From a virus, in the IMG/VR virus record IMGVR_UViG_3300032770_000018, positions 1 to 64,000 of that record: a stretch of DNA of 64,000 nucleotides. The stretch is one strand, 5' to 3'. The notes beneath the pieces are model-generated. The model was not told the origin of the DNA and made no database searches. It was given only the letters and a program-made list of their open reading frames with translations. The position numbers and the translations under genes are program-made. How positions within the stretch are numbered: position 1 is the stretch's first letter; every line of letters begins with the position of its first letter. Positions 1 to 64,000 of this stretch are shown piece after piece.

Positions 1-664
1 CGTTCGCCGCATCCCTTAACGCCGCATTCGCCTGCTCCAACGCCGCTACTTTGATGCGAAGTGCGTCCAGTTCTGGACTGAGAAGCTTTACGTCGTTCAT
101 GGCGAGCGCACCTTGAGCCTGTTTCAGCTCGGCCTGTAGCGCAGACCACTCGGCGGGCGACTTGTAGCCGAGGCCGCAGGCGGAGGCTAACTTGGTTTGC
201 GAGCCACACCTATCTGAAACCTCGTTGAATTTTGATACCACCGAATCTCCGAGGCTTATGTCGAGCCGAGCCGCCAACAGGTCGGCATAAATTACAAGGT
301 CTGCCAACTCCTTGCCAATCTTCTGCCGCAATTCCATCCGGTGAATGTGGTTGTCCTTCACAGAATCAGCCCCGTCCAACCGTCGTAACTTTTTGACTTC
401 GTTGCAGGCTTCTCCGCACTCACCTGCCATTGCCGTGGCCCAATCGGTTGGCGACCAATCTGCTAGCGGGTGAAAAACATCTTCGCAACGTTTCACATTT
501 ACCTCGCGGAGTCGCTCAAAGCTTAATGATGCGCACGCCCTATTCGCCGCTTCGAGCGCGGCGCGAGTTTGCTCCAATTCCTGCCGCTGTTTGTCAATTA
601 CTTCGAGCGCCTTGTCGTATTGGCGGTCGACTTCGGTCTTGGGGCTGATTTTAGGTCTGTTCAT
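1..664 (-). CDS. MazG-like NTP pyrophosphohydrolase with coiled-coil flanks (runs off window start)
   Basis: Manual translation from ATG at 664 (overlapping the stop of the upstream gene): MNRPKISPK...WSPTDWATAMAGECGEACNEVKKLRR...IGKELADLVIYADLLAARLDISLGDSVVSKFNEVS. ExxE...ExxD is the MazG signature. Absent from the ORF track because it is truncated by the window edge. Confidence 0.8.
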   Translation of the reverse strand, partial: MNRPKISPKTEVDRQYDKALEVIDKQRQELEQTRAALEAANRACASLSFERLREVNVKRCEDVFHPLADWSPTDWATAMAGECGEACNEVKKLRRLDGADSVKDNHIHRMELRQKIGKELADLVIYADLLAARLDISLGDSVVSKFNEVSDRCGSQTKLASACGLGYKSPAEWSALQAELKQAQGALAMNDVKLLSPELDALRIKVAALEQANAALRDAAN

Positions 665-855
665 TTTGACGGTGGCGAATAGGACTCCGTGACAATCCGG
701 TCAATGATATAGCCCCGCTCTAACGCCGCGCGGATTCGCTGGTCGTAGAGCACAAAGCTCGTGATAGCAAGCGCCACGAGCGCCAAGGCAATAAGCGTGA
801 TGGCAAGCCACATTGTCAGGAATCGGACGGTGTCTTCGTTCTCGGGAGTTATCAT
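661..855 (-). CDS. small membrane protein
   Basis: One long hydrophobic helix; translationally coupled at both ends. Confidence 0.6.
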   Translation of the reverse strand: MITPENEDTVRFLTMWLAITLIALALVALAITSFVLYDQRIRAALERGYIIDRIVTESYSPPSK

Positions 856-1736
856 GATGTTACTAGTTGCGCGTTAGTGCGGCTGGCGGCCAGCGCCGCC
901 GCTTTTGCCGCCGGTGAGACGTGGGCGTAGCTGCGAATTTGTTCGATGCTCTGGCCGGTCATGGAGGAAATCAGGACTGAATCAATCCCGGCGTTCAAGA
1001 GCCGGGTCACAAAGCCGTGTCTCAGTGAGTGGTAGGAGTGATTGGGCAGGCCGGCCCGTTCGCAAGCGAGGGCGAACCGCGAGGACAGCCGGGCCCGGTT
1101 GTCGCCGAACTGCCAGCACATGCCTGGAAGCACCCGCTCGCACGGCGGATTTAGCGGCACGGCGCTTAGGTGCTCGAACAGTTCCGGCTCTATCGGTATC
1201 TCCAAGCGCTGCCCACTGGCCTGGCGCTTCCGAGGGTTGACGGTAATCAGGCCGGCCGCGAGGTTTACCTGCGGCCAACTCAGGCACGCCACGTCACCCA
1301 TCCGCAGCCCCGTGTGCCAGCCAAGGCGCGTAGCCGTCGGCCAGTAGGGCTCGTATCCACCTTCCTCGCCGCGTTCCAGCTCAGCCAGGACCCGCCGATA
1401 CTCCGGTTCGGTGAACGCGACCTTCTCGGGCTTAGCCGCCTGGAGCCGAGGCAATAGCGCTCGCTGGCAGGGATTGCTTTCCATGAGCTTCCGGGCAACC
1501 GCCCAGGTGAAGAACGCGCGGAGCATGTTGACCCGCCCGTTGATCACCCCGTTGGAATTCTCGGCCATCGCTTCGCCCATGTACTCGGAGATAAGCGCCG
1601 GCGTGAGGTCCATCAACCTCACCCCACGCCGGTCGCACCAGCTTAGGAACGATTCAGCCATCGTCCTATAGGTCGCGCGTGAGGAATCGCGCAGACCGGT
1701 CTGGAAAGCAAGCCACTGGTCGAAGGTCGATCTCAC
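852..1736 (-). CDS. tyrosine recombinase (XerC/D- or integrase-like)
   Basis: N-terminal core-binding domain, then HTGLRMGD, HSLRH, TGQ and YAH motifs. Start is probably GTG at 1736, coupled to the ASCH stop. Confidence 0.9.
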   Translation of the reverse strand: MRSTFDQWLAFQTGLRDSSRATYRTMAESFLSWCDRRGVRLMDLTPALISEYMGEAMAENSNGVINGRVNMLRAFFTWAVARKLMESNPCQRALLPRLQAAKPEKVAFTEPEYRRVLAELERGEEGGYEPYWPTATRLGWHTGLRMGDVACLSWPQVNLAAGLITVNPRKRQASGQRLEIPIEPELFEHLSAVPLNPPCERVLPGMCWQFGDNRARLSSRFALACERAGLPNHSYHSLRHGFVTRLLNAGIDSVLISSMTGQSIEQIRSYAHVSPAAKAAALAASRTNAQLVTS

Positions 1737-2251
1737 GGCAGCAAAACCTTTCCGCAACAGGCACATTCGATGTGCGTCTCGGTCTCTTTGGTTTCGAGGT
1801 GGTGGCAAAGCTGCTGGCGGACGCGCTCTTCAACCTCAGACGGAAGGAAGAACAATCCCTGATGGCCAACCACAGGCACCGCCTCGGCCAGCTCCTGGCA
1901 GTCGTCAGTCATCCAGATCCACCGGCCAGCCGAATAGTCCCCCAGATCGCGTTCAGCCTGTGCCAGCGGTCGAGGGCGGCCGCACTTGACGTTAATTTGG
2001 TTGAATTCCTCGCTGGGCACGCAATCCTGGAGGATAACCACACAGAGGACCTTTCCGTAGGGCACGGTTTTGGCGGCTGCTATAAGGGCCGGGTCGTGCC
2101 CAAGCTCGGCGTCGCTCGGGCGATGCTTCGACGCGCAGATCGCCAGTTCGCCGCGATGGCTCGTTGGCCAAGACCGCGTTTCGTTCTTCTTCAGCTTCTT
2201 GGCCATAGCCGTCGCGTACGGCTGCCAAAGGCTGATTGCTCGGAGGCTCAT
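1733..2251 (-). CDS. ASCH domain protein
   Basis: ISLWQPYA...KKNETRSW...RGELAICAS...GHQGLF signature. Confidence 0.9.
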   Translation of the reverse strand: MSLRAISLWQPYATAMAKKLKKNETRSWPTSHRGELAICASKHRPSDAELGHDPALIAAAKTVPYGKVLCVVILQDCVPSEEFNQINVKCGRPRPLAQAERDLGDYSAGRWIWMTDDCQELAEAVPVVGHQGLFFLPSEVEERVRQQLCHHLETKETETHIECACCGKVLLP

Positions 2252-2285
2252 AACATTTCAATGTTCACTGCGTTAAGGGGATCGT

Positions 2286-2546
2286 TTAGTTCCTGGGTGC
2301 GTTTAGCGCCGTGCCGCGCAGCCGCGCCCATTCCCGGGCCTCCGTTAACAACCTGCTAATTTGTGCCGCACCTTCTACCTCAGCCGCCTCGGTGTCTGGG
2401 CACTCTGAAATCGCGGCAACGGTTTCCAGCGCAACAAGAGCACCAGCCATAAACGCCTGATGGCACTCACGGTTCTGGTCGGCGGGAATGTCTTTCGGGT
2501 AGATGGCATCCCGGTAGGTCTTCCACTGGTCTTGCAGGGTTTTCAT
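2286..2546 (-). CDS. hypothetical phage protein
   Basis: Coupled ORF; QxxECxxAFMAGA pattern. Confidence 0.65.
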   Translation of the reverse strand: MKTLQDQWKTYRDAIYPKDIPADQNRECHQAFMAGALVALETVAAISECPDTEAAEVEGAAQISRLLTEAREWARLRGTALNAPRN

Positions 2547-2779
2547 TTCACAAAGACCGCGATTATCGTGTCAACCATCCCAGGACCAGCACCGTTGCCG
2601 GCGGGAACAAAGACGGTCGAGTACTGCCAGCTTTCCAGCCGATAGCCACGCTCCGAGTTGTGCTCAATGCCAGCCTCGAACAACTGAGAGACCAGGGGAC
2701 GCTCACTTGCGTCGGCTGTGTCTCTCGGCCAGTTGCGGGGGAACTCGGCTACGATTCGGTGTTTCAGTTGTTTTCTCAT
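2543..2779 (-). CDS. hypothetical protein
   Basis: ATGA coupling at both ends. Confidence 0.6.
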   Translation of the reverse strand: MRKQLKHRIVAEFPRNWPRDTADASERPLVSQLFEAGIEHNSERGYRLESWQYSTVFVPAGNGAGPGMVDTIIAVFVK

Positions 2780-3591
2780 GGTTGCCAGTCGTCCTTGTGC
2801 TGATGTCCAGCAACGATTTTGCCGCTCAGCAGCATTTCCCGGCGCTCGAGCGCGCTGGTAAGCACGTCGCCGTAGAAGCTACCGACCGAATCAAGCCAGC
2901 CGACAACCTCGTAACTGTCTTCCTCAAAGCGCTTCCAAATCTCGGTACCGAGGGCCATGTCGTAAGCGGTGGTCAGCGCCGATAGCTGGATGGTATTTCC
3001 TAGGTCCCAAAACCGCTGGCACCAGGTCACGTCATAGACGGCCAGCGCGCCGTTTGGGAACACACAGGACGGACCTTTGACCAGCGCGGGCAGCCATCCG
3101 TAGGTTGCGACCGGGACATTGCGCTTGATGTTCCTGGCCACTAGGCGAGCCCAGCGCCGGGCGGACTCTCCGCCAGCCGCGCAGGGATTGAAGCACGCGA
3201 GCGTTCCGGCGGCGATCAACGGGCGCCCCATGCTGAAAAACTCGTCGAAGATCACTTCGTCGTAGTGCTTTTGGCCGACCCGGCAGTCGCTTTCGAGGAA
3301 GAGCATGTGGGTGTAGCCCTTGGACGCGGCGATCCGCAGGCCGGTGAAGAAAGTCGCGTTGGGGATCGCAAACTTATTGGGCTTGCCGTCGGCGAACTTG
3401 GCGCCCTTGAGGATTTCCGGGCTCTTAATTTTGATCGCGCCCGGCCAATCGTGCTCCGAGTAGATCAGCAGGTCGTAGCGCGAAGGGAACTTTTGGAGGT
3501 TCTCCATGAAGACCCGGGCGCAACCGAAGGAGGGAGGCGGCGCGTACGCGAGCGTTGCTAGTTTGATGCTCATGGGTGGAGTGTGGCTCAT
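2776..3591 (-). CDS. putative GT-A-fold glycosyltransferase-like protein
   Basis: YTHMLFLESDC (DxD-like), NGALAVY, YDMAL, terminal HQHK. Confidence 0.5.
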   Translation of the reverse strand: MSHTPPMSIKLATLAYAPPPSFGCARVFMENLQKFPSRYDLLIYSEHDWPGAIKIKSPEILKGAKFADGKPNKFAIPNATFFTGLRIAASKGYTHMLFLESDCRVGQKHYDEVIFDEFFSMGRPLIAAGTLACFNPCAAGGESARRWARLVARNIKRNVPVATYGWLPALVKGPSCVFPNGALAVYDVTWCQRFWDLGNTIQLSALTTAYDMALGTEIWKRFEEDSYEVVGWLDSVGSFYGDVLTSALERREMLLSGKIVAGHQHKDDWQP

Positions 3592-3770
3592 TTCGGGAGT
3601 GCCCTACTGCCTAAAAAGACAAGGCTCGTAACCAAAATCCCACTAATCACGTAAAAGATCGTGTCGTTTTTGGTGGATGTTGGAGGCCACATGTCCCAAG
3701 TCAACGAAGCACCCACCAGGACGCCAAGAACGAAGCCTGCTGAGAATTTGACCTTTGGTTTGGTGCTCAT
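3588..3770 (-). CDS. small two-TM membrane protein
   Basis: Two hydrophobic segments; coupled. Confidence 0.55.
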   Translation of the reverse strand: MSTKPKVKFSAGFVLGVLVGASLTWDMWPPTSTKNDTIFYVISGILVTSLVFLGSRALPK

Positions 3771-3973
3771 GACGGCCTTTTGCTGCGCTCCTCCGATAGA
3801 ATCTGCTCAAACCGCGCGAGCCACTCGTCCATAAACATTCGCTGGCGCTGGAGGCTCTCCTCAAGCTCGCCAACACTTCGGCGCATTGACTCGGCGGCAT
3901 CCCTCATCGCGCAGCCAGCACCTTGGACGTTCTCGGCATCCAGGACGAATGGCTGTTGGTTGGTGAAGCTCAT
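3767..3973 (-). CDS. hypothetical coiled-coil protein
   Basis: Coupled ORF, helical pattern. Confidence 0.55.
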   Translation of the reverse strand: MSFTNQQPFVLDAENVQGAGCAMRDAAESMRRSVGELEESLQRQRMFMDEWLARFEQILSEERSKRPS

Positions 3974-4000
3974 CGGATTGGAAGCGGAGAGGGAAGGTAA

Positions 4001-4249
4001 TCAGTTCTGATCTGGTCGGATAATCCATGTCTCGGATTCCTTCCACTCCCTGTCGGAGATTGGCTCGCGCCGAAACAGCCGACACCAAAGCCGCACCATG
4101 TCCTGCTCTCGGCCCTCTTTGACAATCGCGGTGGAATAGTTTCTTCCGGTGATTGCATCAGCAAGGGTAGCAATGGCCGAATCGGCAAAGAGGCTTCGCC
4201 CTCTCGGAGCCAGTTTGCCAGCCTCAACAACTACGTCCTTCATGGTCAT
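4001..4249 (-). CDS. hypothetical protein
   Basis: ORF in operon orientation. Confidence 0.5.
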   Translation of the reverse strand: MTMKDVVVEAGKLAPRGRSLFADSAIATLADAITGRNYSTAIVKEGREQDMVRLWCRLFRREPISDREWKESETWIIRPDQN

Positions 4250-4261
4250 AAACTCATTCTT

Positions 4262-4700
4262 TCAGATGGCAAGCTTGAGGGGAGGAGCCGAGCGGAAAGC
4301 ACCCCCAGGATGATTCCTGAGAGTGTTCCGCTCTGCCAGACGGTACGCCGTCGGGTTATCGCGTCGCGTTTTCAAACGGTCTCGCCCAATGGTCTGCCAT
4401 TCCGAGGCTAGGCTATTCTCGCAGCCTACCGTTACACCGCGCGGTTTTGGTCCATCGTGGACTACTGGCCGCGCCACATTAAGCGGAGTCGGTCCTGTTG
4501 GTCGCACTCCGCGCCATTCCTTCACCAGCGGGCCGCCTAACGCGATTCCCGGTGGCTACGCGGTTCAGACTGAGAGGAGAAAAAGACCCCGACCGGCTTT
4601 TACACCGTTCGGGGAAGATACCCAGGGGGCCGACACCATGCTCGACGCATGTTCCGAAGGTGTTCAGCGAACGGTGTGTCGGCTGACCCCAGGTCTCTAA
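4262..4700 (+). ncRNA. candidate large structured non-coding RNA (RNA-1)
   Basis: At least 8 consecutive stems; G.U wobbles favour the + strand; loop AACGCGA (4539-45) complements TCGCGTT (4364-70); no credible ORF. Confidence 0.6.
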
Positions 4701-4897
4701 ATTGAGATTTCGATAACATACGTTAAGCAGGCGGCACTCCGCTCGCTGAACGTTGCCAGCTTCGCACCAGGGTGAGGAATGGTCAACAACAAAATTCGCC
4801 ATGCGATCCGCACGCACCATAGGCCAGCGCAGGCGATTGGCCGCCGCGCGGGTCAAAGTGGCTGGAAGCCAGGTCGAAGGCTTGTAGGGCGTTCTGG

Positions 4898-5038
4898 TCA
4901 CTCGTCGGCCTTGGTTCTGACCGCCGGCCCGGTCATCTCGCGGTATTCGTCGCGCCGGCCAGCCCAGTAGCCCCAGCGCCAGACGAATTCGGCGCTGACG
5001 CCAAGGCCGATTAACCAAAGGATTATCAGGATGGTCAT
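4898..5038 (-). CDS. 46-aa membrane peptide (MTILIILWLIGLGVSAEFVWRWGYWAG...)
   Basis: Manual translation; hydrophobic N-terminus; below ORF-track cutoff. Confidence 0.5.
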   Translation of the reverse strand: MTILIILWLIGLGVSAEFVWRWGYWAGRRDEYREMTGPAVRTKADE

Positions 5039-5161
5039 AGGTCAAAGAATCGAGCCGTTAGCGTTTGAGGTGGGAAACAAGTGGGAGTCCGCTGGAAACG
5101 GCTCGGAAATTGGAAAATTGGGTATCGCGTTCACTGATTCACTTTTCACTGTAAGCAACCT

Positions 5162-5413
5162 CTACTCTTTTGACACGGGTGCGTCAACTACTTTCTGTCG
5201 CAGCGCCACGTTTCGCAGGTTGGTCCACACCTTGCCCCGGCCAGGCGCTTGCAGCTCGACCAGGACGTCCGTCCGCCCGTAGCCTCGCCGCACGTCCACG
5301 ATCTTCACCGGGACCTCGACCGGCCCGTGATTGTTCTCGCCCCGCACTTCGATCCGGTAACTGCCTTGTCGGTTCATAAGTTCCTCTCTCAACTGGTTAA
5401 ACGTCTGTTTCAT
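5162..5413 (-). CDS. hypothetical early protein (MKQTFNQLREEL...)
   Basis: VxIxDVRxxYGRxDxLV pattern; ATG follows an intergenic hairpin. Confidence 0.6.
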   Translation of the reverse strand: MKQTFNQLREELMNRQGSYRIEVRGENNHGPVEVPVKIVDVRRGYGRTDVLVELQAPGRGKVWTNLRNVALRQKVVDAPVSKE

Positions 5414-5427
5414 AATCAATGCAAGGC

Positions 5428-5484
5428 TTAATCGCCTGCGTGCCGGGCTCGCTGGCATCACGAGCCCGAACCGCATCCGACTTA
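5428..5484 (-). promoter_or_regulatory. intergenic long hairpin, RNase III-site-like
   Basis: CGGGCTCG/CGAGCCCG upper stem plus TGCG/CGCA and lower stem separated by internal loops. Confidence 0.5.
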
Positions 5485-5706
5485 GACGGGAATGCCCTTG
5501 CCGTCCAGGCCCATGAACCAGAACTTTCCGCCGTAGGAGGGTGCCCGCTCCGCAGCCAGGCGCTTTCCAGTCCTTTTGGCGTCAGCTTCGCTCGTCGTCT
5601 CAACGCCCTCGAAGGCGTCAACAAGTTCGCCGAACCGGTCTAGTTCGCCGAACCGAATCACGTTGTTCCGGTAGCGGAAGTGCAGACAGAAGTTTTTGCG
5701 CCTCAT
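5482..5706 (-). CDS. hypothetical early protein
   Basis: Coupled ORF in the early operon. Confidence 0.5.
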   Translation of the reverse strand: MRRKNFCLHFRYRNNVIRFGELDRFGELVDAFEGVETTSEADAKRTGKRLAAERAPSYGGKFWFMGLDGKGIPV

Positions 5707-6221
5707 AGCCCGCACGCCTCCTTCATCCGGTCTTCGACTTCGAGATCGAAGCGATCCACCTGCGCGCCGGCATCCTCAGCGCTCGCGCCGCTCAGCGCCA
5801 GGGGCAAGCCTGCAATCGTATGGGCCTGCGCCCAGGCGTAGGAGCCGAATTTCTTGTACCAGACTTTGGCATGGTGGGACCAATGGAAGCCGGCGGCCTT
5901 CAGTTCGCTCAGCTTCTCAGCCGATGGCTTGTCGGGGAATTGGATCTCCACGCCGTTGCGCGCGAGGTTGCGGCGGACAACTACCGTGGCGGGCGGTCTA
6001 TCCGGCGTTGCAAGATCGGCCTTGTACCATTCCTGGAACTCGCTCAGGATGGCCGACTGATCGGCACCCCGGCACTCATCGGAGTATTTGCGCCACAGGG
6101 CGTAAACCTCGGCTGGCGCTTTGCCGCAGCGTGCCGCTATCGCTTCGATCTCCTCAATGAAGCTCTGGCACAGTTGAACTTTATCCGGGCCAAAATCGGC
6201 CCAATGCTTGGTTATTTGCAT
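5703..6221 (-). CDS. early protein with C-terminal NGVEIxFxxKP..LKAAGFxW..VWY domain (polyvalent-protein-associated type)
   Basis: Recognisable motif; ATG at 6221 after an A-rich leader. Confidence 0.65.
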   Translation of the reverse strand: MQITKHWADFGPDKVQLCQSFIEEIEAIAARCGKAPAEVYALWRKYSDECRGADQSAILSEFQEWYKADLATPDRPPATVVVRRNLARNGVEIQFPDKPSAEKLSELKAAGFHWSHHAKVWYKKFGSYAWAQAHTIAGLPLALSGASAEDAGAQVDRFDLEVEDRMKEACGL

Positions 6222-6256
6222 ACTGGCTCTCTTTCTTTGTTGATGGTTGCTCGGGC

Positions 6257-6305
6257 AATCTGCCCCGTGAGCCACCCGGCCAGCGGATGGCTCAAGGGGA
6301 GGATC
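6257..6305 (-). promoter_or_regulatory. intergenic long hairpin, RNase III-site-like
   Basis: GATC-CT-CCCC-TT-GAGCCATCCG-loop-CGGGTGGCTC-A-CGGGG-CA-GATT; wobble pairs fit a minus-strand RNA. Confidence 0.55.
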
Positions 6306-6307
6306 GC

Positions 6308-6436
6308 TTACTTGTTGGCCAGCAGGTGGCACAGGCCGCCGCATTCCGGGCACTCGCATCGGCAAACATCCTCGCGCGCTTCCCAACAGGCAGGCCCGCA
6401 AGTGTGGCCGGAGATCATCGCAAGCACCGCGTTCAT
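6308..6436 (-). CDS. small Cys-rich (Zn-binding) protein
   Basis: HTCGPACWEAREDVCRCECPECGG. Confidence 0.5.
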   Translation of the reverse strand: MNAVLAMISGHTCGPACWEAREDVCRCECPECGGLCHLLANK

Positions 6437-6756
6437 TGCCCCCTCGCTTTCTGAATGGCCGCGCGAGCTTTGTCGGCAGCAGCGCCAGCTGGGCCGGCGC
6501 AGTTCTGGGAGTTGCCGTCCCCGACAAAGCGAGTCATCAAAGCCTCGCACGCTTCGAGCAGCTCGGGCGCCGCAGCGATTAGTCTGGCGTCGGCGTCATC
6601 GGTGATCGTTGTTGCAATCGTTGACTGCTTGCGCTCGTCGGCGTCGGTGTTCCCGACAATCGTCCATACGTTATAAGGGGGCCGCTTGTCCTTAGCTTCA
6701 TGCGCAAGGAGCCGCTGCCACGGCCCGGGAGTGTGTTGTGTCGTCATAAGTTTCAT
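6433..6756 (-). CDS. hypothetical phage protein of the HTPGPW...ARLIAAAPELLEA family
   Basis: Common phage early-protein motif. Confidence 0.8.
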   Translation of the reverse strand: MKLMTTQHTPGPWQRLLAHEAKDKRPPYNVWTIVGNTDADERKQSTIATTITDDADARLIAAAPELLEACEALMTRFVGDGNSQNCAGPAGAAADKARAAIQKARGQ

Positions 6757-6908
6757 TCCTCAATTTCACCATCGTCGTTGGTTTTCCCGAAACCCCAATA
6801 TTCCAGCGCTGCATCCAGCGCGTCCCAGTCGTCGTTGTCCAGCCAAGCTCTGTAGCCGGGTTCGTCTGCGAGGGCCGGCTGAGCGTCGAGAGCATCTTTG
6901 ATCGTCAT
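6753..6908 (-). CDS. 51-aa highly acidic early protein
   Basis: MTIKDALDAQ...DGEIEE; 15 D/E versus 3 K/R; stop overlaps the next ATG. Confidence 0.6.
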   Translation of the reverse strand: MTIKDALDAQPALADEPGYRAWLDNDDWDALDAALEYWGFGKTNDDGEIEE

Positions 6909-6920
6909 AGTGAGAGTGGG

Positions 6921-7160
6921 TTAGATGGATTGGTCCAAGTCGTAAATCCGCTGCTTGAGTGCCGCGGCCGCATTCTCGAATCGAGCCTGCGCACCCAAAC
7001 ACGATTCCCGGCCCGTCTCCCCGTAAGTTCGAGCCGCTGCGAGCGCGTACTGACATAGGGTGTCAGCCCGATGCTGGAGCCGGATGATTTCCGCGCTGAT
7101 TTCCTGACGACGACGGATGGAGGGTCCGTCACCCCGTATGATTTGCTGCACGATGTTCAT
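6921..7160 (-). CDS. hypothetical helical protein
   Basis: ORF in the early operon. Confidence 0.55.
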   Translation of the reverse strand: MNIVQQIIRGDGPSIRRRQEISAEIIRLQHRADTLCQYALAAARTYGETGRESCLGAQARFENAAAALKQRIYDLDQSI

Positions 7161-7476
7161 CGTTGATCCTTTCGTGGGGGTGGGTTAACAGGTGAGATAG
7201 CCGGTGCTGAGGTGATGCTCAATGGTGGATCCATCACCGGGGAGCACCTGCGCACCCCGGTTTTCCCAAAGTACGATTGACCGTTCATCCAGATGGTCAA
7301 TCCTGAGAAATCGTCCATCCGCGAGCCGAATTGCTGGGGCCAGCTTTCCCGATCCATCGATCTTAATGGGGTGGGAGTCATAGGTTGGGACTTGTGTTTT
7401 CATCGTCGATCCTGTCGAAAAATCCCCGCGTGAATCCGGGGAGAGTTGGTCGATGTTTCGATATTCAATTTTCACA

Positions 7477-7600
7477 GTGAGGCAAGCCTAACTCCTTATG
7501 CACATAATGCAACAACTATTTTTGTAATCGGTTTCACCCGCATAAATATTGGGTTTCTCGCACAGTTGACTCGTGCGCTAGACTCTCTGGCATGAAAGTG
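7477..7600. promoter_or_regulatory. divergent promoter region
   Basis: Minus strand TTGCAT-16-TAGGCT just upstream of the early operon; plus strand TAGACT 7 nt before ATG 7592; AT-rich. Confidence 0.6.
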
Positions 7601-7957
7601 TTCGGCCGTGATGCCTACTCGCTCGCTGTGATGCGGGCCATCAACGGCCGGCTTACCAAGATCGAACACAACCAAAGGAAAATTATGGACGCCATCCAAA
7701 GCGCGGCCGCGGCCGAACAGGCGAACACCGACGCGGTCAAAGCCGCGCTCACGAACATCAGCACGGGGATCACCGGGCTGCAAACCACCATCACCAGCCT
7801 CCAGGCCCAGATTGCGGCCCTCCAATCGGGAGGCAGCCTGAGCGCCGATGACCAGACGGCCGTTGACGCCATGCTCGCCGACAGCCAATCCGCGGTGACC
7901 CAGGTCCAGCAGATTGCCGCGGCTCTGACGCCCACGCCAGCGCCGGCCAAGAGCTGA
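7592..7957 (+). CDS. coiled-coil protein (Ala/Gln/Thr-rich heptads)
   Basis: Heptad repeat; leaderless promoter upstream and hairpin downstream. Confidence 0.75.
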   Translation: MKVFGRDAYSLAVMRAINGRLTKIEHNQRKIMDAIQSAAAAEQANTDAVKAALTNISTGITGLQTTITSLQAQIAALQSGGSLSADDQTAVDAMLADSQSAVTQVQQIAAALTPTPAPAKS

Positions 7958-7979
7958 GCCGAGCCCAAAAGCCCCCAAA

Positions 7980-8018
7980 GGCCGGAAATTGCGCAAAATC
8001 GCAGTTTCCGGCCATTTT
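7980..8018 (+). terminator. probable intrinsic terminator
   Basis: GGCCGGAAATTGCG-loop-CGCAGTTTCCGGCC followed by ATTTT. Confidence 0.5.
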
Positions 8019-8095
8019 CGTGAATTTACCCCCTCCAGAATGGCCCAGGACGCGTTTTGATCGCGCCGTCCGCTGTGTTGATGTGGGGGTAAAAT

Positions 8096-8295
8096 GCCGT
8101 TTGGCTTCCGTAATCGTACGGAATTGACGGCCAGCGGAATCGGTGTAGAACCGACAACATGAAGTTGCGTTGCGAGCGCTGGCGTGGAATGGTGGCAGTG
8201 ACTTTCGGCCATCCCACGCCGAATACATCCGCAGGTCGAGTCATTCTCCGCCTGCAATCCCGGCCATGCTCGCAACATGGCCGGAGCTTTTTCTT
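8096..8295 (+). ncRNA. candidate pseudoknotted non-coding RNA (RNA-2a)
   Basis: Six or more hairpins, two loop-mediated complementarities, final GC hairpin with T-tract. Confidence 0.65.
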
Positions 8296-8329
8296 CCGTG
8301 TAATCTCCCAAACAAATGCCGTCCTCCGA

Positions 8330-8560
8330 AGCTGGTCACCCCGAAGGCTTGAGTGCCTGGGCGTGGACACCCGGATCGGCAGGCCAAGCCCGGCGGTGAG
8401 CCGACAAGCAGGCCATTGCACCCCGGGAGAACGGTCAACGGAAATGTAGATCGCTCGAGCTCCGTGGCTGGCTTAACCGGCTGGTCATGACCAAAGGACT
8501 CTCGAGCACGCGGCGCGGACGCCCTCCGGAAACCGCCGCGGCGACCTGATAGGGGTGCGT
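8330..8560 (+). ncRNA. candidate structured non-coding RNA (RNA-2b, possibly continuous with 2a)
   Basis: Nested stems TCACC/GGTGA, GGCTTG/CAAGCC, GCACCCC/GGGGTGC, GCTCGAG/CTCGAGC, CGCGGCG/CGCCGCG. Confidence 0.5.
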
Positions 8561-8961
8561 CATGCCCAAATCCATTCGTGCCCAGATCCGAAAGCCATCA
8601 AGCCGGGAGCATTAACCACTCGCGCGCAAAAACGTCCAGTTCCAAGACAGCCAAACCGATGAATGATTGAATGATGCCCGGACCAAAGTTGCTCGTCTCG
8701 TTCTCAAAACTGCGAAAATCGGCGTTTCCGTTCGCAGAAGTGAGAACCGGCCAGCACAAAATACCCTATTTTGTCCGACTTTCCAAGATTCGCTCGACAG
8801 GTCAGCGGTTTGCGCTTCCTCGACCAGCGATTTCGAGCCCAGGCCGGCCGCCTGGTGGAGGATTCCACCCTCCCGGTGGTTGGGGCGGGACCGCCCGGCC
8901 ATGCCCGGCCAGCCGTCGCAGGTCACCCTGCTGGACTCAAAGCGATTCATGGGTTCACCTT

Positions 8962-9300
8962 TCAGATTTTTTGAGGCTCTGGAGGGCGGGTTTTGCTGGC
9001 TGCTGGACGGGTTGGAGATTTTTTGAATGGGTTATTGGGCTGATTTGCGGCGTACAGGTTGGCGTCTGCCGGGCATGGGGTAGTGAATCCGTCGCGCAGG
9101 ACGTGGCCAACGACCGAGACCTTTCCTCGGGTGCGGAGGTTGCAGAGGTGGGCGCTGGCGCGGCGGCGGCTGGCGTAGAGTGATAGCTTTGGCCAGAGGA
9201 TGGCGCCAATCTCAGGGGCGGTGGCTGGTGAGTCGGCGAGGAGCCTGAGGATTCGGCAGGTGATGGTCACCGCTGTTGGGCTTGTAACTCGTGGAACAAT
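8962..9300 (-). CDS. putative winged-HTH protein (start uncertain)
   Basis: RILRLLADSPATAPEIGAIL...ASAHLCNLRTRGKV. Confidence 0.5.
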   Translation of the reverse strand: MVPRVTSPTAVTITCRILRLLADSPATAPEIGAILWPKLSLYASRRRASAHLCNLRTRGKVSVVGHVLRDGFTTPCPADANLYAANQPNNPFKKSPTRPAASKTRPPEPQKI

Positions 9301-9430
9301 TCGGTGTGGAGGCGCCGGCGTGAGCGTTCCTGTCGGGCGTGGCAGTCCCGGCAGGTGCGCTGGCCTGGGCGGGCGGGCAGGCCGCAACGGCAGTTGGTGT
9401 GGCCGATGGGCGGTGGTGCCGGCTGGGGAT

Positions 9431-9922
9431 TCACAGTTCGAACGGCAGGAGGGTCTTGGGGGAGCCGTAGATTAGAGCGCAGCCAGCGCAGAGCTTGCGG
9501 CCGTTGGGGATTGGCTTGTGGCGGAGGGCTTCCTGCCAGACAGCGGGGTTGCGGCAGTAGGAGACCGAGCAGCGGATGACGATCCTGCGGCTGGGGATAG
9601 CCAGCATCTTCGGGTCCGGGTCCACGTCGTACCAGTGCAGGAACCACTCATTGCGCCGGCGCGACCTCCACATCTTGCCGAGATAAGTGCCGGTCGGGAT
9701 GCTCGCCGAATACTCGGCAAGCCGCTCGAAGTCGGCGAAGGTCATGCTGGCCTCCCTCGGGCTGAGCAGGATCCTTTCCAGGGCAGGCTGCTCCCAATGA
9801 GCGCACAGCGGGTCAGTCATTGGCGGGATGATGGTATCCGCCGGGCCGGTGCCGCGGAAGATGACATCGAAGTTCTCGGCGTAGGCGCGGCGGTTGGTGA
9901 CTCGGGATTGGGTGTCGTTCAT
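9431..9922 (-). CDS. hypothetical phage protein with C-terminal Zn finger
   Basis: LAEYSASIPTGTYLGKMW motif; CxxxxC...CxxC. Confidence 0.65.
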   Translation of the reverse strand: MNDTQSRVTNRRAYAENFDVIFRGTGPADTIIPPMTDPLCAHWEQPALERILLSPREASMTFADFERLAEYSASIPTGTYLGKMWRSRRRNEWFLHWYDVDPDPKMLAIPSRRIVIRCSVSYCRNPAVWQEALRHKPIPNGRKLCAGCALIYGSPKTLLPFEL

Positions 9923-9929
9923 AGGGGGT

Positions 9930-10184
9930 CTATCGGTCTCCCCAGACTGCGAGGTTCATCGCCGCGGCTGCCAGGGAGAGCACGCAGAGGATTTTGGCCG
10001 GCAGGGGCAGGAGGGCGACCAGCGGGCAGGCCAGGAGGTTGAGCAGGACGGTCCGGCGCCAGCCCAGGAGGAAGACCAGCGGGTTGAGTTCCCGGGCGAG
10101 GTTCGGGCTGGCCAGGCGCGTGGTCAGGAGGTCGGCCGCGCGGCAGGCCAACAGGCAGAGCAGGATGAGGAAGTAGCCGATCAC
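9930..10184 (-). CDS. small membrane protein (DUF5658-like)
   Basis: Hydrophobic with DLLTT...ELNP motif; GTG start. Confidence 0.55.
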   Translation of the reverse strand: MIGYFLILLCLLACRAADLLTTRLASPNLARELNPLVFLLGWRRTVLLNLLACPLVALLPLPAKILCVLSLAAAAMNLAVWGDR

Positions 10185-10206
10185 TGTGTGGAGTCCTAGG
10201 CGGCGA

Positions 10207-10701
10207 TCATGGCTTGGATAATTTGCGCCGCGACTTGGGGGATCGCTCGGAGTCCCATCGTTTTTGGCAGACTCGGCAGACTCGCCTGCCGGACTTTGTT
10301 CTTCCGGTTTTAAGATGTCCGTGGATGCAGTGAGTTTTTGCGGGTGGCGCCGGAATGTCTCCGTTCTGATGATGAAGCCGCATGTGGCAGGTCGAGCAAA
10401 GCGTGGCGAGGTTGGCTGGTGAGTTGTCGGACCAAACACGGTTCTTGTGGTGAATCTCAAGGTCAGCGGTCGTTCCGCAGTTTTCGCAAGTGGTCTTTTT
10501 GAACCGCCGAGCAAGCATCTGCCATCGCCCTCGGGATTTCTTTTCTTTGACCATCGCCTTAGCCATGCAGAGAAATCCGCAGTACTTTCTCCTGCCGTAC
10601 ACGGCCCTATCTTCCCATCGGTCTCCGAACTGTTTTCTTTCCATGACCTTGCCGCAAAACGCGCAAGGTTTGAGGTCAACCGGGATAAGTTTTCTGCCCA
10701 T
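10207..10701 (-). CDS. HNH homing endonuclease with Zn-finger flanks
   Basis: CENC...EIHHKN...NLATLCSTCH; own TTGCGG-17-TATGTT leaderless promoter. Confidence 0.88.
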   Translation of the reverse strand: MGRKLIPVDLKPCAFCGKVMERKQFGDRWEDRAVYGRRKYCGFLCMAKAMVKEKKSRGRWQMLARRFKKTTCENCGTTADLEIHHKNRVWSDNSPANLATLCSTCHMRLHHQNGDIPAPPAKTHCIHGHLKTGRTKSGRRVCRVCQKRWDSERSPKSRRKLSKP

Positions 10702-10758
10702 GAATAGAACATAAGCCTATGGCCTATCTTCCGCAAGGATCATCGCTCGAATTATCTC

Positions 10759-11781
10759 CTAGGCCACCGGCCATACGATGGAATTTCCCAAGGCTGCAAT
10801 CATTTTTGAGCGAAATCGCTTAGGTATTCCAGACTGTACCCTTGCAGCCAAAGAGTGAAGGCCAACTGGAGCGCGGCGAACGACGGACCCTCCTTTGCCA
10901 TCGGGGCAGAGCAGCCATTGGAAGTCTCCCCAATGGCCCAATGCAAAGAGTCTATCAGCTCGGTTGAGTGGCCCTTGCGGCCTTCCGGTCTGCACGGACC
11001 GCCCTGAGTGCTCGCGTTGGCCGTCGGCCACAGGCTGGCTTTCAGGCTCAGAATATGTTCCGCCCGCGTCCCATCGGTCTGATTCGCCAGGGCCTCTTTG
11101 AGTTGCGCCGGCATCGGCATTCCGCCCTGGGCGAATTTGCTCACTCTGCCGCCCGACGGACTGACCGCCGTGCCCCACAAACTCGCCTTGAGTTGGTTGG
11201 GAAGCGAGTCGTTCACGTACCAAACACGCTGCGTCTGGCCTTTCCAGTCCCGGCTTCGGCACGTTGCCCAGTTCGCCATTGCGATGCCCGATAATCCAAA
11301 TTCTCTCCCGGTCTTGTGGCGAATCAATGGCACAAGCCGGTATAGAGACCGGTTGGACCTCGTAGCCGAGCCCCTCCAACTCAGCAAGGATTCCGTCGAG
11401 CCCCACGTCGAGGAGGCCAACAACGTTTTCAAAACAGAACCAAGCGGGCCGGATAATCGAACACACGGAAACAGCCTGAGGCCAGAGCCAACGCACATCG
11501 CTTTCGCCTCCTTGGTTCCCGGCTCGACTGGCGCTTTGGCAAGGAGGACTTCCTGTGAGCAGCCAGGTTCGGCCGGCGTATTCCTCTGATGGGAATGATT
11601 CGACGGCGCGGTAACAAGGGCACCCCCAAACTCTTTCAAGCCCGGCTGCGAGCCATTCTTCTCTTTCGCAAAGAGCGATCGTTGTGAGTCCGTTTGCATG
11701 GGCGGCTAGCGGCCAGCCCCCAATCCCGGAGAAGATGTCAACGTGTGTCCATGGTGAATTTTCATGTGGCAGGATCGGCAT
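10759..11781 (-). CDS. DNA (cytosine-5) methyltransferase, alpha polypeptide
   Basis: Motifs I FSGIGG, IV GSPPCQ, VI ENV, VIII QDRERIW, X LGNSI; motif IX absent from this frame. Confidence 0.9.
   Translation of the reverse strand: MPILPHENSPWTHVDIFSGIGGWPLAAHANGLTTIALCEREEWLAAGLERVWGCPCYRAVESFPSEEYAGRTWLLTGSPPCQSASRAGNQGGESDVRWLWPQAVSVCSIIRPAWFCFENVVGLLDVGLDGILAELEGLGYEVQPVSIPACAIDSPQDRERIWIIGHRNGELGNVPKPGLERPDAACLVRERLASQPTQGEFVGHGGQSVGRQSEQIRPGRNADAGATQRGPGESDRWDAGGTYSEPESQPVADGQREHSGRSVQTGRPQGPLNRADRLFALGHWGDFQWLLCPDGKGGSVVRRAPVGLHSLAARVQSGIPKRFRSKMIAALGNSIVWPVA
10800..11699 (-). CDS. C5-methyltransferase beta polypeptide in alternative frame (TRD + motif IX)
   Basis: 299-codon ORF nested in the MTase; WATCRSRDWKG/WPTA repeats and FTLWLQGYSLEY motif-IX-like end. 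Confidence 0.7.
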   Translation of the reverse strand: MQTDSQRSLFAKEKNGSQPGLKEFGGALVTAPSNHSHQRNTPAEPGCSQEVLLAKAPVEPGTKEAKAMCVGSGLRLFPCVRLSGPLGSVLKTLLASSTWGSTESLLSWRGSATRSNRSLYRLVPLIRHKTGREFGLSGIAMANWATCRSRDWKGQTQRVWYVNDSLPNQLKASLWGTAVSPSGGRVSKFAQGGMPMPAQLKEALANQTDGTRAEHILSLKASLWPTANASTQGGPCRPEGRKGHSTELIDSLHWAIGETSNGCSAPMAKEGPSFAALQLAFTLWLQGYSLEYLSDFAQK

Positions 11782-12095
11782 ACGGTTAATAGGTTGAGGG
11801 TGGCATCGTTGCGCCAGTTGGTGTCTTTGTGGTGAACATCAAGCCGCCCTTTTCGGCCGCAGATTTCACAAGCCCCTTTGACAAACCCCCTAGCCCTAAA
11901 TCCGTGGGCTGATTTGCTCGCAGGCAATTCCATTTCGGCGTCCGCGCGGCACCTGTTGTTGCAGTAGCGCCTCCTCGCGAACATGACGTGAGATTCAAGC
12001 CAGCCACATGGCGACAAACGCCGCTTGAGTTTTTTTCCGCACTGCTCGCAGAATTTGTCCCCAACGATGATGGATGGTTTTCTGCCGGATTTCAT
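11706..12095 (-). CDS. HNH endonuclease
   Basis: CEIC...DVHHKD...NLLTVCRSCH; paralog of 10207; own leaderless promoter. Confidence 0.88.
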   Translation of the reverse strand: MKSGRKPSIIVGDKFCEQCGKKLKRRLSPCGWLESHVMFARRRYCNNRCRADAEMELPASKSAHGFRARGFVKGACEICGRKGRLDVHHKDTNWRNDATLNLLTVCRSCHMKIHHGHTLTSSPGLGAGR

Positions 12096-12184
12096 TCCTG
12101 TAAAATAACGCTATTTGAGAATCACACAAGAGGATTCTCAAACAAACCCGCCGATGCCCGAAAACAGGTCTATGTGGAGACAGG

Positions 12185-12565
12185 TCACGCCCTTGGAGGT
12201 TCGGGGATTGGGAGATGCGCCGGAGGAGCCTGCTCTTCGAGCATGTTCTCGACGACGTGCTTCATGTGCTCGGTGGCGTTAAGCTGGCGGCTGACCCGGC
12301 CGACGATGAGCGGCTGGATCTTGCCCGGCGAGTGCTGGGTGGCGATGCCGATCATGACGACGAGGTTGTGGCCAAAGAGGATGGCCAGACGCTCGCGCAG
12401 CCCAAACTTCCTGAACCACTCGACCTTGAGGGACGAGCGGAAGACCGTCGGGACTTCGCGGGCGCGGGACTTGGCCACCTTGCCGGAGACTTCTTTGGCT
12501 ACGGCTTTGAGGGTGTTGGCGTTGAGGTCTGGTCGTTGCATAAAATGGCGTCCCCCGTTTGCCAA
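12185..12565 (-). CDS. hypothetical protein (start uncertain)
   Basis: ORF in operon orientation. Confidence 0.5.
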   Translation of the reverse strand: MANGGRHFMQRPDLNANTLKAVAKEVSGKVAKSRAREVPTVFRSSLKVEWFRKFGLRERLAILFGHNLVVMIGIATQHSPGKIQPLIVGRVSRQLNATEHMKHVVENMLEEQAPPAHLPIPEPPRA

Positions 12566-12677
12566 AGCGGCGACCGAGCGAGTCCGAATGGCGAGCGGCC
12601 CGGAGAAGAGAGCCAGTAGGCAAGACCTGGGCCATTATCATGCGGATGTTCATTCGGTCCAGGGGACATAAAGTGAA

Positions 12678-13604
12678 TCAGTGGGCGCAGATGCCGGCGC
12701 CCAGCGGAAGTTCTTTCAAGGCCCATAGGTCGTCGGGGATGCGCCCTTGTTTATCGGGCTTCCGGCCGTAGTCCTGCTTGAACCACACGGCGCACTGATG
12801 GGCCTGGGCATCACGCACCAGGTTTATCAGGAGGTCAACTCCACGGTCGCGGAAGCTGGGCCCGCTCTCGCCGCCGACGACGATCCAGTCCAGGTAATGG
12901 GAGCAGCTTACCTCTTCGTCCTGGAGAAGCTCGCTGAATCCGAATGGCTCGAGCAGTGGCTCAGCGCTGCACCAGGTGACCAGCGCCGGGATGTGCTTGG
13001 CGATGTCATGCCGCTCACGCCACTCGCGGGCGGTCCCGGCGGTGTAGCCGAACCAGACGTTGGGAGGGGCCTTGCCGCCCAGCCAGGAACGGGCCCAGGC
13101 GACGGCGTCGGCATCGAGCGGGCTGCGGCATTCCTTGACGAGCAGTTCGAGTCCCGGTCGCCAGAGCTGCGGGCGCTTGGTCAGGAGCAGCCAATCCAGG
13201 CATGGCGAACTGCGGATGGCATTGACCACGCGCAACAGGCAGGCCGAGCGGGCCATCCAGTGGCCGTCGAGAGTGATCGCCCCGGCCGGCATGGCGTCGA
13301 ACGGGTCGATCAGGCTCATGAAGATGCGGCGGCGCTCGCCGGCTTTGGCGGCCGCGCGGTTGAGCCGCTCGACCCCGTCGGAGAAGCCCTGGGTGAGGAC
13401 GCGCGGCGCGTGGTCTCCCCAGACCGGGCGCGTGTCGTAGTCGTCTATTCCGGCCAGGCGGTAGGCTTCCCGGATGCGGGCTGAGTAGAACTTGCCGGTC
13501 ATCGCTTCGCTGTAGCAGTTGGTGCAACAGGCGTCCACTTTCGAGCACACCAGCCAGGGAGCCAGCGTGTGGTGCGCCCAAGGAACTTTGGAGTCTTTGC
13601 TCAT
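12678..13604 (-). CDS. DUF5131 / phage Gp37-Gp68 family radical-SAM-like protein
   Basis: CSKVDACCTNCY, LLLTKRP, SAEPLL, WIVVGGESG, WFKQ. Confidence 0.9.
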   Translation of the reverse strand: MSKDSKVPWAHHTLAPWLVCSKVDACCTNCYSEAMTGKFYSARIREAYRLAGIDDYDTRPVWGDHAPRVLTQGFSDGVERLNRAAAKAGERRRIFMSLIDPFDAMPAGAITLDGHWMARSACLLRVVNAIRSSPCLDWLLLTKRPQLWRPGLELLVKECRSPLDADAVAWARSWLGGKAPPNVWFGYTAGTAREWRERHDIAKHIPALVTWCSAEPLLEPFGFSELLQDEEVSCSHYLDWIVVGGESGPSFRDRGVDLLINLVRDAQAHQCAVWFKQDYGRKPDKQGRIPDDLWALKELPLGAGICAH

Positions 13605-15073
13605 AACGGTTTCTGGAAAATCAGGACTTCCTCGTAGTCAATCCTCGGCGAACCCTTCTTCTCGGCCAGCCGACGGAAGAAGCTCTTGCGGGATTTGGTT
13701 TCGAGCGTGCCGTCCTGCTCGAACAGGTCGTTGTGGCGCTTCTCTTTCACGAGCATCGCGTGAATGCGTTCGAGTGGGGTGAAGCCGATGTGTTCGAGGA
13801 GTCGGGCGGTGTCGTCGCAGAGGGGGACGCGCTGGCGATTTTTGATATAGTCCTTCACAACTAAGCAAATGATGCCGCCGGGTTTGATGGCGCGAAAGCA
13901 GGCGCGGTAAACGGCGTCAACGGCCTGCCAGTAGGTCTCACCGGATTCCTGGCCGATCTGGCCTTCGGTATTTCCGTATTCTTGGTCCTGCCGTCTCGCC
14001 AAGGCTGCAGCGCGCGCCGTCTCGCTCGCTGGATGCCCCTTGCCATTGTGGGGAACGAAATTGAACTTGCTCGCCTTCATTGAGCCCTCTTGATCCTCAA
14101 ACGGCGGACTCGTTACCACGCCGGCCACGGTTCCAGATTTGAGGCGCGAGATTTGCCCGTCTGTCGCGCCGTAGCGTTGGTCAGCGTTCTGGCTGGCGAG
14201 CGTTGCCGTGCGACCCGATTGCTGGCCGGGATGCTTGGCGGGCTTCGTGTTCAGGCCACCGGCGCCCGCCGCAATGTCGGAGTAAGGCGGCGATGAAACC
14301 ACCGCCGAAACCGTCCCCAATTTCAGCGTCTCGATATTTCCATCAGTCCTCTCCCCGGCGAGCCCCTGGTAAGTTCGGTTGCCGACCATGTCCGGTTTGT
14401 CTGGAGCGCCGTTCAGTGGCGCGGCGTATTTCCGCCCCGGTGCCGGCACGTAGCCTTTGACATTGATCCCGCCGCCGCCTTTCCCGCTGGTCTCGGCATA
14501 CGGCGGACTCGCAATCACCGCCCCAACCTTGCCCGAGCGCAGGCGTCCGATTTGGCCGGCTTCCTCGCCGTATTCCGCGTGGCACGAAACCCCCTTACTG
14601 TGATTCTGTCCAAGTTCCCCGTTCTGCTTCGCCTTCTCCCAGTCAATCCCGTCCTGTTGAGCGCGTAGTGACTCCGAATACGGCGGACTGGTGACGATGG
14701 CGCCGGCGCCCGCAATCACTTCATCGAACTGCCGCGAGTCACCCTGGACGATCACTGGCATCGGCGCGTTCAACTGGCCCAGCCGGTAGGCGTGCAGGGC
14801 GAAGTTGTCTTGGGCCATCTTTACAAAACGCGGTTCCAGTTCGCAGCCTACCCAGGCCAGCCCGCGATAGGCAGCGATCACCCCGCCGGTGCCGATGCCC
14901 CCAAAGCAGTCCACAACCGTGTCGCCTTTCGAGAGCCAGCCGCGCTCGATGCAATGGTCGAGGATGCGCTCAATGAGTCCGCGCGAGAACTTGGCTGGGT
15001 GAGCAAAGCTCTCCGACGTGATAAAGCCGTCCCAGCGGGAGTCGTAACAGCCGTGCCAGATGATGGGTTTCAT
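13601..15073 (-). CDS. DNA amino-methyltransferase (N4C/N6A) with four repeated SPPY/F modules
   Basis: HPAKF, DCFGGIGT (motif I), GCELE, SPPY x3 plus SPPF, IKPGGIICLVVKD. Confidence 0.85.
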   Translation of the reverse strand: MKPIIWHGCYDSRWDGFITSESFAHPAKFSRGLIERILDHCIERGWLSKGDTVVDCFGGIGTGGVIAAYRGLAWVGCELEPRFVKMAQDNFALHAYRLGQLNAPMPVIVQGDSRQFDEVIAGAGAIVTSPPYSESLRAQQDGIDWEKAKQNGELGQNHSKGVSCHAEYGEEAGQIGRLRSGKVGAVIASPPYAETSGKGGGGINVKGYVPAPGRKYAAPLNGAPDKPDMVGNRTYQGLAGERTDGNIETLKLGTVSAVVSSPPYSDIAAGAGGLNTKPAKHPGQQSGRTATLASQNADQRYGATDGQISRLKSGTVAGVVTSPPFEDQEGSMKASKFNFVPHNGKGHPASETARAAALARRQDQEYGNTEGQIGQESGETYWQAVDAVYRACFRAIKPGGIICLVVKDYIKNRQRVPLCDDTARLLEHIGFTPLERIHAMLVKEKRHNDLFEQDGTLETKSRKSFFRRLAEKKGSPRIDYEEVLIFQKPL

Positions 15074-15077
15074 CGCG

Positions 15078-15584
15078 CTAAAACGGGATCTTGCTCTTTA
15101 CCTCAGCCGAGTGATTTCGATGCGGCACCCCTCTTCGCCGGGCGCGACCCTTACCACCGTCCACGACCCCGATACCAAGTCGTTCACCGAGTCGTCTTCG
15201 GGTAGCCGTGATAACATCGCAAAGAGTTTCGAGCGCACCCGTTGGGTCCCGTCGCTGCCGGTTTGACACATAATAAGTAACTGCGATTCTAAACTCTGGA
15301 TGGCCTTCTCCATCCATTCCTGAAACTCCGGGGATGTAATCAGGAGCGGCCTCTTGAGCGGCCTCCCGTTCGGCAACTTGGTGATCCACCGCTTGGAATT
15401 CTTGAAGCTTGGGATGTGGAAGTTCGGCGCCGACGATTGGGCCTCTGGTTCCCACTTCTTGCGCATTACCCGCGGAGCCTGGATTCGCTTTAGCTCCAGA
15501 ACGAGCGGCTCGCCTAAACGACCCGTCGGACTGCTGAACAAATCCCCGGGCAAGCATTGAGGCTCTGAGTTCATCGGAGGTCAC
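15078..15584 (-). CDS. RusA-like chain B in overlapping frame (central strand + RRD helix)
   Basis: GTG coupled to the upstream stop; FRIAVTYYVSNRQRRDPTGALETLCDVI. Confidence 0.65.
   Translation of the reverse strand: MTSDELRASMLARGFVQQSDGSFRRAARSGAKANPGSAGNAQEVGTRGPIVGAELPHPKLQEFQAVDHQVAEREAAQEAAPDYIPGVSGMDGEGHPEFRIAVTYYVSNRQRRDPTGALETLCDVITATRRRLGERLGIGVVDGGKGRARRRGVPHRNHSAEVKSKIPF
15098..15574 (-). CDS. rusA: RusA-like Holliday junction resolvase, chain A (N-terminal and C-terminal elements)
   Basis: IPSFKN...ITSPEFQEW and LPEDDS...GCRIEITRL match the RusA termini. Confidence 0.7.
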   Translation of the reverse strand: MNSEPQCLPGDLFSSPTGRLGEPLVLELKRIQAPRVMRKKWEPEAQSSAPNFHIPSFKNSKRWITKLPNGRPLKRPLLITSPEFQEWMEKAIQSLESQLLIMCQTGSDGTQRVRSKLFAMLSRLPEDDSVNDLVSGSWTVVRVAPGEEGCRIEITRLR

Positions 15585-16078
15585 TCGCATTTCTCCGGCA
15601 ACGCCTTGAACCCGCCCTCCTTGAGCGCCTGATAGAAGGTGCGTTCCCCGTCCCACGCGTAGGGCAGGAACACTTCGCGGTACTCGGCCTGCTTCATTTG
15701 GATCATGGACATCTGGACCTCGATCCAGTCTTGAACAATCTTCCAAGCCGTGCGCTCGGCCTGCTGCGCAAAGTCGGACTTACGCTTTTTCTTATGGGGG
15801 CTCCACGCCAAGGATTTCCCGTCCGATGATAGCTGTTCGCCATTGGCGTAGTTCAGCCAGAGTGCGTCCAGTGCCTTCTCTTTGTCGGCGGGAATGCGAA
15901 TCGTCATGCGCGGCGCGCCTTGGTCTGGCTGAATGTGGAAGGTGATGGCCGAAATCTCGCCGTTGGTACCGCGGTACTCCTTGGTGATCCCGCTCACCCC
16001 GCACCGAATTAGCACCTGCTCAATGCGGTAGATGGTCTGGCTTACCGGCACGTTGCTGGTGTAGTTCTTGAGGAACAT
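15581..16078 (-). CDS. conserved hypothetical phage protein
   Basis: KNYTS...QAERTAWKIVQDWIEVQ...EVFLPY pattern. Confidence 0.75.
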   Translation of the reverse strand: MFLKNYTSNVPVSQTIYRIEQVLIRCGVSGITKEYRGTNGEISAITFHIQPDQGAPRMTIRIPADKEKALDALWLNYANGEQLSSDGKSLAWSPHKKKRKSDFAQQAERTAWKIVQDWIEVQMSMIQMKQAEYREVFLPYAWDGERTFYQALKEGGFKALPEKCE

Positions 16079-16108
16079 ATCTCGATTTTCACAGTTTGTT
16101 TGCGCGGC

Positions 16109-16660
16109 CTACCTCGCGGGCTCCGGCGCGCGTTTGCGCACCCGGATTTCGCAAATCATCCCGGCCTTGAAGGCAGCGGGGTAGAACACGTCGGCCAGCG
16201 CCATCACCGATGGCACCTCCTCCGGGTCGTCTGGGTCGGCGTCAATATAGACCTTGATCTTGTCGCACTGGCGCTCGAAGGACAGTGGCATCTCGCGGTC
16301 GAACACCAGGGAGGTCGCCCGGCGAATCTGTTCGAGCAGGCCGTCCACGTCAAACTGCGGGTCCTGCTGGAACTCCCGCGCCGGCTCGGGCGAACCGACC
16401 AGCCCCTCCTCGAGCAGGATTTGCGCGTCGTAGCCTCCAAGCTGGCCGGCGCGCGCCGCCAGGTACTTGATGGCCTTGATCTGCCGCCCGGATTTTCCGC
16501 AGACAATTTTGAAGTCCGCGCGGTGGGGAATGACAGTGATTGCCACGTCGCTGCCATCCACGGCTTCCAGGATACGGCAGTCCGCCGGGTAGCGGCACAG
16601 GCCAAGAATCAGTGGGGCGATGGCCTTGCTAAGCGGGTGTTTCAGGTCTTCACGTTTCAC
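16109..16660 (-). CDS. KH-domain RNA-binding protein (KhpA-like N-terminal domain)
   Basis: ...ITVIPHRADFKIVCGKSGRQIKAIKYL: GxxG loop in a KhpA-like context. Confidence 0.75.
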   Translation of the reverse strand: MKREDLKHPLSKAIAPLILGLCRYPADCRILEAVDGSDVAITVIPHRADFKIVCGKSGRQIKAIKYLAARAGQLGGYDAQILLEEGLVGSPEPAREFQQDPQFDVDGLLEQIRRATSLVFDREMPLSFERQCDKIKVYIDADPDDPEEVPSVMALADVFYPAAFKAGMICEIRVRKRAPEPAR

Positions 16661-16694
16661 TGTGATAAAGCAATAACCCGGGCGCGCCGGGCTG

Positions 16695-16889
16695 TCAACG
16701 ATTTCTCTTCGCGATGTTGTACCCCTGCACGAACGCGACCCACGCCGTTCCCATAGCCGCCGCCAGACAGCGCTCGCTCATGTAGGTATCGCGCTTGAGG
16801 ACGAGCTTCTGCTTGGCCCACATCTTTTCAAACTCCAGGCGCAGGGCCTCGCTCTGCTCCATGTGATGTTCGAGTTGGATCAGGGTCAT
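16695..16889 (-). CDS. hypothetical protein
   Basis: Coupled to the dnaB stop. Confidence 0.55.
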   Translation of the reverse strand: MTLIQLEHHMEQSEALRLEFEKMWAKQKLVLKRDTYMSERCLAAAMGTAWVAFVQGYNIAKRNR

Positions 16890-18346
16890 TGGGGTTGGTA
16901 GGCGAGATCCGGCTGGGTATCCACCTGGACATCATCGTCGGATATTTTAGCAGCGCTTTCGAAACGCGTGTAGCTCTTGCAAAACACAAGCGGGACCTCT
17001 CCGGTTGGTCCATCCTTCTGCTTGTCGATCAGGAGGTTCACGCGCTGGGTGTAGTCGTTCCCATTATCCGCAGCATCGTCGTCCTGCTCCTTCGGGCGGT
17101 AGAGCAGGCCAACCACGTCGGCATCCTGTTCAACGGCCCCGGACTCCCGCAGGTCGGCCATCCTTGGCTTGCGATTCTTTTCCCGGTCGAGCTCGCGGTT
17201 TAACTGGCTGAGGACGATTATCGGGATGTTCAGTTCCTTTCCGATTGCCTTAACGCCCGAGGAGATGTCGGCGATCTCCTGCTCCCGGGTTTTGGCCCGC
17301 GCGGAGGTAGAATGCAGAAGCTGGAGGTAGTCTATTACCAGGAGCTTTATTCCATGCTGCTGGTGCCACCGCCTGGCCTTGGCGCGCAGTTGCAGGACCG
17401 ATAGCCCTGACTTGTCGTGAACGAAAAGCGGCGCCCGGGACAACCGTCCTGCGGCATCGGTGATGCTCGAAAAATCGCGCTCGGCAATTAACCCCTGATG
17501 AACGTTGCGGATGTTCACCCTGGCCCGGGAACAGACCATCCGCATCATCAAGTTATCCGCAGTGGTCTCCAGCGTAAAGACCCCGACCGGAAGGCGCTGC
17601 TCGACGGCAACGTAATCGGCGATATTGGCCGCCAGTGAGCTTTTCCCCATGCTCGGACGGCCAGCGATGACGATCATGCTGGCCGGCTGCATCCCCCAGA
17701 TGAGGCGGTCCAGATCGACAAATCCCGTAGGAATGCCCCGCAGCTTTCCGCGGTTCTGGTGGCAGTCCTCAATCACAGCGATGGTCCGCTGCACCAGTTT
17801 TCCAACCGGATCGGTTTCACCTACCGACGCCCGAGCCTCAGCCACTCGGAGAACATCGCGCTCCATCTCATCAATCAAAGCGTCCACTTCGCCCTCATAG
17901 TCGTAAATCCTGCTGACTATCCCGGTGCAGGTCTGGATCATCCTTCGGAGCAGGTATTTCTCGTGGATGATGTCCGTGTAGTAGGTGACCATGGCTGGAG
18001 ACGCGGCCAGGTTTGGAAGTTGTGCTAGATACGCAATGCCACCAACCTGGTCCAGGAGGCGTTTATCCTTGAGTTTTTGCTGAAGGGTCACCACGTCAAT
18101 GCCCTCGCGCGCGTCGTACATCTCAACCATGGTCGAATAGATGGACTGATGCCGCAGATCATAGAACACCTCGGGGACTCCTGAAAATGCCCGGATGCAC
18201 TCCCCGATCGTGGAATTTGGGTCCTGTAGGATGCACCCAAGGCAAGCCTCTTCGGCCTCCGAAGAGTGTGGTGGAAGGCGATCGATGCTGGACCCGTTTC
18301 GGGACGCGCTGTTTCGCCGGCCGGATGTAAGGTCTGGGGAAATCAC
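16886..18346 (-). CDS. dnaB: replicative DNA helicase DnaB
   Basis: PPHS.EAE, GRPSMGKS, IDYLQL, LSQLNR, DLRESGAVEQDAD. Confidence 0.97.
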   Translation of the reverse strand: MISPDLTSGRRNSASRNGSSIDRLPPHSSEAEEACLGCILQDPNSTIGECIRAFSGVPEVFYDLRHQSIYSTMVEMYDAREGIDVVTLQQKLKDKRLLDQVGGIAYLAQLPNLAASPAMVTYYTDIIHEKYLLRRMIQTCTGIVSRIYDYEGEVDALIDEMERDVLRVAEARASVGETDPVGKLVQRTIAVIEDCHQNRGKLRGIPTGFVDLDRLIWGMQPASMIVIAGRPSMGKSSLAANIADYVAVEQRLPVGVFTLETTADNLMMRMVCSRARVNIRNVHQGLIAERDFSSITDAAGRLSRAPLFVHDKSGLSVLQLRAKARRWHQQHGIKLLVIDYLQLLHSTSARAKTREQEIADISSGVKAIGKELNIPIIVLSQLNRELDREKNRKPRMADLRESGAVEQDADVVGLLYRPKEQDDDAADNGNDYTQRVNLLIDKQKDGPTGEVPLVFCKSYTRFESAAKISDDDVQVDTQPDLAYQPQ

Positions 18347-19170
18347 GCGGAAACTCCTGCCAGGGCGATCTGGCGGTTAAGGTCATCAGCCCTCAAGCGC
18401 AGAGCTTTAAGCTCTGCCCGTTGGGCTTCGGTGCAACGCGGATTGTAGGCGGTGCTATCGCGGTTGGCCGGGTGAGTTGATATAACCTCGGACACAGACT
18501 TGAGTTGAACCGCCGGGCTCGGCGCGAAACCACTGCCATTACCGTTCAGTTTTTGCTCGAAGATTCCCTGATACCCCTTCTCAATCGAGTTGTTGATCGC
18601 ATCTACCCATCTTTTAGGCCCCCACTCCTTTAGCAACTTTAACTGGAGGCGTGCGGTGGATGGTGTAATCTTCTGACGGCGCTCCCGGCGGTACTTGTTC
18701 CAGTCATCCCACGCGACCCGGCATTCCTCGGTCATCAGCTCAGAGTCCTTGAAAAGCTCTGACGGTTGTACTGACGGATCTATGACGGGTACTGACGGAT
18801 CGGGTGACCCTGAGTGTACACGCCGGTCACCCCTCTCTGCCTCCAGGGTCACCCCTCCATTACCACGCCGGTCACCCCTCTCCGTTGACAGGTGACCTAC
18901 AGTCACCCGTGGGGTTAGCCTGTAAAGGTTAGTTGTTCCAGGCAGCCCTCCGCCACGCCTGACGCTCACCTTTCCGGACTTTGTCAGCCGAATGATTATA
19001 CGCTGAACCCCGCGGTCGGACATCCTGGCTTTTAGGGCAATGCTATCTATGCTTGGCCAAGCCTCTCCGGAGTCATTACAGAAGTCTGCAAGTGCCAGCA
19101 TTACAAGAAGTTCAGGCTGCTTAGATATAGAGGCGTCATCCCACACCTGGGACATTATTCGGATGCTCAT
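18343..19170 (-). CDS. phage replication initiator (N-terminal wHTH)
   Basis: LLVMLALADFCND.GEAWPSIDSIA; C-terminal W..YR..R..K...SI..GYQGIF; upstream of dnaB. Confidence 0.85.
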   Translation of the reverse strand: MSIRIMSQVWDDASISKQPELLVMLALADFCNDSGEAWPSIDSIALKARMSDRGVQRIIIRLTKSGKVSVRRGGGLPGTTNLYRLTPRVTVGHLSTERGDRRGNGGVTLEAERGDRRVHSGSPDPSVPVIDPSVQPSELFKDSELMTEECRVAWDDWNKYRRERRQKITPSTARLQLKLLKEWGPKRWVDAINNSIEKGYQGIFEQKLNGNGSGFAPSPAVQLKSVSEVISTHPANRDSTAYNPRCTEAQRAELKALRLRADDLNRQIALAGVSA

Positions 19171-19380
19171 GGGTTTTGAATTTGAACGTTCTGTGCTGCC
19201 TCCGGCAGATGTGACTCCGGACAGTTCGGCGGGACCGAAAAGGCCAGAAGCAGCACGGAATTTTCGTTATATCCGAAGTCACGAGACCGGTTCTACACCC
19301 CAGCTCGCGACCCGTGCAAGGGTTTTCTGAAAAAACTTCACGATTGACACGAAGCCCGGTCGGTAGGACAACGGGGCGAT

Positions 19381-19584
19381 ATGGCAGCAGCGAATTGGAT
19401 CTCTGGAGCAGTGAAAAATCGAGGAGCACTCCACCGGGAACTCGGCATCCCTCAGGGCCAAAAAATACCGGCGTCCAAGCTGGCGAGCGCCGCGGCCAAG
19501 GGAGGAAAGCTTGGCCGGCGGGCACGCCTGGCTCAGACGCTCGGGAAGTTAAGGCGCAAGGGCTCACTGCGGGCGAAGCGGTAG
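19381..19584 (+). CDS. small basic phage protein (WIxGA..GALHxxLG..GxKIP..RARLAQTL family)
   Basis: Recognisable family motif; TTGACA promoter upstream; antisense to neighbours. Confidence 0.8.
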   Translation: MAAANWISGAVKNRGALHRELGIPQGQKIPASKLASAAAKGGKLGRRARLAQTLGKLRRKGSLRAKR

Positions 19585-19585
19585 C

Positions 19586-19900
19586 CTATTCGGGATCGTC
19601 CTCGATTTCGGTCTTCACTTTGAGCTTCTCGCTGGTCTCGAACTCGACCGAACGATGGGCGGTGACCTTTTCGGTCTTGCCGTCCTCCTCGCCCTCTGCT
19701 GGGACCTCGATCTCCACGTCGTAGGTGTAACCGCTCTGCTTGTGCTTCTGGAGGAGTTCCAAAAGCGCTTTCTTGGCCGCGATCTCCGTCTTTCCCCAGG
19801 CCATTCGGCTGTCACGCGCAGCCACGTAATTCTCGGCCGCCGTTTCGATCTCTTTGATTCTCGCCGGCCCGGTTCCGGGCAGGCTGTCTTGTTTTGCCAT
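19586..19900 (-). CDS. hypothetical protein
   Basis: Good ORF in the replication operon. Confidence 0.7.
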   Translation of the reverse strand: MAKQDSLPGTGPARIKEIETAAENYVAARDSRMAWGKTEIAAKKALLELLQKHKQSGYTYDVEIEVPAEGEEDGKTEKVTAHRSVEFETSEKLKVKTEIEDDPE

Positions 19901-19938
19901 GATGTTCTTTCTGTGTTTTTGGTTAACCGTCGTGGAAA

Positions 19939-20919
19939 CTATTCGCCGTAGAGCATCAGCCGCTCAGGCGGTTCGGTGATGGTGAAGCCGTCAATAACCT
20001 TCTGCCCCTCGTCGTCCCAGGAAGGGAACACCCCGGACCTGAGGCATCGGCAGTAAAGCCGCAGGGCCATAACACACTTCTCCCGGCCGCGTCGCATGAA
20101 CTCCGCCGAGATGTGGCGCCGCGCTGGCTGGTAGGGGGCGACGTTTTCCTGGATGATGTGCCGGAAGTCCGTCCGGTCTTCGCCGGTGGCCAGCGTGTAA
20201 ACGTCCATGTTCATTGCCGCCTGCCAGTCGTAATTCCGCTTGTGGACCACCCAGCGCCAGCCGTCCGGGTCGGCCTCGCGCGCGGTTTTGAAATCGCCAA
20301 GGCACTTTCCGAACAGCGGGTGGGCCTTGTCGCAGACGAGATCGGTCAGCGTTTTTACCGGGATGACCAGACCGGTCTCGGGGTCCTTGTACTCCGCCAC
20401 ACACATGACCTGGAAAGCCGAGCACTTGATGAACGGCCCGCAGACCGGGTCCTTCATCAGGCGAGCGACGGCAGAGGTGGCCTCGAGCATCATCTCAGCG
20501 TCAACGACAGTCAGTCCGTCGGACTCCTGCTCAGCCTTCCAGTCCTTGCACTCCTTGCACTGGGGGTTCCATGGCACCTGCTCGCCAGCAACAGCCTTAC
20601 CCTCTTTGACGATGCTCATGGTTTTTGTCGCCGTACAGGTCTCCGGGGGAATGGCGTAGCGCTGGTCGAAGCGGCCGCGGTCGGTTACTAGGCAGTCAAT
20701 GAGGCTACCCCACTCGGTAGCGTCCGTGTCCTTGGGCTTGTAGCCAGCCAGCCAGTTCTGCGGGTTGCGCGTGAAAAGGCCAAGCTCGGAGCGTGTCATC
20801 GCGCGGCCGGGATGACCGCGCGGGAACGCCGGATCATCCAGGTGGTAGGCATCGGCGTCGACGTTGGCCCCGACCAGTTTGGCATTAGAGAACGGGTTTT
20901 TGAATTCGGGTAGTTCCAT
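19939..20919 (-). CDS. PD-(D/E)XK exonuclease (RecE/ExoVIII, DUF3799-like)
   Basis: ATEWGSLID, KTLTD, GDFKT, YDWQAAM.D. Confidence 0.85.
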   Translation of the reverse strand: MELPEFKNPFSNAKLVGANVDADAYHLDDPAFPRGHPGRAMTRSELGLFTRNPQNWLAGYKPKDTDATEWGSLIDCLVTDRGRFDQRYAIPPETCTATKTMSIVKEGKAVAGEQVPWNPQCKECKDWKAEQESDGLTVVDAEMMLEATSAVARLMKDPVCGPFIKCSAFQVMCVAEYKDPETGLVIPVKTLTDLVCDKAHPLFGKCLGDFKTAREADPDGWRWVVHKRNYDWQAAMNMDVYTLATGEDRTDFRHIIQENVAPYQPARRHISAEFMRRGREKCVMALRLYCRCLRSGVFPSWDDEGQKVIDGFTITEPPERLMLYGE

Positions 20920-20922
20920 AGG

Positions 20923-22350
20923 TCAGGGAGTAATGCCGAGTTCATCCTGGGCCCCGGGATTCGGGTCCTTGGCAGCCGCTGCCGGCTGCGGGTTTTCAAC
21001 TGACTCCGGCGGCGCACTCCCCACCACGTAGCCGTCCTCGATGATGACCGTCGGCTCGACATCCCGGGCGATGCGCTCGACCCAAATCTGGCAATCGGCC
21101 TTATCGGCGATTTCGGCCAGGAGTTTCATCCCGTCGGCGTCCACGTCGTTGCCGGCGCGGATGAGGCAGACCATGAGCTTGGGGTTTAGGGCGATAGCGA
21201 TTGAAACAGAGACAACGAGCTGCTCGCGCGTGCTGGCCTGGTCGAAGGGCAGGCCGTTGAGCAGCACCTCACCGGTTTCCTCGCCGATGGAAAGCCCTGG
21301 CACCGGGTATTTCGCCTCCTGGATGGCCGTCCGCTTCTTCGCGTCGAAATCCTCGAGCTTGCGGGTGAGCGCGTCGGCCTCTTTGGTCTTGGCCACAACT
21401 TTAGTCTTCAGGTCGGCGTGGGTCTTATTCGCCCGGACTTTCTCGTTGGTGATTTCAACTTCAAAAGCCTTCTGCTTGAAGGGCGCGAGGTCCACGTCCA
21501 CCAGATTCGCAACCGAAAGCTCAAGCCGTTTATGCTCCTCGAGCTTCTCAGTGTGGGATTTGGAGAGATTGTCGAGCGTGCGTTTCTGCGAAGCCAGTTC
21601 ATCCTGCAGGCGCTTAATCTCCTGCTCGGTTTCTGCGATCTTGCCCTGCTGGTAAGCCTTTGAGGCGGCAATGCGCGAGGCACTTTCGGCGGCGTTGTTG
21701 GCGGCCGTGCGGGCGGCAGCGTTCTGCGCGTTGGTCGCCGCCGCGGCCTCCTGCTGGGCGATGATGTCGGCGGCCGAGGTCTCGGTCTCCGGTGCGCCAG
21801 CGTAATGCGGAGCAGCCGATAGTTGGGCCTGAAGGCTGGCCAGGTCGCGATTGACCGCCGTGCGCTCGTTGAAGACCTTCTGGCGATCCTGGTCGTGGGC
21901 GGCAAAATCCAACCCGAGGATCTGCCGAAGGGTATCCCCACGCTTTTTGCTCTTGGCCTCATCCGAGATCGCCCCGGGGGGATTAACGAATTCGAGCGGG
22001 TCAAAGCTAAGGTTGCCGCAAAGACCGTCCAGGACAGCCTGGGGAGATTGGTATTTGTCGCCGTCCTTGGGTTTGACCACCAGTTGCATCCCGCCGGCGG
22101 CGGTGAACGTGCGTTTGACGGTGAAGTCGCCCAAGTCGAGCGTGCCCCCACCCTTTTGGTGGCCGCGGGTGACTGGCTTGGAGGGAATAGACTTTCCTCC
22201 GCGCAGAGCGGCCTCGACAAAGTCCAGAATGGACGATTTGCCGGCACCGTTCTTGCCGGAGATGATGACGAGGTTCCCATCCGGGGTGATCTCGACAAAG
22301 TTGACGCGCTTGAAATGCTCCATCTGGAGCCCGAGAATTTTTGTTGCCAT
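20923..22350 (-). CDS. SMC/Rad50-like ATPase with coiled coil
   Basis: HFKRV, GKNGAGKSS, long coiled coil, QASTREQ signature. Confidence 0.85.
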   Translation of the reverse strand: MATKILGLQMEHFKRVNFVEITPDGNLVIISGKNGAGKSSILDFVEAALRGGKSIPSKPVTRGHQKGGGTLDLGDFTVKRTFTAAGGMQLVVKPKDGDKYQSPQAVLDGLCGNLSFDPLEFVNPPGAISDEAKSKKRGDTLRQILGLDFAAHDQDRQKVFNERTAVNRDLASLQAQLSAAPHYAGAPETETSAADIIAQQEAAAATNAQNAAARTAANNAAESASRIAASKAYQQGKIAETEQEIKRLQDELASQKRTLDNLSKSHTEKLEEHKRLELSVANLVDVDLAPFKQKAFEVEITNEKVRANKTHADLKTKVVAKTKEADALTRKLEDFDAKKRTAIQEAKYPVPGLSIGEETGEVLLNGLPFDQASTREQLVVSVSIAIALNPKLMVCLIRAGNDVDADGMKLLAEIADKADCQIWVERIARDVEPTVIIEDGYVVGSAPPESVENPQPAAAAKDPNPGAQDELGITP

Positions 22351-22383
22351 AAGAGGAAGGAGACGAAGGTTCAGGGACTGGGT

Positions 22384-22668
22384 TTAGTTCGGAGACGGCG
22401 CGCCAGGCGTCGGCGCCGGAGTCGCGCTCCTCGATCCACGCCGCTTTGTACCGCCATTGATGCTGCGGGCCTTGGGTTTGCTGTTGGGCTTCGTGGTGAG
22501 GATGTCGACGATGGCCTCCTTGTGGTTGATGACGGCTGCGACCGCGTTGTCTACGTCCGTCATGGCCGCCGAAGAGAAGATTCCCTTGAGTTCGTGCTTC
22601 TGTGCTTCCTCCAAACTCGCGTGAGTTTGTCCGTCCCCTGTTACGAATGCCTTTGTGAATGCGATCAT
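22384..22668 (-). CDS. hypothetical protein
   Basis: TxDGxTHxSLEEAQKHE motif; coupled. Confidence 0.7.
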   Translation of the reverse strand: MIAFTKAFVTGDGQTHASLEEAQKHELKGIFSSAAMTDVDNAVAAVINHKEAIVDILTTKPNSKPKARSINGGTKRRGSRSATPAPTPGAPSPN

Positions 22669-23696
22669 GTTGCTGCCTTTTGTTGAATTTTCTCGTTAAG
22701 TTTGGCGATCACCTGTTTTAACCGCTCGACACCGAGATCGCCAAGTATTTCGGTGTCGGAAATGTAGTTTTCGTCGAGGAGGAACTGGTTGACCTTCGGC
22801 ATGACCGCCGCGCGGTCGGTCTTGCTGGCGTCCGCCGGCAGGTTGTGGATCGCGTGAATCAGCGGGTGGGCCCATATGGCCTTGGCCAGCTCGCCGCGTT
22901 CGGTCTTCGACGGTCCGGCCGCCGGAACATTCGCCGGCGCGCCCGAGGATTTAGACCCGCACCAGGCCGCAATCTTCTGCCCGTGCTCATAGGTGAGCTG
23001 CGTCTTCTCGTCGGGCAGGCAATGGAAAAGATCCTCGTGGGTGATTTTGGTGACGTGGCAGAAGCCGCCCTTGCCGTCTTTGGCGAAAACCTCAACGTTT
23101 ATGAGCATCTCGAAGATGAACCGCGGGTCAGCAATCGGCGTGGTGAACTCGTCGGTAACCACTTCCATGCCACGCTGACCCTTTACCATGTGGGTTTTTT
23201 CCTGGGCGCGGAGGCAGCAGATGACGGGCAGTGGGCAGCGAAGCAGGTATTGGACGAAAAACTTATGCTCCTGCTTGGGCTTTATCCAGGCGGCCATCTT
23301 GCATTTCTCGCGCTTGCCCCAATCGTCGCCGGCCATGCGGTGGAGTTCAGCCTCCTGCATATCCAGCACGCCGCCCTCGCCGTCCCACTCGTGGGTCATC
23401 GAGTCAACGACCACGATGTCGGAATCCTTGGCCGCCAGTTCGACAGCCGCTTTGTAGCGCGCGGGCGAGAACGGAGCGTCGAAGTTGAGCACGCGGTAGC
23501 CGCCTGGGATGACATCGGCAAAAATACTCCCACGTCGGTTTTCGGTGTCGATGAGGGTGATTTTTCCAGCGGGACCGACGATGCCGCGCGCCAAGATGAG
23601 AGCCGATCGGGTTTTGCCGCCGCCGCTTTTGCCGTAGGTGCCGATGAGGGGTTTAACCACGCCGCGCGTGGCCGTTTCAACGGTGAAGTCAGCCAT
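22665..23696 (-). CDS. AAA_24 / Sak4-like ATPase (single-strand annealing recombinase)
   Basis: GKSGGGKT, IDTE, VVDSMTHEWDGEGG. Confidence 0.85.
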   Translation of the reverse strand: MADFTVETATRGVVKPLIGTYGKSGGGKTRSALILARGIVGPAGKITLIDTENRRGSIFADVIPGGYRVLNFDAPFSPARYKAAVELAAKDSDIVVVDSMTHEWDGEGGVLDMQEAELHRMAGDDWGKREKCKMAAWIKPKQEHKFFVQYLLRCPLPVICCLRAQEKTHMVKGQRGMEVVTDEFTTPIADPRFIFEMLINVEVFAKDGKGGFCHVTKITHEDLFHCLPDEKTQLTYEHGQKIAAWCGSKSSGAPANVPAAGPSKTERGELAKAIWAHPLIHAIHNLPADASKTDRAAVMPKVNQFLLDENYISDTEILGDLGVERLKQVIAKLNEKIQQKAAT

Positions 23697-23833
23697 AAGA
23701 GGAATTTAATGGGATAGAATCAGTTTCAAATTTCACAGTTCACTGTAAAGCGTTTTAACCCATGACGCGCGAAGGCGCAAGCGAAATTTTGCGGCTTGCT
23801 CGGCGCCGGCCGTTTCGGTAATCGGAGGGTCGC

Positions 23834-24916
23834 TTGAAGACCTCAACGCTCTGGGTGGTTCGCGGCCGGGAGCCCGTGCTTTGGACAATTCCGGTGTTTG
23901 TCGAGTGGCACGACAAGACGGCGATCATCCGGCCGGCGGTGGTGCTCAACGGGATGCAGGGCCACGCGCTGCTGGCGACGGTCAACAAATGGGGAAAGAT
24001 CGAGGACGGCAACTACATCATTCGCGAGTCGGCGCTCCGGCAGTGCGCGGAGGAGATCCCGCCGGAGGAAAACGCGGAGATGCACTTTTCCTGGGAGCGC
24101 GTCCGGGCGCCCCAGCGCACGCGCTACAACGCACCAGAGGACCAGGAACGCCGCGAATTCCTGGATGAACTGCACCTTTCGGGCGCCTGGCGGCCGTTCT
24201 GCTCCCGGCGCGAGGAGGTCGACTACGTGTTTCACGCGCTGTGCCGGTTCATGCTGGATTGGCTGGTAAACCAGGAGAAACCGGTGGACCTGCACTTCGC
24301 CAAACTGCACAACTGGCCCTGGCGCCAGAACTTCGCCGACGCGATCTACCGGCGCGAGAAGGCGTACGACCTGCGGCCGAGGGAATTGATGCGCAAGTAC
24401 GGCCCCCAGGAGGCCTGTGAGATTGAGGTCAACGCCCGGCTGCGGCACGCAATGCTGACCGGCCCGTTTTTCAGGATGATCGACGGAGACGTGATGGGAA
24501 GAGCCCTCTTTATCGAACCAACGCGGGCCTGGCACTCGCTGATTAAACGGATTGAACGGACCCGGTTCGAGGTGCTAAAGGAACAGGCGTATGCGGACCA
24601 GTTTATCCTCTCAGCCTCCCGGCAATGGCCCAGAGTGGCAAGATTCCTGGCTTCCTGGCTGGCGTCTAGCCTTCAATCATCGCCGATCCTTCTGGAAAGC
24701 GCTTCGAGTGGCTATCACCGGTTCGTTTCGAGGGCTCTCCTTCGGTCTGGCGATAAGGCGCTCATTAAACGCCTCTTTGTCACTATGCGCCTTGCTGGTT
24801 TTAAGAGCCCGGACTCGCGCAGATCCAAAAAGACCGTCGTACGCGCAAAGGCTCGAGCGATGCCGCCAGTGCCCCATGTTCAACCCGGAACTCCAGACCT
24901 GCGGAACGGCGCGTGA
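23834..24916 (+). CDS. hypothetical protein
   Basis: 360-codon ORF, first of the plus-strand arm. Confidence 0.65.
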   Translation: MKTSTLWVVRGREPVLWTIPVFVEWHDKTAIIRPAVVLNGMQGHALLATVNKWGKIEDGNYIIRESALRQCAEEIPPEENAEMHFSWERVRAPQRTRYNAPEDQERREFLDELHLSGAWRPFCSRREEVDYVFHALCRFMLDWLVNQEKPVDLHFAKLHNWPWRQNFADAIYRREKAYDLRPRELMRKYGPQEACEIEVNARLRHAMLTGPFFRMIDGDVMGRALFIEPTRAWHSLIKRIERTRFEVLKEQAYADQFILSASRQWPRVARFLASWLASSLQSSPILLESASSGYHRFVSRALLRSGDKALIKRLFVTMRLAGFKSPDSRRSKKTVVRAKARAMPPVPHVQPGTPDLRNGA

Positions 24917-25076
24917 GACCTTCTTTAGCCCCAGTGCCAGGCAGGTGCTACCGCTCGGCTGCTGGTGCTATATGCCGATCAAGGCGGCTCTGCGGTGCAA
25001 CTGCTGGTTGTATGACGTGAGCGCTGGTCAGGCGGGCTGGCCGCCGGAACTGAACGACTACCCACATGAGTTCTGA
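24591..25076 (+). CDS. Cys-rich protein overlapping the upstream gene
   Basis: RLERCRQCP...CG...GCWCYMPIKA...CW. Confidence 0.65.
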   Translation: MRTSLSSQPPGNGPEWQDSWLPGWRLAFNHRRSFWKALRVAITGSFRGLSFGLAIRRSLNASLSLCALLVLRARTRADPKRPSYAQRLERCRQCPMFNPELQTCGTARETFFSPSARQVLPLGCWCYMPIKAALRCNCWLYDVSAGQAGWPPELNDYPHEF

Positions 25077-25608
25077 AATTGTAAAAGTCGCCAACGGACA
25101 TCAGGTCCAGGTCGAGGTTGACCTGGAAGAGCCGGCAATGAGCGATGATCTGCTGGTCGAGACCCTCAAACGCTGCGGCTGCGCCACCTTCGGACCAACG
25201 AGGATAAAGGACCTGGCCAGAATCGGCGTCCATCTGCGGGGCGTTGGGGTGACGAAGATCCAGCGTGGCGCCGTGATGGTGGATCTCGGGAAAGTGGATG
25301 AGGTGATCGACGTGGTCCGTGGGATGTTGGGCGCCAGGGTGGAAAAGTCGGGGAAGGGGACAATCCGCGACCTGGCGGTGCTGACATCCGCTTTTGGGAT
25401 GCTGATGAAGACCAAAACGGATGTCCAACGATTGGCCCTTGAGGTCGAGCAGGCGGCGTCGCCGGGCAAGACCATCGAGGAACCGCCCGGGCCGGCCCAG
25501 AACTTCGCGCCGGGCAAGCGAATATCCCCCCGCGGCGGCGGCAACCAGACCTTGGTGCTGGCCCATAACGCCAACGTTTACCCAGACGGCAAGCCAGGGA
25601 AGCCTTAG
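25066..25608 (+). CDS. hypothetical protein (possible terminase small subunit)
   Basis: Helical with disordered tail; no TerS found next to TerL; assignment speculative. Confidence 0.35.
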   Translation: MSSEIVKVANGHQVQVEVDLEEPAMSDDLLVETLKRCGCATFGPTRIKDLARIGVHLRGVGVTKIQRGAVMVDLGKVDEVIDVVRGMLGARVEKSGKGTIRDLAVLTSAFGMLMKTKTDVQRLALEVEQAASPGKTIEEPPGPAQNFAPGKRISPRGGGNQTLVLAHNANVYPDGKPGKP

Positions 25609-25651
25609 AAAACCGTTGCAGGCAAAAAAGAGGTGTGCGTAATGTGCGCCC

Positions 25652-25885
25652 ATGAATGGCGATGGATACGCACCAAATTACACGGTTCCAAACTTCAGCC
25701 ACCCAGAGCCCAGTAACGTTGGCGTCGTTAGCGCCGGCAGCGGCCTTGAGCAGGGCGCGTACGGAGGGATCGCTCCGACCGACACGCCAAGCGGCCCGAC
25801 TGAGCGGGTGGACACCGACACCGGCAAGGTCTGGTACTTCGTTGACGGCGAATGGGTCTTCAGCGGCATCACTCTCAGCCTATGA
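25652..25885 (+). CDS. small fibre-adaptor-like protein
   Basis: YGG..P..TP...DTDTGKVWYF.DGEW, similar to an internal domain of 51741; leaderless promoter. Confidence 0.65.
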   Translation: MNGDGYAPNYTVPNFSHPEPSNVGVVSAGSGLEQGAYGGIAPTDTPSGPTERVDTDTGKVWYFVDGEWVFSGITLSL

Positions 25886-27564
25886 AAAAACTACTCTGCA
25901 CGCTTCTGGCGTCGGCCTCGCTCTGCGTGTTTGGCTCTGGCCTTCCAACATTCACCGGAATTGTGAAGGGAGACGGCTCGGGCCTAACGAATCTCAATCC
26001 TTTGTCGCTGCCACAGAGCCTGCCAGTGGGCAATACCAATGCGATTATCGTCACCGGCCTGGGGGCCAACTTTGTGACATGGCTTAACGGGGTCAACGGC
26101 CCGGCAACCAACCTGACGGCTGCCAACGGCACGTACTACGTGAGCAACAGCCTGGGCTTTGCCTATCTGCCAGGAACCACCTTTGCGATTGACCTGACTG
26201 TGTTTGTGCTGTCGAACGCGGTGTTCGCGGAGGACCTGAACAACGTGACGGTGCTGGCTACGGTGGCTTTGCCGGCTGCCAACCCGGCTCAGCCAGGCAG
26301 CGAGGTTGGGAGCATGACTCAGGGGACCGCGGACGGCAATGGCGCGTCCTACCCGGGATGCTCGATCAGTTACCGGAGCAACAGCGCGAACTTTTTCCCG
26401 GCCGCAACAAGTCAGGAGTTTTTCCAGTACCTTCGCGACGCGCTCAAACCGATGGCGAGTGCGCTGCTCTCCTCAAATCTTTTCAGCGCCACCAGCGGAA
26501 CGCTCAAAGGTTACAGTTTGCTGAGTGGAGGCTATCCATCAGTCGGCACGTACACCTTTGTTGGCGACACCTACACCGCCGTCCCCGGTTGCTTAGACGC
26601 GATGAGCGTAGCGTCTTTGTCAAATCAGGTGAGCCGCTACATGGGGCTGGCCACGAATGGTTTTCCTTTTTTGTACGATTCGCTCCTCGCTGATTCGTCC
26701 CTGAGTGGGTACCCGGGGAGTCCACCGCTCACGAACCTGATGTGCGCAGGTTTCCTGGGTTACGTGCAGATCGTGTACGACCTGTGGCAAGCGTCTGGTA
26801 AGGCGCCGTGGGTGTGGGGCGCCTTTGGTGGGAATGTGACGAACTTGCTCAGCACGACCAACGTCATCAACCACTTAACCTTTTCCTACAAGCAGGCGCA
26901 GCATCCGCTGGATGACGACGCGACGATGGACGCGTTCTATGACGGCCCGGATTATTTCTGCCTGGGCAGCGTGTTCCGGTGGGTGGCGTTGCAGCAAGCG
27001 GCGGAGATGGCTGACAGCGGCTACCATCCACTGGACGCAACCGCGTTTCGGAACGAGTCGGGCCTGCTCAAATCGAACTTGGTAGCGATTCTCTGGGACA
27101 ATACGGCTGGGCTGTTCAAGGCGGGGACAAATGCCTCGACACATGCTCACTGGCACAATATCCCCGCTAACCTGATGGCGGCGCGACTGGGGATCGGTTA
27201 CGGGACCAACCAGGCGGCGATACTGTCCAACACGGTGGCTTTTTACGGCAAGGGCTCGTGGTCTGACGCTTGGGCGCAGGTGTATCACTATCCCACGAAT
27301 GAAGTGACGCCGTACACGGGCGCAATCTCTGCCCCGTGGTCTTATCCTTACCTCTACTGGGCGGATGAGTACGGCGGCTGCCTGGAGTTGACGCGTCCCG
27401 ACCTCGCTCAAGCCTACTGGCTGCAATGGGCAACGCATTTCCTGACGATTGGGGACACTGACCCGATTGTTGGGGGTGGTGTGCGCAGTCCGAACTTTTT
27501 CAAGCCTTACGCGCACATCCGGTGGCGTGCGGGCGATGCGGCGGCATTTAATTGCCCAAAATGA
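25882..27564 (+). CDS. exported protein: signal peptide, TN-rich N-terminus, (alpha/alpha)-barrel glycoside hydrolase-like C-terminus
   Basis: MKKLLCTLLASASLCVFG; GDGSGLTNL fibre-like motif; ALQQAAEMA...LWDNTAGLF six-hairpin-like pattern. Confidence 0.6.
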   Translation: MKKLLCTLLASASLCVFGSGLPTFTGIVKGDGSGLTNLNPLSLPQSLPVGNTNAIIVTGLGANFVTWLNGVNGPATNLTAANGTYYVSNSLGFAYLPGTTFAIDLTVFVLSNAVFAEDLNNVTVLATVALPAANPAQPGSEVGSMTQGTADGNGASYPGCSISYRSNSANFFPAATSQEFFQYLRDALKPMASALLSSNLFSATSGTLKGYSLLSGGYPSVGTYTFVGDTYTAVPGCLDAMSVASLSNQVSRYMGLATNGFPFLYDSLLADSSLSGYPGSPPLTNLMCAGFLGYVQIVYDLWQASGKAPWVWGAFGGNVTNLLSTTNVINHLTFSYKQAQHPLDDDATMDAFYDGPDYFCLGSVFRWVALQQAAEMADSGYHPLDATAFRNESGLLKSNLVAILWDNTAGLFKAGTNASTHAHWHNIPANLMAARLGIGYGTNQAAILSNTVAFYGKGSWSDAWAQVYHYPTNEVTPYTGAISAPWSYPYLYWADEYGGCLELTRPDLAQAYWLQWATHFLTIGDTDPIVGGGVRSPNFFKPYAHIRWRAGDAAAFNCPK

Positions 27565-28154
27565 CCCGTCTCCTCACTATCCTCCTTTGCCTATTCGCCT
27601 TCGCGGGCGTGACGCAGACGAATCACATCACACACTTGTGGCAGGTGCAGGCCATCGGCGCGGCGAAGCGGGAAGGCCCTCACGCCTACAGCATGATGAT
27701 GCAATCACTCGGACTGGTGCCCCCACCAAGGACCAATCCGCCTGTCTTGCTCGCGGCGTGGACGGCCTCCATTGACCCGCTGGCTACCAGCAATCGAATC
27801 TATGCGGTGTCTGGCGGTAAGACCAATGTCACAGCCACGAGCAACACCAACGAGGCCGCGCTCGTCATCACCAATCGAACTAGCCTGACCGTGACCGCCG
27901 TTGACACCGTGAGTAAGCGCGAGAGTCTGCCGTCGAACACGGTTCACTACCCCGGCACGGCTGTTCTCCAATTCAGCAGCAAGACCGGAACAAATGTTGA
28001 GTTCACATCGGCATTCGCCGCCAAGCCACGTTGGGGCGTCACTAACTCCACCGTGACTATCAGCAACCCGCCACTCGCGGGCCTCGGTCAATTCTACCGC
28101 GCCATCGGGGGGATGAACCCGCCAAAGCGGTGGATAGATTACAACGGGCCATGA
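27561..28154 (+). CDS. exported FN3-like protein
   Basis: Signal peptide; W..S...VTAVD...ESLPSN; terminal FYR motif. Confidence 0.65.
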   Translation: MTRLLTILLCLFAFAGVTQTNHITHLWQVQAIGAAKREGPHAYSMMMQSLGLVPPPRTNPPVLLAAWTASIDPLATSNRIYAVSGGKTNVTATSNTNEAALVITNRTSLTVTAVDTVSKRESLPSNTVHYPGTAVLQFSSKTGTNVEFTSAFAAKPRWGVTNSTVTISNPPLAGLGQFYRAIGGMNPPKRWIDYNGP

Positions 28155-28393
28155 CTGCCATCGAGAGAAACCAACCGCTAGACGTGCTGGACATTGAAAT
28201 CATCCGGCACCGGGGCTATCAGGATGCACCTGACAAGGAACTTGCTGTGGTCCTAGGAATAACACGCCCCGCAATGGAGGCGAGGTTGAAAAAGCTTCGA
28301 CGCATTTTCGGGCGCTGCGACCACCTGTTCATGCACCAGCTTGCCACCGCTTTTGGTCTGGCCCCTGTAATGCCCGTGATTTATGCCTCCTAA
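28151..28393 (+). CDS. LuxR-type HTH protein
   Basis: DKELAVVLGITRPAMEARLKKLRRIFG. Confidence 0.7.
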   Translation: MTAIERNQPLDVLDIEIIRHRGYQDAPDKELAVVLGITRPAMEARLKKLRRIFGRCDHLFMHQLATAFGLAPVMPVIYAS

Positions 28394-28634
28394 CAACCAG
28401 TCCCTCGAAATCGTGACCATCGTGCTCAGTGTCGGCTCGATCACGTTTCCAATCCTATTCGGGTTCATTATTTGGAAGATGATGAAGATTTTCGTCACCC
28501 GCGAGAGCTTTGACGATTACAAGAAGCTGGCGGACACGCAGCGGGCAGCTTTGGTGGATTCAAATATCAGGATCGAGAAGAAGTTGGACCTGCTGGTTGA
28601 GGCCCAAATGAACGGCAGAAGTCATGCGCGATGA
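28383..28634 (+). CDS. TM + coiled-coil protein (holin/hemolysin-like)
   Basis: N-terminal TM helix, RIEKKLD tail. Confidence 0.6.
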   Translation: MPPNNQSLEIVTIVLSVGSITFPILFGFIIWKMMKIFVTRESFDDYKKLADTQRAALVDSNIRIEKKLDLLVEAQMNGRSHAR

Positions 28635-28852
28635 ACAAGATCGAGGCTTACCTCTTGACCTGTCAGACCTCAGCGATTTGCGTGATCATCATTTCGGCGC
28701 TGGCTATCGTCGGATGGCTCTCGGGAGCTATCAGGCTCGCGTCATGGGGAAGCGCGGTGCCAATGTCTTTGCCGACAGCGGTTTGCTTCATTGCTATAGC
28801 GGTCAACGGGTTTCTTTTGGCCGAGTCGTTTCGGGTAACACGCAAGGAATAA
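28631..28852 (+). CDS. two-TM membrane protein
   Basis: Hydrophobic; coupled. Confidence 0.6.
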   Translation: MNKIEAYLLTCQTSAICVIIISALAIVGWLSGAIRLASWGSAVPMSLPTAVCFIAIAVNGFLLAESFRVTRKE

Positions 28853-28853
28853 A

Positions 28854-29186
28854 ATGACCAACAGCACGCGCAAATGGCTTCGGGCTGGGATTGAGACCTT
28901 CATCCACGGCGGGGCGGCGGCAGTCGGAGGCGGCGTCGGCGCGGCTGCCATTGACTCGATCAACTTCGGGCTCTGCACGGCCAAGTCGTGGAAGCTCATG
29001 GGGTCGTGCTTTCTGGTAAACGGTATGCTCCGGTTCTTTCAGTGGTGGAGCAACAACCCGCTGCCAATGGACTCTAACCCGCCTTTCCCGATTGCGCCAG
29101 CCATCAGCCTAAACCCTCTGGCAAAGGTCCAGACGATTGCGCCGCAGCCGCCTGCACCGGGACCGGAGCCCGCGCCGAAGCCATGA
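28854..29186 (+). CDS. holin-like membrane protein
   Basis: KWL..G..TFIHGGA...YL/W..NPLP pattern. Confidence 0.55.
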   Translation: MTNSTRKWLRAGIETFIHGGAAAVGGGVGAAAIDSINFGLCTAKSWKLMGSCFLVNGMLRFFQWWSNNPLPMDSNPPFPIAPAISLNPLAKVQTIAPQPPAPGPEPAPKP

Positions 29187-29384
29187 TCACCCGCAAAGAG
29201 CTTATCCGCATCATCATCGGCCTGGCGGTGATTGCGCCAAACCATGCTTGACGCTATTCTGCTTTTGACCTATGCTTTTCTCGCTTTGAGTGACGCACAA
29301 AAACCTTTGCCGTCTGCCGCGTTGGAAACTTCGCAAGTCGTATCCTCAAAGCACGCGGCGGACGGCGCTTTGGTTTCAAAGAGC

Positions 29385-30419
29385 ATGAGCGAACCGATCC
29401 ACATAATTAGCCTCGGCGCTGGCGTGCAGTCTTCAACGGATGCTCTGATGGCCAGCGAAGGGGAATCCCCGCCGATGCCGGACTTGGGTTGTTTTGCCGA
29501 CACACAACGGGAGCCCCTGAGTGTTTATCTGTGGCTCTCAAAACTATGTGGCGTACAAGTGCGGTTCCGTCCAAATGGAAGGCCATACGTCGAACCGGGC
29601 GTTTACCACTCTGGCCTTCTTAAATTTCCAGTTCACATTGTCACAAAAGGCGACATCGGAGAAGATGCGCTGCGGGTGAGAAAGCGCAAGGACGGCAATG
29701 GTTCATGGGTGCGCAGTGGAGTTCCTCACTACAGCATCAATGCTGATGGATTAAAAGGCCACGGACCTAGGCAATGCACGTATGATTTCAAAATTATACC
29801 GTTAGAGCAGGAGCAACGCCGATTGATTGGCAAAGACAAGATGAGAGTATGGCGCAAGAGGCACCGATCAGCTTTGAAGGAAATTGCCAAACACGAGAAA
29901 GAACTGTCGGTGTGGAAGCGTGCAAAAAAGGCAGGGTTGCCGCATTCTCCGGTTGCTCCATTAAGACCAGAGGTGGCGTGGGCAGAATGTCAAGCAGACC
30001 CGCTTGTCGTGGTCCGTATTGGCATTTCCACAGACGAGGCAGGCCGCGCAAAGCCATCACGGATTCCTTGGGCAGTTCATCGTTGGCCGCATTTAGAGAG
30101 GGGCACGAACCGGGATGGATGCGTCGAATGGTTAGCCGCCCGAAATCTTAAAGCTCCGAAATCAGCTTGCGAATTTTGCCCATACCATGATGACGATGAA
30201 TGGATCAGATTGAGGGATGTCGAACCGGAGAGCTTTGCCCGAGCTGTGCAATTCGATTATGCCTACCGCGCAGCGAAAATAAAAACTGTTTCACAAAAAG
30301 GCTTCAAGCCTTATTTACACAACAGCAGAGTCCCGCTGGACAAGGTTAAATTCCAGAAATTGCAAGGCAAACAACTGACGATGTTTAACAACGAGTGCCA
30401 AGGGATGTGCGGGGTATGA
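29385..30419 (+). CDS. PP-loop PAPS-reductase-like protein #1
   Basis: ISLGAGVQSS, FADT, CTYDFKI, IGISTDE, KSACEFCPYH, ECQGMCGV; more AT-rich; own promoter. Confidence 0.85.
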   Translation: MSEPIHIISLGAGVQSSTDALMASEGESPPMPDLGCFADTQREPLSVYLWLSKLCGVQVRFRPNGRPYVEPGVYHSGLLKFPVHIVTKGDIGEDALRVRKRKDGNGSWVRSGVPHYSINADGLKGHGPRQCTYDFKIIPLEQEQRRLIGKDKMRVWRKRHRSALKEIAKHEKELSVWKRAKKAGLPHSPVAPLRPEVAWAECQADPLVVVRIGISTDEAGRAKPSRIPWAVHRWPHLERGTNRDGCVEWLAARNLKAPKSACEFCPYHDDDEWIRLRDVEPESFARAVQFDYAYRAAKIKTVSQKGFKPYLHNSRVPLDKVKFQKLQGKQLTMFNNECQGMCGV

Positions 30420-30588
30420 AACTCGCCAAAACCATCCTCACCCTGCTCGCAGCCGGAGCCGTCGTCTGGTTCGTCGTCTGGCTGCTGACGGGTGCGTTCA
30501 CTGGCCGGGCAAGGACGACACCGAATACGATTCGTCTGGACAATTTCACCCGTATCACCCAACCTCACTGAATAGCACGAACAAATGA
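30416..30588 (+). pseudogene. small lipoprotein apparently broken by a 1-nt frameshift at the lipobox
   Basis: MKLAKTILTLLAAGAVVWFVVWLLTG in frame 0; CVHWPGK...STNK* in the -1 frame ends in ATGA coupling. Confidence 0.5.
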
Positions 30589-30809
30589 ATGGGCCTTCAT
30601 ATTGCGAGACTTGCGGCTCGTGGCCAGCGAGAGAAACAGCCAAGGGCCTTCGCTGCCACATTTTCGAGTGCCGTGACCTTGCCGCGGAACACCCCGTACC
30701 GTTACCAAATGACGCACAAATGCTCAAAGACTTGGCGGAAATCGGGGTTGCTGGTGCGCAGCAAAAGCTCAATGAGATGATTTTGGACGCGGTCTTCACT
30801 CCACTGTAA
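30585..30809 (+). CDS. small Cys-containing protein
   Basis: CxxC...CxxxxC; coupled. Confidence 0.55.
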   Translation: MNGPSYCETCGSWPARETAKGLRCHIFECRDLAAEHPVPLPNDAQMLKDLAEIGVAGAQQKLNEMILDAVFTPL

Positions 30810-30835
30810 CAACAACTCAAACTGAAAGGTTCAAA

Positions 30836-31405
30836 ATGAAAAAACTGTTCGTAATAGCATCCATCGTCGCACTGTGCGGCCTGCCAGTGAAGGCTCAAAC
30901 CAACACCACCCTGCCGACGGCCCCGCAGCCAAGCCCGCAGCAAAGCTGGCTGGTCAACGCCCTCAGCCTGCACAATCCCACGTTGGAGTACTTCACCAAT
31001 GACATTTCGGTGGAGTTGGAGCAGGCCGCCAAGATTGATTCGGCGCTCCCTGGCACGCTCCAAAGTACTACTCTCGACCTCTGGAAGCGGATCGGCACTT
31101 CCACCGAACTGGGCGGTGATGCTGAAATTGACACGCTCGGAGTCGACAACGACATCAACGGCATTTTCGGCCACGTTGATCTGCGTCTGGATTGGGACAA
31201 CATCGCCGGCGGACTTAGCCTCGGCGGTGGCCGGCAAATCACGTTGCAGACCACTCGAATCGAGGGCGGCTTCTTTGCCGAATACCGAGTGATACCCAAC
31301 GTCGGCGCAAATCTCCGGTGGTACGCCGGATACCAGCCAGACGGTGTGGCAAAGAAAGCCTACACGGCTTTGCTTTTGGGCATCACGGTCGGCCTGGGCA
31401 AGTAA
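30836..31405 (+). CDS. exported outer-membrane beta-barrel-like protein
   Basis: Signal peptide ending VKA-Q; alternating amphipathic strands. Confidence 0.55.
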   Translation: MKKLFVIASIVALCGLPVKAQTNTTLPTAPQPSPQQSWLVNALSLHNPTLEYFTNDISVELEQAAKIDSALPGTLQSTTLDLWKRIGTSTELGGDAEIDTLGVDNDINGIFGHVDLRLDWDNIAGGLSLGGGRQITLQTTRIEGGFFAEYRVIPNVGANLRWYAGYQPDGVAKKAYTALLLGITVGLGK

Positions 31406-31422
31406 TCTGATTCCCGCGAAGT

Positions 31423-31974
31423 ATGGAAATCGCCCAGTACAAGGGCAGGACATTTAATCCATCCAGGATCATCGAGTTCCTCACGCGCGGCCCGTACTCC
31501 CATTCGGCTTTTCACTTTGACGAGCACGCCAGCGTGGTGGCCGCTCAACTTGTCCGGTCGGAAACGCCAATGGGAGACCTGAGGTGGATCAGTGAGGGAA
31601 GCGTGGTCGAAGCGTGGCCCCCAAAGCTGCGCTCCGTCGAATCGCTCAGCGCCCAACACGATCCTGGAACGGTGGTAGACATCTTTGGCTACGATCCACC
31701 GCTCAGTGGCACCGAGGAGGCGGCGCTCATTAGGCTCATCATCCCAGAGATCGGCACGCCCTACGACTGGAAGGACGTGCTGCGCTTCGTCACCCGCCGG
31801 AGACCCAAGCCGGAGGACCTGGAGCGGACATGGTTTTGCTCTGAGTTTGTCACCGAACTGTCCCGCAAGATCGGGCGCCCGTTCTTCAACCAGACCGAAT
31901 CCTGGGAGGTTCCCCCATCATGGGTGCAACGCACTCGCGCGCTCAAATACCTGCGCACTGAGACAACAACCTGA
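31423..31974 (+). CDS. permuted papain-like NlpC/P60 (YiiX/YebB) amidase/peptidase
   Basis: YSHSA...VEA...GTPYDW...WFCSEFV. Confidence 0.85.
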   Translation: MEIAQYKGRTFNPSRIIEFLTRGPYSHSAFHFDEHASVVAAQLVRSETPMGDLRWISEGSVVEAWPPKLRSVESLSAQHDPGTVVDIFGYDPPLSGTEEAALIRLIIPEIGTPYDWKDVLRFVTRRRPKPEDLERTWFCSEFVTELSRKIGRPFFNQTESWEVPPSWVQRTRALKYLRTETTT

Positions 31975-32342
31975 TGCTGGTCGACATCGCCTCAAAGTTT
32001 CCGCCCCGGGCCTGCCGGATGCTCGCCAGGAAGGGCAACGGCCGGAACTGCCGGCCAAAGAGTTACGACGAAATCGCCAGGGAGGTGGGGGTAGCTCGGT
32101 CAACGCTGATCCTGATCCTCAGCCGCCCGGACTGGGGAAACACCGGGATCAGAACGGTTGACGCCATCGCACGTGCGTGCGGAGTGGACTTCCTCAATCC
32201 GAAACGGCACGCCAAACTGGTTCGCCGTGGGAAGTTCGCTCACATCGCCAACGCCAATGGGAGCCAGCGGCTGATGTTTGACCGGATACTTCCGAAGGAT
32301 ATGGGCAGCCGGCAGAGTTCTGGGCCGCCAAAGGCCATCTGA
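31974..32342 (+). CDS. XRE-like HTH protein
   Basis: SYDEIAREVGVARSTL...IARACGVD. Confidence 0.7.
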   Translation: MLVDIASKFPPRACRMLARKGNGRNCRPKSYDEIAREVGVARSTLILILSRPDWGNTGIRTVDAIARACGVDFLNPKRHAKLVRRGKFAHIANANGSQRLMFDRILPKDMGSRQSSGPPKAI

Positions 32343-32396
32343 CGGCCGCGGCGGCGCGCGGCGCGGACGCGTTGCGACGGCTGCTCTCTTCTCCTC

Positions 32397-33992
32397 TCAG
32401 GAAATGCTCGTGGCAAAGGCCGGCCGGTCTCGCCTGCCAACGGTCTCGGGGTCCAATGTCTGCAATTCCTCAGCGCACTCCATCAGCAGCGCGTAGGTCA
32501 GGGCGTCGAAGACGTGCTTGTTCTCGTCGTCCACCACGTAGTTAAGGGCGCCCTTTCCCTTTTTGAGGTCGCGCAGCATCTGGATGGTCATTGTGCAGTG
32601 GGCGCTTACGCGAATTCGTCCCTGCATCAGCAGCTTTTTCAGCAACCTCACACGCTGGGCAACGCTGTGTTTGGCCTTTGGGACCCCGATAAGCTGAATT
32701 CGGTTCCTGGATGCCGCATAGACCTCCAGATGCTGGTAGGTGTCGCCGGTGCTCTGGTACTTCTCGATGGAAGATCGATCCGACCAGGCGCGTTCCAGGT
32801 CAAGCCTGTGACCGGCGATTTCCTCGATGGACAGCCTTCCCTCGGGCATGTCGGGATTGCCCTCGATGAGCCCCATGAACGCCACGGTAAATTCCTCAAC
32901 CGACATTTCCTTGCCGATGTTGACCAGCTCGTCGAGCACGGAGAAATAGGACCGCCCGCTGATGACGTTTCGCTCGATGGCGACGGCAGCGTGGTTTTTG
33001 TCTCCCAGGTCCCAACCGGTTATCAACTCGGCGATCGTCGGACTGGGGTTGAGGTATTCCCAGTCGTCTTCATTCTGCGATGAGCAGTTTCCAACAACGT
33101 GAAGATTTTCACGGAAGCAGCCACGGAAGTGTCGGCTCTGGTCACCGAAGCCAAAAACCCACTTGCCGTTCACCAGGCGCTCATACATCCCGATGTCCGA
33201 GCCGCAGGCGACGGTGACCTCGTCGATCTGTCTGGGATCCAGCCGCGGGTTCTCGCGGATACCCCATTCCAGGACGTCCGAGTTGGTCTTGAAGAAGTCG
33301 AAAACCCGCTCAGGCAGGACGGGCAACCCCACCTCGGTATTGTGCGCGGTATACTCATCGTAGGTCCACTTGCGCTCGAGGTAGAACGCCCGGTAAATCC
33401 AGGAGCTTTCGCCTTCCTCGGCCGGGTTGGTATCGGCAATCCACTGCTGTTGCTCGAACGGGATGTTGAGCATACGCAGCGCTGGGAGGCCGTACTGGAG
33501 CACGCCACGGGTGCCGAACTTCGAAAGCTCAGAAAAGTAGATGAGGCTGAACTCCATTTCCTTGAGCTTATCCTCAACGTCGTTATCAACGTCGAGGGAG
33601 AACAACATGCACTCCGATTCACCGCCGTAGCCGTTGCGCACCCGAAAGAATGGAGTGCGGGTCTGGCCGTCAACTTTTGGACCCGGACGCTTGTCGGCGC
33701 CCATGGTGGTGTAGCGGATGCCGATGCCGGATTTGAACCACTCCGGCAGGATGTCCCGCTGCATCTTCATCCATGGGCCGCCGTCCTTCGAGTTCTTGAG
33801 CGTGCGGCTGAACATCGCGACCCGGGCGCCCTTAACCTCCCAGAGATGGCGGACGATCTTATGCAGGACGGCGATGGTCTTGCCCGATAGGCGTGGGCCG
33901 CAGACCAGCATTGCCCGCTTCATGCAGTTGTAGACCTCCAACTGCCGATCGAACAGGTCGGGAAAGAAAATGCCTTCGGAGTCGATTGGCAT
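32397..33992 (-). CDS. terL: terminase large subunit
   Basis: Walker A GPRLSGKT, Walker B LIYFSE, DTNP coupling motif, RNase H GWDLG and KHVFDALTY; ATG 33992 overlaps the GroES stop. Confidence 0.9.
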   Translation of the reverse strand: MPIDSEGIFFPDLFDRQLEVYNCMKRAMLVCGPRLSGKTIAVLHKIVRHLWEVKGARVAMFSRTLKNSKDGGPWMKMQRDILPEWFKSGIGIRYTTMGADKRPGPKVDGQTRTPFFRVRNGYGGESECMLFSLDVDNDVEDKLKEMEFSLIYFSELSKFGTRGVLQYGLPALRMLNIPFEQQQWIADTNPAEEGESSWIYRAFYLERKWTYDEYTAHNTEVGLPVLPERVFDFFKTNSDVLEWGIRENPRLDPRQIDEVTVACGSDIGMYERLVNGKWVFGFGDQSRHFRGCFRENLHVVGNCSSQNEDDWEYLNPSPTIAELITGWDLGDKNHAAVAIERNVISGRSYFSVLDELVNIGKEMSVEEFTVAFMGLIEGNPDMPEGRLSIEEIAGHRLDLERAWSDRSSIEKYQSTGDTYQHLEVYAASRNRIQLIGVPKAKHSVAQRVRLLKKLLMQGRIRVSAHCTMTIQMLRDLKKGKGALNYVVDDENKHVFDALTYALLMECAEELQTLDPETVGRRDRPAFATSIS

Positions 33993-34273
33993 TAGCCGAG
34001 GATGGCCACAACGTCGCGGATGCTGTAAACGCGACACTTCTGGCCATTGAAATCGGTTTCCTGGCTGCCGTAGCTGTTATCGACATGCACGCGATGGCCA
34101 ACCCGTAGGTCTGGTGGCAGAAGGTTTGGACGACCGCCGCGGCGCCCTCCGGAGCCGAGGAGGAGAACGATCCCCGTGCTTTGGAGTTTCGACTTTCCGT
34201 GCTCGACTAGGACGAACGATTCGGTGGGAGGAGGATCAAGTCGGACGAGGACGCGATTGCCGAGAAGCTTCAT
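33992..34273 (-). CDS. groES: co-chaperonin GroES (Cpn10)
   Basis: MKLLGNRVLVR...GIVLLLGSG...LRVGHRV...YG...DVVAILG. Confidence 0.85.
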   Translation of the reverse strand: MKLLGNRVLVRLDPPPTESFVLVEHGKSKLQSTGIVLLLGSGGRRGGRPNLLPPDLRVGHRVHVDNSYGSQETDFNGQKCRVYSIRDVVAILG

Positions 34274-34324
34274 ATCCGCAAATTGCGCTTGCAAATCCAA
34301 GTGAGGCAAGCGTAAAAGGCACCC

Positions 34325-34627
34325 ATGAGTGCACCGATTTGTAAGATTCGTCTTCCCAGCCATCACCCCGCCGTCGCCGGATTGAGGAAAGGCGACCGCG
34401 TCCACCTCATCGCCGAAAAGGCTGAAGAGGAGGCCAACGCGATGTCGGAGAAGCCGCCCGGGCCGCAGGTGCCACCGCTCGAAACGCCCTTCCACGTCAA
34501 CTCGATCGCCAAGGCGCGCGGGGCAGGCGCGGCGCTTCCCGGTGGAAAAGGCGGAGTCCAATCGCCGGCCGAATATCTCAACAGTCGCCGGCGCTCAGAG
34601 GCTGGCGCGGTTGACAGCATGTCGTGA
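34325..34627 (+). CDS. hypothetical protein
   Basis: Leaderless promoter; coupled to portal. Confidence 0.6.
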   Translation: MSAPICKIRLPSHHPAVAGLRKGDRVHLIAEKAEEEANAMSEKPPGPQVPPLETPFHVNSIAKARGAGAALPGGKGGVQSPAEYLNSRRRSEAGAVDSMS

Positions 34628-37161
34628 TCGACCTGAAGCTACTCGAGCAGAAGGGCATCAACCCGGACAAGCTGAGGGCCAAGCTACAGCCCAGCGGCTT
34701 CAACTGGGTGCCAAAGAAGGGGGCTTGGGAGAAGGACCCCGGCTACATGACGCACCCGACCAACGAGCCGGGCGAGTCAGACGCCGAGCGCGTCCATAAG
34801 CTGATCCTCCGCATCCGCTCGCGCATCCAGGAGGGGATGACCCGCAATTTCCAGGACTTCCGCGTCTACTACGCGCTTGATGTCGCCTGGGACACCCCGT
34901 TCCGCCAGATCACCCCGACGCTGATCTCGACCTTCCTCGACGCCGACCCAAACGACGAAAAGGTCTACAAAGCCGTACAGGACTGGGGGCTCGCCCATCT
35001 CATCCAAAACGAGAAGGACCCGAAGACCGGCAAGGACGTAAAGACCCTTAACCTCCCGGTATTCTTCAGCGTGGTGGTCCCCCTCGTCCGAGCCTACGTG
35101 ACGATTCGTTGGGCCAAGGTGATGAACGACCGCCGGCAATTTCCGTATTACAAATACGAGCCGGCCAAGAACACGACCGAACTCAGCCTCAAGTGCGAGG
35201 CGCTGAGCGACCGAGTGCAGGTGATGTCATCTCAGTACGGCTATTACGACCAGGACAAGCAGGCGGTGCTCAAGATGCTCCACTACGGGCTGTGCCTGAA
35301 GTTCATCAAAGAAGCCTGGCACTCGGAGGAGCAGTGGAAGGAAGCGGACGCCCAGGACGTGCAGGCCGGCGCCGAGAAGCCCGATGGCAACAAGGCAAGC
35401 ATTGGTGATCCGATAAAGGTGACTACCCGGGAGGGCCTGCGCTATCACATCCCGCACCCAAGCCGAATCTTTCGTGACCTAGCGCACGGGCCGTGGACTT
35501 TCAACTACGATTGTGGATGCGAGTACGGCGGCTACTGGCGCATCGCGCGCTACCGCGAGATCGAGCAGAACCCGGATTTCTGGAACCGCGACAAGATCGG
35601 CTTTGGCGCCGTGGACTTCGTGAGCGGCAACCGGCTCTTTTTCACCACCGTCTATTCGGCCTGCACGCTGACCATCCCGGTCGCCCAACCCGACAAGCAG
35701 CCGGAGGGCCCGGCGCTGGGTGCCGGCATTGGCCTGGGCGCTGGTGACCTCGACCGCGAGAAAGAGATCGCGACCATCTACTACGGAACGGAGCACGGCG
35801 ACCAGGGGGTGCTGGTGACCGAGTACTTTGAAAAGCTGATTCCCAGCCAGAACGGCCTTGGCGACTACGACTGCCCGGTGTGGTTCCGCTTTGTGGTCGC
35901 CGGCGACTCCTGCACGATTCTCTACGCCGAGCCCCTGCCCTACGTGCCGATCACCTACTACGGCTACGACGCGGACGAAAGCCGCAGCAAGCCCGCGAGC
36001 CTGAGCCTCGAGGTGCTTCCCTTCCAGGACCATTTCAGCAACCTGCTGACCCAGACGATCCTCACCTGCAAGCAGAACCTGGCGAACCTGACTTTCATTG
36101 ATAGCGACCAGATTGACGTAGAAACCCAGGGCAAGATCAAGGGCATCGGTGCCTCGCTCTACCGGTTCCTCAACATCATGCCCTACTCGAGCAAGAAGGC
36201 GGCGCGCCTGCAGAACAAGCTCGCGGAGGCGGTGCAGTCTTACGCCCTGCCAAAGGGCAATGTTGCCGAGCTGATCGGAGTGATGAAGCAGATTCTGGAC
36301 GTCATCGAGCGGGTGCTGGTGATGAGCAGCCAGGAAGTTGGCCAGGCGGCCAGCCACGAGTTGCGCGCGGAGGAAGTTCGCAACATCCAGGCCAGCACCT
36401 CGACGCGCCTGATTTTCACCGCTACACCGGTGGATATTGCGACCGATGCGGACAAGCGCCGGATCTACCAGGCGCTGATGGCCTACGGCGACGAGGAGTT
36501 CTCGGTACACGTGCCGGCCGAGTCCCCGGTCACCCCCGATCAATTCAAGGCGATGGGGTTCACCTTCGGTCCAAAGCAGGTCCAGACCCAGTTCCCAGGC
36601 GCGGCCCGAGACCGCTACATCCACGCGCGGGTCAAAAAGAGCGCCCTGGCGATGGACCTCTGGTCGTTTGCCAGCACCAAGAACGACGCCGACCGCGTTG
36701 GTGACGCTCAGATGGCCGTCGCGATGTCGCAGATCACGCTCAACCTGCTCAATAACCCGATGACCGCGCAGGCGATTGGCCCCGACCAGGCGATTGACCT
36801 CGCTAACCATATCTGGCGCCTGAGCGGACTACCGCGGGACATGAAGCTCCGGAACGTCTCCCCGGCGCCCGACCCGCAACAGGCTCAGCAGGAGGCCCAA
36901 CAGCAGCTCGCAGCAACGGCGCAGGCGGTCCTCAAAGCAATCCAGCCTGAGCTTCACCCGTTAATGGATGAGGTGAAGCGCCAACGCGACGAGATCAACG
37001 TGGTTTTCAGGGCGCTCAACCTCCCTATCCCGCAACCCTCGAATGATAACACTCCACCAACGGCCGCTCCCGGACCCGGACCAGGCATCCATGCGCCAAT
37101 GGCTCAACCAGCCGGCGTCCCGGCGCTTCCGGGCGCTCCTGGCCAACCTGGCGGCGGCTGA
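34624..37161 (+). CDS. portal protein (putative)
   Basis: 845 aa; position; YGxCxxF pattern; Q/P-rich C-terminus typical of podovirus portals. Confidence 0.75.
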   Translation: MIDLKLLEQKGINPDKLRAKLQPSGFNWVPKKGAWEKDPGYMTHPTNEPGESDAERVHKLILRIRSRIQEGMTRNFQDFRVYYALDVAWDTPFRQITPTLISTFLDADPNDEKVYKAVQDWGLAHLIQNEKDPKTGKDVKTLNLPVFFSVVVPLVRAYVTIRWAKVMNDRRQFPYYKYEPAKNTTELSLKCEALSDRVQVMSSQYGYYDQDKQAVLKMLHYGLCLKFIKEAWHSEEQWKEADAQDVQAGAEKPDGNKASIGDPIKVTTREGLRYHIPHPSRIFRDLAHGPWTFNYDCGCEYGGYWRIARYREIEQNPDFWNRDKIGFGAVDFVSGNRLFFTTVYSACTLTIPVAQPDKQPEGPALGAGIGLGAGDLDREKEIATIYYGTEHGDQGVLVTEYFEKLIPSQNGLGDYDCPVWFRFVVAGDSCTILYAEPLPYVPITYYGYDADESRSKPASLSLEVLPFQDHFSNLLTQTILTCKQNLANLTFIDSDQIDVETQGKIKGIGASLYRFLNIMPYSSKKAARLQNKLAEAVQSYALPKGNVAELIGVMKQILDVIERVLVMSSQEVGQAASHELRAEEVRNIQASTSTRLIFTATPVDIATDADKRRIYQALMAYGDEEFSVHVPAESPVTPDQFKAMGFTFGPKQVQTQFPGAARDRYIHARVKKSALAMDLWSFASTKNDADRVGDAQMAVAMSQITLNLLNNPMTAQAIGPDQAIDLANHIWRLSGLPRDMKLRNVSPAPDPQQAQQEAQQQLAATAQAVLKAIQPELHPLMDEVKRQRDEINVVFRALNLPIPQPSNDNTPPTAAPGPGPGIHAPMAQPAGVPALPGAPGQPGGG

Positions 37162-37375
37162 GGCTGCCGAGGCGGCAAATAAGCTCTGCGCCCAGCCGGC
37201 GAACGACCGGACGGAGGTGGTGTCCAATGAAGCGCGGGAACTTATTCGCAGATCCCAGGACCTGACGGCTGCTCGGAATCTCCTTGAGGGGATGGCGGTG
37301 CCCGACTACAAGTTCTCTGAATATGACCTCAAGCCCGACACTGCACCCTCCGAGACAGTTAACGTAGAAATGTAA
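37043..37375 (+). CDS. hypothetical protein overlapping the portal C-terminus
   Basis: Helical; typical post-portal small gene. Confidence 0.6.
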   Translation: MITLHQRPLPDPDQASMRQWLNQPASRRFRALLANLAAAEAAEAANKLCAQPANDRTEVVSNEARELIRRSQDLTAARNLLEGMAVPDYKFSEYDLKPDTAPSETVNVEM

Positions 37376-37380
37376 AACCT

Positions 37381-38877
37381 ATGGCACAGATCGACCTCGT
37401 TACCCGCAGAACCACCCCGAAACCTCCTACAGCCGCGCCAGCGACGGCAGCCGAACCACCACCAGTCGTGATACCGACCCCCGAGGAGCTGAAGAAGCGA
37501 ACAAGCGAGATGTTCACCAGCTTGGGGTGGGGAACACCTCCAGAGGCTGCGCTGGGAGCCCAACCAGCAGCTCCCGCCGTGGAACCGCCGGCGCCCACTC
37601 CGCCACCGCCAGCGGCGGCCGAGCCCACCCCGGAACCGGAACCCCAACCTGAACCACAGCCCGAACCCACGACGGCTGACCTTATCGCCAGCACGGCCCG
37701 GGAGACCGCCATCGAGGTTTCCAAAGCAATCAGCCGCGTTCCCGCCACGCCTGCCGCCGCACCTGAGCCAGCGCTCGATCTGACGCCGGAGGATCAGGAG
37801 ACACTGACCGTCCTTGAGTGGATGGAAAAGAGCGAGCCCAGCAAATATCGAGGGCGCGCCGCGCAGTTCCGCGACTACCTGCGAAAGGTGTATGCCTACC
37901 AAGACGCCTGGCTGGCCAAGAACGAAGGCAAGGATTTCAACGCCAATGACGAGGAGCATTCGGCGTTCTACGCCGAGAATCCGTTCCCGGTGACCTTGCA
38001 GGAGATCCAGAACGCCCAGGTGGACATGCGGGCGGAAGCCAAGTGGGAGACCCGCGTGAAGCCATTGCAGGAACGGATCGACATGATGGATAACGAGCGA
38101 AAGGTCCAGGAGGCCATGCCCGTCATCGGCGCCAACCTCGCGAAGATGGTCTATCGGATGGTTGAGGTGGGTGCTCCCGAGCTGGCCACGCTGGTTCGTG
38201 GCGCCGACGGCAAGCCGAACTTCAGCCCCGAATCCATCGCGGCAGTCGAGGCCAAGGACCCAATCGCCAAAACCATCCTCGACGCCTTTGTGGACAACCA
38301 ACTCAAACCGATGATCATGGAGTTGGAAAAGACGGTCATTCCAGGCGCGCGCTTCCAACTCGACCCGGACCACAACGCGGTTCACGCGCAGATTCGGGAT
38401 TACCACCTCAAGGCCGAGCGGGAGATGGCAGCCGCGCCCGCCAGCGTGCGAATCCAGAACGGAAAGCAGTGGGTGCCGGTCCAGAGATTATCCCAAATGC
38501 GCCGGCAGGTGCAGGGTGGCCCCAGCAGTGACGCCGATAAGGCGGCGGCGATGGACGACATCAATGCGCGGTACTGGTGCCTGAGCGTTGACGATCTGGA
38601 AAGCTCGATTGCCTACGATTTGGCGCTCAAGGCGCAAGCGCTAATTGCGCAAACCGATACCCTGGCGAAGAAAAAATACGGCGGGTCAGCCGCCCCGCAA
38701 CCCCAACCCAGACCCGCAGCGCCAGCGCCAGCTCCAGCGCCGCAGGTAGCGGCACCGGGCGCAAAACCGCGTTCCCCCTCCACCTCGTCGCCGTCCGATA
38801 CTTCGTCCGGCGCAGGAAGTCCTGGCGGAGGTGAAAAAAGTTTCGGGGAACGCGTCACAGCCAATCTCTTCGCGTAG
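37381..38877 (+). CDS. scaffolding-like protein
   Basis: Pro/Glu-rich ends, helical core, directly upstream of the capsid gene. Confidence 0.6.
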   Translation: MAQIDLVTRRTTPKPPTAAPATAAEPPPVVIPTPEELKKRTSEMFTSLGWGTPPEAALGAQPAAPAVEPPAPTPPPPAAAEPTPEPEPQPEPQPEPTTADLIASTARETAIEVSKAISRVPATPAAAPEPALDLTPEDQETLTVLEWMEKSEPSKYRGRAAQFRDYLRKVYAYQDAWLAKNEGKDFNANDEEHSAFYAENPFPVTLQEIQNAQVDMRAEAKWETRVKPLQERIDMMDNERKVQEAMPVIGANLAKMVYRMVEVGAPELATLVRGADGKPNFSPESIAAVEAKDPIAKTILDAFVDNQLKPMIMELEKTVIPGARFQLDPDHNAVHAQIRDYHLKAEREMAAAPASVRIQNGKQWVPVQRLSQMRRQVQGGPSSDADKAAAMDDINARYWCLSVDDLESSIAYDLALKAQALIAQTDTLAKKKYGGSAAPQPQPRPAAPAPAPAPQVAAPGAKPRSPSTSSPSDTSSGAGSPGGGEKSFGERVTANLFA

Positions 38878-38881
38878 TAGC

Positions 38882-38935
38882 ATCGGTCTCAGTTGAAGCG
38901 GCCGGGTCAGACGGCCGCCAAAAACCGAGACCGAT
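38882..38935 (+). promoter_or_regulatory. long hairpin ending at the capsid start codon
   Basis: ATCGGTCTC/GAGACCGAT with inner GCGGCCG/CGGCCGC; ATG follows immediately; no SD. Confidence 0.6.
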
Positions 38936-40891
38936 ATGAAAGTAAGAAATTCGCTTTTGGTGCTGGCGGTCCTCACGTTGGCCCTGCTGGCTATAGCCTT
39001 CACGGTGCCCTACCTCAAGGAGTTCGCGCTGGGCACAGCCCTCGCGCTGCCCTTCCTGGCGGTGACGAGCACCCAAAACCGTTTCCAAGACACGCCATGT
39101 ACGGTCGTGGTGTCGAACAACTACGACACCCACGGAACGATCACGCGCGCCAGCGTGGCCAACCTGACGCCCGCGCAGCTTGAGGCGCTGTTCCGACCGG
39201 GGGGCCTGTTTGCTGACATGGACTCGTGGTTCAAGACCTCCTTCGAGATGAAAGCCTGCGGCATCAAGGTCAACGGCATGTATGACTGGGTAATGTCCAG
39301 CCAGCGCTCGATGGGCAGCCTGCTCACCTACGAGAAGATGGACCGCGGCCCCAGCCTGCTGAAGCCCTTCGTCATGGGCCGACAGGACTCGGTGATCAAC
39401 AAGGAATTCTGGGCGATCACTGGCGGCGTCGCCGAATCGGGTTACACGCCAGACCAGCCCGGCACGGCCATCGGGACGGCCACCGCTGGTCCCATCACCG
39501 CAGCCGACCTCAGCGCCTCCGGCGCCGCCTCCTCCGACCGCATCATCCGCGTGGTCAACCGCTACGGGATGGACCTGGATGCCAAGTGGTTCCTCAACCG
39601 CGACCGCGTCTTCATCATGGGTTTGAAAAACGGCCAGGCTACCTCCGGCTCGTGGAAGGTCCTGGCCTCCGGCGTTTCGACCGACCTCTCCTACGTGGAT
39701 GTCTGCATCACGAGCGAAAACGCGGGATCGACCAGCGTCTACGACGCGACCCCAACGGCTGGCGTGTTGCTGGCCGGCGGCAATAACGTGAGCGACTACG
39801 AAAGCTGGTGCAATAACCGGCCGACGGTTGACCCCCGCAAGCGCGTGCCGTTCTGGTATCAGACCATGCGCCGAGCCCGGGCGGTTGACTCGGAATACAA
39901 GGTGGTGTTCGCGCGCCTGATGGAGAGCAACGAATATTTCCGCCAGTTCGGCGACCTGCCGTTGGCTGAACGCAATCGCCAGGACGAAGAGCTTTTCCAG
40001 CGCTCTTGGCTGAACAGCTTCTTCTTCGGCAAGAAGATCAGCACCAACCAGACGCTGGCTAACTGGCAGAGTCTGGAACAGATTCTCACGGTCACCAGCA
40101 CCGGGGTTGATCCGGGCCAGGGCGGCAAACTCGTCGCCTACCGAGCCAACATGGTAGGCATCTACGAGCAGCTCAAAGCGTGTAGCCGGGTCAAGGACCT
40201 GCAGAACAACCAGATCAACCTCTACGAGTTCCTCGGCGAGTGCTACCGCATCTACCGCGCGCGCAAGAGCCAGGGCCGGGTGGTTGATTCGCTGGACGTG
40301 TTCATGGACAGCGTGTCAGCCGCCGACTGGGAGACCGCGTTCATCAACTACTACAAGCAGGAGTACGGCGACATCGTCCGTATCAACATCGAGACCGGCA
40401 GCAACGAACTGGGCTTCCACTGGCGGTCTTTCACGGTTAAATACCCGATTGGCGTGCAGATTAACCTCGTGACCCACGAGTTCTTCGATGACATCGCCAA
40501 CGCGTTCACCACGGAGAATCTCGCCAGCCGCGGCAACTTCGCGCTGATCCTGGACATCGGAAAGCCCGGCCCAAAGGGCGGGACGATCTATCCGGGAATG
40601 ATCGCCTCCAACCGCAAGATGCGGACGCTGGGTGACCTCGAACAACTGGCGAGGATCGACCCGACCTTCGCCTGCACGATGGAGAGCGTGACTGAGGAAA
40701 TCAGCCTGACATCGGAGACCTGCACAGCCGTCTGCGAGTGCCCGGCAAACTCGGTCTGGATCGAGAACCGCGCGCCCGGTGTTCCGAGCACCAGCGCGAT
40801 GACGCAAAATCCAGACTACTTGAATTTGTATCAGTTACCATGGGCTTTTCTAATCGCCGCATCATTGGCGATTGGCGGTCTTTTGTGCTGA
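38936..40891 (+). CDS. major capsid protein (putative) with hydrophobic N- and C-termini
   Basis: Position (portal-scaffold-X-terminator), strong codon bias, YQT...FFFG...GI pattern of HK97-type MCPs. Confidence 0.7.
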   Translation: MKVRNSLLVLAVLTLALLAIAFTVPYLKEFALGTALALPFLAVTSTQNRFQDTPCTVVVSNNYDTHGTITRASVANLTPAQLEALFRPGGLFADMDSWFKTSFEMKACGIKVNGMYDWVMSSQRSMGSLLTYEKMDRGPSLLKPFVMGRQDSVINKEFWAITGGVAESGYTPDQPGTAIGTATAGPITAADLSASGAASSDRIIRVVNRYGMDLDAKWFLNRDRVFIMGLKNGQATSGSWKVLASGVSTDLSYVDVCITSENAGSTSVYDATPTAGVLLAGGNNVSDYESWCNNRPTVDPRKRVPFWYQTMRRARAVDSEYKVVFARLMESNEYFRQFGDLPLAERNRQDEELFQRSWLNSFFFGKKISTNQTLANWQSLEQILTVTSTGVDPGQGGKLVAYRANMVGIYEQLKACSRVKDLQNNQINLYEFLGECYRIYRARKSQGRVVDSLDVFMDSVSAADWETAFINYYKQEYGDIVRINIETGSNELGFHWRSFTVKYPIGVQINLVTHEFFDDIANAFTTENLASRGNFALILDIGKPGPKGGTIYPGMIASNRKMRTLGDLEQLARIDPTFACTMESVTEEISLTSETCTAVCECPANSVWIENRAPGVPSTSAMTQNPDYLNLYQLPWAFLIAASLAIGGLLC

Positions 40892-40927
40892 TCGTTTCGA
40901 TGTAGCGCTACAACGAGGGTTGAGTGC

Positions 40928-40962
40928 GGCGCCCCGGCGAAAGTCGGGGCGCCTGCTTTTTT
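40928..40962 (+). terminator. rho-independent terminator
   Basis: GGCGCCCCGGC-GAAA-GTCGGGGCGCC followed by TGCTTTTTT. Confidence 0.9.
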
Positions 40963-41019
40963 GCTTTGCTTGGTTGGCGATTCGGTGCAATGCTCTGGCA
41001 CAGTGAAAATCGAAATCCA

Positions 41020-41829
41020 ATGCCGCACATAGTCAGCTTCTCTGGCGGGGTTTGTTCCTTTTGGGCCGCTAAACGCACGGTATCGCGCTACGGAAAAGAG
41101 AACGTAATTCTGCTGTTTGCCGACACCTTAATCGAGGACGAGGACCTCTACAGATTCAACAAACAGGCGCAGGATCACCTCGGAGTGCCAATTACAAGGA
41201 TCGCCGATGGGAGAACACCTTGGCAGGTATTTAGGGATGAACACCTGATAGGGAACACGCACGCAGACATCTGCTCAAGGATTCTAAAACGGGAGCTTAT
41301 TTGGTCATGGATAAGGGGGCATTTCTTCGCCTTTGGACCCGATCCGGCGGTCGTCCATCTCGGCATGGATTTCTCGGAGTTTTCCAGACTTGCAGAGGTG
41401 CAAGCCAACAACCGCGATTATCTTATCACCGCGCCGATGTGCGAGGGCGAGCTTTGGGACAAATGCCGGATGCTGGAGGAACTAAAATCCATTGGGATAG
41501 CGCCACCACGACTCTACTCGTTTGGGTTTCCGCACAATAACTGCGGCGGGTTTTGCGTTAAGGCTGGAATCTCCCACTTTGTTCACCTGCACGACGTTCT
41601 CCCAAAGGTCTTTGCCACCCACGAGCAGGAAGAACTTTTTACCCAGCAATGGCTGAGAGAGCGGGGTGTAAGCAATTGGCAATACACGATCCTCCTGGAC
41701 AGGCGCGGGGGTAAAACCAAGCCGCTTTTGCTCCGCGACCTCAGGCTTCGCATCGAAGCGGGCGAGAAATTCCCGAGGGACGAGTGGGGTGGTTGTGGCT
41801 GCGCTGTGTCGTATCAAGCTGCAGCGTAG
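41020..41829 (+). CDS. PP-loop PAPS-reductase-like protein #2
   Basis: HIVSFSGG.CS, LFADT, CSRILK, FPHNNCGGFCVKAG, GGCGC. Confidence 0.85.
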   Translation: MPHIVSFSGGVCSFWAAKRTVSRYGKENVILLFADTLIEDEDLYRFNKQAQDHLGVPITRIADGRTPWQVFRDEHLIGNTHADICSRILKRELIWSWIRGHFFAFGPDPAVVHLGMDFSEFSRLAEVQANNRDYLITAPMCEGELWDKCRMLEELKSIGIAPPRLYSFGFPHNNCGGFCVKAGISHFVHLHDVLPKVFATHEQEELFTQQWLRERGVSNWQYTILLDRRGGKTKPLLLRDLRLRIEAGEKFPRDEWGGCGCAVSYQAAA

Positions 41830-41875
41830 CTATTTTTCGCTTTGCAACTCCGCAAACGGCGGTATAAGTGCGTCC

Positions 41876-42376
41876 ATGGCAGTCAAGTTCTACAAAAAGC
41901 TTTCGCCAGAGACAGAGGTGGTGGTCCTCGGGAAATTCAAGCTCAAGTTCGACACGCTCGACCACGTCGTCGGCTATTACGCGACGGACAAACCTGAGGT
42001 TTGGGCGGAGTTCGAGAAGTTCATGCGCGAGCAGCGCTACTGCATCAGCGAGATCAGCGAATCGGAATTTCACGAAAACTTCGTAAAAAAAAAGGCGACA
42101 AGCAGTCCATTAAGGCCCGATTGGAGGGAGGAGATTTCCAAAGGTACGCGTTCGGGCGAGGAGCCCATGGAGCGTATAAAAGGGCCTCTGGCAAATGCCG
42201 TACGTGTTGAGGGCTGCGACGGCCACAAAGCCCCTCCCTGCGCCTCAGCCATGGGCGACGCCCGGGTGGTAGCCGCTGCGGAGGTCCCGCCTACACCCAA
42301 GGAATTCAAGCCACCGGTCGGCCGGCGCACGCGAGCGACCAGAACCAAACCCACGCCGGCTGAGCCCAAAGCGTGA
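41876..42376 (+). CDS. hypothetical late protein with internal A9 run
   Basis: Leaderless promoter before ATG 41876. Confidence 0.65.
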   Translation: MAVKFYKKLSPETEVVVLGKFKLKFDTLDHVVGYYATDKPEVWAEFEKFMREQRYCISEISESEFHENFVKKKATSSPLRPDWREEISKGTRSGEEPMERIKGPLANAVRVEGCDGHKAPPCASAMGDARVVAAAEVPPTPKEFKPPVGRRTRATRTKPTPAEPKA

Positions 42377-43956
42377 AAACCGTATCCCAGTTAAAGACGG
42401 AGATCCGAAACCAGGTTTGGCCATCTGGTCCGCCGGAGAACCTCACTAGCGCACATGATCTGCTCTTCCAGGAAGCCTTCGCCGAGATCGCCAAGTGGGT
42501 GGAATGCGAGCAGGTGGGCAACGTGGATGTTACGGACTTCTGCAAGACGTTTTTCAAATGCGGGGTGACGGTCCTCCCATGCCCGAAGGGTATCATCCGC
42601 CGGCTCTACGTCATCGCCAATGACGATTTCTGCGACCCGGTATTCTACGAGGAGGTGACGTACGAAAAGCTCGTGGCCTGGTCGAACTTCCTGGCCTACA
42701 TCATCAAGCAGGCCAATGTCCCGCTAACAGGCGGCCCGCTGCCGCTGGGATTCAGGGCGGCCGACGCTTCGACCGATAGCCTCTGCGGGCGCGCCCGGCA
42801 AGGCTACTGGGCCAAATACCGCGGCAACATCTACATTGCTCCGTGGATTCAGAGCATGGAGAGCGTGGTCGTCGAGTGGGATGGCATCAAGACCGTCTGG
42901 GGAGACTCCGACGTGGTGACTGACACCCAGGACTATAAAAAGGCCATCAAACTCTATTTCCAGTACGGTCACGAGCGCGACTATGGCGACCAGAGCATGG
43001 CGGCTGCTCTCAAAGTCGGAAACCCTCCCGGAACCGGAGGATTTGACCAGGCACTGGCGGACCTCGGGTGGCAGTGCCGTGAGAACACGCGCGTCCGTGA
43101 GAGCCAGCCGCAGCCAAACAAGCAGCGGTTCGGCTGGATCACGCTCGACCTGATCGAGAAAGGACTGCCGCCAGGGCCTGTGCCACCATCGGTCATCGCG
43201 CATCTGGGCAACTTCTTCCCGTCTGGTTCGGCCTCCGACGAGGTGGGCGCTTTGGTTCGGACGATGTCTCCGGCGGCGCTGGTCGCCTGCGGGTTGGTGG
43301 CTGGCGCCTCGGGAGACAGCTACGACGATCCGACCGGAAAATGGTTCCACGACTTTATTCAGCCATACCTTGGGGCCCAAGGCGCCGGCTCGGACGCTGG
43401 GAACGCCTTCTGGCCGGCAGTGGGCCCGGGCGACTGGGCAAAGGACGCCTGCGCGACCTTCTTGGCCTGGTTCCCGATAGGCAATCGCCTCTACTACTCG
43501 AAATGCCTGCAAAACATCGAATTCTTCTTCCTGGACACCAACGTGCGTGAGCCTGACGGAAACTGGTTAAACTCCACGCAAGCGCAATGGCTCCAGGTGT
43601 GGATCGCGATGAGCACCTCGCCCTGGAAAGTGGTGGTAATGGCCGACTGCCCGTATGGCTCGGTCCGCAGCAACGGATTGCTCCAGTGGCCGTTCAGGTC
43701 GTGGGGGATTGATATGGTGCTTTGCTCGGGCGCCGTGAACTACGAGCGGCTTTCGGTGTCGGGGATGCCGGTGATTAACAATGGACTGGCTGGAGGAAGT
43801 GCTATTGAGCCGGTGGTAACTCCGGACCCCAACTCGGTGTTCGTTTACAGCGCCGGAGGTGGTGTTGGCCGAATGACCCTCGATGCCAATAACCTGCTCT
43901 ACGAGTTTGTTCAGCTCGACGGCTCAACCATTGACTCGGTGAAGCTCACCAAATGA
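42373..43956 (+). CDS. head-tail adaptor/tail-tube-like N-terminus fused to a degenerate calcineurin-like metallophosphoesterase
   Basis: C-terminal half follows the MPP scaffold (FWPAVG..DW, YY, FFLDT..EPDG, QAQWL, PWKVV, WPF..WG, NYERL) but lacks the metal ligands. Confidence 0.7.
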   Translation: MKTVSQLKTEIRNQVWPSGPPENLTSAHDLLFQEAFAEIAKWVECEQVGNVDVTDFCKTFFKCGVTVLPCPKGIIRRLYVIANDDFCDPVFYEEVTYEKLVAWSNFLAYIIKQANVPLTGGPLPLGFRAADASTDSLCGRARQGYWAKYRGNIYIAPWIQSMESVVVEWDGIKTVWGDSDVVTDTQDYKKAIKLYFQYGHERDYGDQSMAAALKVGNPPGTGGFDQALADLGWQCRENTRVRESQPQPNKQRFGWITLDLIEKGLPPGPVPPSVIAHLGNFFPSGSASDEVGALVRTMSPAALVACGLVAGASGDSYDDPTGKWFHDFIQPYLGAQGAGSDAGNAFWPAVGPGDWAKDACATFLAWFPIGNRLYYSKCLQNIEFFFLDTNVREPDGNWLNSTQAQWLQVWIAMSTSPWKVVVMADCPYGSVRSNGLLQWPFRSWGIDMVLCSGAVNYERLSVSGMPVINNGLAGGSAIEPVVTPDPNSVFVYSAGGGVGRMTLDANNLLYEFVQLDGSTIDSVKLTK

Positions 43957-45980
43957 TAAACTTCCCCGTCATCAACGAAGACCGGTGTCAGCAACCGGCC
44001 GCGACATGCGTGGACCCGCGGTGCTCTGACCCGACGTTTGCGGCAGCCAACCCATTGCTCTGCTCCACGACCGGAAACCTCGTGGTTAAGCCTGAGGTAG
44101 CTGAACTCTGCGCTCCGACCGAACTTCAATTCGGCCTCTACGCCAGGACGCCAACCGGGGATGTAGAGATTGCCGACGGCATCACCTGGAGCAGCTCGAA
44201 CTCGGCCGTAATGACCATTGGAGCGGTGGACGGCAAGGGCAGCGCGCTCACCGCCGGGCTAGTGACCATCACCGCGACCTGGCAGGGGGTCAGCGCCTTC
44301 GCGCAGGTCAATGTTCTGGGCGTGGACGGCAGTTGCTGCGACGGCGTCCAGGTCGAGTTCGCAACGGTGGTGGACAATTCGCTTTCGATGAGCCAACCCT
44401 TCGGCGGCTCGTACCCCACCAAGCTCTCGGTGGCCAAGGCCCTCCTCCAGGGGATGATCTCGCAACTGCAGGCCAAGGACATCATGGCAGTCGGCGAGTT
44501 CAACGACGGCTACAAGACTGACCAGGGCTTTACCTCAAACCAATCTCTCCTGGACGCGGCCGTTAACGCCATCCCCACAAGCAGTGGACAGACCAACGTG
44601 CCGCTCGCCATTCAGAACGCCCAGGCGCTCCTGGCTGCTGCGCCTGCACCAACCGGCCAGACCACAAGTTCGCTAAAAATCATCCTGCTCGTGAGCGATG
44701 GCGATAGCCGGCCGCTGCTGAGCACCTCTGACATGGCGGCGCTTCTCAATTCAGCCAAGGCATTCAAGGCCTCTGGCGGGGTGATCATGTGCTGCGGCAT
44801 TCGCGCCAAAGGCGATGGCTTCAACCTCCTGGACCAGATTTCGAGCGGCGGTTTCTTTATCAATGTCTTCGGCTCCGACTCGGAGGTGTCGGACGCGATC
44901 ACGCGCCTGACATGCAGCATGGGCTACGTCTGCGCTGGGTCTCGGCCGCCGGACGGCTACAGCTGCGCTGGCTACGGCTACAACTGCTGTGACGCGCCGA
45001 TTGGCCCTCAAGAGCCGGACCCGACGAACCCCTGGGACCTTGAGGACGGCAGTCCTCCACAACCTCCACCGCAGCTTCCACCAGTCCAGTTCTCACCCGC
45101 AGATGGAACATTCCAAACCAACGCAGCGCACGTCTCACTCTCCGTACCGGGGCACCCGAACGCGGCAATCATGTTTTCGATCAATGGAACAAGCACGCCC
45201 CCAGACCCGTCCTTTTCTCCTCCGGTTGGGCAGGCCTACGAAGGGCAAAACGCGCCGGTAACCCTCTGGCTTAACGGTTCGGATTCGGTCTGCATCAAGG
45301 CGATGGCGAGAGAATCTGGATACGCCGACAGTGCGGTCTCACAGGCGTGCTACCCACCAACCAGGACAATAGCAGCCCAACTCAGCGGGCTGCGCTGGGA
45401 GATGCCGCTTATTTCCGATCTCACACCATGGCTCTACACCACGGAGTCGGTAGTCCCAGACAAAAACACCGTGCTGGTCGGAGACCCGAACCGGGTGTAC
45501 AACGTGACGCTCAGGTTTCGAGGCTTTGTTGAGCCGTTTCCAGACTATACCGGAACCCCAGACCCCAGCGCCACGGGCTCGCAGCTTCTGATCGCCCTGG
45601 GGGACGTTAACCCAACCACGAGGTCAGGAGGCGGTGCGTTTGTCACGGGCGGGACCGCGCCAACCAACACGGCTGGGAATGTATACGAGTTGATTATTTC
45701 AGACCCTCCGCAGCATTTCTTCCTCAACGGGGCTGTCGCTGGACTGCTTCAAGACGTCGGGATGCTAATTGATTACACCGAGACTATCCAGATGCGAACA
45801 GGGGCAACCGTAACGATGAAGGCCAGTTCAGGCGACGGCCAGGCAATCGGAAATGGCAGCTTTGGGGACCCCGGCGGGTCGGGATACCACGTCTGCTATC
45901 TCGCCGCCGTTGGGGTGCCCCCTTACCCTGCGGCTTTCATAACCCAGTACATCCAGATGGACGTGGTCTCAGTGACGTGA
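43953..45980 (+). CDS. virion protein with Ig-like (Big_2), vWA and chitobiase/FN3-associated domains
   Basis: ITWSSSNSAV..I...G; DNSLSM...T...LVSDG MIDAS; P.FSP.DG. Confidence 0.8.
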   Translation: MINFPVINEDRCQQPAATCVDPRCSDPTFAAANPLLCSTTGNLVVKPEVAELCAPTELQFGLYARTPTGDVEIADGITWSSSNSAVMTIGAVDGKGSALTAGLVTITATWQGVSAFAQVNVLGVDGSCCDGVQVEFATVVDNSLSMSQPFGGSYPTKLSVAKALLQGMISQLQAKDIMAVGEFNDGYKTDQGFTSNQSLLDAAVNAIPTSSGQTNVPLAIQNAQALLAAAPAPTGQTTSSLKIILLVSDGDSRPLLSTSDMAALLNSAKAFKASGGVIMCCGIRAKGDGFNLLDQISSGGFFINVFGSDSEVSDAITRLTCSMGYVCAGSRPPDGYSCAGYGYNCCDAPIGPQEPDPTNPWDLEDGSPPQPPPQLPPVQFSPADGTFQTNAAHVSLSVPGHPNAAIMFSINGTSTPPDPSFSPPVGQAYEGQNAPVTLWLNGSDSVCIKAMARESGYADSAVSQACYPPTRTIAAQLSGLRWEMPLISDLTPWLYTTESVVPDKNTVLVGDPNRVYNVTLRFRGFVEPFPDYTGTPDPSATGSQLLIALGDVNPTTRSGGGAFVTGGTAPTNTAGNVYELIISDPPQHFFLNGAVAGLLQDVGMLIDYTETIQMRTGATVTMKASSGDGQAIGNGSFGDPGGSGYHVCYLAAVGVPPYPAAFITQYIQMDVVSVT

Positions 45981-47014
45981 GCCGAATAACCGTTCTTGGG
46001 GCAGTAAACAGCTACACCGGATACGGACTGCACACCATCCAGGCGGTCAGGGATATTGAGACTCTTTCTGGCGCTTACGTCTCGGTCAGAGCGCTCTCCA
46101 CTTCCGAGGCCTTTGGCGCACGCATCCCGATGGATATTCGGCGCCGCTTTGTGAATGGTCCGCAGCCAGAGCCCTGGGAACTCCTGATCCACCCGCCGAA
46201 CTTCCTGCCCACGCCGGGCAAAAAAACGGCCTACTTTTCGATGTGGGAGGCTACCCGGCTTCCTCCCAAGGGGCGCAGCCTGCTCAACAAGGCCACGGTT
46301 GTTTTCACGCCCAGCCACTGGAATGCCTCGACGTTCTCGGCCTGCGGGGTGGATGTGCCGATCGAGGTCGTGCCGCTCGGGATAAACACCAAAGCCTTTT
46401 ATTATCGGCCACCCCCGCAACGACTCGACGGCCTGTGCGTCTTTGGAGCCGCAGGCAGGATGGCCCACGGCGGGGTGCGTAAGGGCATCAACGAGGTGAT
46501 TGAAGCATTCCTAGCGGCGTTCCCGAAGCAGGACGACGCGCGGTTGAGGATAAAATGCTGGCCGGACTGCCCGGTCGCAAAGGTGCGGGACAACCGAATC
46601 AGTATCACGGCCGCCTACCTGAGCGACGACGAGGTAGCTGAATGGTTTTCCGGCATCCACGTTTTCGTCAGTGCCGCCCGGGCAGAGGGCTGGGGATTGA
46701 TGCAACACCAGGCCATGGCGGTAGGGCGCCCGATTATAACCGTGGATTTCGGCGGCGTCCGGGAGTTCTTCAAGCCGGCGATGGGCTACGCGCTGCCCTA
46801 TCGGATGGTCCAGGCGACCAAAGCCTACGACGGCTGCGGCCACTGGGCAGAGCCGGACTTCGATGATTTTGTTTCGATGATGCGCCACGTGTACGAGCGG
46901 CGCGAGCAGGCGCAGGAAAAAGGCCGGGCCGCCGCAGTGGCCATGATGGGCACCGACTGGCTCGACGCCAATCGCGTGCTGGTCAGCAAACTCATGAAAC
47001 TTGGGGCTTTGTGA
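45977..47014 (+). CDS. glycosyltransferase, GT-B (GT4-like)
   Basis: TGYG, WEAT, PSHWN, VVPLGI, RKG, FVSAARAEGWGL. Confidence 0.9.
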   Translation: MSRITVLGAVNSYTGYGLHTIQAVRDIETLSGAYVSVRALSTSEAFGARIPMDIRRRFVNGPQPEPWELLIHPPNFLPTPGKKTAYFSMWEATRLPPKGRSLLNKATVVFTPSHWNASTFSACGVDVPIEVVPLGINTKAFYYRPPPQRLDGLCVFGAAGRMAHGGVRKGINEVIEAFLAAFPKQDDARLRIKCWPDCPVAKVRDNRISITAAYLSDDEVAEWFSGIHVFVSAARAEGWGLMQHQAMAVGRPIITVDFGGVREFFKPAMGYALPYRMVQATKAYDGCGHWAEPDFDDFVSMMRHVYERREQAQEKGRAAAVAMMGTDWLDANRVLVSKLMKLGAL

Positions 47015-47017
47015 ACT

Positions 47018-47530
47018 ATGCCGGGATCTGACTACAGGTTCGACGCGACGGCCGCAGCGGTCGTGCGTGTGATGTTCCGTGGCCGAAAGCCGCTTGTCCT
47101 GGACGTTGGCGCCGGCGCCGGGAAGGGAGCAACGGTCTTTGGACCACCTTTGTCGCGCGAGGTTCACGGGCTTGAAATCTTCCGCAAATACATCGACGAG
47201 TTCGACCTGCGAACGAAGTACGCTGAGGTCTTCTGTGGCAACATCATGGATTGGAGCCCGTGTCAGCTCTCGAAGTACGACCTCCTGGTTGCCGGCGACG
47301 TGCTCGAGCACCTCACTATTGACGATGCCAGGAAGCTAATCCGCAACTGCCAACTGTCCGGATGCAGTATGATCGTCCAGGTGCCGTTCCTCTACGAGCA
47401 GGGTCCGGAGAACGGCAACGAGTACGAGCGGCACATTCAGCCGGATCTGACGCGCGACCTGATGGCTGTCCGCTACCCCATGCTCTTCGAGGTCTTGGCC
47501 GATCCCCGTCTGGGCTTGTACATCCTATGA
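47018..47530 (+). CDS. class I SAM-dependent methyltransferase
   Basis: VLDVGAGAG, GDVLEHL, NEYERH. Confidence 0.88.
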   Translation: MPGSDYRFDATAAAVVRVMFRGRKPLVLDVGAGAGKGATVFGPPLSREVHGLEIFRKYIDEFDLRTKYAEVFCGNIMDWSPCQLSKYDLLVAGDVLEHLTIDDARKLIRNCQLSGCSMIVQVPFLYEQGPENGNEYERHIQPDLTRDLMAVRYPMLFEVLADPRLGLYIL

Positions 47531-48291
47531 ATCCAACCGTTTCGCTCGCAATCTTCACCCACAACGACCTTCCGATGCTCAAGGCCACACTGCTTCACGA
47601 GCAGCGCTGGGTAGACCAGGTGTGCATCCTCGACATGGCTTCCGCCGATGGCACTCAAGAATTCTGTGAGGCGTGGCTCCGGCCCGGCGTGGACGTATAC
47701 CGGCGCCGGGATACCAATACCTGCCCTGACCTGGGGTTCTCCGAAGCCAAAAACGCCGTCATGGACATGGCGACCTCCGACTGGGTGCTTTGCGCCGGCG
47801 CCGACACCATCATGGACTGGCGGCAGGCACCGAACATCAAGCGCGTATTGGCCGAGGTTAAAGCCGACGCATTGAGCATAAACACCGTCAGCATCCTGCC
47901 ATTCAAAGAGTGCCAACCCCACCAGATCGAGGAGGCAGTGGCACGCAAGAACTTCGGGAAGGATGGGCGCCATCGGTGCTTTGTTCGTCGTGGCTCAGGA
48001 ATTGTCTTCAAGGGCTACATCCACGAAGAGCCATTCCGCGGAGAGGTAAACGTGTTCGGAGAGGCTCAGCTAACACAGCTTTCCAGATTTCACCTGCACG
48101 GCTGGGGCAACGACAACCTGCGTTCCTGGCGCTACGGCTGGATGCTGCTCCGGGCCTGGCAGCGTGAGCCCGCGCTTCAGGCATACACAAACGAATGGTG
48201 GTACAAGGAGTATTGCCCTCAGAACGCCGACCTGCTGAAAAGGCAATCAGAGGCCTACGAGGAATATCGCCAGAAAACCGGTGACCGCTGA
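47527..48291 (+). CDS. glycosyltransferase family 2
   Basis: ILDMASADGT, FSEAKN, WVL..AD, GYIHE. Confidence 0.8.
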   Translation: MNPTVSLAIFTHNDLPMLKATLLHEQRWVDQVCILDMASADGTQEFCEAWLRPGVDVYRRRDTNTCPDLGFSEAKNAVMDMATSDWVLCAGADTIMDWRQAPNIKRVLAEVKADALSINTVSILPFKECQPHQIEEAVARKNFGKDGRHRCFVRRGSGIVFKGYIHEEPFRGEVNVFGEAQLTQLSRFHLHGWGNDNLRSWRYGWMLLRAWQREPALQAYTNEWWYKEYCPQNADLLKRQSEAYEEYRQKTGDR

Positions 48292-49018
48292 GCCCAAGAT
48301 CGCCGGCGGACTCATCACCCGGAACTACAGCCGGTTTCCGGGGACCTTCCCAGTGCTAAAGCAGATGTCGGACGTGACCATCGTCATTGACGACAGCCCG
48401 GGGTCCGCAATTCCAGACATTGGCGCCGACGAGACCGTCTCACTGCGGAGAAAGGGCGAGTGGAACGACACGGCCAACCAGGTCCTGCTCTTCCTGCGGG
48501 CGGCCGTCCATGGGTGCAACTGGGTTATTGGCTGCGGCGACGACATGCTGCCATCGGTTGCGCTGTTCAACGGGATAAGAGCCCTCTCCAAGACCGATGC
48601 CGACATGGTATGGGTTGAGTTTCGGGAGCTTTGGGAGGGCATTGACCAATACCGCTCCGATGGCATTTGGGGGACGAAGGGGGCGCCGGCTCTGGTGCGC
48701 AACTGGATGCTCGAGCAGAGGATAACGCTGCCTGACCTGACCATGCGGCTTCACCGAAGGGCCTGGAATGAGGACCGGAAGGCCGCGCATACGAAAGCCG
48801 ACGCCAAATACGCCGTCTATCACTTCGGGTCGCTAACGCGGGCACTCCGCGAGGCTAGGGTCGAGAAGTATCGCCGGGCTGACCCGACAAACCGTTTCCA
48901 GCGCGACTACTCCTACATGCTGGACGATTCAGGCATACAGCTTTCCAAGGTGCCGCGGGAGGACCAGGGGGCCATGCTGGAATGGATCGGTGGGTCCGCA
49001 AATCCAATTAAGGCTTGA
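48281..49018 (+). CDS. glycosyltransferase family 2-like
   Basis: VIDDS, WVIGCGDD, YRSDGIW, YHFG. Confidence 0.7.
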   Translation: MTAEPKIAGGLITRNYSRFPGTFPVLKQMSDVTIVIDDSPGSAIPDIGADETVSLRRKGEWNDTANQVLLFLRAAVHGCNWVIGCGDDMLPSVALFNGIRALSKTDADMVWVEFRELWEGIDQYRSDGIWGTKGAPALVRNWMLEQRITLPDLTMRLHRRAWNEDRKAAHTKADAKYAVYHFGSLTRALREARVEKYRRADPTNRFQRDYSYMLDDSGIQLSKVPREDQGAMLEWIGGSANPIKA

Positions 49019-49050
49019 GCGCCAGGAGAATCGGCGTATAGCGTTGCGCC

Positions 49051-49731
49051 ATGAGTATCTCGGCCGCAGATTTCAAAGCGCTTATCCCGGACCCATCAGC
49101 CTCGATGTGCGGGAACTTCATCAACAGCCTGCTCAAGCTTCCAGTCCTGCTCTACCAATGGATCCAGCAGGTGGAGGGCACGAGCTCCGGAGGTGGTGGC
49201 GGCGGCGGCGGCACAGTGGCTGGGACGCTCAAACCCGGGGACCTTATCTTCTCCGCCGCGCCGGCCGCTGCGGACTCGACGCGTCTCCTGTGCGACGGCA
49301 CCGAATACCCTCAGGCGACATATCCGGCGCTCTTCGCGGCGATTGGCAACATCTATGGGACGCCCTCAAACAGCGCCAACTTTAAAGTCCCGAATTTCAG
49401 CGGGCGCTTCCCCGTCGGCGTCGGTAACTTTCCAAACGCCGGGGCGGTATCGCTCGGAAACACCGGGGGCAGCGATCAGCAGGCGATCAGCGAGGCAAAC
49501 CTGCCCCTCTATACACCGGGGCCACTCAAGTCCTCTAATGGAACGGACAAAGTTTGGACGGACGTCTATGGCACGGGCCCGACTAAAAACGGTCCTGGGT
49601 TCAACGCTACACAGGGCGCCCAGAATCAGCCGGAGGTAGACTTCTCCGACCCATCCTACGGAAGCAGTACCCCGACGCAGCTCCCAATTCTTCCGCCGTA
49701 CGTTGGAACGTACATCTACATCAAGACCTAG
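49051..49731 (+). CDS. tail collar domain protein
   Basis: LLCDG.EY...YPALFAAIG..YG...FKVPNFSGRFPVG...YIKT. Confidence 0.9.
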   Translation: MSISAADFKALIPDPSASMCGNFINSLLKLPVLLYQWIQQVEGTSSGGGGGGGGTVAGTLKPGDLIFSAAPAAADSTRLLCDGTEYPQATYPALFAAIGNIYGTPSNSANFKVPNFSGRFPVGVGNFPNAGAVSLGNTGGSDQQAISEANLPLYTPGPLKSSNGTDKVWTDVYGTGPTKNGPGFNATQGAQNQPEVDFSDPSYGSSTPTQLPILPPYVGTYIYIKT

Positions 49732-49734
49732 CCC

Positions 49735-51741
49735 ATGCCATCGCTCCAAATAAGAGGCGTCCCAGTGGCGCCGCTGACGGGGCCGCTCGACCTCCGAAGC
49801 GAAGTCGCACTGATGGAGGGATCGTCGCTTAGGATGCGGCAGAACTTCCAAGCGACCGGAAAGGGCAAGCTCACGCGTGGCTGTGGATGGGCCAAACTGC
49901 TGGACTCGGCGACCTACAACAACCAGGACTTTCACGACCAACTCCTCTATTTCGGGCCCAATGGGGCGATCCGCCAGCCAGTCACAATGCTCTTCCCAGC
50001 CGAGTCCACGATGGGCGTCCGCAGCCTAATCCTGGCCACACAGAGCCAAATCTGCATGTTGGTCGAGTCCTCCGGCGACTACCGCGTTCTTGGAAACGCC
50101 TACGGTGGCGTCCCATCGGCATCGGCATCGGCGCCACGCTTCAAAGCCGCCCAGGTCAACGACTACGTCGCTTTCACCAACGACTTCAACAAGCCGATGT
50201 ATTACGTGCTCGAGGACGGCTCGGGCACGCTGCTCCAGACTTTCGACGACCTTGACACCATCGGGGTCAGCCGGGCCGCTGTAACCTGGGCCTGGAGAGG
50301 ATGCTTGTTCTTCGCTGACGTGGTGATGGACGGCCAGCGGCAGAGCAACCTGCTGCTTTGGTCGGATTATCAGAACCCGACGAGCTTCGACCCAGCCGTC
50401 CTTTCGTCGATCACTGGCACGAAATATCTCAATCCAGGAGAGCGCATCTTGGCTGGCTTGGAGTTCGGAAACTCCTTCCTCATCTACACAACCGAGAACA
50501 TTTGGGAGATGGTGGTCGTCGGCGGAGACCAGTCGTTCGACTTCGCTATCCGCTACCCAGGCTCAAAGAACCGTTCAATCGGCCTGCTGAAATACCCGAA
50601 TACCCTCGCATCCCTCGGCGATGAGCACTGCTACCTGGCTGAGGACGGCCTTTACACGTTCAACCCGTACTATCTCAAGCCCGACCGCGTCGAGTGGGCG
50701 CACCTGGCGACGCCGGAGGTCCTGGACAACATTGACTCGGCCAACTGCTCGGTCCACGTCGGGCTCTACAACAACTACGAGTACCTGCTTTCGGTCGCAA
50801 AGGTTGGGGACGCCAACAACTGCCCAAGTGTCACTCTCAGGCTGAATACCGCCTATAGCTGCGCCGACGTGGTCGACGCTGGCTTTACCGCCTTTTGCAA
50901 TTTCCAGAGCTTCCTTTCCCCAACGGTTCGCGATTTCATCACCTCGAACGGAATATGCTCTTTGCAGGGAATGGCGAACCTCGGCTTCCCGCTAGGCCAG
51001 CAGGGCGTTGCAAAGCCTCCGGGAGCAATCACATCGGCATTCACCCCGGACTGCTTCTACACTAAGGTCACGCAGACGATTGGCGATGTGACCGTCGAGG
51101 ACTGGAATCAGGCGCACGCCGCCCCAACGTCGCTTTGCGCCCTATTGGGCAACCAGACCTTTGATAGCGTCTGCCGGAAGTGCGCGGGGCCAACGTTGCT
51201 GGTCGCCGCCAGCTCGGACGACTGGTGCCTGAAGCAAATCGGAGGCGTTAGCTACCGTGAGGTCTGCCTGAATCCGTCCGCCATCGGGAGCTTCATCACC
51301 AATGCGGGATACAGCAGCGCCGTCGGGAACTACGCGCTGCGTGGGTATGACTCAATACTCAGGCTCTCTCCGATGTACATTGCCGGCGAGCGCGCGCCGA
51401 TGATGCAACTCGACAGTGTGACGCTCGACTTCGAGGCTAGAGCATCAAGCCAACCGGCTTCGGTCTCACTGCGCGTTGGCGTCTCGGCCCAACCGACCGA
51501 CCCCAACGGGCCCGACATGCAGTGGTTTGCCCACAGCGCCAAGACGCTGGCCCTTCAAAGCTCCACCACGCCAGCCCAGCGCCTCGCCGCCAATGTGACG
51601 CCCTCCCAAGTAATGCGCTGGCAGCTTTACCGAGTAGCCAGGATGCTCTACCTCGAATTGACCATTTCAGGGACGGGTGGGGACGCTGACTTTAGCCGCG
51701 TGACCGTTGAGGCCGGCCCGTCGCGCGCGAGGAACTTCTAA
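49735..51741 (+). CDS. tail tubular/nozzle (gp10/gp12-like) protein
   Basis: Beta-propeller-like, LLWSD..NP..F pattern; position. Confidence 0.65.
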   Translation: MPSLQIRGVPVAPLTGPLDLRSEVALMEGSSLRMRQNFQATGKGKLTRGCGWAKLLDSATYNNQDFHDQLLYFGPNGAIRQPVTMLFPAESTMGVRSLILATQSQICMLVESSGDYRVLGNAYGGVPSASASAPRFKAAQVNDYVAFTNDFNKPMYYVLEDGSGTLLQTFDDLDTIGVSRAAVTWAWRGCLFFADVVMDGQRQSNLLLWSDYQNPTSFDPAVLSSITGTKYLNPGERILAGLEFGNSFLIYTTENIWEMVVVGGDQSFDFAIRYPGSKNRSIGLLKYPNTLASLGDEHCYLAEDGLYTFNPYYLKPDRVEWAHLATPEVLDNIDSANCSVHVGLYNNYEYLLSVAKVGDANNCPSVTLRLNTAYSCADVVDAGFTAFCNFQSFLSPTVRDFITSNGICSLQGMANLGFPLGQQGVAKPPGAITSAFTPDCFYTKVTQTIGDVTVEDWNQAHAAPTSLCALLGNQTFDSVCRKCAGPTLLVAASSDDWCLKQIGGVSYREVCLNPSAIGSFITNAGYSSAVGNYALRGYDSILRLSPMYIAGERAPMMQLDSVTLDFEARASSQPASVSLRVGVSAQPTDPNGPDMQWFAHSAKTLALQSSTTPAQRLAANVTPSQVMRWQLYRVARMLYLELTISGTGGDADFSRVTVEAGPSRARNF

Positions 51742-52628
51742 TGGCAGCGAGAGCCAACCCGCTGGACGGTTTCAGGACGTCGGTAACGACGAATGATTTC
51801 CGGGTGCCGGAGATCCCAAACCTCGGGCAACTCATCGAGCAGCACGGCTTTTCCGCCGGCATGAAAGCCCATGCCCAGGCGATGACGCAGTGGAGCAAGG
51901 AACTTGAGGCCACAGTCAACGCCCGCCTCCAACCAAAGGACCAGGCGGCGAGCCTCGGATCGGCTGCGGCTCCAGCGTCCACGACACCACCCACCGGCGG
52001 CACGACCGTCTCCTCCGGTTCAGGCTCAACTAGCCCGTCAGCACCATCCTTTCCCGGGTACAGCACTCTCCTCCATGCCTTCGCCGACGATAACTGGAAC
52101 AACGCGTTGCGAGATTTCATCAGCACCATCCTACATGGGCTGGGAATCCTCACCGAGGGAAGCTATGGAGGGCAGACACCGCCGTTCACCCCGGCAGCAA
52201 TGTCCATAGCGGTGGACGATGACACAGGAACGGTCTGGATTTTTGAAAATGGGGGCTGGGTTAAAATGCAGACAGCCGCCAGCCAGGGACCGGTCTATTT
52301 TTACTGCGCGGACACTGGACTATGGCACCAGGTCTCGGTTGTCGGCGATCCATCCGACTGGGGGATTGACGGCGTTGGGGTCCAATTTCCCCCGCAGGGC
52401 GTTACGCACGCCTACACGTCATTTCAGTTCCCTTGCGCCGATACCAGGCTTTGGCATGAAGTCAGCCTTGTAGGAACTCCTCCCACGTGGGCGATTAACC
52501 CGACCGGGGCTGGCCCGTCCGACATTGACGTTGACTTCGGCTTTGCCCTACAACCGTTTTGGAATGCGGACCTTGAAGAATGGGTGTATCCGAAGCTCGT
52601 CGGCTCACCGCCGAGCTGGGGATTCTAA
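51741..52628 (+). CDS. tail/fibre adaptor protein with three C-terminal repeats
   Basis: F.CADT.LWH.VS.VG.P..W repeated three times (third divergent). Confidence 0.6.
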   Translation: MAARANPLDGFRTSVTTNDFRVPEIPNLGQLIEQHGFSAGMKAHAQAMTQWSKELEATVNARLQPKDQAASLGSAAAPASTTPPTGGTTVSSGSGSTSPSAPSFPGYSTLLHAFADDNWNNALRDFISTILHGLGILTEGSYGGQTPPFTPAAMSIAVDDDTGTVWIFENGGWVKMQTAASQGPVYFYCADTGLWHQVSVVGDPSDWGIDGVGVQFPPQGVTHAYTSFQFPCADTRLWHEVSLVGTPPTWAINPTGAGPSDIDVDFGFALQPFWNADLEEWVYPKLVGSPPSWGF

Positions 52629-52631
52629 ACT

Positions 52632-53807
52632 ATGAAACGAACACATTTGATAATCGTAATGTTGGCCGGGCTCGCGCTTTTACTGCTGGCCGCAACCCTG
52701 CCCAATCGCACGGTGCTGTGCGACTCGAACGGGAACCTGCTCTGGCCCACGAACTTCTTTTCCGATGCCACCAACGGCGTGGACTTCGCAGCGGCGGTCA
52801 ATGCCGTTTCGACTGTCGGAGGCGGAGGCATCAGCGCAGCCAACGCGACGAATGCCGCTCGCACTGTAGTTACGTGGAGCAATTCGCTCTATCTGCCTAT
52901 TGGCGGCACAGCAGTCGCGGCCTCATCCGGTTGGCCTACAACTTGGGACTGGACGGCGGCGGTGACAGGGAAACCGGATTTCGCGACGAACACGTATGCG
53001 GGGGTGTCGAACGCGTTGGGGTTTGTGGCGGCAACGAACGGGGCGGCGATTGGGGCAGCGCAGCTTCCGGCGTTGAGCGGCGATATCACGACGAGCGCGG
53101 GGTCGGCGGCGACTTCCTTGAAGGCAACCGGGACGGCCGGCACCTATCGGAGCGTGACGTTCGATGCGCAGGGGCGCGAGACGGGCGGCACAAGTCCGAC
53201 GACATTCGCGGGCTACGGCGTGAGCGATAGCGCCGCAAACTTGCTGGCGGCTTTGACGGACCGGAACTTTTTCGGGGCGACAAATGAGGTTGCCACCAAC
53301 CTGAACAGCGCCGGGGTGACGGCCGGGTATGTGCTGACGGCGACATCCTCAAATAACCCGGCGTGGGAACCGTCCCAGGGCGGAGGCACGACCGGGGCTC
53401 TGACTAACAACTCGGCCCAGGGCATGATCAATTTGCAGGGACCAGTCAACGTCACGAACGGAGTTTACCAGGGCACGACAACGCTGGCTTACACGGGCTA
53501 CACCAACGTTCTGGTGGACTTCTCGACGGGCACGCGGTTCAAGTTGCTCATCTCGACCAACACTTGGTTGATTCCGACAAACATTGGCACCGTGCTGGAC
53601 TCGGATTTTGTTCTCAAAACCTTTATGGCCAGCCCGGGTGTGTTCACGGTTGGGTTGGGGACCAACGCCCTGGGCCAGCGCTTCACGCTGCCCGGCGGCG
53701 TCGCGTTCACGGCGACCACCAATGTCGGCGCGGCAGACCTTTACACCATGATGGCCGATTACACCGGGACCAACACCATGATCGTCTTAGCCCCCAACTT
53801 CAAATGA
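52632..53807 (+). CDS. tail-fibre-like protein with signal peptide
   Basis: GTYRSVTFDAQGR...PTTFAGYGVSD fibre repeat; 15 TN dipeptides; N-terminal signal peptide. Confidence 0.75.
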   Translation: MKRTHLIIVMLAGLALLLLAATLPNRTVLCDSNGNLLWPTNFFSDATNGVDFAAAVNAVSTVGGGGISAANATNAARTVVTWSNSLYLPIGGTAVAASSGWPTTWDWTAAVTGKPDFATNTYAGVSNALGFVAATNGAAIGAAQLPALSGDITTSAGSAATSLKATGTAGTYRSVTFDAQGRETGGTSPTTFAGYGVSDSAANLLAALTDRNFFGATNEVATNLNSAGVTAGYVLTATSSNNPAWEPSQGGGTTGALTNNSAQGMINLQGPVNVTNGVYQGTTTLAYTGYTNVLVDFSTGTRFKLLISTNTWLIPTNIGTVLDSDFVLKTFMASPGVFTVGLGTNALGQRFTLPGGVAFTATTNVGAADLYTMMADYTGTNTMIVLAPNFK

Positions 53808-54592
53808 AAGCCTTGCTATTCTACATCTTTCTGGTTTGTGCATCGGCCTCGGCGCAGATGGCGCTCTGGAACAAGACACAGTTGGCCATAGTCCCGCAAG
53901 GGTTGGTCGGATACTGGACGCTGGACGTCGCGGATTGCCCAAGCGGAAAGGCGCTGGATGCCAGCGGCGCGGCGACTAGCGCGTTCCAAGTCGCGGCTCC
54001 AACCCAGACAAATGGAGTTGTTGGGCAGGGGATGTTCTTTAATGGCTCAACCCAATACATTGACATCACAACTTCATCGAATGCCTGGTACAATTTTAAG
54101 ACCGGAACGGTGTGTTTGTGGTGCAAGGAGCGGGATACGGGAGGGGAAACGATCCCGTGGTCAGCGTCGTCAACCAGCGCATCCACCACAGAAATTTTCA
54201 TTGAGGAAGATTGGCGCTCTGGAAACAAATTCTGGAATATCGTTGGTCGTTACAATAGCAGCACAGAATGGCAGTACACGATTTACATTCCTGGGGGCTA
54301 CGCCTCTAACAACTGGGTTCACATCGCCCTCGTCCAAAATGGGGTCGCCCCGACGTTCTTTACGAACGGGGTTCTGTCAACGATGACGGGAACAACCACC
54401 ACGGCTCCGTCATACTGGCTAAGCAACATTTTGTATTCGGCTAACGCCACGCCCGCGAACAAGATTTCCATCGGGCTGTTGCATCGGAGTACGCTGGTGT
54501 CTCAGTATGCTGGGGCGGTGGATGATGTGCGGGTTTACAACTACCCGCTTTCGGCAGCGCAGATTGCGAACATTTACAAGGCGGGACATTGA
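53804..54592 (+). CDS. LamG/ConA-like lectin domain protein with signal peptide
   Basis: GLVGYWTLD, WVHIALV, GAVDDVRVYNYPLSAAQI. Confidence 0.88.
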   Translation: MKALLFYIFLVCASASAQMALWNKTQLAIVPQGLVGYWTLDVADCPSGKALDASGAATSAFQVAAPTQTNGVVGQGMFFNGSTQYIDITTSSNAWYNFKTGTVCLWCKERDTGGETIPWSASSTSASTTEIFIEEDWRSGNKFWNIVGRYNSSTEWQYTIYIPGGYASNNWVHIALVQNGVAPTFFTNGVLSTMTGTTTTAPSYWLSNILYSANATPANKISIGLLHRSTLVSQYAGAVDDVRVYNYPLSAAQIANIYKAGH

Positions 54593-55050
54593 AGGGCTCA
54601 GTTGAATCAGAATTCCGACCAGCGGTAGCTTCCGACCTACTGAAGATCGGGCGACTGGTCCGGGAGTTCTACCACAAGGTCGGAGGTGTTTACGGCATCG
54701 AGTACAGTCACGACGACGCAATGAACCTGATTTCTGGGCTGATTGCGCGCGGGATTTGCCTTGTTGGGCCTACGAGTTGCGCCGGTGCGCTGGTGATGCC
54801 CTTTCCGTACAACAACAAGGCGCAGGTGGCCTACGTTGCCTTCTGGTATTTTCAGGAGTCCCGCGAGATACGAATTTTCGAGGAGTTGCTGCGCCGGTGT
54901 GCGGCAGCCGGGGCCACACACGTCAGCGCGGCCAGCCACTTCCCGCACAACCGGATCGCCAGGTGGTATCTCAAGCTGGGGCTCCATCCGGTCGAGGGCC
55001 AGTTCTGCCGGGCGCTGAATAGTGCTTGCATCCAGCCGGGAGCGGCGTAA
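54589..55050 (+). CDS. GNAT-fold protein
   Basis: FRPAVASDL...WYLKLG; typical position before ejection proteins. Confidence 0.65.
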   Translation: MKGSVESEFRPAVASDLLKIGRLVREFYHKVGGVYGIEYSHDDAMNLISGLIARGICLVGPTSCAGALVMPFPYNNKAQVAYVAFWYFQESREIRIFEELLRRCAAAGATHVSAASHFPHNRIARWYLKLGLHPVEGQFCRALNSACIQPGAA

Positions 55051-55059
55051 AAGGCAGAT

Positions 55060-55857
55060 ATGGGTTCGATGATCACAGCCTTTCAGGGAAACCCGACGTT
55101 TTCCACCCTGACGAACGTCAAGAACCCCGGGCTCAACAAGCAAATCAACAGCGCCGCCGCCGGGGCAGGCACGCTCAACTCGAATGCCCAGGCCTCCCTC
55201 GCCGACTACATCACGAAGTACATGGGCGGTCTGCCAGCAGCCCAACAGCGGACTAACCAGGAAGTGGCGTCGGTGGACAGCCTCTACAACGGCGGCATGG
55301 CCCAGCAACTGGCCGCCCTCAGGGCAGCCCAGATGTCGGCAACCAACGCCGCGGCCAACGTCGCAACCCAGCAGGCGCTGCGCGGGCTGAATGCCGGCCG
55401 CCTCGGAGAACAGGGCGCAGGCAGCTCCTACGACGCCCGTATGGCCATCGGTGCGCTTCAGCCAATCGCGGTGCAGGCGGCGCTCACCAATGCCGGGCAG
55501 GCCAGGACAGACCTCGGGACGCTGACGGGCCTTCAGCTTGGAAACCTTGGGGTGGCCCAGGGCTTGGCCAACCAGCAGGCGGCTTACGGTATGCAACCCG
55601 TCTCGGCCGCCGAGGCGGTCTATGGGCAGAACCTGAACAATTTGAACGGGCTGGCCGGCCTCTACAACGCCAACGACATCTACGGCGTGCAGCAGAACAA
55701 AACGACGCTCGATGAAATCGGCAATTTCTTCGGCGGCATGGGCAGTGCTGGATCGTCCTTCATGTCCACGATGGGCAACAACCCCGGGTTGGCCAGCAGT
55801 CTTGGAATGGGTGGCATGTTTGGCCCCGGCGGTAGCAGTGGAGGAATGAGCCTGTGA
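55060..55857 (+). CDS. internal virion/ejection protein
   Basis: Ala/Gly/Gln/Asn-rich; leaderless promoter. Confidence 0.65.
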   Translation: MGSMITAFQGNPTFSTLTNVKNPGLNKQINSAAAGAGTLNSNAQASLADYITKYMGGLPAAQQRTNQEVASVDSLYNGGMAQQLAALRAAQMSATNAAANVATQQALRGLNAGRLGEQGAGSSYDARMAIGALQPIAVQAALTNAGQARTDLGTLTGLQLGNLGVAQGLANQQAAYGMQPVSAAEAVYGQNLNNLNGLAGLYNANDIYGVQQNKTTLDEIGNFFGGMGSAGSSFMSTMGNNPGLASSLGMGGMFGPGGSSGGMSL

Positions 55858-56099
55858 GCGCTAGGGTGTGTGGAAGCTGCGGGACACGAATGCCAGCGCG
55901 GCCAGTGATCGGACGATGGGCGCAGGTCCTGCACAAAGCTCGACGCCTCATCGTGGTAGGAACAGTGATCGACGCCTACCCAGGAACGCAGCGGGCCAAG
56001 AGAATCCGCATCCAGCGCGGGCCGCTTCAGGGAGAGGTTGTGCAGCCGCACGAGTACGAGTTCAAGGGCTTCATCGAGGACGAAGAAGTTGACCCCTGA
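55854..56099 (+). CDS. hypothetical protein
   Basis: GTGA coupling; CxxC. Confidence 0.5.
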   Translation: MSARVCGSCGTRMPARPVIGRWAQVLHKARRLIVVGTVIDAYPGTQRAKRIRIQRGPLQGEVVQPHEYEFKGFIEDEEVDP

Positions 56100-56139
56100 C
56101 GCCTCCGGGCGTAGGTTTTGGCACAGTGAAAAGTGAACT

Positions 56140-56934
56140 ATGAAAGTGTTTATCCTCGTGACCTGCCGCAAGCCCGAGTTGCTTCCGGCTTCGACCCTCG
56201 TCTTCAAGAGCCTCCGAACAGGTTTCCCAACCGCCGAGGTCACAGCCTTTGTTAACTGTGCACCGGACCACGAGTGTGGAAGGGTGATCACTGAGGCGAT
56301 GCTGGCTGCTGGGGTCAATGCCGCTGGATGGGAACCAAGGACCGATAACGACCCTAAAAAACCAACAACGATTCATCACCGCTTCATTTACGAACTCCTG
56401 CTCAAGGAATCTGATCCGTTTTGGATCTGCGACACTGATGTAATCTTTTGGGGCCAGGTCGAAGGCAAAGGATCCTCGGCGCCGATGCTCGGACGCTACA
56501 TCCCGCAATTTCGGGATAAATTTACCAACTGCGTCACTCGCCCACGGCTTCACACGTCGCTCCTCTGGTTCAACACGCCGGTCCTCAAGAGGGCGCTCTC
56601 GCAATACTGGCAGCAGTTCCCAGAGACGCCGTTCAACCCTCGGCCAAACCTCATCTACCCGGCCTTCTACCCGTTCCGCGTTGGAGCGAAGGTCACGAAC
56701 TACTTTCACGACACCTGCTCGCTGCTTTACCAGGCAGTCGGAGGCCAGAGCTTTAGCACGGCCGAACTTGACCTCTACGACCATCTCAACTTCGCGACGA
56801 TCAGCGACATCGTGGCGCCGTTCTACCCGGAGTTGCGCTTTCGGGAATCCCATTTTGCGGTCTTCGAGAACACAAAGCTGGCCAAGGGAGCCTGGCGCGA
56901 TCAGGACAGGTTCTATGCAGCCAACGCCGTTTGA
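56140..56934 (+). CDS. GT-A-like protein
   Basis: FWICDTDVIFW DxD motif; own promoter and heptad motif. Confidence 0.55.
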   Translation: MKVFILVTCRKPELLPASTLVFKSLRTGFPTAEVTAFVNCAPDHECGRVITEAMLAAGVNAAGWEPRTDNDPKKPTTIHHRFIYELLLKESDPFWICDTDVIFWGQVEGKGSSAPMLGRYIPQFRDKFTNCVTRPRLHTSLLWFNTPVLKRALSQYWQQFPETPFNPRPNLIYPAFYPFRVGAKVTNYFHDTCSLLYQAVGGQSFSTAELDLYDHLNFATISDIVAPFYPELRFRESHFAVFENTKLAKGAWRDQDRFYAANAV

Positions 56935-57442
56935 CTGCGCCCAGGTGGACGCCGGCCTGCGCGACTTCTTCTCAAAGGTCTCGAACGGCGACCGACTGGC
57001 CGCCGACTTCCTCTGCCGGTTCATGGCCTATTGCCACGGCGTCGACGACGTAATCGACGAGTCCAAATGGGACGCCGAGACGTTGCTGGCGCTTCTGGTT
57101 CAAGCCTCCGAGGTCTATTCGCACGAGTTCTACCGGATGCACGTCGGGCGGCTCCAGACGCCGATTCTCACGGCTACCAGCGTTTACGCCGACTCGATCA
57201 AATGGGAGAAAGACCCGGCGCTTTGGAAGCGCGAATGGGCGGAGGTTACGCGGCACGCCGGCAATGAGGTTATCCTGGCGGTTGCCCTTATCTGCGGCGG
57301 ATTCGCCCACCTGCGCGACGTGAGTGCTCCGCTTTACGCCACCTGTTTCGTTTACCACAAAGACCGCTATGGCACCCCAACCGAACCCCGAACGGAGCGA
57401 ACAGCAACGCCTCTGCCTGAGCCTTTACCAAACGGCAGCTAA
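56915..57442 (+). CDS. isoprenoid-synthase-fold (DDxxD) protein A
   Basis: YCHGVDDVIDE; all-helical. Confidence 0.7.
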   Translation: MQPTPFDCAQVDAGLRDFFSKVSNGDRLAADFLCRFMAYCHGVDDVIDESKWDAETLLALLVQASEVYSHEFYRMHVGRLQTPILTATSVYADSIKWEKDPALWKREWAEVTRHAGNEVILAVALICGGFAHLRDVSAPLYATCFVYHKDRYGTPTEPRTERTATPLPEPLPNGS

Positions 57443-57878
57443 CGGCATCCCGGAGGCCGAGCAGTTCCTGGGCGACTGGCACGATTACTGTCATGGGATT
57501 GACGACTTCATTGACGAGGGTAAGCGCGACCCGGAGGCCCTGCTGGCAATCCTGGCCCACGCCAACATCCTCTACTCCCGACCGTTCTACGTGGTCAACG
57601 CCCACCGCCTGCAACTGGTGGTCGCGCTCATCACCAGCGGCTACGCCGACAGTATTCAGTGGGAAGGCTCGCCGGTTGACTGGCGCGCGCGATGGGCGGA
57701 CGTGCTGCGCTACGCCGGCAACGAGATGGTTCTGGCGGTCGCGCAGATAACCGGGGGCTTCTCGCTTGTCCGCCAACTGAGCCCGCGGCTTCGAGAATTC
57801 TCCTGGGAGTGCCACCACGACGATAGGCCGATACCAGTGCCAACAGCCCAAGGCCGGGAGCTTCCGCTCACAGAATGA
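57369..57878 (+). CDS. isoprenoid-synthase-fold (DDxxD) protein B, tandem paralog
   Basis: YCHGIDDFIDE; YADSI.WE and R.AGNE shared with protein A. Confidence 0.7.
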   Translation: MAPQPNPERSEQQRLCLSLYQTAANGIPEAEQFLGDWHDYCHGIDDFIDEGKRDPEALLAILAHANILYSRPFYVVNAHRLQLVVALITSGYADSIQWEGSPVDWRARWADVLRYAGNEMVLAVAQITGGFSLVRQLSPRLREFSWECHHDDRPIPVPTAQGRELPLTE

Positions 57879-57916
57879 CGTTGACGACGGCGGCTAATGG
57901 GGGGTAAAGCAGTCCC

Positions 57917-59014
57917 ATGGCGTACGGCAGCGATTTTTCAGCCGCTCAGTCGGCGGCACTTCAGGAAAGGGGATTGGCCCAGTCCCAGGCGCAGTTCGAC
58001 GAGAGCGAGATGCAGAGGGCGCTCCAGTTTGCAACCCAGGCGGGTGCGGCTCAGCGCCAGTTCCAATACCTGAGGGATGTGGTAAACCCCACAGAGTGGG
58101 CGATGCGTGGCCGGCAGTTGGACATTGAGCAGGCCCGCGCGGACAGGGCCCTGAGCATCGAGCAGCGCCGGGCCGACACCGCCCAAGGCTATCTCGACAT
58201 CTACAAGAAGCAGATGGACACCGCTGCCGCCCAGGGCACGCCCGCGCAGATTAAAGACCACGAGTTTGCTTTTGTGGCTGCCGCTCAGGACGCCGAGCGC
58301 GGAATGTTCGACTCCCCACAGCACGTCTCCCAGCTTTACCCCGCACTCTCGCCAGCCGAGGCCAACCTGATGTATCAGCGCAGCGCGGCGGTGCGGCCAA
58401 GCGTCGAGGCGCAATACCGGACGGCGGAGAACGCGCGGTCGCTCCTCAACGCCTACGATGCGACGAACATGCAGTTGCTGCCGAATTACGTGGACCCGAC
58501 CGGGCGCCCAACCATCGCACCCGTCCACTGGTTTGACAGCCAACAGACAGTGGCCCAGAAGCAGCAGCACAATGCGGCGTTGCTGATGCGAAATCGCCTG
58601 GACCAGACAGGCATCATTCCGAATCTGCGAAAGAGTCCGCTACTGAGCTACGACGCGGAGAGCGGGCAGTGGCAGAACAACGTTCCTCAGCCGCGCTGGT
58701 TTCCGACGGGCGGTACTCCAACACCCACCGGGCCATCCACTGAGGCACCGATGGGCTGGCAGCCCACGACTGGCGGTGGCTGGTTAAAGCCAGTCCTGCC
58801 GGCCGGACCGCCCGCGCCTTCTCCGGGCCGTAACATCACCTATATCTCTCCGCCGCAGGTTCCGGGGTCGTCCGGCATGGGCAATCCGATGACCCAGCGG
58901 AAGTACACGCCTTTTGTCTATAACCGCGTGAACGAGCTGGTGAATCGTATGGGAATGGACCCGTCGGCAGCACTCAGGCAGGCTCAGGCCGAGGACCAGG
59001 CACTCTCTCAGTAA
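57917..59014 (+). CDS. internal virion/ejection protein
   Basis: Q/A-rich helical N-terminus; position. Confidence 0.6.
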   Translation: MAYGSDFSAAQSAALQERGLAQSQAQFDESEMQRALQFATQAGAAQRQFQYLRDVVNPTEWAMRGRQLDIEQARADRALSIEQRRADTAQGYLDIYKKQMDTAAAQGTPAQIKDHEFAFVAAAQDAERGMFDSPQHVSQLYPALSPAEANLMYQRSAAVRPSVEAQYRTAENARSLLNAYDATNMQLLPNYVDPTGRPTIAPVHWFDSQQTVAQKQQHNAALLMRNRLDQTGIIPNLRKSPLLSYDAESGQWQNNVPQPRWFPTGGTPTPTGPSTEAPMGWQPTTGGGWLKPVLPAGPPAPSPGRNITYISPPQVPGSSGMGNPMTQRKYTPFVYNRVNELVNRMGMDPSAALRQAQAEDQALSQ

Positions 59015-59060
59015 ATCTAATTTCCGTTGATATGCCCGGGTTCCGTGCTAAAACGGCGCC

Positions 59061-62000
59061 ATGGCTTTTCTGACACCAGAGGAGATCGACGCGATAGGCG
59101 AAACGCCATCCGGCGCGGCACCACGTTCAATGGAGCGCGTGCTGACGCCCGACCAGATTGACCAAATCGGCCAGGGATCAGCACTCAGAAGCCGTCAAGA
59201 GATCGACACCCGCTCGTTTCAGACGCCCAGCATCGCGTCGCACCAAGCCACTTTCTTTCCCCGACCTGGCCCGACTGCGCCCTCGGGAGTGCCTGTAGAG
59301 CCAATTACGGCGCCCGACATTGCTGGCGGCGCGGCGGAGGCGGTGCAGGAATACCCCAAGAACGTCGGTAAGATCCTGTCCCTCGGGTACGCGGGCGCGG
59401 CTGACGTTACCTCGCAGGCCATGGGGCTGCCAAAGGCCCAGGCGGATGCGACCGGCCAGACCGAGCCTGATAGCTGGGCTAACATCAAGGCTGTTCTCAA
59501 CGAGGAAGACCTGCCGATGGACCAGATAATCAGGCAGACCCCAGGGCTGCCCGGCATGTTGGCCAAGGCTGGCAAAATGTGGTTGGACCTCATCCCGAGA
59601 ATCTATCTGATGCGCGGATTTGGCGCGGCTGGCATGGGGCCGGCAACGGCTGGGGCGCTCGCATTCGGCACGAAACCAACCGGCAGCGGCATTGACCCGG
59701 TTGGCGCGGCGCTGGGCGCGCTGATGCCCGGAGTCCAGGAAGTTGGCCGAACTCTTGGGGGTAGCCTGGCCGATTCGCTGATGCGGCGCGGGCTCATCAA
59801 CGCGGGCGACAAGTTCACACGCAACCTCGTTGAGGAAGTTGGGGGTGTTGGCGCAATCCAAACTCTTAACGAAGCGCTCAATTCGCCGCAGCTTTACCAG
59901 CTTTACCAGCAGGACCCCCATCAGTTCTGGAGCCAGATCGGGGCGGACACTCTTGGAAGCGCGGCGTTCATGCTGGTTGGCGCCCGGGATTGGGCGACGG
60001 GGCCCGGACCGTGGAGCAGCGCCTTTATGCGGGCGGTCGAGAAGACCTACACGCCGGAAGACCTCAAGGACATTTACCTGAGAGTCAACCGCGGGGAAGC
60101 CACCCAGGAAGAGCAGCAGATTGTCCGGTTCATCAACACGAAGGTCAGCAGCCCGGGCGAGGCAATTCGCGGGGGTGCGACCATCCGGACGGAGACCCCG
60201 ATCTTCACCAGCCCATTCTGGCAAAAGTTTTTCGGCCTGGCAGCCAAGGACCCTGAGATCCGGCTGACAGGGGCGCCGGGACAGCAACCGCCGGCCGCGC
60301 CGGCAGCAACAGCGGCACCGCAGCCAAGGCCCGGCGGACGGCCGCTCTTGCTGGGAACAGGAGAGGCAGATGCCACTACTCAAGAGCAGCAGCCAGGAAG
60401 CGTTCCACCGCAACGTGGCGGAACTATACCGCAGCAACCAGGACAAGCCCCCGGAGGAACGGCGGTCGCGCCAGCAGATACTGGCAATCGCCTACCGGGT
60501 GCAGCGGGGAGCCCACCGGGAGGAATCCCAGCGGGCACGCCGCCGACCACGCCAACGCCCGTCCCGCCTGCGCCAAAGCCAGCGGCGGGGGGCAAGCCTC
60601 CGGCGGTAGCGCCCGACTGGAAAACCATCAAGCCCGACGACATTTCGGCAATGCCGGCGGAGACCTTTGGGCCGTGGTACGCGTCGCTCGTGGTAAACCG
60701 GAAGCCTTTGCAGGATCGGCTGGCCAAAGAGGAAACGGCGGACACTCTCGCCCAGCATCTCGCGGCGGCCACCACTGGTGCGGGGCTAGTCCGGCGCATG
60801 GCCGAGGCGGAAACCGATCCCGCCAAGCGGCAGGACTTGATGAACCGCTACCTCGCGGCCACGCAGAAGGTTCAACTGTTCCACGAGGCCCTTGGAATAA
60901 AAAATGGAATAATTGCCAAGGGACCTGCCAAGCCATCTCTGCCAATAAACCCAGCGACCATTGGGCTACCCCAGTGGCGGCAACAGGACCACAACGTCAC
61001 TCGCAGCGGCAAGGACAGCTACTACGTTCCAACCACCGGAGACCGCACACTATGGCCGGGCGTCACCAGCAAGCGCCGGGTGGTGGACATGCAGTATTTC
61101 CTGGAGAAGCTGAAGCGCGGCGAGATCGGCCAGGAAGAATACAACCGACAGATTCAAGGCATCCGGGACAACCCGATGTATGGAAAGCCCGAGCCTGTGC
61201 CGCCACCCGCGGCTCCGAAATGGAAGGACATCGGACCCAACAGCAACGGCGACACCGTCTTTGAGGATGACAACGGTGTCCGATCGATTCTGCGAGGCAG
61301 CGTCAGGGTTACCGAACCGGTGCGGATGATACCAACCCGAGAAGGCGTCCAGACCGCGACCGGAGACCGGACGGGCACGGAGTTTGAGACCGCAACGGAG
61401 GCCAGGAAGCGCACGTCCCCCGAAGCCGGAAACGCTCTCCGCGCCCTCGTCAACAGCGCGGAGAACAACCAGCAAAAGGCTGCGGAGGTTAAGCGGCTGG
61501 CCGATAAAGAGGGCGTCACGGTCAAGCAGATGCAGGAGCGCATCGAGGCCGAGGTGGTGAAGATGGCCAACGAGACTGCGCGACGGCCAGACCTCTCGCC
61601 AAAAGAAAAGTTCCAGGAACTGATCGCCCTCTACAACCGCCAGCCGGTTTTCTCCGCGCGGACCAGCACCAGCGTCGAGAATCAAGCCTACTCGACGCCC
61701 GCGCCAATCGCTTTCGCTACCGGCTACATGGCGGACGTCGGACCATCCTCCAGCCAGTACGACGGCACGGGCGGCAATGGGATGCTCCTCATCGGCGGGG
61801 ACATCGCGCATTCATGGGCCAATGAACTCGACCCCGCGCGGCAGGCGGCGCTCAAGGCGCTGGGTGTCGGAATCGTCACCGGCAACGACGCGACGACCTT
61901 CCGTCCGAACGTGAAATACGATGTAGTGCGGCTCAATCCGCCCTTCGGCTCGATCGGCAACACGCTCTACGACGGGTTTGGCATCAGCAAGCTCGAACAC

Positions 62001-64000
62001 CTGATCGCCCTCAAATCCCTCGAGGCGATGAAGAACGACGGTACCGCCGCGGTAATCCTCGGGGCAACCATGCAGCCGCAGCAGAAGGTGGTCAAAGGCG
62101 CACAGTGGGTTTTCGAGAATTACCTCTATGGCCACTATCACGTTGCCGCAAACTTTGAAGTCTCTGGCGATCTCTACGCCAAGCAGGGAACGAAGTGGCC
62201 GATTCGGGTGATCATCATTGCCGGGCGCCGGGCGACTCCGCTGACGGGCGAGCTGGCGCCGGCGAGCGTGCAACGCCTGGGCATGTTCGACGAACTATGG
62301 ACCCAGGCCGAAAGGACTCACGATGACGTTGTTAGAGCAAAAGAAGCCCTGGTGTCCGGTCGAGAGCCCGGACTACCTGTGCCTGCTGGGGCCAAACCAG
62401 GCCCCGCCAAAGGACAAACTCCGGTTCCTCTTCCTCCAACAGGACCTCCTGGAACTCCTGGTAAAGGAGGCAAGCCACAACGAGGTGGAGGAGGCAAACC
62501 GACGCCTGCTGGAAAACCTACAGGAGGACTTCCTGGTCAACCTCCCGTGCAAGCTCCTGGCGGACCCGGCGGGACCCCACCAACTGCTGTTCAACCCGGC
62601 GCCGGAGGGGACAAAACTGTCGGAGTGGAAGGAGGAACTCCCGGAAAAACTGGCGCTCCCGGAAATGCCCCAGGCGCAGGCGGCGGCGCTGGCAAAGAGC
62701 CTCAGCCTGGAAAGCTTCCTGGCAAGGGTCCTGTAAGGGGCGGCCGAAAGGCTGACGACCTCTCCGGGATGGCCGACGATGAGTTGGATAACCTACTCGA
62801 CGCGGCGGTCCAGGAGAATCAGCCGGCTCCGGCTCAGGCACCGAAAGCGGCGCCGGCGCCGAAGGCATCAACCTCGGGCCAACGCGGCGGCGCGCTTCCC
62901 GGCGGCAAGGCCCAGGCGCCGAAGCCTGCGCCAGCGCCGAAGCTTTCGGACGCAGCCAAAGACGCGGCCAAGGCGTTCGACGAAGGGATGAAAGGCCTTA
63001 ACGACCTCTTCGGAGGCGGAGGGCTGGTTGGTAGTGGGCCAGCGTTCAACGAAGACACCTACCAGAAGGCCAAGGGCCATTTCAAACAGGCATACGACGC
63101 GTTTGTGAGCATGGGTCGCACACTCAAGGAGTTCGTGGCCGAGTGTCTGCGCCGCTGGGGCAATAACGTGCGGGACTACATCCGCCGGTTCATCAAGGAC
63201 ATGCAGGCCGAACAGGAGGCCAAGACGGAGATCGAACCGGGGAAGGCCAACGCCTTGCAGGATGTTTACGAGCCGCGCTCGGAGGCGACGCCGCTGGGAA
63301 CGCTCACTCCGAAGAACATCTCGGTCGGGGAGCACGCGGCGCTCGATGCCCTCAAAGCCCGGGTTGGTTCGCTCGACAACTACGTGGCGGACAAGCTCAA
63401 TATGCAGCCGGACGAGGTGAAACAGGTCCTGGCCGGCGAGCAGGTTGACGGCGTGGCACAGGGGATTAACCAGGTCGAGACCGGAGGGGCGGTCATTATC
63501 GGAGACCAAACGGGTATCGGTAAAGGGCGCCAGGGAGCCGGGATGCTGCGATACGGCATCGTTAATGGAGCGGTCGCCGTGTTCATGACCAAGGACCCGA
63601 AGCTCTTCTCAGACATGCACGGGGACCTTGCGGACATCCACACGCAGATCCGTCCATTCATCATGGGCAGTCCGGCAAAGGCCAGCATCGTCGGCAGGGA
63701 CGGCCAGGTGATCCACCGTGCTCCCGGGCTTGAGGTCCAGCGGCGCGAAATGGCACGCATTCTCCAGGGCGGCTGGGCCAACAGTGGCTACAACTGCATC
63801 TTTCTCACCTACTCGCAGGTCAACGATCGGAACGAACGGCAGCAGTTCCTCGAGCGGTTGGCGGCTACCAATCCCACGCTGATCGTGATGGATGAGGCTC
63901 ACGAGGCGGCTGGCGACTCGGGAAGCTCGATGCAGGCGGCATTCATCACCGGCGGTCAGGTCCAGCGCGGGTCGGGGGCGCAGCGGAAGACCATCACGGT
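59061..64000 (+). CDS. large polyvalent DarB-like virion protein: amino-MTase domain + Strawberry-notch SF2 helicase (runs off window end)
   Basis: Same frame at ATG 59061, ENQAYSTPAP (61677), YDGTGGNGML, NPPFG, GDQTGIGKGRQ (63501), TYSQ, MDEAH. Confidence 0.85.
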   Translation, partial: MAFLTPEEIDAIGETPSGAAPRSMERVLTPDQIDQIGQGSALRSRQEIDTRSFQTPSIASHQATFFPRPGPTAPSGVPVEPITAPDIAGGAAEAVQEYPKNVGKILSLGYAGAADVTSQAMGLPKAQADATGQTEPDSWANIKAVLNEEDLPMDQIIRQTPGLPGMLAKAGKMWLDLIPRIYLMRGFGAAGMGPATAGALAFGTKPTGSGIDPVGAALGALMPGVQEVGRTLGGSLADSLMRRGLINAGDKFTRNLVEEVGGVGAIQTLNEALNSPQLYQLYQQDPHQFWSQIGADTLGSAAFMLVGARDWATGPGPWSSAFMRAVEKTYTPEDLKDIYLRVNRGEATQEEQQIVRFINTKVSSPGEAIRGGATIRTETPIFTSPFWQKFFGLAAKDPEIRLTGAPGQQPPAAPAATAAPQPRPGGRPLLLGTGEADATTQEQQPGSVPPQRGGTIPQQPGQAPGGTAVAPADTGNRLPGAAGSPPGGIPAGTPPTTPTPVPPAPKPAAGGKPPAVAPDWKTIKPDDISAMPAETFGPWYASLVVNRKPLQDRLAKEETADTLAQHLAAATTGAGLVRRMAEAETDPAKRQDLMNRYLAATQKVQLFHEALGIKNGIIAKGPAKPSLPINPATIGLPQWRQQDHNVTRSGKDSYYVPTTGDRTLWPGVTSKRRVVDMQYFLEKLKRGEIGQEEYNRQIQGIRDNPMYGKPEPVPPPAAPKWKDIGPNSNGDTVFEDDNGVRSILRGSVRVTEPVRMIPTREGVQTATGDRTGTEFETATEARKRTSPEAGNALRALVNSAENNQQKAAEVKRLADKEGVTVKQMQERIEAEVVKMANETARRPDLSPKEKFQELIALYNRQPVFSARTSTSVENQAYSTPAPIAFATGYMADVGPSSSQYDGTGGNGMLLIGGDIAHSWANELDPARQAALKALGVGIVTGNDATTFRPNVKYDVVRLNPPFGSIGNTLYDGFGISKLEHLIALKSLEAMKNDGTAAVILGATMQPQQKVVKGAQWVFENYLYGHYHVAANFEVSGDLYAKQGTKWPIRVIIIAGRRATPLTGELAPASVQRLGMFDELWTQAERTHDDVVRAKEALVSGREPGLPVPAGAKPGPAKGQTPVPLPPTGPPGTPGKGGKPQRGGGGKPTPAGKPTGGLPGQPPVQAPGGPGGTPPTAVQPGAGGDKTVGVEGGTPGKTGAPGNAPGAGGGAGKEPQPGKLPGKGPVRGGRKADDLSGMADDELDNLLDAAVQENQPAPAQAPKAAPAPKASTSGQRGGALPGGKAQAPKPAPAPKLSDAAKDAAKAFDEGMKGLNDLFGGGGLVGSGPAFNEDTYQKAKGHFKQAYDAFVSMGRTLKEFVAECLRRWGNNVRDYIRRFIKDMQAEQEAKTEIEPGKANALQDVYEPRSEATPLGTLTPKNISVGEHAALDALKARVGSLDNYVADKLNMQPDEVKQVLAGEQVDGVAQGINQVETGGAVIIGDQTGIGKGRQGAGMLRYGIVNGAVAVFMTKDPKLFSDMHGDLADIHTQIRPFIMGSPAKASIVGRDGQVIHRAPGLEVQRREMARILQGGWANSGYNCIFLTYSQVNDRNERQQFLERLAATNPTLIVMDEAHEAAGDSGSSMQAAFITGGQVQRGSGAQRKTIT
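60370..60609 (+). CDS. nested small basic protein (MPLxKxxSxxAFxxNVxE...QxxAIAY family) in +1 frame
   Basis: Matches a common stand-alone phage small-protein motif; host frame is a low-complexity linker here. Confidence 0.7.
   Translation: MPLLKSSSQEAFHRNVAELYRSNQDKPPEERRSRQQILAIAYRVQRGAHREESQRARRRPRQRPSRLRQSQRRGASLRR
62323..62736 (+). CDS. nested Leu/Glu-rich protein in +1 frame
   Basis: 137 aa with globular helical composition; host frame is a G/P-rich linker. Confidence 0.6.
   Translation: MTLLEQKKPWCPVESPDYLCLLGPNQAPPKDKLRFLFLQQDLLELLVKEASHNEVEEANRRLLENLQEDFLVNLPCKLLADPAGPHQLLFNPAPEGTKLSEWKEELPEKLALPEMPQAQAAALAKSLSLESFLARVL

Follow-up and report, generated by a model that had tools for sequence, protein, structure and literature searches.

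To our knowledge, fibre and spike assembly is thought to be cytoplasmic in all tailed phages studied so far. Among the exported phage proteins whose genes lie next to receptor-binding genes are Llp of T5, Cor of phi80 and N15 and Bor of lambda, of which Llp and Cor are receptor blockers. Sec- or SAR-exported endolysins, such as Lys44 of Oenococcus phage fOg44 and Lyz of P1, are late proteins that use the host Sec machinery and wait in the envelope until lysis. Lambda Lom is a further exported phage protein encoded beside receptor-binding genes (PMC12309495). Genes with signal peptides, some of them obeying the Bacteroidetes Q rule, have been described in Porphyromonas phages; those named are a capsid gene with a predicted signal, spanin and unknown genes, and fibres or tailspike-type proteins are not named among them (Matrishin et al. 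2023, PMC10367356). The mosaic adhesive trimer (MAT) fibres of Bdellovibrio bacteriovorus are phage-like trimeric fibres that are exported by Sec and work on the cell surface (Caulton et al. 2024, PMC10769870). Our literature search found no printed report of Sec signals on the fibres of tailed phages.

The window analysed here is the first 64 kb of the complete 78,136-bp genome of an uncultured wetland phage, which has terminal repeats and a tyrosine integrase (Pfam 2.4e-11); a search by capsid protein found no cultured relative. Proteins are labelled by the start coordinate of their gene in the window (25652, 25882, 27561, 30836, 38936, 51741, 52632, 53804); G000, G001, G009, G010, G013, L005, L010 and L061 are the phage genomes or loci compared, and P0020 is a separate fibre protein. 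A preliminary description had proposed Sec-type signal peptides on five proteins, and this proposal holds up well. A rule-based signal-peptide test was positive for 6 of 89 open reading frames, namely these five (25882, 27561, 30836, 52632 and 53804) and the capsid protein 38936, against a background of 0.29% of 16,009 internal windows and 0.58% of internal Met windows, so that signal-like N-termini occur far above chance. Each of the five contains a single hydrophobic segment, lying at its extreme N-terminus, where it follows a positive tip and precedes a small-residue site; the charged tip and lone h-region of a Sec-type signal are thus present in 5 of 5. Predicted c-region sites are VKA|Q in 30836, ASA|Q in 53804 and AVA|Q in the G001 copy of 27561, while that of 25882 is weaker (VFG|S). 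The h-region of 52632 spans 18-20 aa without a clean A-x-A site, and from its sequence this N-terminus may be an uncleaved signal-anchor. Gln stands at the predicted +1 position in 4 of 6 independent signal families (from the G000, G001 and L061 cassettes) and, in a crude survey, at 10 of 54 sites, compared with 4.1% Gln overall, which fits real signal-peptidase substrates under the Bacteroidetes Q rule (PMC10367356). The +1 Gln points to a Bacteroidetes host, though as a lead only, since the Bacteroidota -7 promoter motif showed no enrichment.

The preliminary description had allowed that the true starts might lie downstream of the hydrophobic segments, and the gene boundaries argue otherwise. 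Stop and start codons overlap (ATGA) at 25882, 27561 and 53804, and an upstream stop plus 3 nt precedes the start of 52632; 30836 is solitary, with a 26-nt gap before its start. None of the five genes has a downstream in-frame ATG close behind the hydrophobic segment, and the nearby alternative starts are GTG or TTG only, without an upstream purine-rich site. Conservation, which the same description had put forward as a check, points the same way: the charged tip, hydrophobic core and small-residue site with +1 Gln are retained across homologues despite residue changes, of 12 related fibre loci, 11 retain the 52632 signal, and signals are also found where two or three further phage backbones carry the cassettes described below, at 52-88% identity. 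Sequence analysis therefore supports the five N-termini as apparently real, conserved Sec signals on virion-type domains; actual export and cleavage, like the target and the benefit to the phage, are inferred. Neither a lipobox Cys nor a C-terminal sorting motif was seen by eye in the exported proteins, and NCBIfam and Pfam were likewise empty. No glycosylation-sequon or cysteine-pair signature distinguishing the exported set was found, and the suggestion that these proteins are modified in the periplasm is not supported.

Two of the five proteins form what we call cassette B, which lies in the late tail operon through overlapping or abutting stop and start codons. Its 391-aa fibre (52632..53807, + strand) has an N-terminal signal or signal-anchor, a tail-fibre repeat at residues ~144-214 and a C-terminal 141-aa tip. 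It matches phrog_5181, residues ~144-270 match annotated fibres and hypothetical proteins of Sphaerotilus and Ralstonia phages, and the central repeat is common to annotated fibres of cultured phages, which bears out its initial description as a tail-fibre-repeat protein. An AF2 model gives a helix over residues 2-21 and is poor for the remainder. Two other phage backbones carry the tip at 83-85% identity; no signal-free paralogue of it was found in the phage genome, so if the tip recognises the phage's receptor, the exported form is its sole carrier. In both 52632 and 25882 the signal stands where classical homologues carry a virion-anchoring N-terminus, and an N-terminal tail-anchor domain is absent from both. 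The mature N-termini of exported fibres are alike across unrelated backbones (G001, G010) and are thus not backbone-specific anchors. The second member (53804..54592, +) is a signal-peptide protein of 262 aa with a LamG-type lectin fold and predicted cleavage at ASA|Q, rightly recognised as a LamG lectin at the outset: Pfam PF13385 (Laminin_G_3) scores 44.2 bits against a gathering cut-off of 27.6 (E 2.8e-11), and phrog_8510, a virion structural protein, is also matched. Its homologues are 86-88% identical, keep the signal and always lie directly downstream of a 52632-type tip domain. On the right, the variable fibre slot is bounded by a conserved gene for a 153-aa protein (54589..55050, +), recognised by eye in relatives; the genes after the slot in G009, G010 and G013 resemble it by eye in sequence and length (137-154 aa), with no BLASTP match at E 1e-5.

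Cassette A lies outside the structural module, amid small membrane and regulatory genes and near 30836. It begins with a 77-aa non-secreted protein (25652..25885, +), termed adaptor 1, which has no hydrophobic segment and carries one C-terminal copy of a hairpin motif, YGG..P..TP...D.DTG.VW...G.WV. A 63% identical homologue occupies the same position in G001; across IMG/VR and the JGI metagenomes this motif protein was found on only one other contig, with one further homologue in the protein library. Its stop codon overlaps the start of 25882 (25882..27564, +), a 560-aa signal-peptide protein with a fibre-like N-terminal part of ~100 aa and a body that, in model-based comparison, looks like a six-hairpin (alpha/alpha)6 glycosidase. 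Its look-alikes in the ESM Atlas are GH63/GH78/trehalase-type clusters, at TM 0.55-0.59 by query. Feature scores are 0.84-0.86, and TM values in the structure search run from 0.49 to 0.59 by query and reach 0.79 by target, for a model of pLDDT 0.48. Sequence searches of Pfam, NCBIfam and the PDB gave no match, and no muramidase or amidase domain was detected, so the original glycoside-hydrolase-like label stands on the ESM Atlas look-alikes but not on any Pfam match. Sequence similarity to 25882 was seen only in G001, where the N-terminal 100 aa of a signal-peptide protein of 599 aa match it at 52%; the bodies of the two differ. The third gene encodes a 197-aa signal-peptide protein (27561..28154, +), possibly FN3-like, with an 84% identical full-length homologue in G001 that retains the signal; nucleotide identity to G001 over 27559-28154 is also 84%. 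The nearby 30836 (30836..31405, +) encodes a 189-aa signal-peptide protein, labelled beta-barrel-like in the preliminary description, with predicted cleavage at KA|Q. Its conservation with the G001 counterpart is limited to the signal peptide (16/21 residues), the mature part being unrelated, and the counterpart ends in a C-terminal Phe.

The genes upstream of cassette B encode proteins that have no hydrophobic segment. The tail-collar-domain protein 49051 (49051..49731, +; Pfam Collar 5.8e-13; twelve PHROG tail families) lacks a signal peptide and is a candidate conventional cytoplasmic receptor-binding protein. It is followed, upstream of the variable fibre slot, by a 668-aa virion structural protein (49735..51741, +; phrog_3287, 3.8e-14) with 47-54% identity in G010 and G013, and then by the 295-aa protein 51741 (51741..52628, +), termed adaptor 2, which consists of a conserved N-terminal domain of ~70 aa, a Ser/Thr/Gly/Pro-rich linker and four hairpin repeats. 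The motif that 51741 was said to share with 25652 is there (BLASTP 19/38 identities, E 2e-9), and 51741 has three further degenerate copies. A pairing of such adaptors with the exported fibres, as first proposed, is not supported by what we find. HMMER detects 51 relatives of 51741; its N-domain family is wide, most members being free-standing (66-82 aa) and others fused to ordinary fibre ends, including a tail-collar domain, and its hairpin-repeat end recurs on P0020, a fibre with a different N-terminus. An AF2 model predicts a helix pair at residues ~20-60 (pLDDT 97-98) and is poor elsewhere. Given these free-standing, fused and transplanted forms, the sequence of 51741 is best read as that of a self-sufficient, complete short tail fibre. 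Moreover, G009 and G013 keep a 51741-type protein without any exported fibre, and in G001 and G010 the genes lying upstream of the exported fibres have no relation to 51741 or to one another.

Comparison with other uncultured phages shows, at the level of sequence, that the cassettes are exchanged between unrelated phages. Both also occur in G001, a phage of 72.5 kb in which no similarity of portal, capsid or terminase could be detected, and the tip plus LamG pair is found in L061, a phage with a tape measure. The close relatives G009, G010 and G013 lack cassette A; in the fibre slot, G009 and G013 have no exported fibre and G010 has a different one of 1209 aa. Such presence and absence among syntenic relatives is as in morons, whereas neither an own promoter or terminator nor a deviating GC was found: cassette GC is 0.59-0.61, similar to the genome, and consensus scans for promoters and terminators, limited to sigma-70-type signals, turned up fewer sites than in shuffled sequence. 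In other uncultured phages, two to four exported proteins stand in a run, with tailspike-type enzymes among them, examples being beta-helix plus K1-lyase_C, Peptidase_S74 and Melibiase_C. The exported proteins of G010 and L061 occupy the expected position of the receptor-binding protein; those of L061 close the tape-measure tail module, and those of L010 lie inside the structural module.

We tentatively favour, at somewhat less than an even chance, the reading that these are Sec-exported, horizontally exchanged, receptor-directed accessory modules acting in the envelope of the infected cell. On this view the five proteins would be genuine Sec substrates, and they would form two accessory cassettes of receptor-binding-type parts that move horizontally: cassette A joins the small motif protein to two exported proteins, one glycosidase-like and one small, and cassette B joins an exported fibre whose tip can be swapped to the exported LamG lectin. 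Expressed together with the adjacent phage genes, they would cross the inner membrane and act in the envelope rather than as pre-assembled parts of the virion, the particle's own conventional fibres being the non-secreted collar protein and the 295-aa protein. Their most likely role would be to bind or cut envelope glycans met by this phage and by co-infecting phages; masking or removal of receptors could reduce superinfection and the loss of progeny on debris, and clearing of polysaccharide layers could aid release. Display on or in the infected-cell envelope, earlier offered as an alternative, is compatible with this reading. Several observations sit less easily with it. Cassette B differs from classical morons in its regulation and GC, the proteins of G010 and L061 sit where a receptor-binding protein is expected, and the fibre tip has no signal-free genomic paralogue. 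A route across the outer membrane is not evident, with neither a lipobox Cys nor a C-terminal sorting motif seen by eye, nor is there an evident task for a fibre and a lectin in the periplasm.

These same observations bear on a rather unlikely alternative, in which it is the exported proteins that serve the particle as its real receptor-binding parts, folding in the periplasm and docking on tails when holin lesions or lysis mix the compartments, either directly or via the motif proteins. The domains are indeed virion-type: the fibre repeat is shared with annotated fibres, and the LamG protein matches a PHROG entry for a virion protein; the genes occupy a hypervariable slot after the tail genes, where close relatives have other fibre genes, and are translationally coupled to tail genes, and in L061 and L010 they belong to the tail or structural module. 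Exchange of the tip with its downstream gene resembles that of fibre tips with partner genes, the conserved N-terminal part and swapped body of 25882 relative to G001 are a tailspike pattern, and no signal-free tip copy exists. Yet the exported fibre is lacking in close relatives and bears no recognisable backbone-specific anchor, the upstream adaptors are unrelated between phages, 51741 already looks like a complete fibre alone, the core tail proteins (668 aa, 527 aa, collar) have no signals, and we found no tailed-phage precedent in the literature searched. For the export-then-dock idea of the preliminary description, support extends to the conserved Sec-like signals, the fixed starts, the shared motif and the late, coupled tail-fibre slot, but not to the adaptor pairing or the export-modify-dock pathway. 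A further reading that we hold to be unlikely is a two-compartment assembly at the inner membrane, for which we know of no description in tailed phages: the capsid would be tethered on the cytoplasmic side by a two-helix hairpin that is later removed, while the receptor-binding fibres, the lectins and the enzymes that cut glycans, exported by Sec, would mature periplasmically, perhaps with pyroglutamate N-termini, and meet the tails only at the lysis breach. The SU10/crAss-type major capsid protein (38936..40891, +; ESM Atlas score 0.96 to the SU10_MCP and Crass_capsid clusters) could, through its N-terminus, which has two hydrophobic segments, at residues 5-27 and 31-43, hold heads at the inner face of that membrane.

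That capsid protein also serves as an internal control for a further alternative, which we regard as very improbable: that the hydrophobic N-termini are not export signals but assembly or membrane-tethering helices, or products of wrong starts, on proteins that stay in the cytoplasm and assemble normally. It passes the signal test although it must stay inside, and the fibre's hydrophobic stretch is long and lacks a clean cleavage site. The capsid protein is set apart, however, by its second hydrophobic segment, which from the sequence would bring the chain back to the cytoplasm; its N-terminal extension is kept in 63-73% identical relatives and missing from more distant ones. The starts of the exported proteins are fixed by overlap or abutment with the previous stop, their signal features including the +1 Gln are kept while residues change, and nearly all related fibres share the design. 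A distinctly unlikely explanation is lysogenic conversion, with the exported fibre, lectin and glycosidase on the lysogen surface altering adhesion, aggregation or glycan use. The integrase, the moron-like distribution and exchange between unrelated phages, the position of cassette A outside the structural module near 30836 (the counterpart in G001 has a C-terminal Phe, as an outer-membrane protein does), and the precedent of the Bdellovibrio MAT fibres (PMC10769870) would all suit it. It is opposed by the coupling of cassette B to late tail genes, normally silent in lysogens, by the terminal-repeat genomes of several carriers, by the search for a surface-sorting signal, which found none, and by the absence of a GC deviation and, in the sigma-70-type scans, of an own promoter or terminator.

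The phage offers a well-defined case of virion-type receptor-binding modules with conserved secretion signals, exchanged among three phage backbones. Should they act in the envelope, recycled fibre parts would here make up a new class of phage accessory factors that mask receptors, destroy them or serve egress; should they return to the particle, they would point to a phage assembly compartment so far undescribed. Either way, the plain label of tail fibre given by host-range prediction and annotation pipelines would mislead.

Set against described systems, the cassettes combine features of several. Conventional podovirus and siphovirus fibres and tailspikes (T7 gp17-type; gp42 of Sphaerotilus phage R1) likewise have the central repeat, the exchange of tip and downstream gene and a position at the end of the tail module; they differ in having a virion-anchor N-terminus and no signal peptide, whereas here the signal takes the anchor's place. 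The exported proteins resemble Llp, Cor, Lom and Bor in having a signal peptide, in being encoded within or beside the tail-fibre region and in their host-specific accessory character, but those are small lipoproteins or beta-barrels without fibre, lectin or depolymerase domains, and several have their own expression signals. For the glycosidase-like 25882, which lies beside small membrane proteins, the Sec and SAR endolysins may serve as a model, though folds and substrates differ. Like the cassette proteins, some products of Porphyromonas phage genes have Sec signals whose predicted cleavage exposes Gln (PMC10367356). MAT fibres differ in being encoded by chromosomal genes of a predator and displayed on its own surface, rather than in a phage late operon, and in having a conserved domain of ~130 aa, rich in beta structure, directly after the signal; a PDB sequence search gave no MAT-type match, the PDB holding only C-terminal MAT pieces. 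For MATs a full-length product is possible through a periplasmic leader (PMC10769870). Drawn from their descriptions, the likeness is that MAT fibres, as the exported fibres here, are tail-fibre-like, begin with a signal peptide and have swappable tips, and that an S74 chaperone end is found both in some MATs and in the exported fibre of L005 (PMC10769870).

The five virion-type proteins for which the preliminary description proposed Sec export do carry signal-peptide-like N-termini. They are named here by their start coordinates: 25882 (560 aa) and 27561 (197 aa), which together with the 77-aa motif protein 25652 make up cassette A; 30836 (189 aa), which lies nearby; and the fibre 52632 (391 aa) and LamG protein 53804 (262 aa), which form cassette B. 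Our rule-based test, which looks for a tip of net positive charge, a hydrophobic core and a small-residue site, flags six of 89 ORFs, namely these five and the capsid protein 38936. Its background rate is 0.29% in 16,009 internal windows and 0.58% in internal Met windows, from which about half of one false hit is expected among the 89 N-termini. In each of the five there is a single hydrophobic segment, lying at the extreme N-terminus, and none is found in 25652, in the 295-aa protein 51741 upstream of cassette B, in the collar protein 49051 or in the 668-aa protein 49735. Gene packing fixes four of the five starts: 25882, 27561 and 53804 begin in ATGA overlaps, and the start of 52632 is preceded by a stop codon plus 3 nt. 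The start of 30836 comes after a 26-nt gap, and that of the non-secreted 51741 lies in a TAATG overlap. With the starts fixed in this way and no credible in-frame start just 3' of the hydrophobic segment in any of the five, the possibility that the true starts lie downstream fails; second isoforms made from internal starts were rejected for want of a credible start.

Conservation of the signals in homologues, another point on which the export proposal depended, also holds. Eleven of 12 loci encoding relatives of the fibre start with a signal-like N-terminus, and the twelfth has a classical fibre N-terminus. Among 17 database relatives, seven clearly have a signal and six lack one; of these six, five have a classical fibre N-terminus, Mtd_N and P2-type ones among them. 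Signals likewise accompany the LamG protein, the 197-aa protein and the N-terminus of the 560-aa protein when these recur in other phages, where the signal of the 189-aa protein is also found. Predicted cleavage would leave Gln at position +1 in four of the six independent signal families of the cassettes (Gln makes up 4.1% of residues overall), a predicted pattern that matches the "Q rule" described for Bacteroidetes signal-peptidase I substrates and some Porphyromonas phage genes (Matrishin et al., PMC10367356).

Both cassettes are shared with G001, a 72.5-kb terminal-repeat phage with no detectable similarity to the present phage in portal, capsid or terminase. Nucleotide identity over the common stretches is 78-84%. 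The G001 counterparts of the 77-aa motif protein and the 197-aa protein are 63% and 84% identical, its fibre tip 85% and its LamG protein 86%; its large exported protein is 52% identical to 25882 over the first 100 aa and has a different body, and its counterpart of the 189-aa protein keeps 16 of 21 signal residues ahead of an unrelated mature part. At the nucleotide level, 30808-30898 corresponds to G001 16419-16504 (82%), covering the upstream region and the 21-aa signal of 30836 and giving way to unrelated mature proteins, and this boundary looks like a recombination joint directly behind the signal peptide. On a third backbone, L061, which has a tape measure protein, the tip (83%) ends a 1,076-aa exported protein that is followed by a LamG protein (88%), and the two genes are placed at the end of the tail module. 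In further unrelated phages, two to four adjacent genes encode proteins that are exported, judging by their signal-like N-termini; examples are a fibre with an S74 chaperone, a beta-helix plus K1-lyase_C depolymerase and a Melibiase_C protein. Around cassette A in our phage (28383-29186 and 31423-31974) there are also an 83-aa protein with one membrane segment, a 110-aa protein that is negative in a membrane-segment scan and a protein faintly matching C92 permuted-papain amidases (E 0.19); as a set, the three may be the lysis genes.

The capsid protein serves as a control for topology. It passes the heuristic, but with two adjacent hydrophobic segments, both held in an N-terminal extension of about 48 aa (gene at 38936-40891) that, across loci L013-L020, is kept in relatives with 63-73% capsid identity; more distant capsid relatives have no extension and start at a conserved RFQ(D/E)TPC. 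Two segments would bring the capsid chain back to the cytoplasm, whereas the single one of the five proteins would place the body outside, and the difference is consistent with topologically meaningful signals. The capsid protein is also an example of why a hydrophobic N-terminus alone is no proof of export. A hydrophobic stretch of 19 aa at the capsid C-terminus occurs in this genome only, its relatives ending at ..NLY.

Close relatives, by which we mean phages with 63-73% capsid identity, have a hypervariable slot, flanked by the 668-aa protein and neighbouring tail genes on one side and by a conserved gene of 137-154 aa on the other. In our phage the slot holds 51741, the exported fibre and the LamG protein; in G013 it holds a 71-aa protein with the N-domain of 51741 and a 95-aa protein; in G009 it holds a 182-aa N-domain fibre and a 119-aa protein; and in G010 the same two as in G009 are joined by a signal-bearing fibre of 1,209 aa. 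Since slot content differs in this way among close relatives, the exported fibre is accessory. Cassette A is absent from all of these close relatives. The corresponding region of G013 (25467-33186, L045) is a run of lipoprotein-like and signal-bearing genes, among them one whose 1,159-aa product has a Melibiase_C domain.

Of the labels first given to the exported proteins, LamG lectin and fibre repeat both stand: 53804 is a Laminin_G_3 lectin-fold protein, and the central repeat of 52632, which ends in a 141-aa tip, also occurs in bona fide fibres of cultured phages, those fibres themselves being signal-less. The likeness of 25882 to six-hairpin glycosidases comes from ESM Atlas look-alikes only, and outside G001 this protein is an orphan. 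PDB sequence searches with 52632, 25882 and 51741 returned no meaningful match, relaxed Pfam and NCBIfam searches added nothing further, and the AF2 model of 52632 is poor (pLDDT 45.7). In that of 51741 (pLDDT 60.7 overall), confidence is limited to a helix pair at residues ~20-60, within the N-domain. This domain, the first ~70 residues, belongs to a wide family whose members are mostly free-standing (66-82 aa), while others continue into ordinary fibre ends, one of which is a tail-collar domain (P0046); the hairpin-repeat end of 51741 recurs behind a different fibre N-terminus (P0020). We read 51741 as a self-sufficient short fibre, more than an adaptor; another conventional candidate for receptor binding is the collar protein 49051.

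The two proteins 25652 and 51741 do share the motif first described (19/38 identities, E 2e-9), but their pairing as adaptors with exported fibres is not supported: the gene that lies upstream of the exported fibre bears no relation to 51741 in either G001 or G010, nor do these two upstream genes resemble one another, and among IMG/VR and JGI metagenome contigs the 77-aa motif protein is found only in G001. Despite their different backbones, G001 and G010 have exported fibres with similar mature N-termini; a backbone-specific anchor should give the reverse pattern. Fusion by frameshift between 25652 and 25882 was rejected, as by eye there is no slippery site between the genes. 51741 and 52632 (together 51741-53807) share a reading frame, separated only by TAA and one codon; a readthrough product would contain an internal hydrophobic segment, and readthrough fusion was rejected because the in-frame, single-TAA arrangement is not kept in G001 or G010. 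We also abandoned the suggested modification of fibres in the periplasm, with the Bacteroidetes O-glycosylation sequon at 0.31 per 100 aa in the exported set versus 0.21 elsewhere, on tiny counts, and no cysteine-pair pattern in the exported set.

The source IMG/VR record is complete (78,136 bp, 127-bp direct terminal repeats, ~60% GC), and the window covers its first 64 kb. The major capsid protein is of SU10/crAss type (ESM Atlas, score 0.96), the portal weakly matches the SU10 type and the large terminase match is weak. We found no cultured phage related by capsid protein. Capsid relatives are scattered over MAGs of five different phyla and are unreliable as host evidence, one distant prophage lies in a Limisphaerales chromosome with no exported fibres nearby, and a search of the phage for enrichment of the Bacteroidota promoter motif found none. 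The predicted Gln at +1 is a lead towards an FCB-type host. At 10206-11544 a C5-cytosine methylase and its 268-aa neighbour match G001 2121-3525 at 86-93% nucleotide identity, G001 being otherwise unrelated, and short left-end stretches (135-179 and 531-660) are also common to both; this sharing suggests a common host. Two PAPS-reductase-like genes (29232-30419 and 40924-41829; phrog_424, 6e-22 and 3.6e-36) are present, one of them between the capsid and tail genes. Inside the tail module, 45977-49018 encodes a GT4 glycosyltransferase, a SAM methyltransferase, a GT2 glycosyltransferase and a 245-aa product without assigned function, none with a signal or membrane segment; the distant relatives L054 and L055 have genes that look similar by eye. 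A giant 4,616-aa ORF runs from 59061 to the window's end at 64000 and on to 72911 of the genome, is 36-53% identical in G010 and G013 over the best-aligned stretch, and may be a polyvalent or injected virion protein.

What might these proteins do once exported? We lean, tentatively, towards reading the five as exported accessory modules active in the envelope of the infected cell, in receptor masking or removal, exclusion or egress. Three observations count against such an envelope role and keep alive the docking model first proposed, in which exported proteins rejoin the virion: coupling between cassette B and the late tail genes is tight, the cassette occupies the receptor-binding slot, and the genome has no signal-free copy of the fibre tip. 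Even so, we consider docking rather unlikely. The phage encodes a tyrosine integrase, and a role for the five proteins as adhesins in lysogenic conversion strikes us as a long shot. That the five are not exported at all seems very improbable.

In the literature searched, we found no report of Sec signals on tailed-phage fibres, tailspikes or depolymerases. Among described systems, the nearest is the Bdellovibrio MAT fibre family, which resembles the present case in combining phage-like fibres with signal peptides, and whose fibres are displayed on a cell (PMC10769870).

Follow-up and report, generated by a model that had tools for sequence, protein, structure and literature searches.

The reading frame at 38936..40891 (plus strand) of the window, by which we mean the whole 64,000-nucleotide stretch analysed (positions 1 to 64,000 of IMG/VR virus record IMGVR_UViG_3300032770_000018), encodes what structural modelling identifies as an HK97-fold major capsid protein (MCP), with a hydrophobic addition at either end. 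The N-terminal extension of ~45 residues, hereafter the leader, is real coding sequence under purifying selection and is recurrent across homologues, more so than chance would produce. The whole is best explained, in a reading to which we give a little less than even weight, by a leader that would act as a membrane anchor or hairpin and a C-terminal tail that would be an accessory module of the tail-anchor type. The capsid proteins of tailed phages are taken to be building blocks that stay soluble in the cytoplasm; in dozens of related uncultured phages the shell subunit itself carries a conserved membrane-anchor-like leader, with no recognisable protease to remove it. Should the leader insert into the membrane, it would represent an undescribed and recurrent means of localising or timing capsid assembly; should both ends turn out to be inert additions, the protein would be just a divergent crAss/VP1-like MCP. 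Full-text literature searches returned no description of a transmembrane (TM) leader on a tailed-phage MCP, which is not proof of absence.

Genome context and fold of the capsid protein

The MCP gene begins with ATG and encodes 651 amino acids plus a stop; the frame and both terminal sequences quoted in an earlier note on this DNA match the ORF list exactly. It lies in a complete genome of 78,136 bp with direct terminal repeats, belonging to an uncultured phage from a wetland. The probable source run, a wetland metagenome, has been assembled independently in Logan, and the resulting 77,944-bp contig (depth ~58) is identical to the window over 38800-41100, so the ends of the MCP are not assembly errors. 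No RNA run containing the stretch was listed, the only run with it being this probable source, and the four MAG-binned contigs fall in four different phyla and are uninformative on the host.

Sequence comparison of the MCP gave no match in Pfam, PHROGs, NCBIfam, PDB sequences or GenBank phages, and a profile search of PDB returned only a non-significant MCP match (E 0.43). The HK97 fold proposed in the earlier note is nevertheless borne out by Foldseek and VIA matches and by the position of the gene. The AF2 model (pLDDT 76.6) matched the MCPs of Vibrio phage VP1 and phicrAss001 at E 1e-12 in Foldseek, in which 107 PDB matches had E<=0.001, those listed all being HK97-fold capsid or encapsulin shell proteins; its BFVD matches are crAss-type MCPs. 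VIA gave Z scores of 15.1 for the phicrAss001 MCP and 14.7 for that of VP1 (model residues 104-616), and of 10.9 for HK97 gp5 (model residues 99-614), placing the predicted fold at approximately residues 104-616, after a disordered N-arm. The best structural matches, phicrAss001 gp32 (7QOF) and the VP1 MCP (9IN6), are HK97 folds with large insertions that align with the window MCP over 354-379 residues at a sequence identity of only 10-12%, and very large virion-type ORFs are present in the genomes of both phages. As the alignment of the solved chains covers only model residues 107-614, they have no counterpart of the leader or tail.

The MCP gene is syntenic in relatives with three further genes, as expected of a head module. 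These encode the terminase large subunit (TerL; 32397..34037, minus strand; phrog_2 E 1.4e-15 and a Terminase_6C match), a portal-like protein of 845 aa (34624..37161, plus strand) and, directly upstream of the MCP, a scaffold-like protein of 498 aa (37381..38877, plus strand). The portal-like assignment is based on position and a weak Pfam match to SU10_portal (E 0.0025, under the curated cut-off); in relatives the gene keeps its place beside TerL, with the scaffold and MCP genes downstream of it. The scaffold-like protein is modelled as helices only (AF2 pLDDT 83.6), has no Pfam or PHROG match and an uninformative fold search, and keeps its position in relatives, in genomes with and without an MCP leader. 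Elsewhere in the window, candidate small TM proteins are encoded at 28383-28852, likely the lysis region.

We found 298 homologues of the MCP; counts of leaders and tails refer to 179 non-redundant family members. Mean column identity of the family alignment (A1) is 54%, and most homologues begin and end at the borders of a conserved body corresponding to residues 46-632 (39071..40831, plus strand), which runs from the N-arm (..NRFQDTPC) to an end at ..NLY.

A translated and recurrent N-terminal leader

The leader comprises residues 1-45 (38936..39070, plus strand). As the earlier note had claimed, both ends of the MCP are TM-like, a Kyte-Doolittle scan flagging residues 3-27 and 634-651, and the AF2 model places helices at 2-26, 28-40 and 636-650. 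In the window the leader consists of a basic tip (MKVR), a hydrophobic helix of ~19 residues, a short loop (PYLKEF), a shorter hydrophobic segment of ~13 residues and a V-T-S-T junction. TM-like N-terminal extensions are present in 67 of the 179 non-redundant homologues, all in a clade of >=57% identity in which about half of the members carry one; among more distant proteins they are few and scattered (50%-cluster representatives P0157, P0231, P0232 and P0252). The tip is net positive in 65 of the 67 leaders (mean 2.4 K/R and 0.09 D/E). Next come 30-50 uncharged residues interrupted near the middle by a helix breaker, and K/R return at the ..RFQ junction; most leaders fit a pattern of two hydrophobic segments flanked by K/R on both sides, with a K/R-poor loop between them. 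This design is conserved, as is the V-T-S-T junction motif, but the sequence is otherwise highly variable in all except its hydrophobicity. Leader state has changed at least 15 times on the family tree. The leader is dispensable, being absent from roughly half of the close relatives and from almost all of the distant ones.

Several lines of evidence indicate that the leader is translated, confirming the earlier note's hydrophobic leader as a genuine feature common to many homologues. Its GC3 (0.81) is close to that of the core (0.86), its dN/dS in relatives is 0.17-0.42 and its indels are in frame. Long and short MCP forms alike are separated from the upstream gene by ~50 nt, and the 58-nt spacer found in the window equals that of relatives only if the extension is counted as coding. 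An alternative is that the leader is an annotation or evolutionary accident, the MCP starting internally near the core and the upstream hydrophobic frame never being made; in the window, a GTG in the same frame and six codons ahead of the core could indeed serve as an internal start. However, the codon before TST is GTG, GTA, GTC or GTT across relatives, and hence no internal start is conserved, while three homologues (L001, L015 and L101) have no further in-frame start downstream of the far-upstream ATG until conserved core residues are reached. These two observations rule out an internal start as a general explanation and, with the GC3, dN/dS, indels and spacer, make the accident, taken jointly with its counterpart for the tail (a neutral extension, see below), very unlikely. 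Derivation of the leader from a separate small TM gene by fusion was also rejected, since no such ORF is present upstream of the MCP in leader-less relatives.

Putative membrane anchoring and its alternatives

We infer membrane insertion, topology, leader removal and the role of the leader from sequence. The basic n-region of a Sec-type signal peptide is present (MKVR; 65/67 leaders net positive), but a cleavable Sec signal was rejected because the uncharged region is 30-50 residues long rather than ~7-15, the junction is L-A-V-T-S-T and not A-x-A, and export of a capsid protein would not be functional. A basic tip together with K/R at ..RFQ fits an N-in, loop-out, C-in arrangement by the positive-inside rule, although in the window the second segment, at only ~13 residues, leaves the hairpin less than certain. 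A single-span N-in topology would place the capsid body outside the cytoplasm and cannot be functional.

We propose the following as a possible sequence of events. In one subclade of the family the MCP gene would have gained an N-terminal module, most likely a signal-anchor or helical hairpin by which freshly synthesised MCP would be inserted into the cytoplasmic membrane, both ends of the hairpin lying inside, so that the capsid-forming body remains in the cytoplasm. The anchor would park or concentrate MCP subunits at the membrane, which is where portal-initiated procapsid assembly occurs in T4 and SPP1. Before or during shell closure the leader would be cut near the V-T-S-T/RFQ junction or pulled out, as it must be because the N-terminus of an HK97-fold subunit faces the capsid interior. 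Close relatives assemble without a leader, which points to an accessory function in localisation or timing rather than a part in the fold. The tail may be a second such module, of the tail-anchor type and far more volatile, added as a block of ~60 nt after NLY. Near-identical capsids with and without leader or tail provide natural paired controls, making the question testable by expression.

Tailed phages are able to begin capsid assembly on the cytoplasmic side of the cell membrane, as in T4 (gp20/gp40) and SPP1 (gp6) (PMC13212656). In those phages the link to the membrane is the portal, whereas here the anchor-like module is on the MCP itself and the portal-like protein is without a hydrophobic segment. 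Removal of an N-terminal extension is likewise known among capsid proteins: the HK97 gp5 delta domain and the T4 gp23 propeptide are soluble, act inside the prohead and are removed by a phage-encoded S78/S77 protease. The window leader resembles them as a removable-looking extension before the N-arm that is absent from the conserved mature-type core, but differs in being TM-like and in having no such protease gene found with it. Six-frame HMM searches of the complete genome for S78, S77, ClpP and S49 proteases gave no match at E<=1, and rhomboid, Rce1-like and M50 proteases (PF01694, PF02517 and PF02163) are absent from it; rhomboid (PF01694) is also absent from the records of five relatives. 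The proteolytic release suggested in the earlier note is thus unsupported by gene content, no searched protease class being encoded and the gene upstream of the MCP being all-helical, and leader removal would need a host or an unrecognised enzyme.

The empty protease searches would also suit a structural reading, in which the hydrophobic ends never enter a membrane and instead belong to the structure of the particle. The N-terminal helices would then cluster within the procapsid and serve as its own hydrophobic scaffold or delta-like domain, or line its inner wall, and the C-terminal helix would be an in-cis cement or decoration packed on the capsid surface. An N-terminal extension of an HK97-fold protein lies ahead of the N-arm and is directed inward, like the HK97 delta domain, and this is compatible with a modelled fold that begins at approximately residue 104 after a disordered N-arm; the A/G/L-rich composition of the tail is typical of helix-helix packing. 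We consider this reading unlikely, as a basic tip followed by 30-50 uncharged N-terminal residues is a classic co-translational membrane-targeting signal, a separate scaffold-like gene is conserved whether or not a leader is present, and a specific interface between proteins would not usually vary in everything but hydrophobicity.

In size and design (~45 aa, two hydrophobic segments and a basic N-terminus) the leader is similar to small phage membrane proteins such as class II holins. The functional product could accordingly be the cleaved two-helix leader peptide, for example as a lysis-timing or superinfection-exclusion factor, with tethering of the MCP incidental. A facultative leader, gained or lost at least 15 times, and a conserved junction motif would be in keeping with such a peptide, which we nonetheless regard as distinctly unlikely: cleavage is hypothetical, no protease of the searched classes was found, no free-standing homologue of the leader occurs upstream of leader-less MCP genes, and the phage already has candidate small TM proteins in its likely lysis region.

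Lastly, the capsid might assemble round host lipid, inward-facing MCP hairpins pinching off a membrane patch or micelle to give a tailed phage with internal lipid. Only geometry would favour this, in that the N-terminus of HK97-fold subunits is inward and the leader looks membrane-embedded; signal-like N-termini are also seen on further proteins of the phage. Against it, the phage encodes a conventional scaffold-like protein as well as a portal and a terminase, and leader-less relatives with near-identical cores exist, from which it follows that the core lattice needs no lipid; we find the idea barely credible and, to our knowledge, no membrane-containing tailed phage is established. The related proposition that the hairpins of several hundred MCP subunits bring host lipid into the procapsid, or form a lipid-like hydrophobic core there, is only slightly less improbable. 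If true, it would mean that the heads of these tailed HK97-fold phages are put together on membrane material and, at least for a time, enclose it; membrane enclosure in phage has so far been linked with the double-jelly-roll phages, PRD1 and PM2 among them.

A sporadic C-terminal tail

The tail of the window MCP (residues 633-651; 40832..40888, plus strand) has 19 uncharged residues with a Trp near its start and Cys as its final residue, and is modelled as a helix at 636-650. Comparable tails of 17-22 residues occur in 11 of the 179 non-redundant members (~6%), in each case uncharged, A/L/G-rich and following ...NLY; all 11 have a Trp or Phe at position 2-5 and none has a basic residue. They occur at tree tips only: each carrier has a tail-less sister, and the closest relative of the window MCP (90% identity) stops at NLY. 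Scans of IMG/VR, JGI-metagenome and GTDB revealed no further tail-bearing loci beyond L014 and L021. Homologues generally do not keep both hydrophobic ends, which the earlier note had raised as a check; leader and tail are found together in only 7 proteins, and tails are not associated with leaders (7/67 with a leader vs 4/70 without, Fisher p 0.36).

Relative to tail-less homologues, the tail is an extra block of ~57-60 nt between NLY and the stop, upstream of a conserved terminator. In the window this is an intrinsic-terminator-like hairpin with a T-run (40928..40963, plus strand; sequence reading and fold), and every relative examined has an equivalent 20-45 nt past the MCP stop. The earlier note had allowed that the tail could be a lost-stop artefact, which proved not to be so: of 210 extensions simulated for tail-less relatives, by read-through or frameshift, none was both uncharged and hydrophobic, and tail-less relatives have no hidden tail in any frame past the stop. 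Stop read-through or a translated terminator was accordingly rejected, the terminators lying 3' of the tail and the simulated extensions being charged.

The GC3 of the tail is 0.47 compared with 0.86 for the gene (p = 8e-5). Atypical codons and a tip-only distribution fit a recent, possibly near-neutral addition, and 17-22 moderately hydrophobic, A/G-rich residues may be too weak or too short for a true membrane span. The 3' side of the MCP gene is a variable insertion site, at which the PAPS-reductase-like gene is unique to the window. For the tail, the accident reading introduced above posits neutral extension through remodelling of the 3' end beside this moron insertion hot spot; the insertion site, the divergent GC3 and the tail-less 90%-identical relative are all in its favour. 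It is countered by the common pattern of the tails, 11/11 being uncharged against 0/210 of the simulated extensions.

The link drawn speculatively in the earlier note between the terminal Cys and two prenyl-synthase-fold genes did not hold up. Cys is present in only 3 of the 11 tails, as the last residue, which precludes a CaaX motif, and the genome has no polyprenyl_synt match; a geranylfarnesyl synthase model did match the C-terminal 66 residues (E 0.064, 12 bits vs a cut-off of 560), but this was discarded as noise. The tail resembles tail-anchored proteins and PEP-CTERM, GlyGly-CTERM and LPXTG proteins in being a single hydrophobic helix at the extreme C-terminus, but a C-terminal sorting signal of the latter kinds was rejected as there is no signature motif, basic cluster or NCBIfam match. 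In T7, gp10B is a minor, C-terminally extended form of the capsid protein; its extension, which is not hydrophobic, arises by programmed frameshift in only some of the subunits. A frameshift of this 10A/10B type was excluded for the window, where the tail is read in the MCP frame and no stop precedes it. The two cases are alike in that the HK97-fold MCP can bear an additional C-terminal peptide which the lattice does not require, and differ in that the tail in the window is hard-coded and uncharged.

Identity of the capsid protein

The open reading frame at 38936-40891 on the plus strand encodes 651 residues, with both hydrophobic termini exactly as the earlier note had claimed. It belongs to a complete virus record of 78,136 bp with direct terminal repeats (the window comprises the initial 64 kb), and positions 38800-41100 show zero differences from an independent Logan assembly of a wetland metagenome run, the one public run containing this stretch and probably its source. 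None of the sequence libraries searched recognised the protein. For an AlphaFold2 model built from an alignment of 67 sequences, the best Foldseek matches in both PDB and BFVD are capsid or encapsulin shell proteins of the HK97 fold, headed by VP1 (1e-12) and phicrAss001 (2e-12) and followed by P1, SU10 and crAss-type major capsid proteins (MCPs). VIA-align gave Z scores of 15.1 for phicrAss001 gp32, 14.7 for VP1 and 10.9 for HK97 gp5, covering model residues 104-616, so that the HK97 fold proposed earlier is unambiguous in the predicted structure. Ahead of the gene come a large terminase, encoded on the opposite strand, a portal-like protein, and then a 498-aa product predicted with high confidence to consist of helices only, an order kept in relatives, which together with the fold identifies the product as the MCP. 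The 58-nt spacer between this scaffold-like gene and the MCP start contains, at 38898-38918, a hairpin of seven GC-only base pairs (GCGGCCG..CGGCCGC) with an A-run after it; on neither strand is this a canonical terminator.

We found 298 MCP homologues in metagenomes, on contigs of up to ~80 kb; in a library of 1.84 billion proteins the family formed 230 clusters at 50% identity. Combining 120 proteins with open reading frames from ~100 fetched loci gave 179 non-redundant sequences, sharing a body that runs from ..RFQ(E/D)TPC.. to a ..NLY or ..DLY terminus found in nearly all of them. Four members (L099-L102) were binned in metagenome-assembled genomes of four phyla (Gammaproteobacteria, Hydrogenedentales, Binatia and Bdellovibrionota) and are probably mis-binned phage contigs carrying no host signal.

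A translated N-terminal leader

A TM-like N-terminal extension, comprising residues 1-45 in the window MCP, is present in 67 of the 179 MCPs, all in a clade at least 57% identical to the window protein, where carriers are interleaved with short forms and presence or absence requires at least 15 changes of state on the tree. TM-like leaders also occur in the distant 50%-cluster representatives P0157, P0231, P0232 and P0252, indicating that the trait is recurrent. A few 'short' forms reflect gene-caller start choices (P0027 and L006 share the core) and many are genuine, with in-frame stops just upstream.

Several observations establish that the extension is translated. Its GC3 matches that of the core (0.81 versus 0.86 in the window, likewise in nine relatives); the codon preceding the T-S-T junction varies between GTG, GTA, GTC and GTT, so there is no conserved internal start; and three loci (L001, L015, L101) have zero in-frame starts between a far-upstream ATG and conserved core residues. 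Furthermore, dN/dS is 0.17-0.42 in the extension against 0.04-0.08 in the core, indels within it are in frame, and the distance to the upstream gene is ~50 nt in long and short forms alike. An annotation or neutral accident is a very improbable explanation of the two hydrophobic ends. Fusion with a neighbouring gene was ruled out, since upstream of the MCP in leader-less relatives there is no small TM gene standing on its own. Ribosome-binding sites are uninformative on the leader start because Shine-Dalgarno motifs are absent before most genes of this ~60% GC genome; starts are instead preceded by A-rich stretches, such as that before ATG 38936, which hints at a host initiating translation without Shine-Dalgarno pairing.

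Leader architecture and a possible membrane role

Across the 67 leaders the sequence is poorly conserved and the design is conserved: a tip that is net positive in 65 (mean 2.4 K/R and 0.09 D/E), 30-50 uncharged residues, in most cases interrupted about halfway by Pro, His or Gly, and K/R residues again at the junction with the core, which takes the forms ..PFLAVTSTS.., ..KPIPGRL..SPFQ.. and ..PGAFD..LCVTSTS... By the positive-inside rule, such a pattern is consistent with a hairpin whose two ends lie in the cytoplasm; no other topology would be compatible with a capsid protein. For the window leader this hairpin is plausible without being secure, as a strong first span of 19 residues is followed by a short second one of ~13. 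Hydropathy places hydrophobic stretches at residues 3-27 and 634-651 of the window MCP, and the AlphaFold2 model shows helices at residues 2-26, 28-40 and 636-650 and disordered linkers at 37-75 and 625-639; structural, non-membrane roles for both such ends are conceivable and we consider them unlikely. Two proteins (P0095, P0097) have an N-extension in which a single TM helix is combined with a basic amphipathic segment, and one subclade (P0064, P0079, P0088, P0089) has a third type, amphipathic rather than TM-like, of 48-62 residues with a conserved ..AAYRS.AP.GYDC.. motif ahead of the core.

Judging from sequence, we tentatively favour, at slightly less than even confidence, the view that the leader is an accessory hairpin for membrane targeting, which would tether newly made MCP to the membrane's cytoplasmic side and would be removed or extracted to allow shell closure. 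Procapsid assembly at the membrane is documented for T4 and SPP1, where the link is the portal (PMC13212656), whereas the anchor candidate here is the MCP's own end, an arrangement that would be novel; full-text literature searches turned up no account of a tailed-phage MCP bearing a TM leader. That the procapsid encloses lipid seems scarcely credible. Proteolytic release, as suggested earlier, draws no support from gene content: searches of the complete genome gave no match for S78, S77, ClpP, S49, rhomboid, Rce1-like or M50 proteases, records of five relatives contain no rhomboid, and the 498-aa upstream protein has neither a protease fold nor an informative structural neighbour. Such release would require an enzyme from the host, or one of the phage that has escaped recognition, and that a released leader peptide is itself functional is decidedly unlikely.

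A volatile C-terminal tail

Under the tethering reading, the tail (residues 633-651) would be a second, tail-anchor-like add-on far more volatile than the leader. Homologues mostly lack one or both ends: the leader is present in 67 of 179 MCPs and the tail in 11, seven of which also have a leader, with no association between the two (Fisher p 0.36). On the tree each tail carrier is sister to a tail-less sequence, so that the 11 carriers account for 11 changes, and a protein fragment with 90% identity to that of the window stops precisely at NLY. The tail is encoded by a block of 57-63 additional nt, which lies between NLY and the stop codon. Translation of a terminator was ruled out as its source, because a terminator of conserved type lies downstream of the block, as in tail-less relatives. 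Tail GC3 is 0.47 against 0.86 for the gene in the window (p 8e-5) and 0.52 against 0.76 in the related locus L014, which points to a recent or foreign origin.

The tails are clearly non-random: each of the 11 is 17-22 residues long, contains no K, R or E, is rich in A, L and G and carries Trp (or Phe) at position 2-5. The worry that the tail is a lost-stop artefact was not borne out, as 0 of 210 read-throughs or frameshifts simulated from 70 tail-less 3' contexts yielded an uncharged hydrophobic extension. The speculative link between the terminal Cys and prenylation fared poorly: of the 11 tails only three end in this residue, it does not form part of a CaaX context, and no polyprenyl synthase match turned up in the genome. 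No C-terminal sorting-signal model matched the MCP. Distant clades have other C-terminal add-ons (L032, L036, L038-L043, L071, L073; L075, L078), some acidic (..TETDLLSDD..SGD type) and some 28-residue Ala/Gln-rich tails ending in Cys-Ala or Cys-Val, so extensions of various kinds are tolerated at the MCP C-terminus.

Other genes in the genome

Immediately beyond the MCP terminator lies a PAPS-reductase-like gene (40924-41829, probable start near 41017; phrog_424, E 3.6e-36) with no counterpart among ~100 related loci; as the gap from MCP to the next conserved gene ranges from ~90 to 4,600 nt in relatives, this site is a hot spot for moron insertion. Further downstream, still inside the structural module, are a VWA and Ig-like (Big_2) protein (43953-45980) and a GT4 glycosyltransferase (45977-47014). 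An ORF scan identified signal-peptide-like or signal-anchor-like N-termini at 27552-28154, 30836-31405 and 52632-53807, one of these proteins being in the tail module and matching phrog_5181. A single open reading frame of 4,616 residues extends from 59061 past the window end to genome position 72911; its one isolated hydrophobic segment falls near residue 4200.
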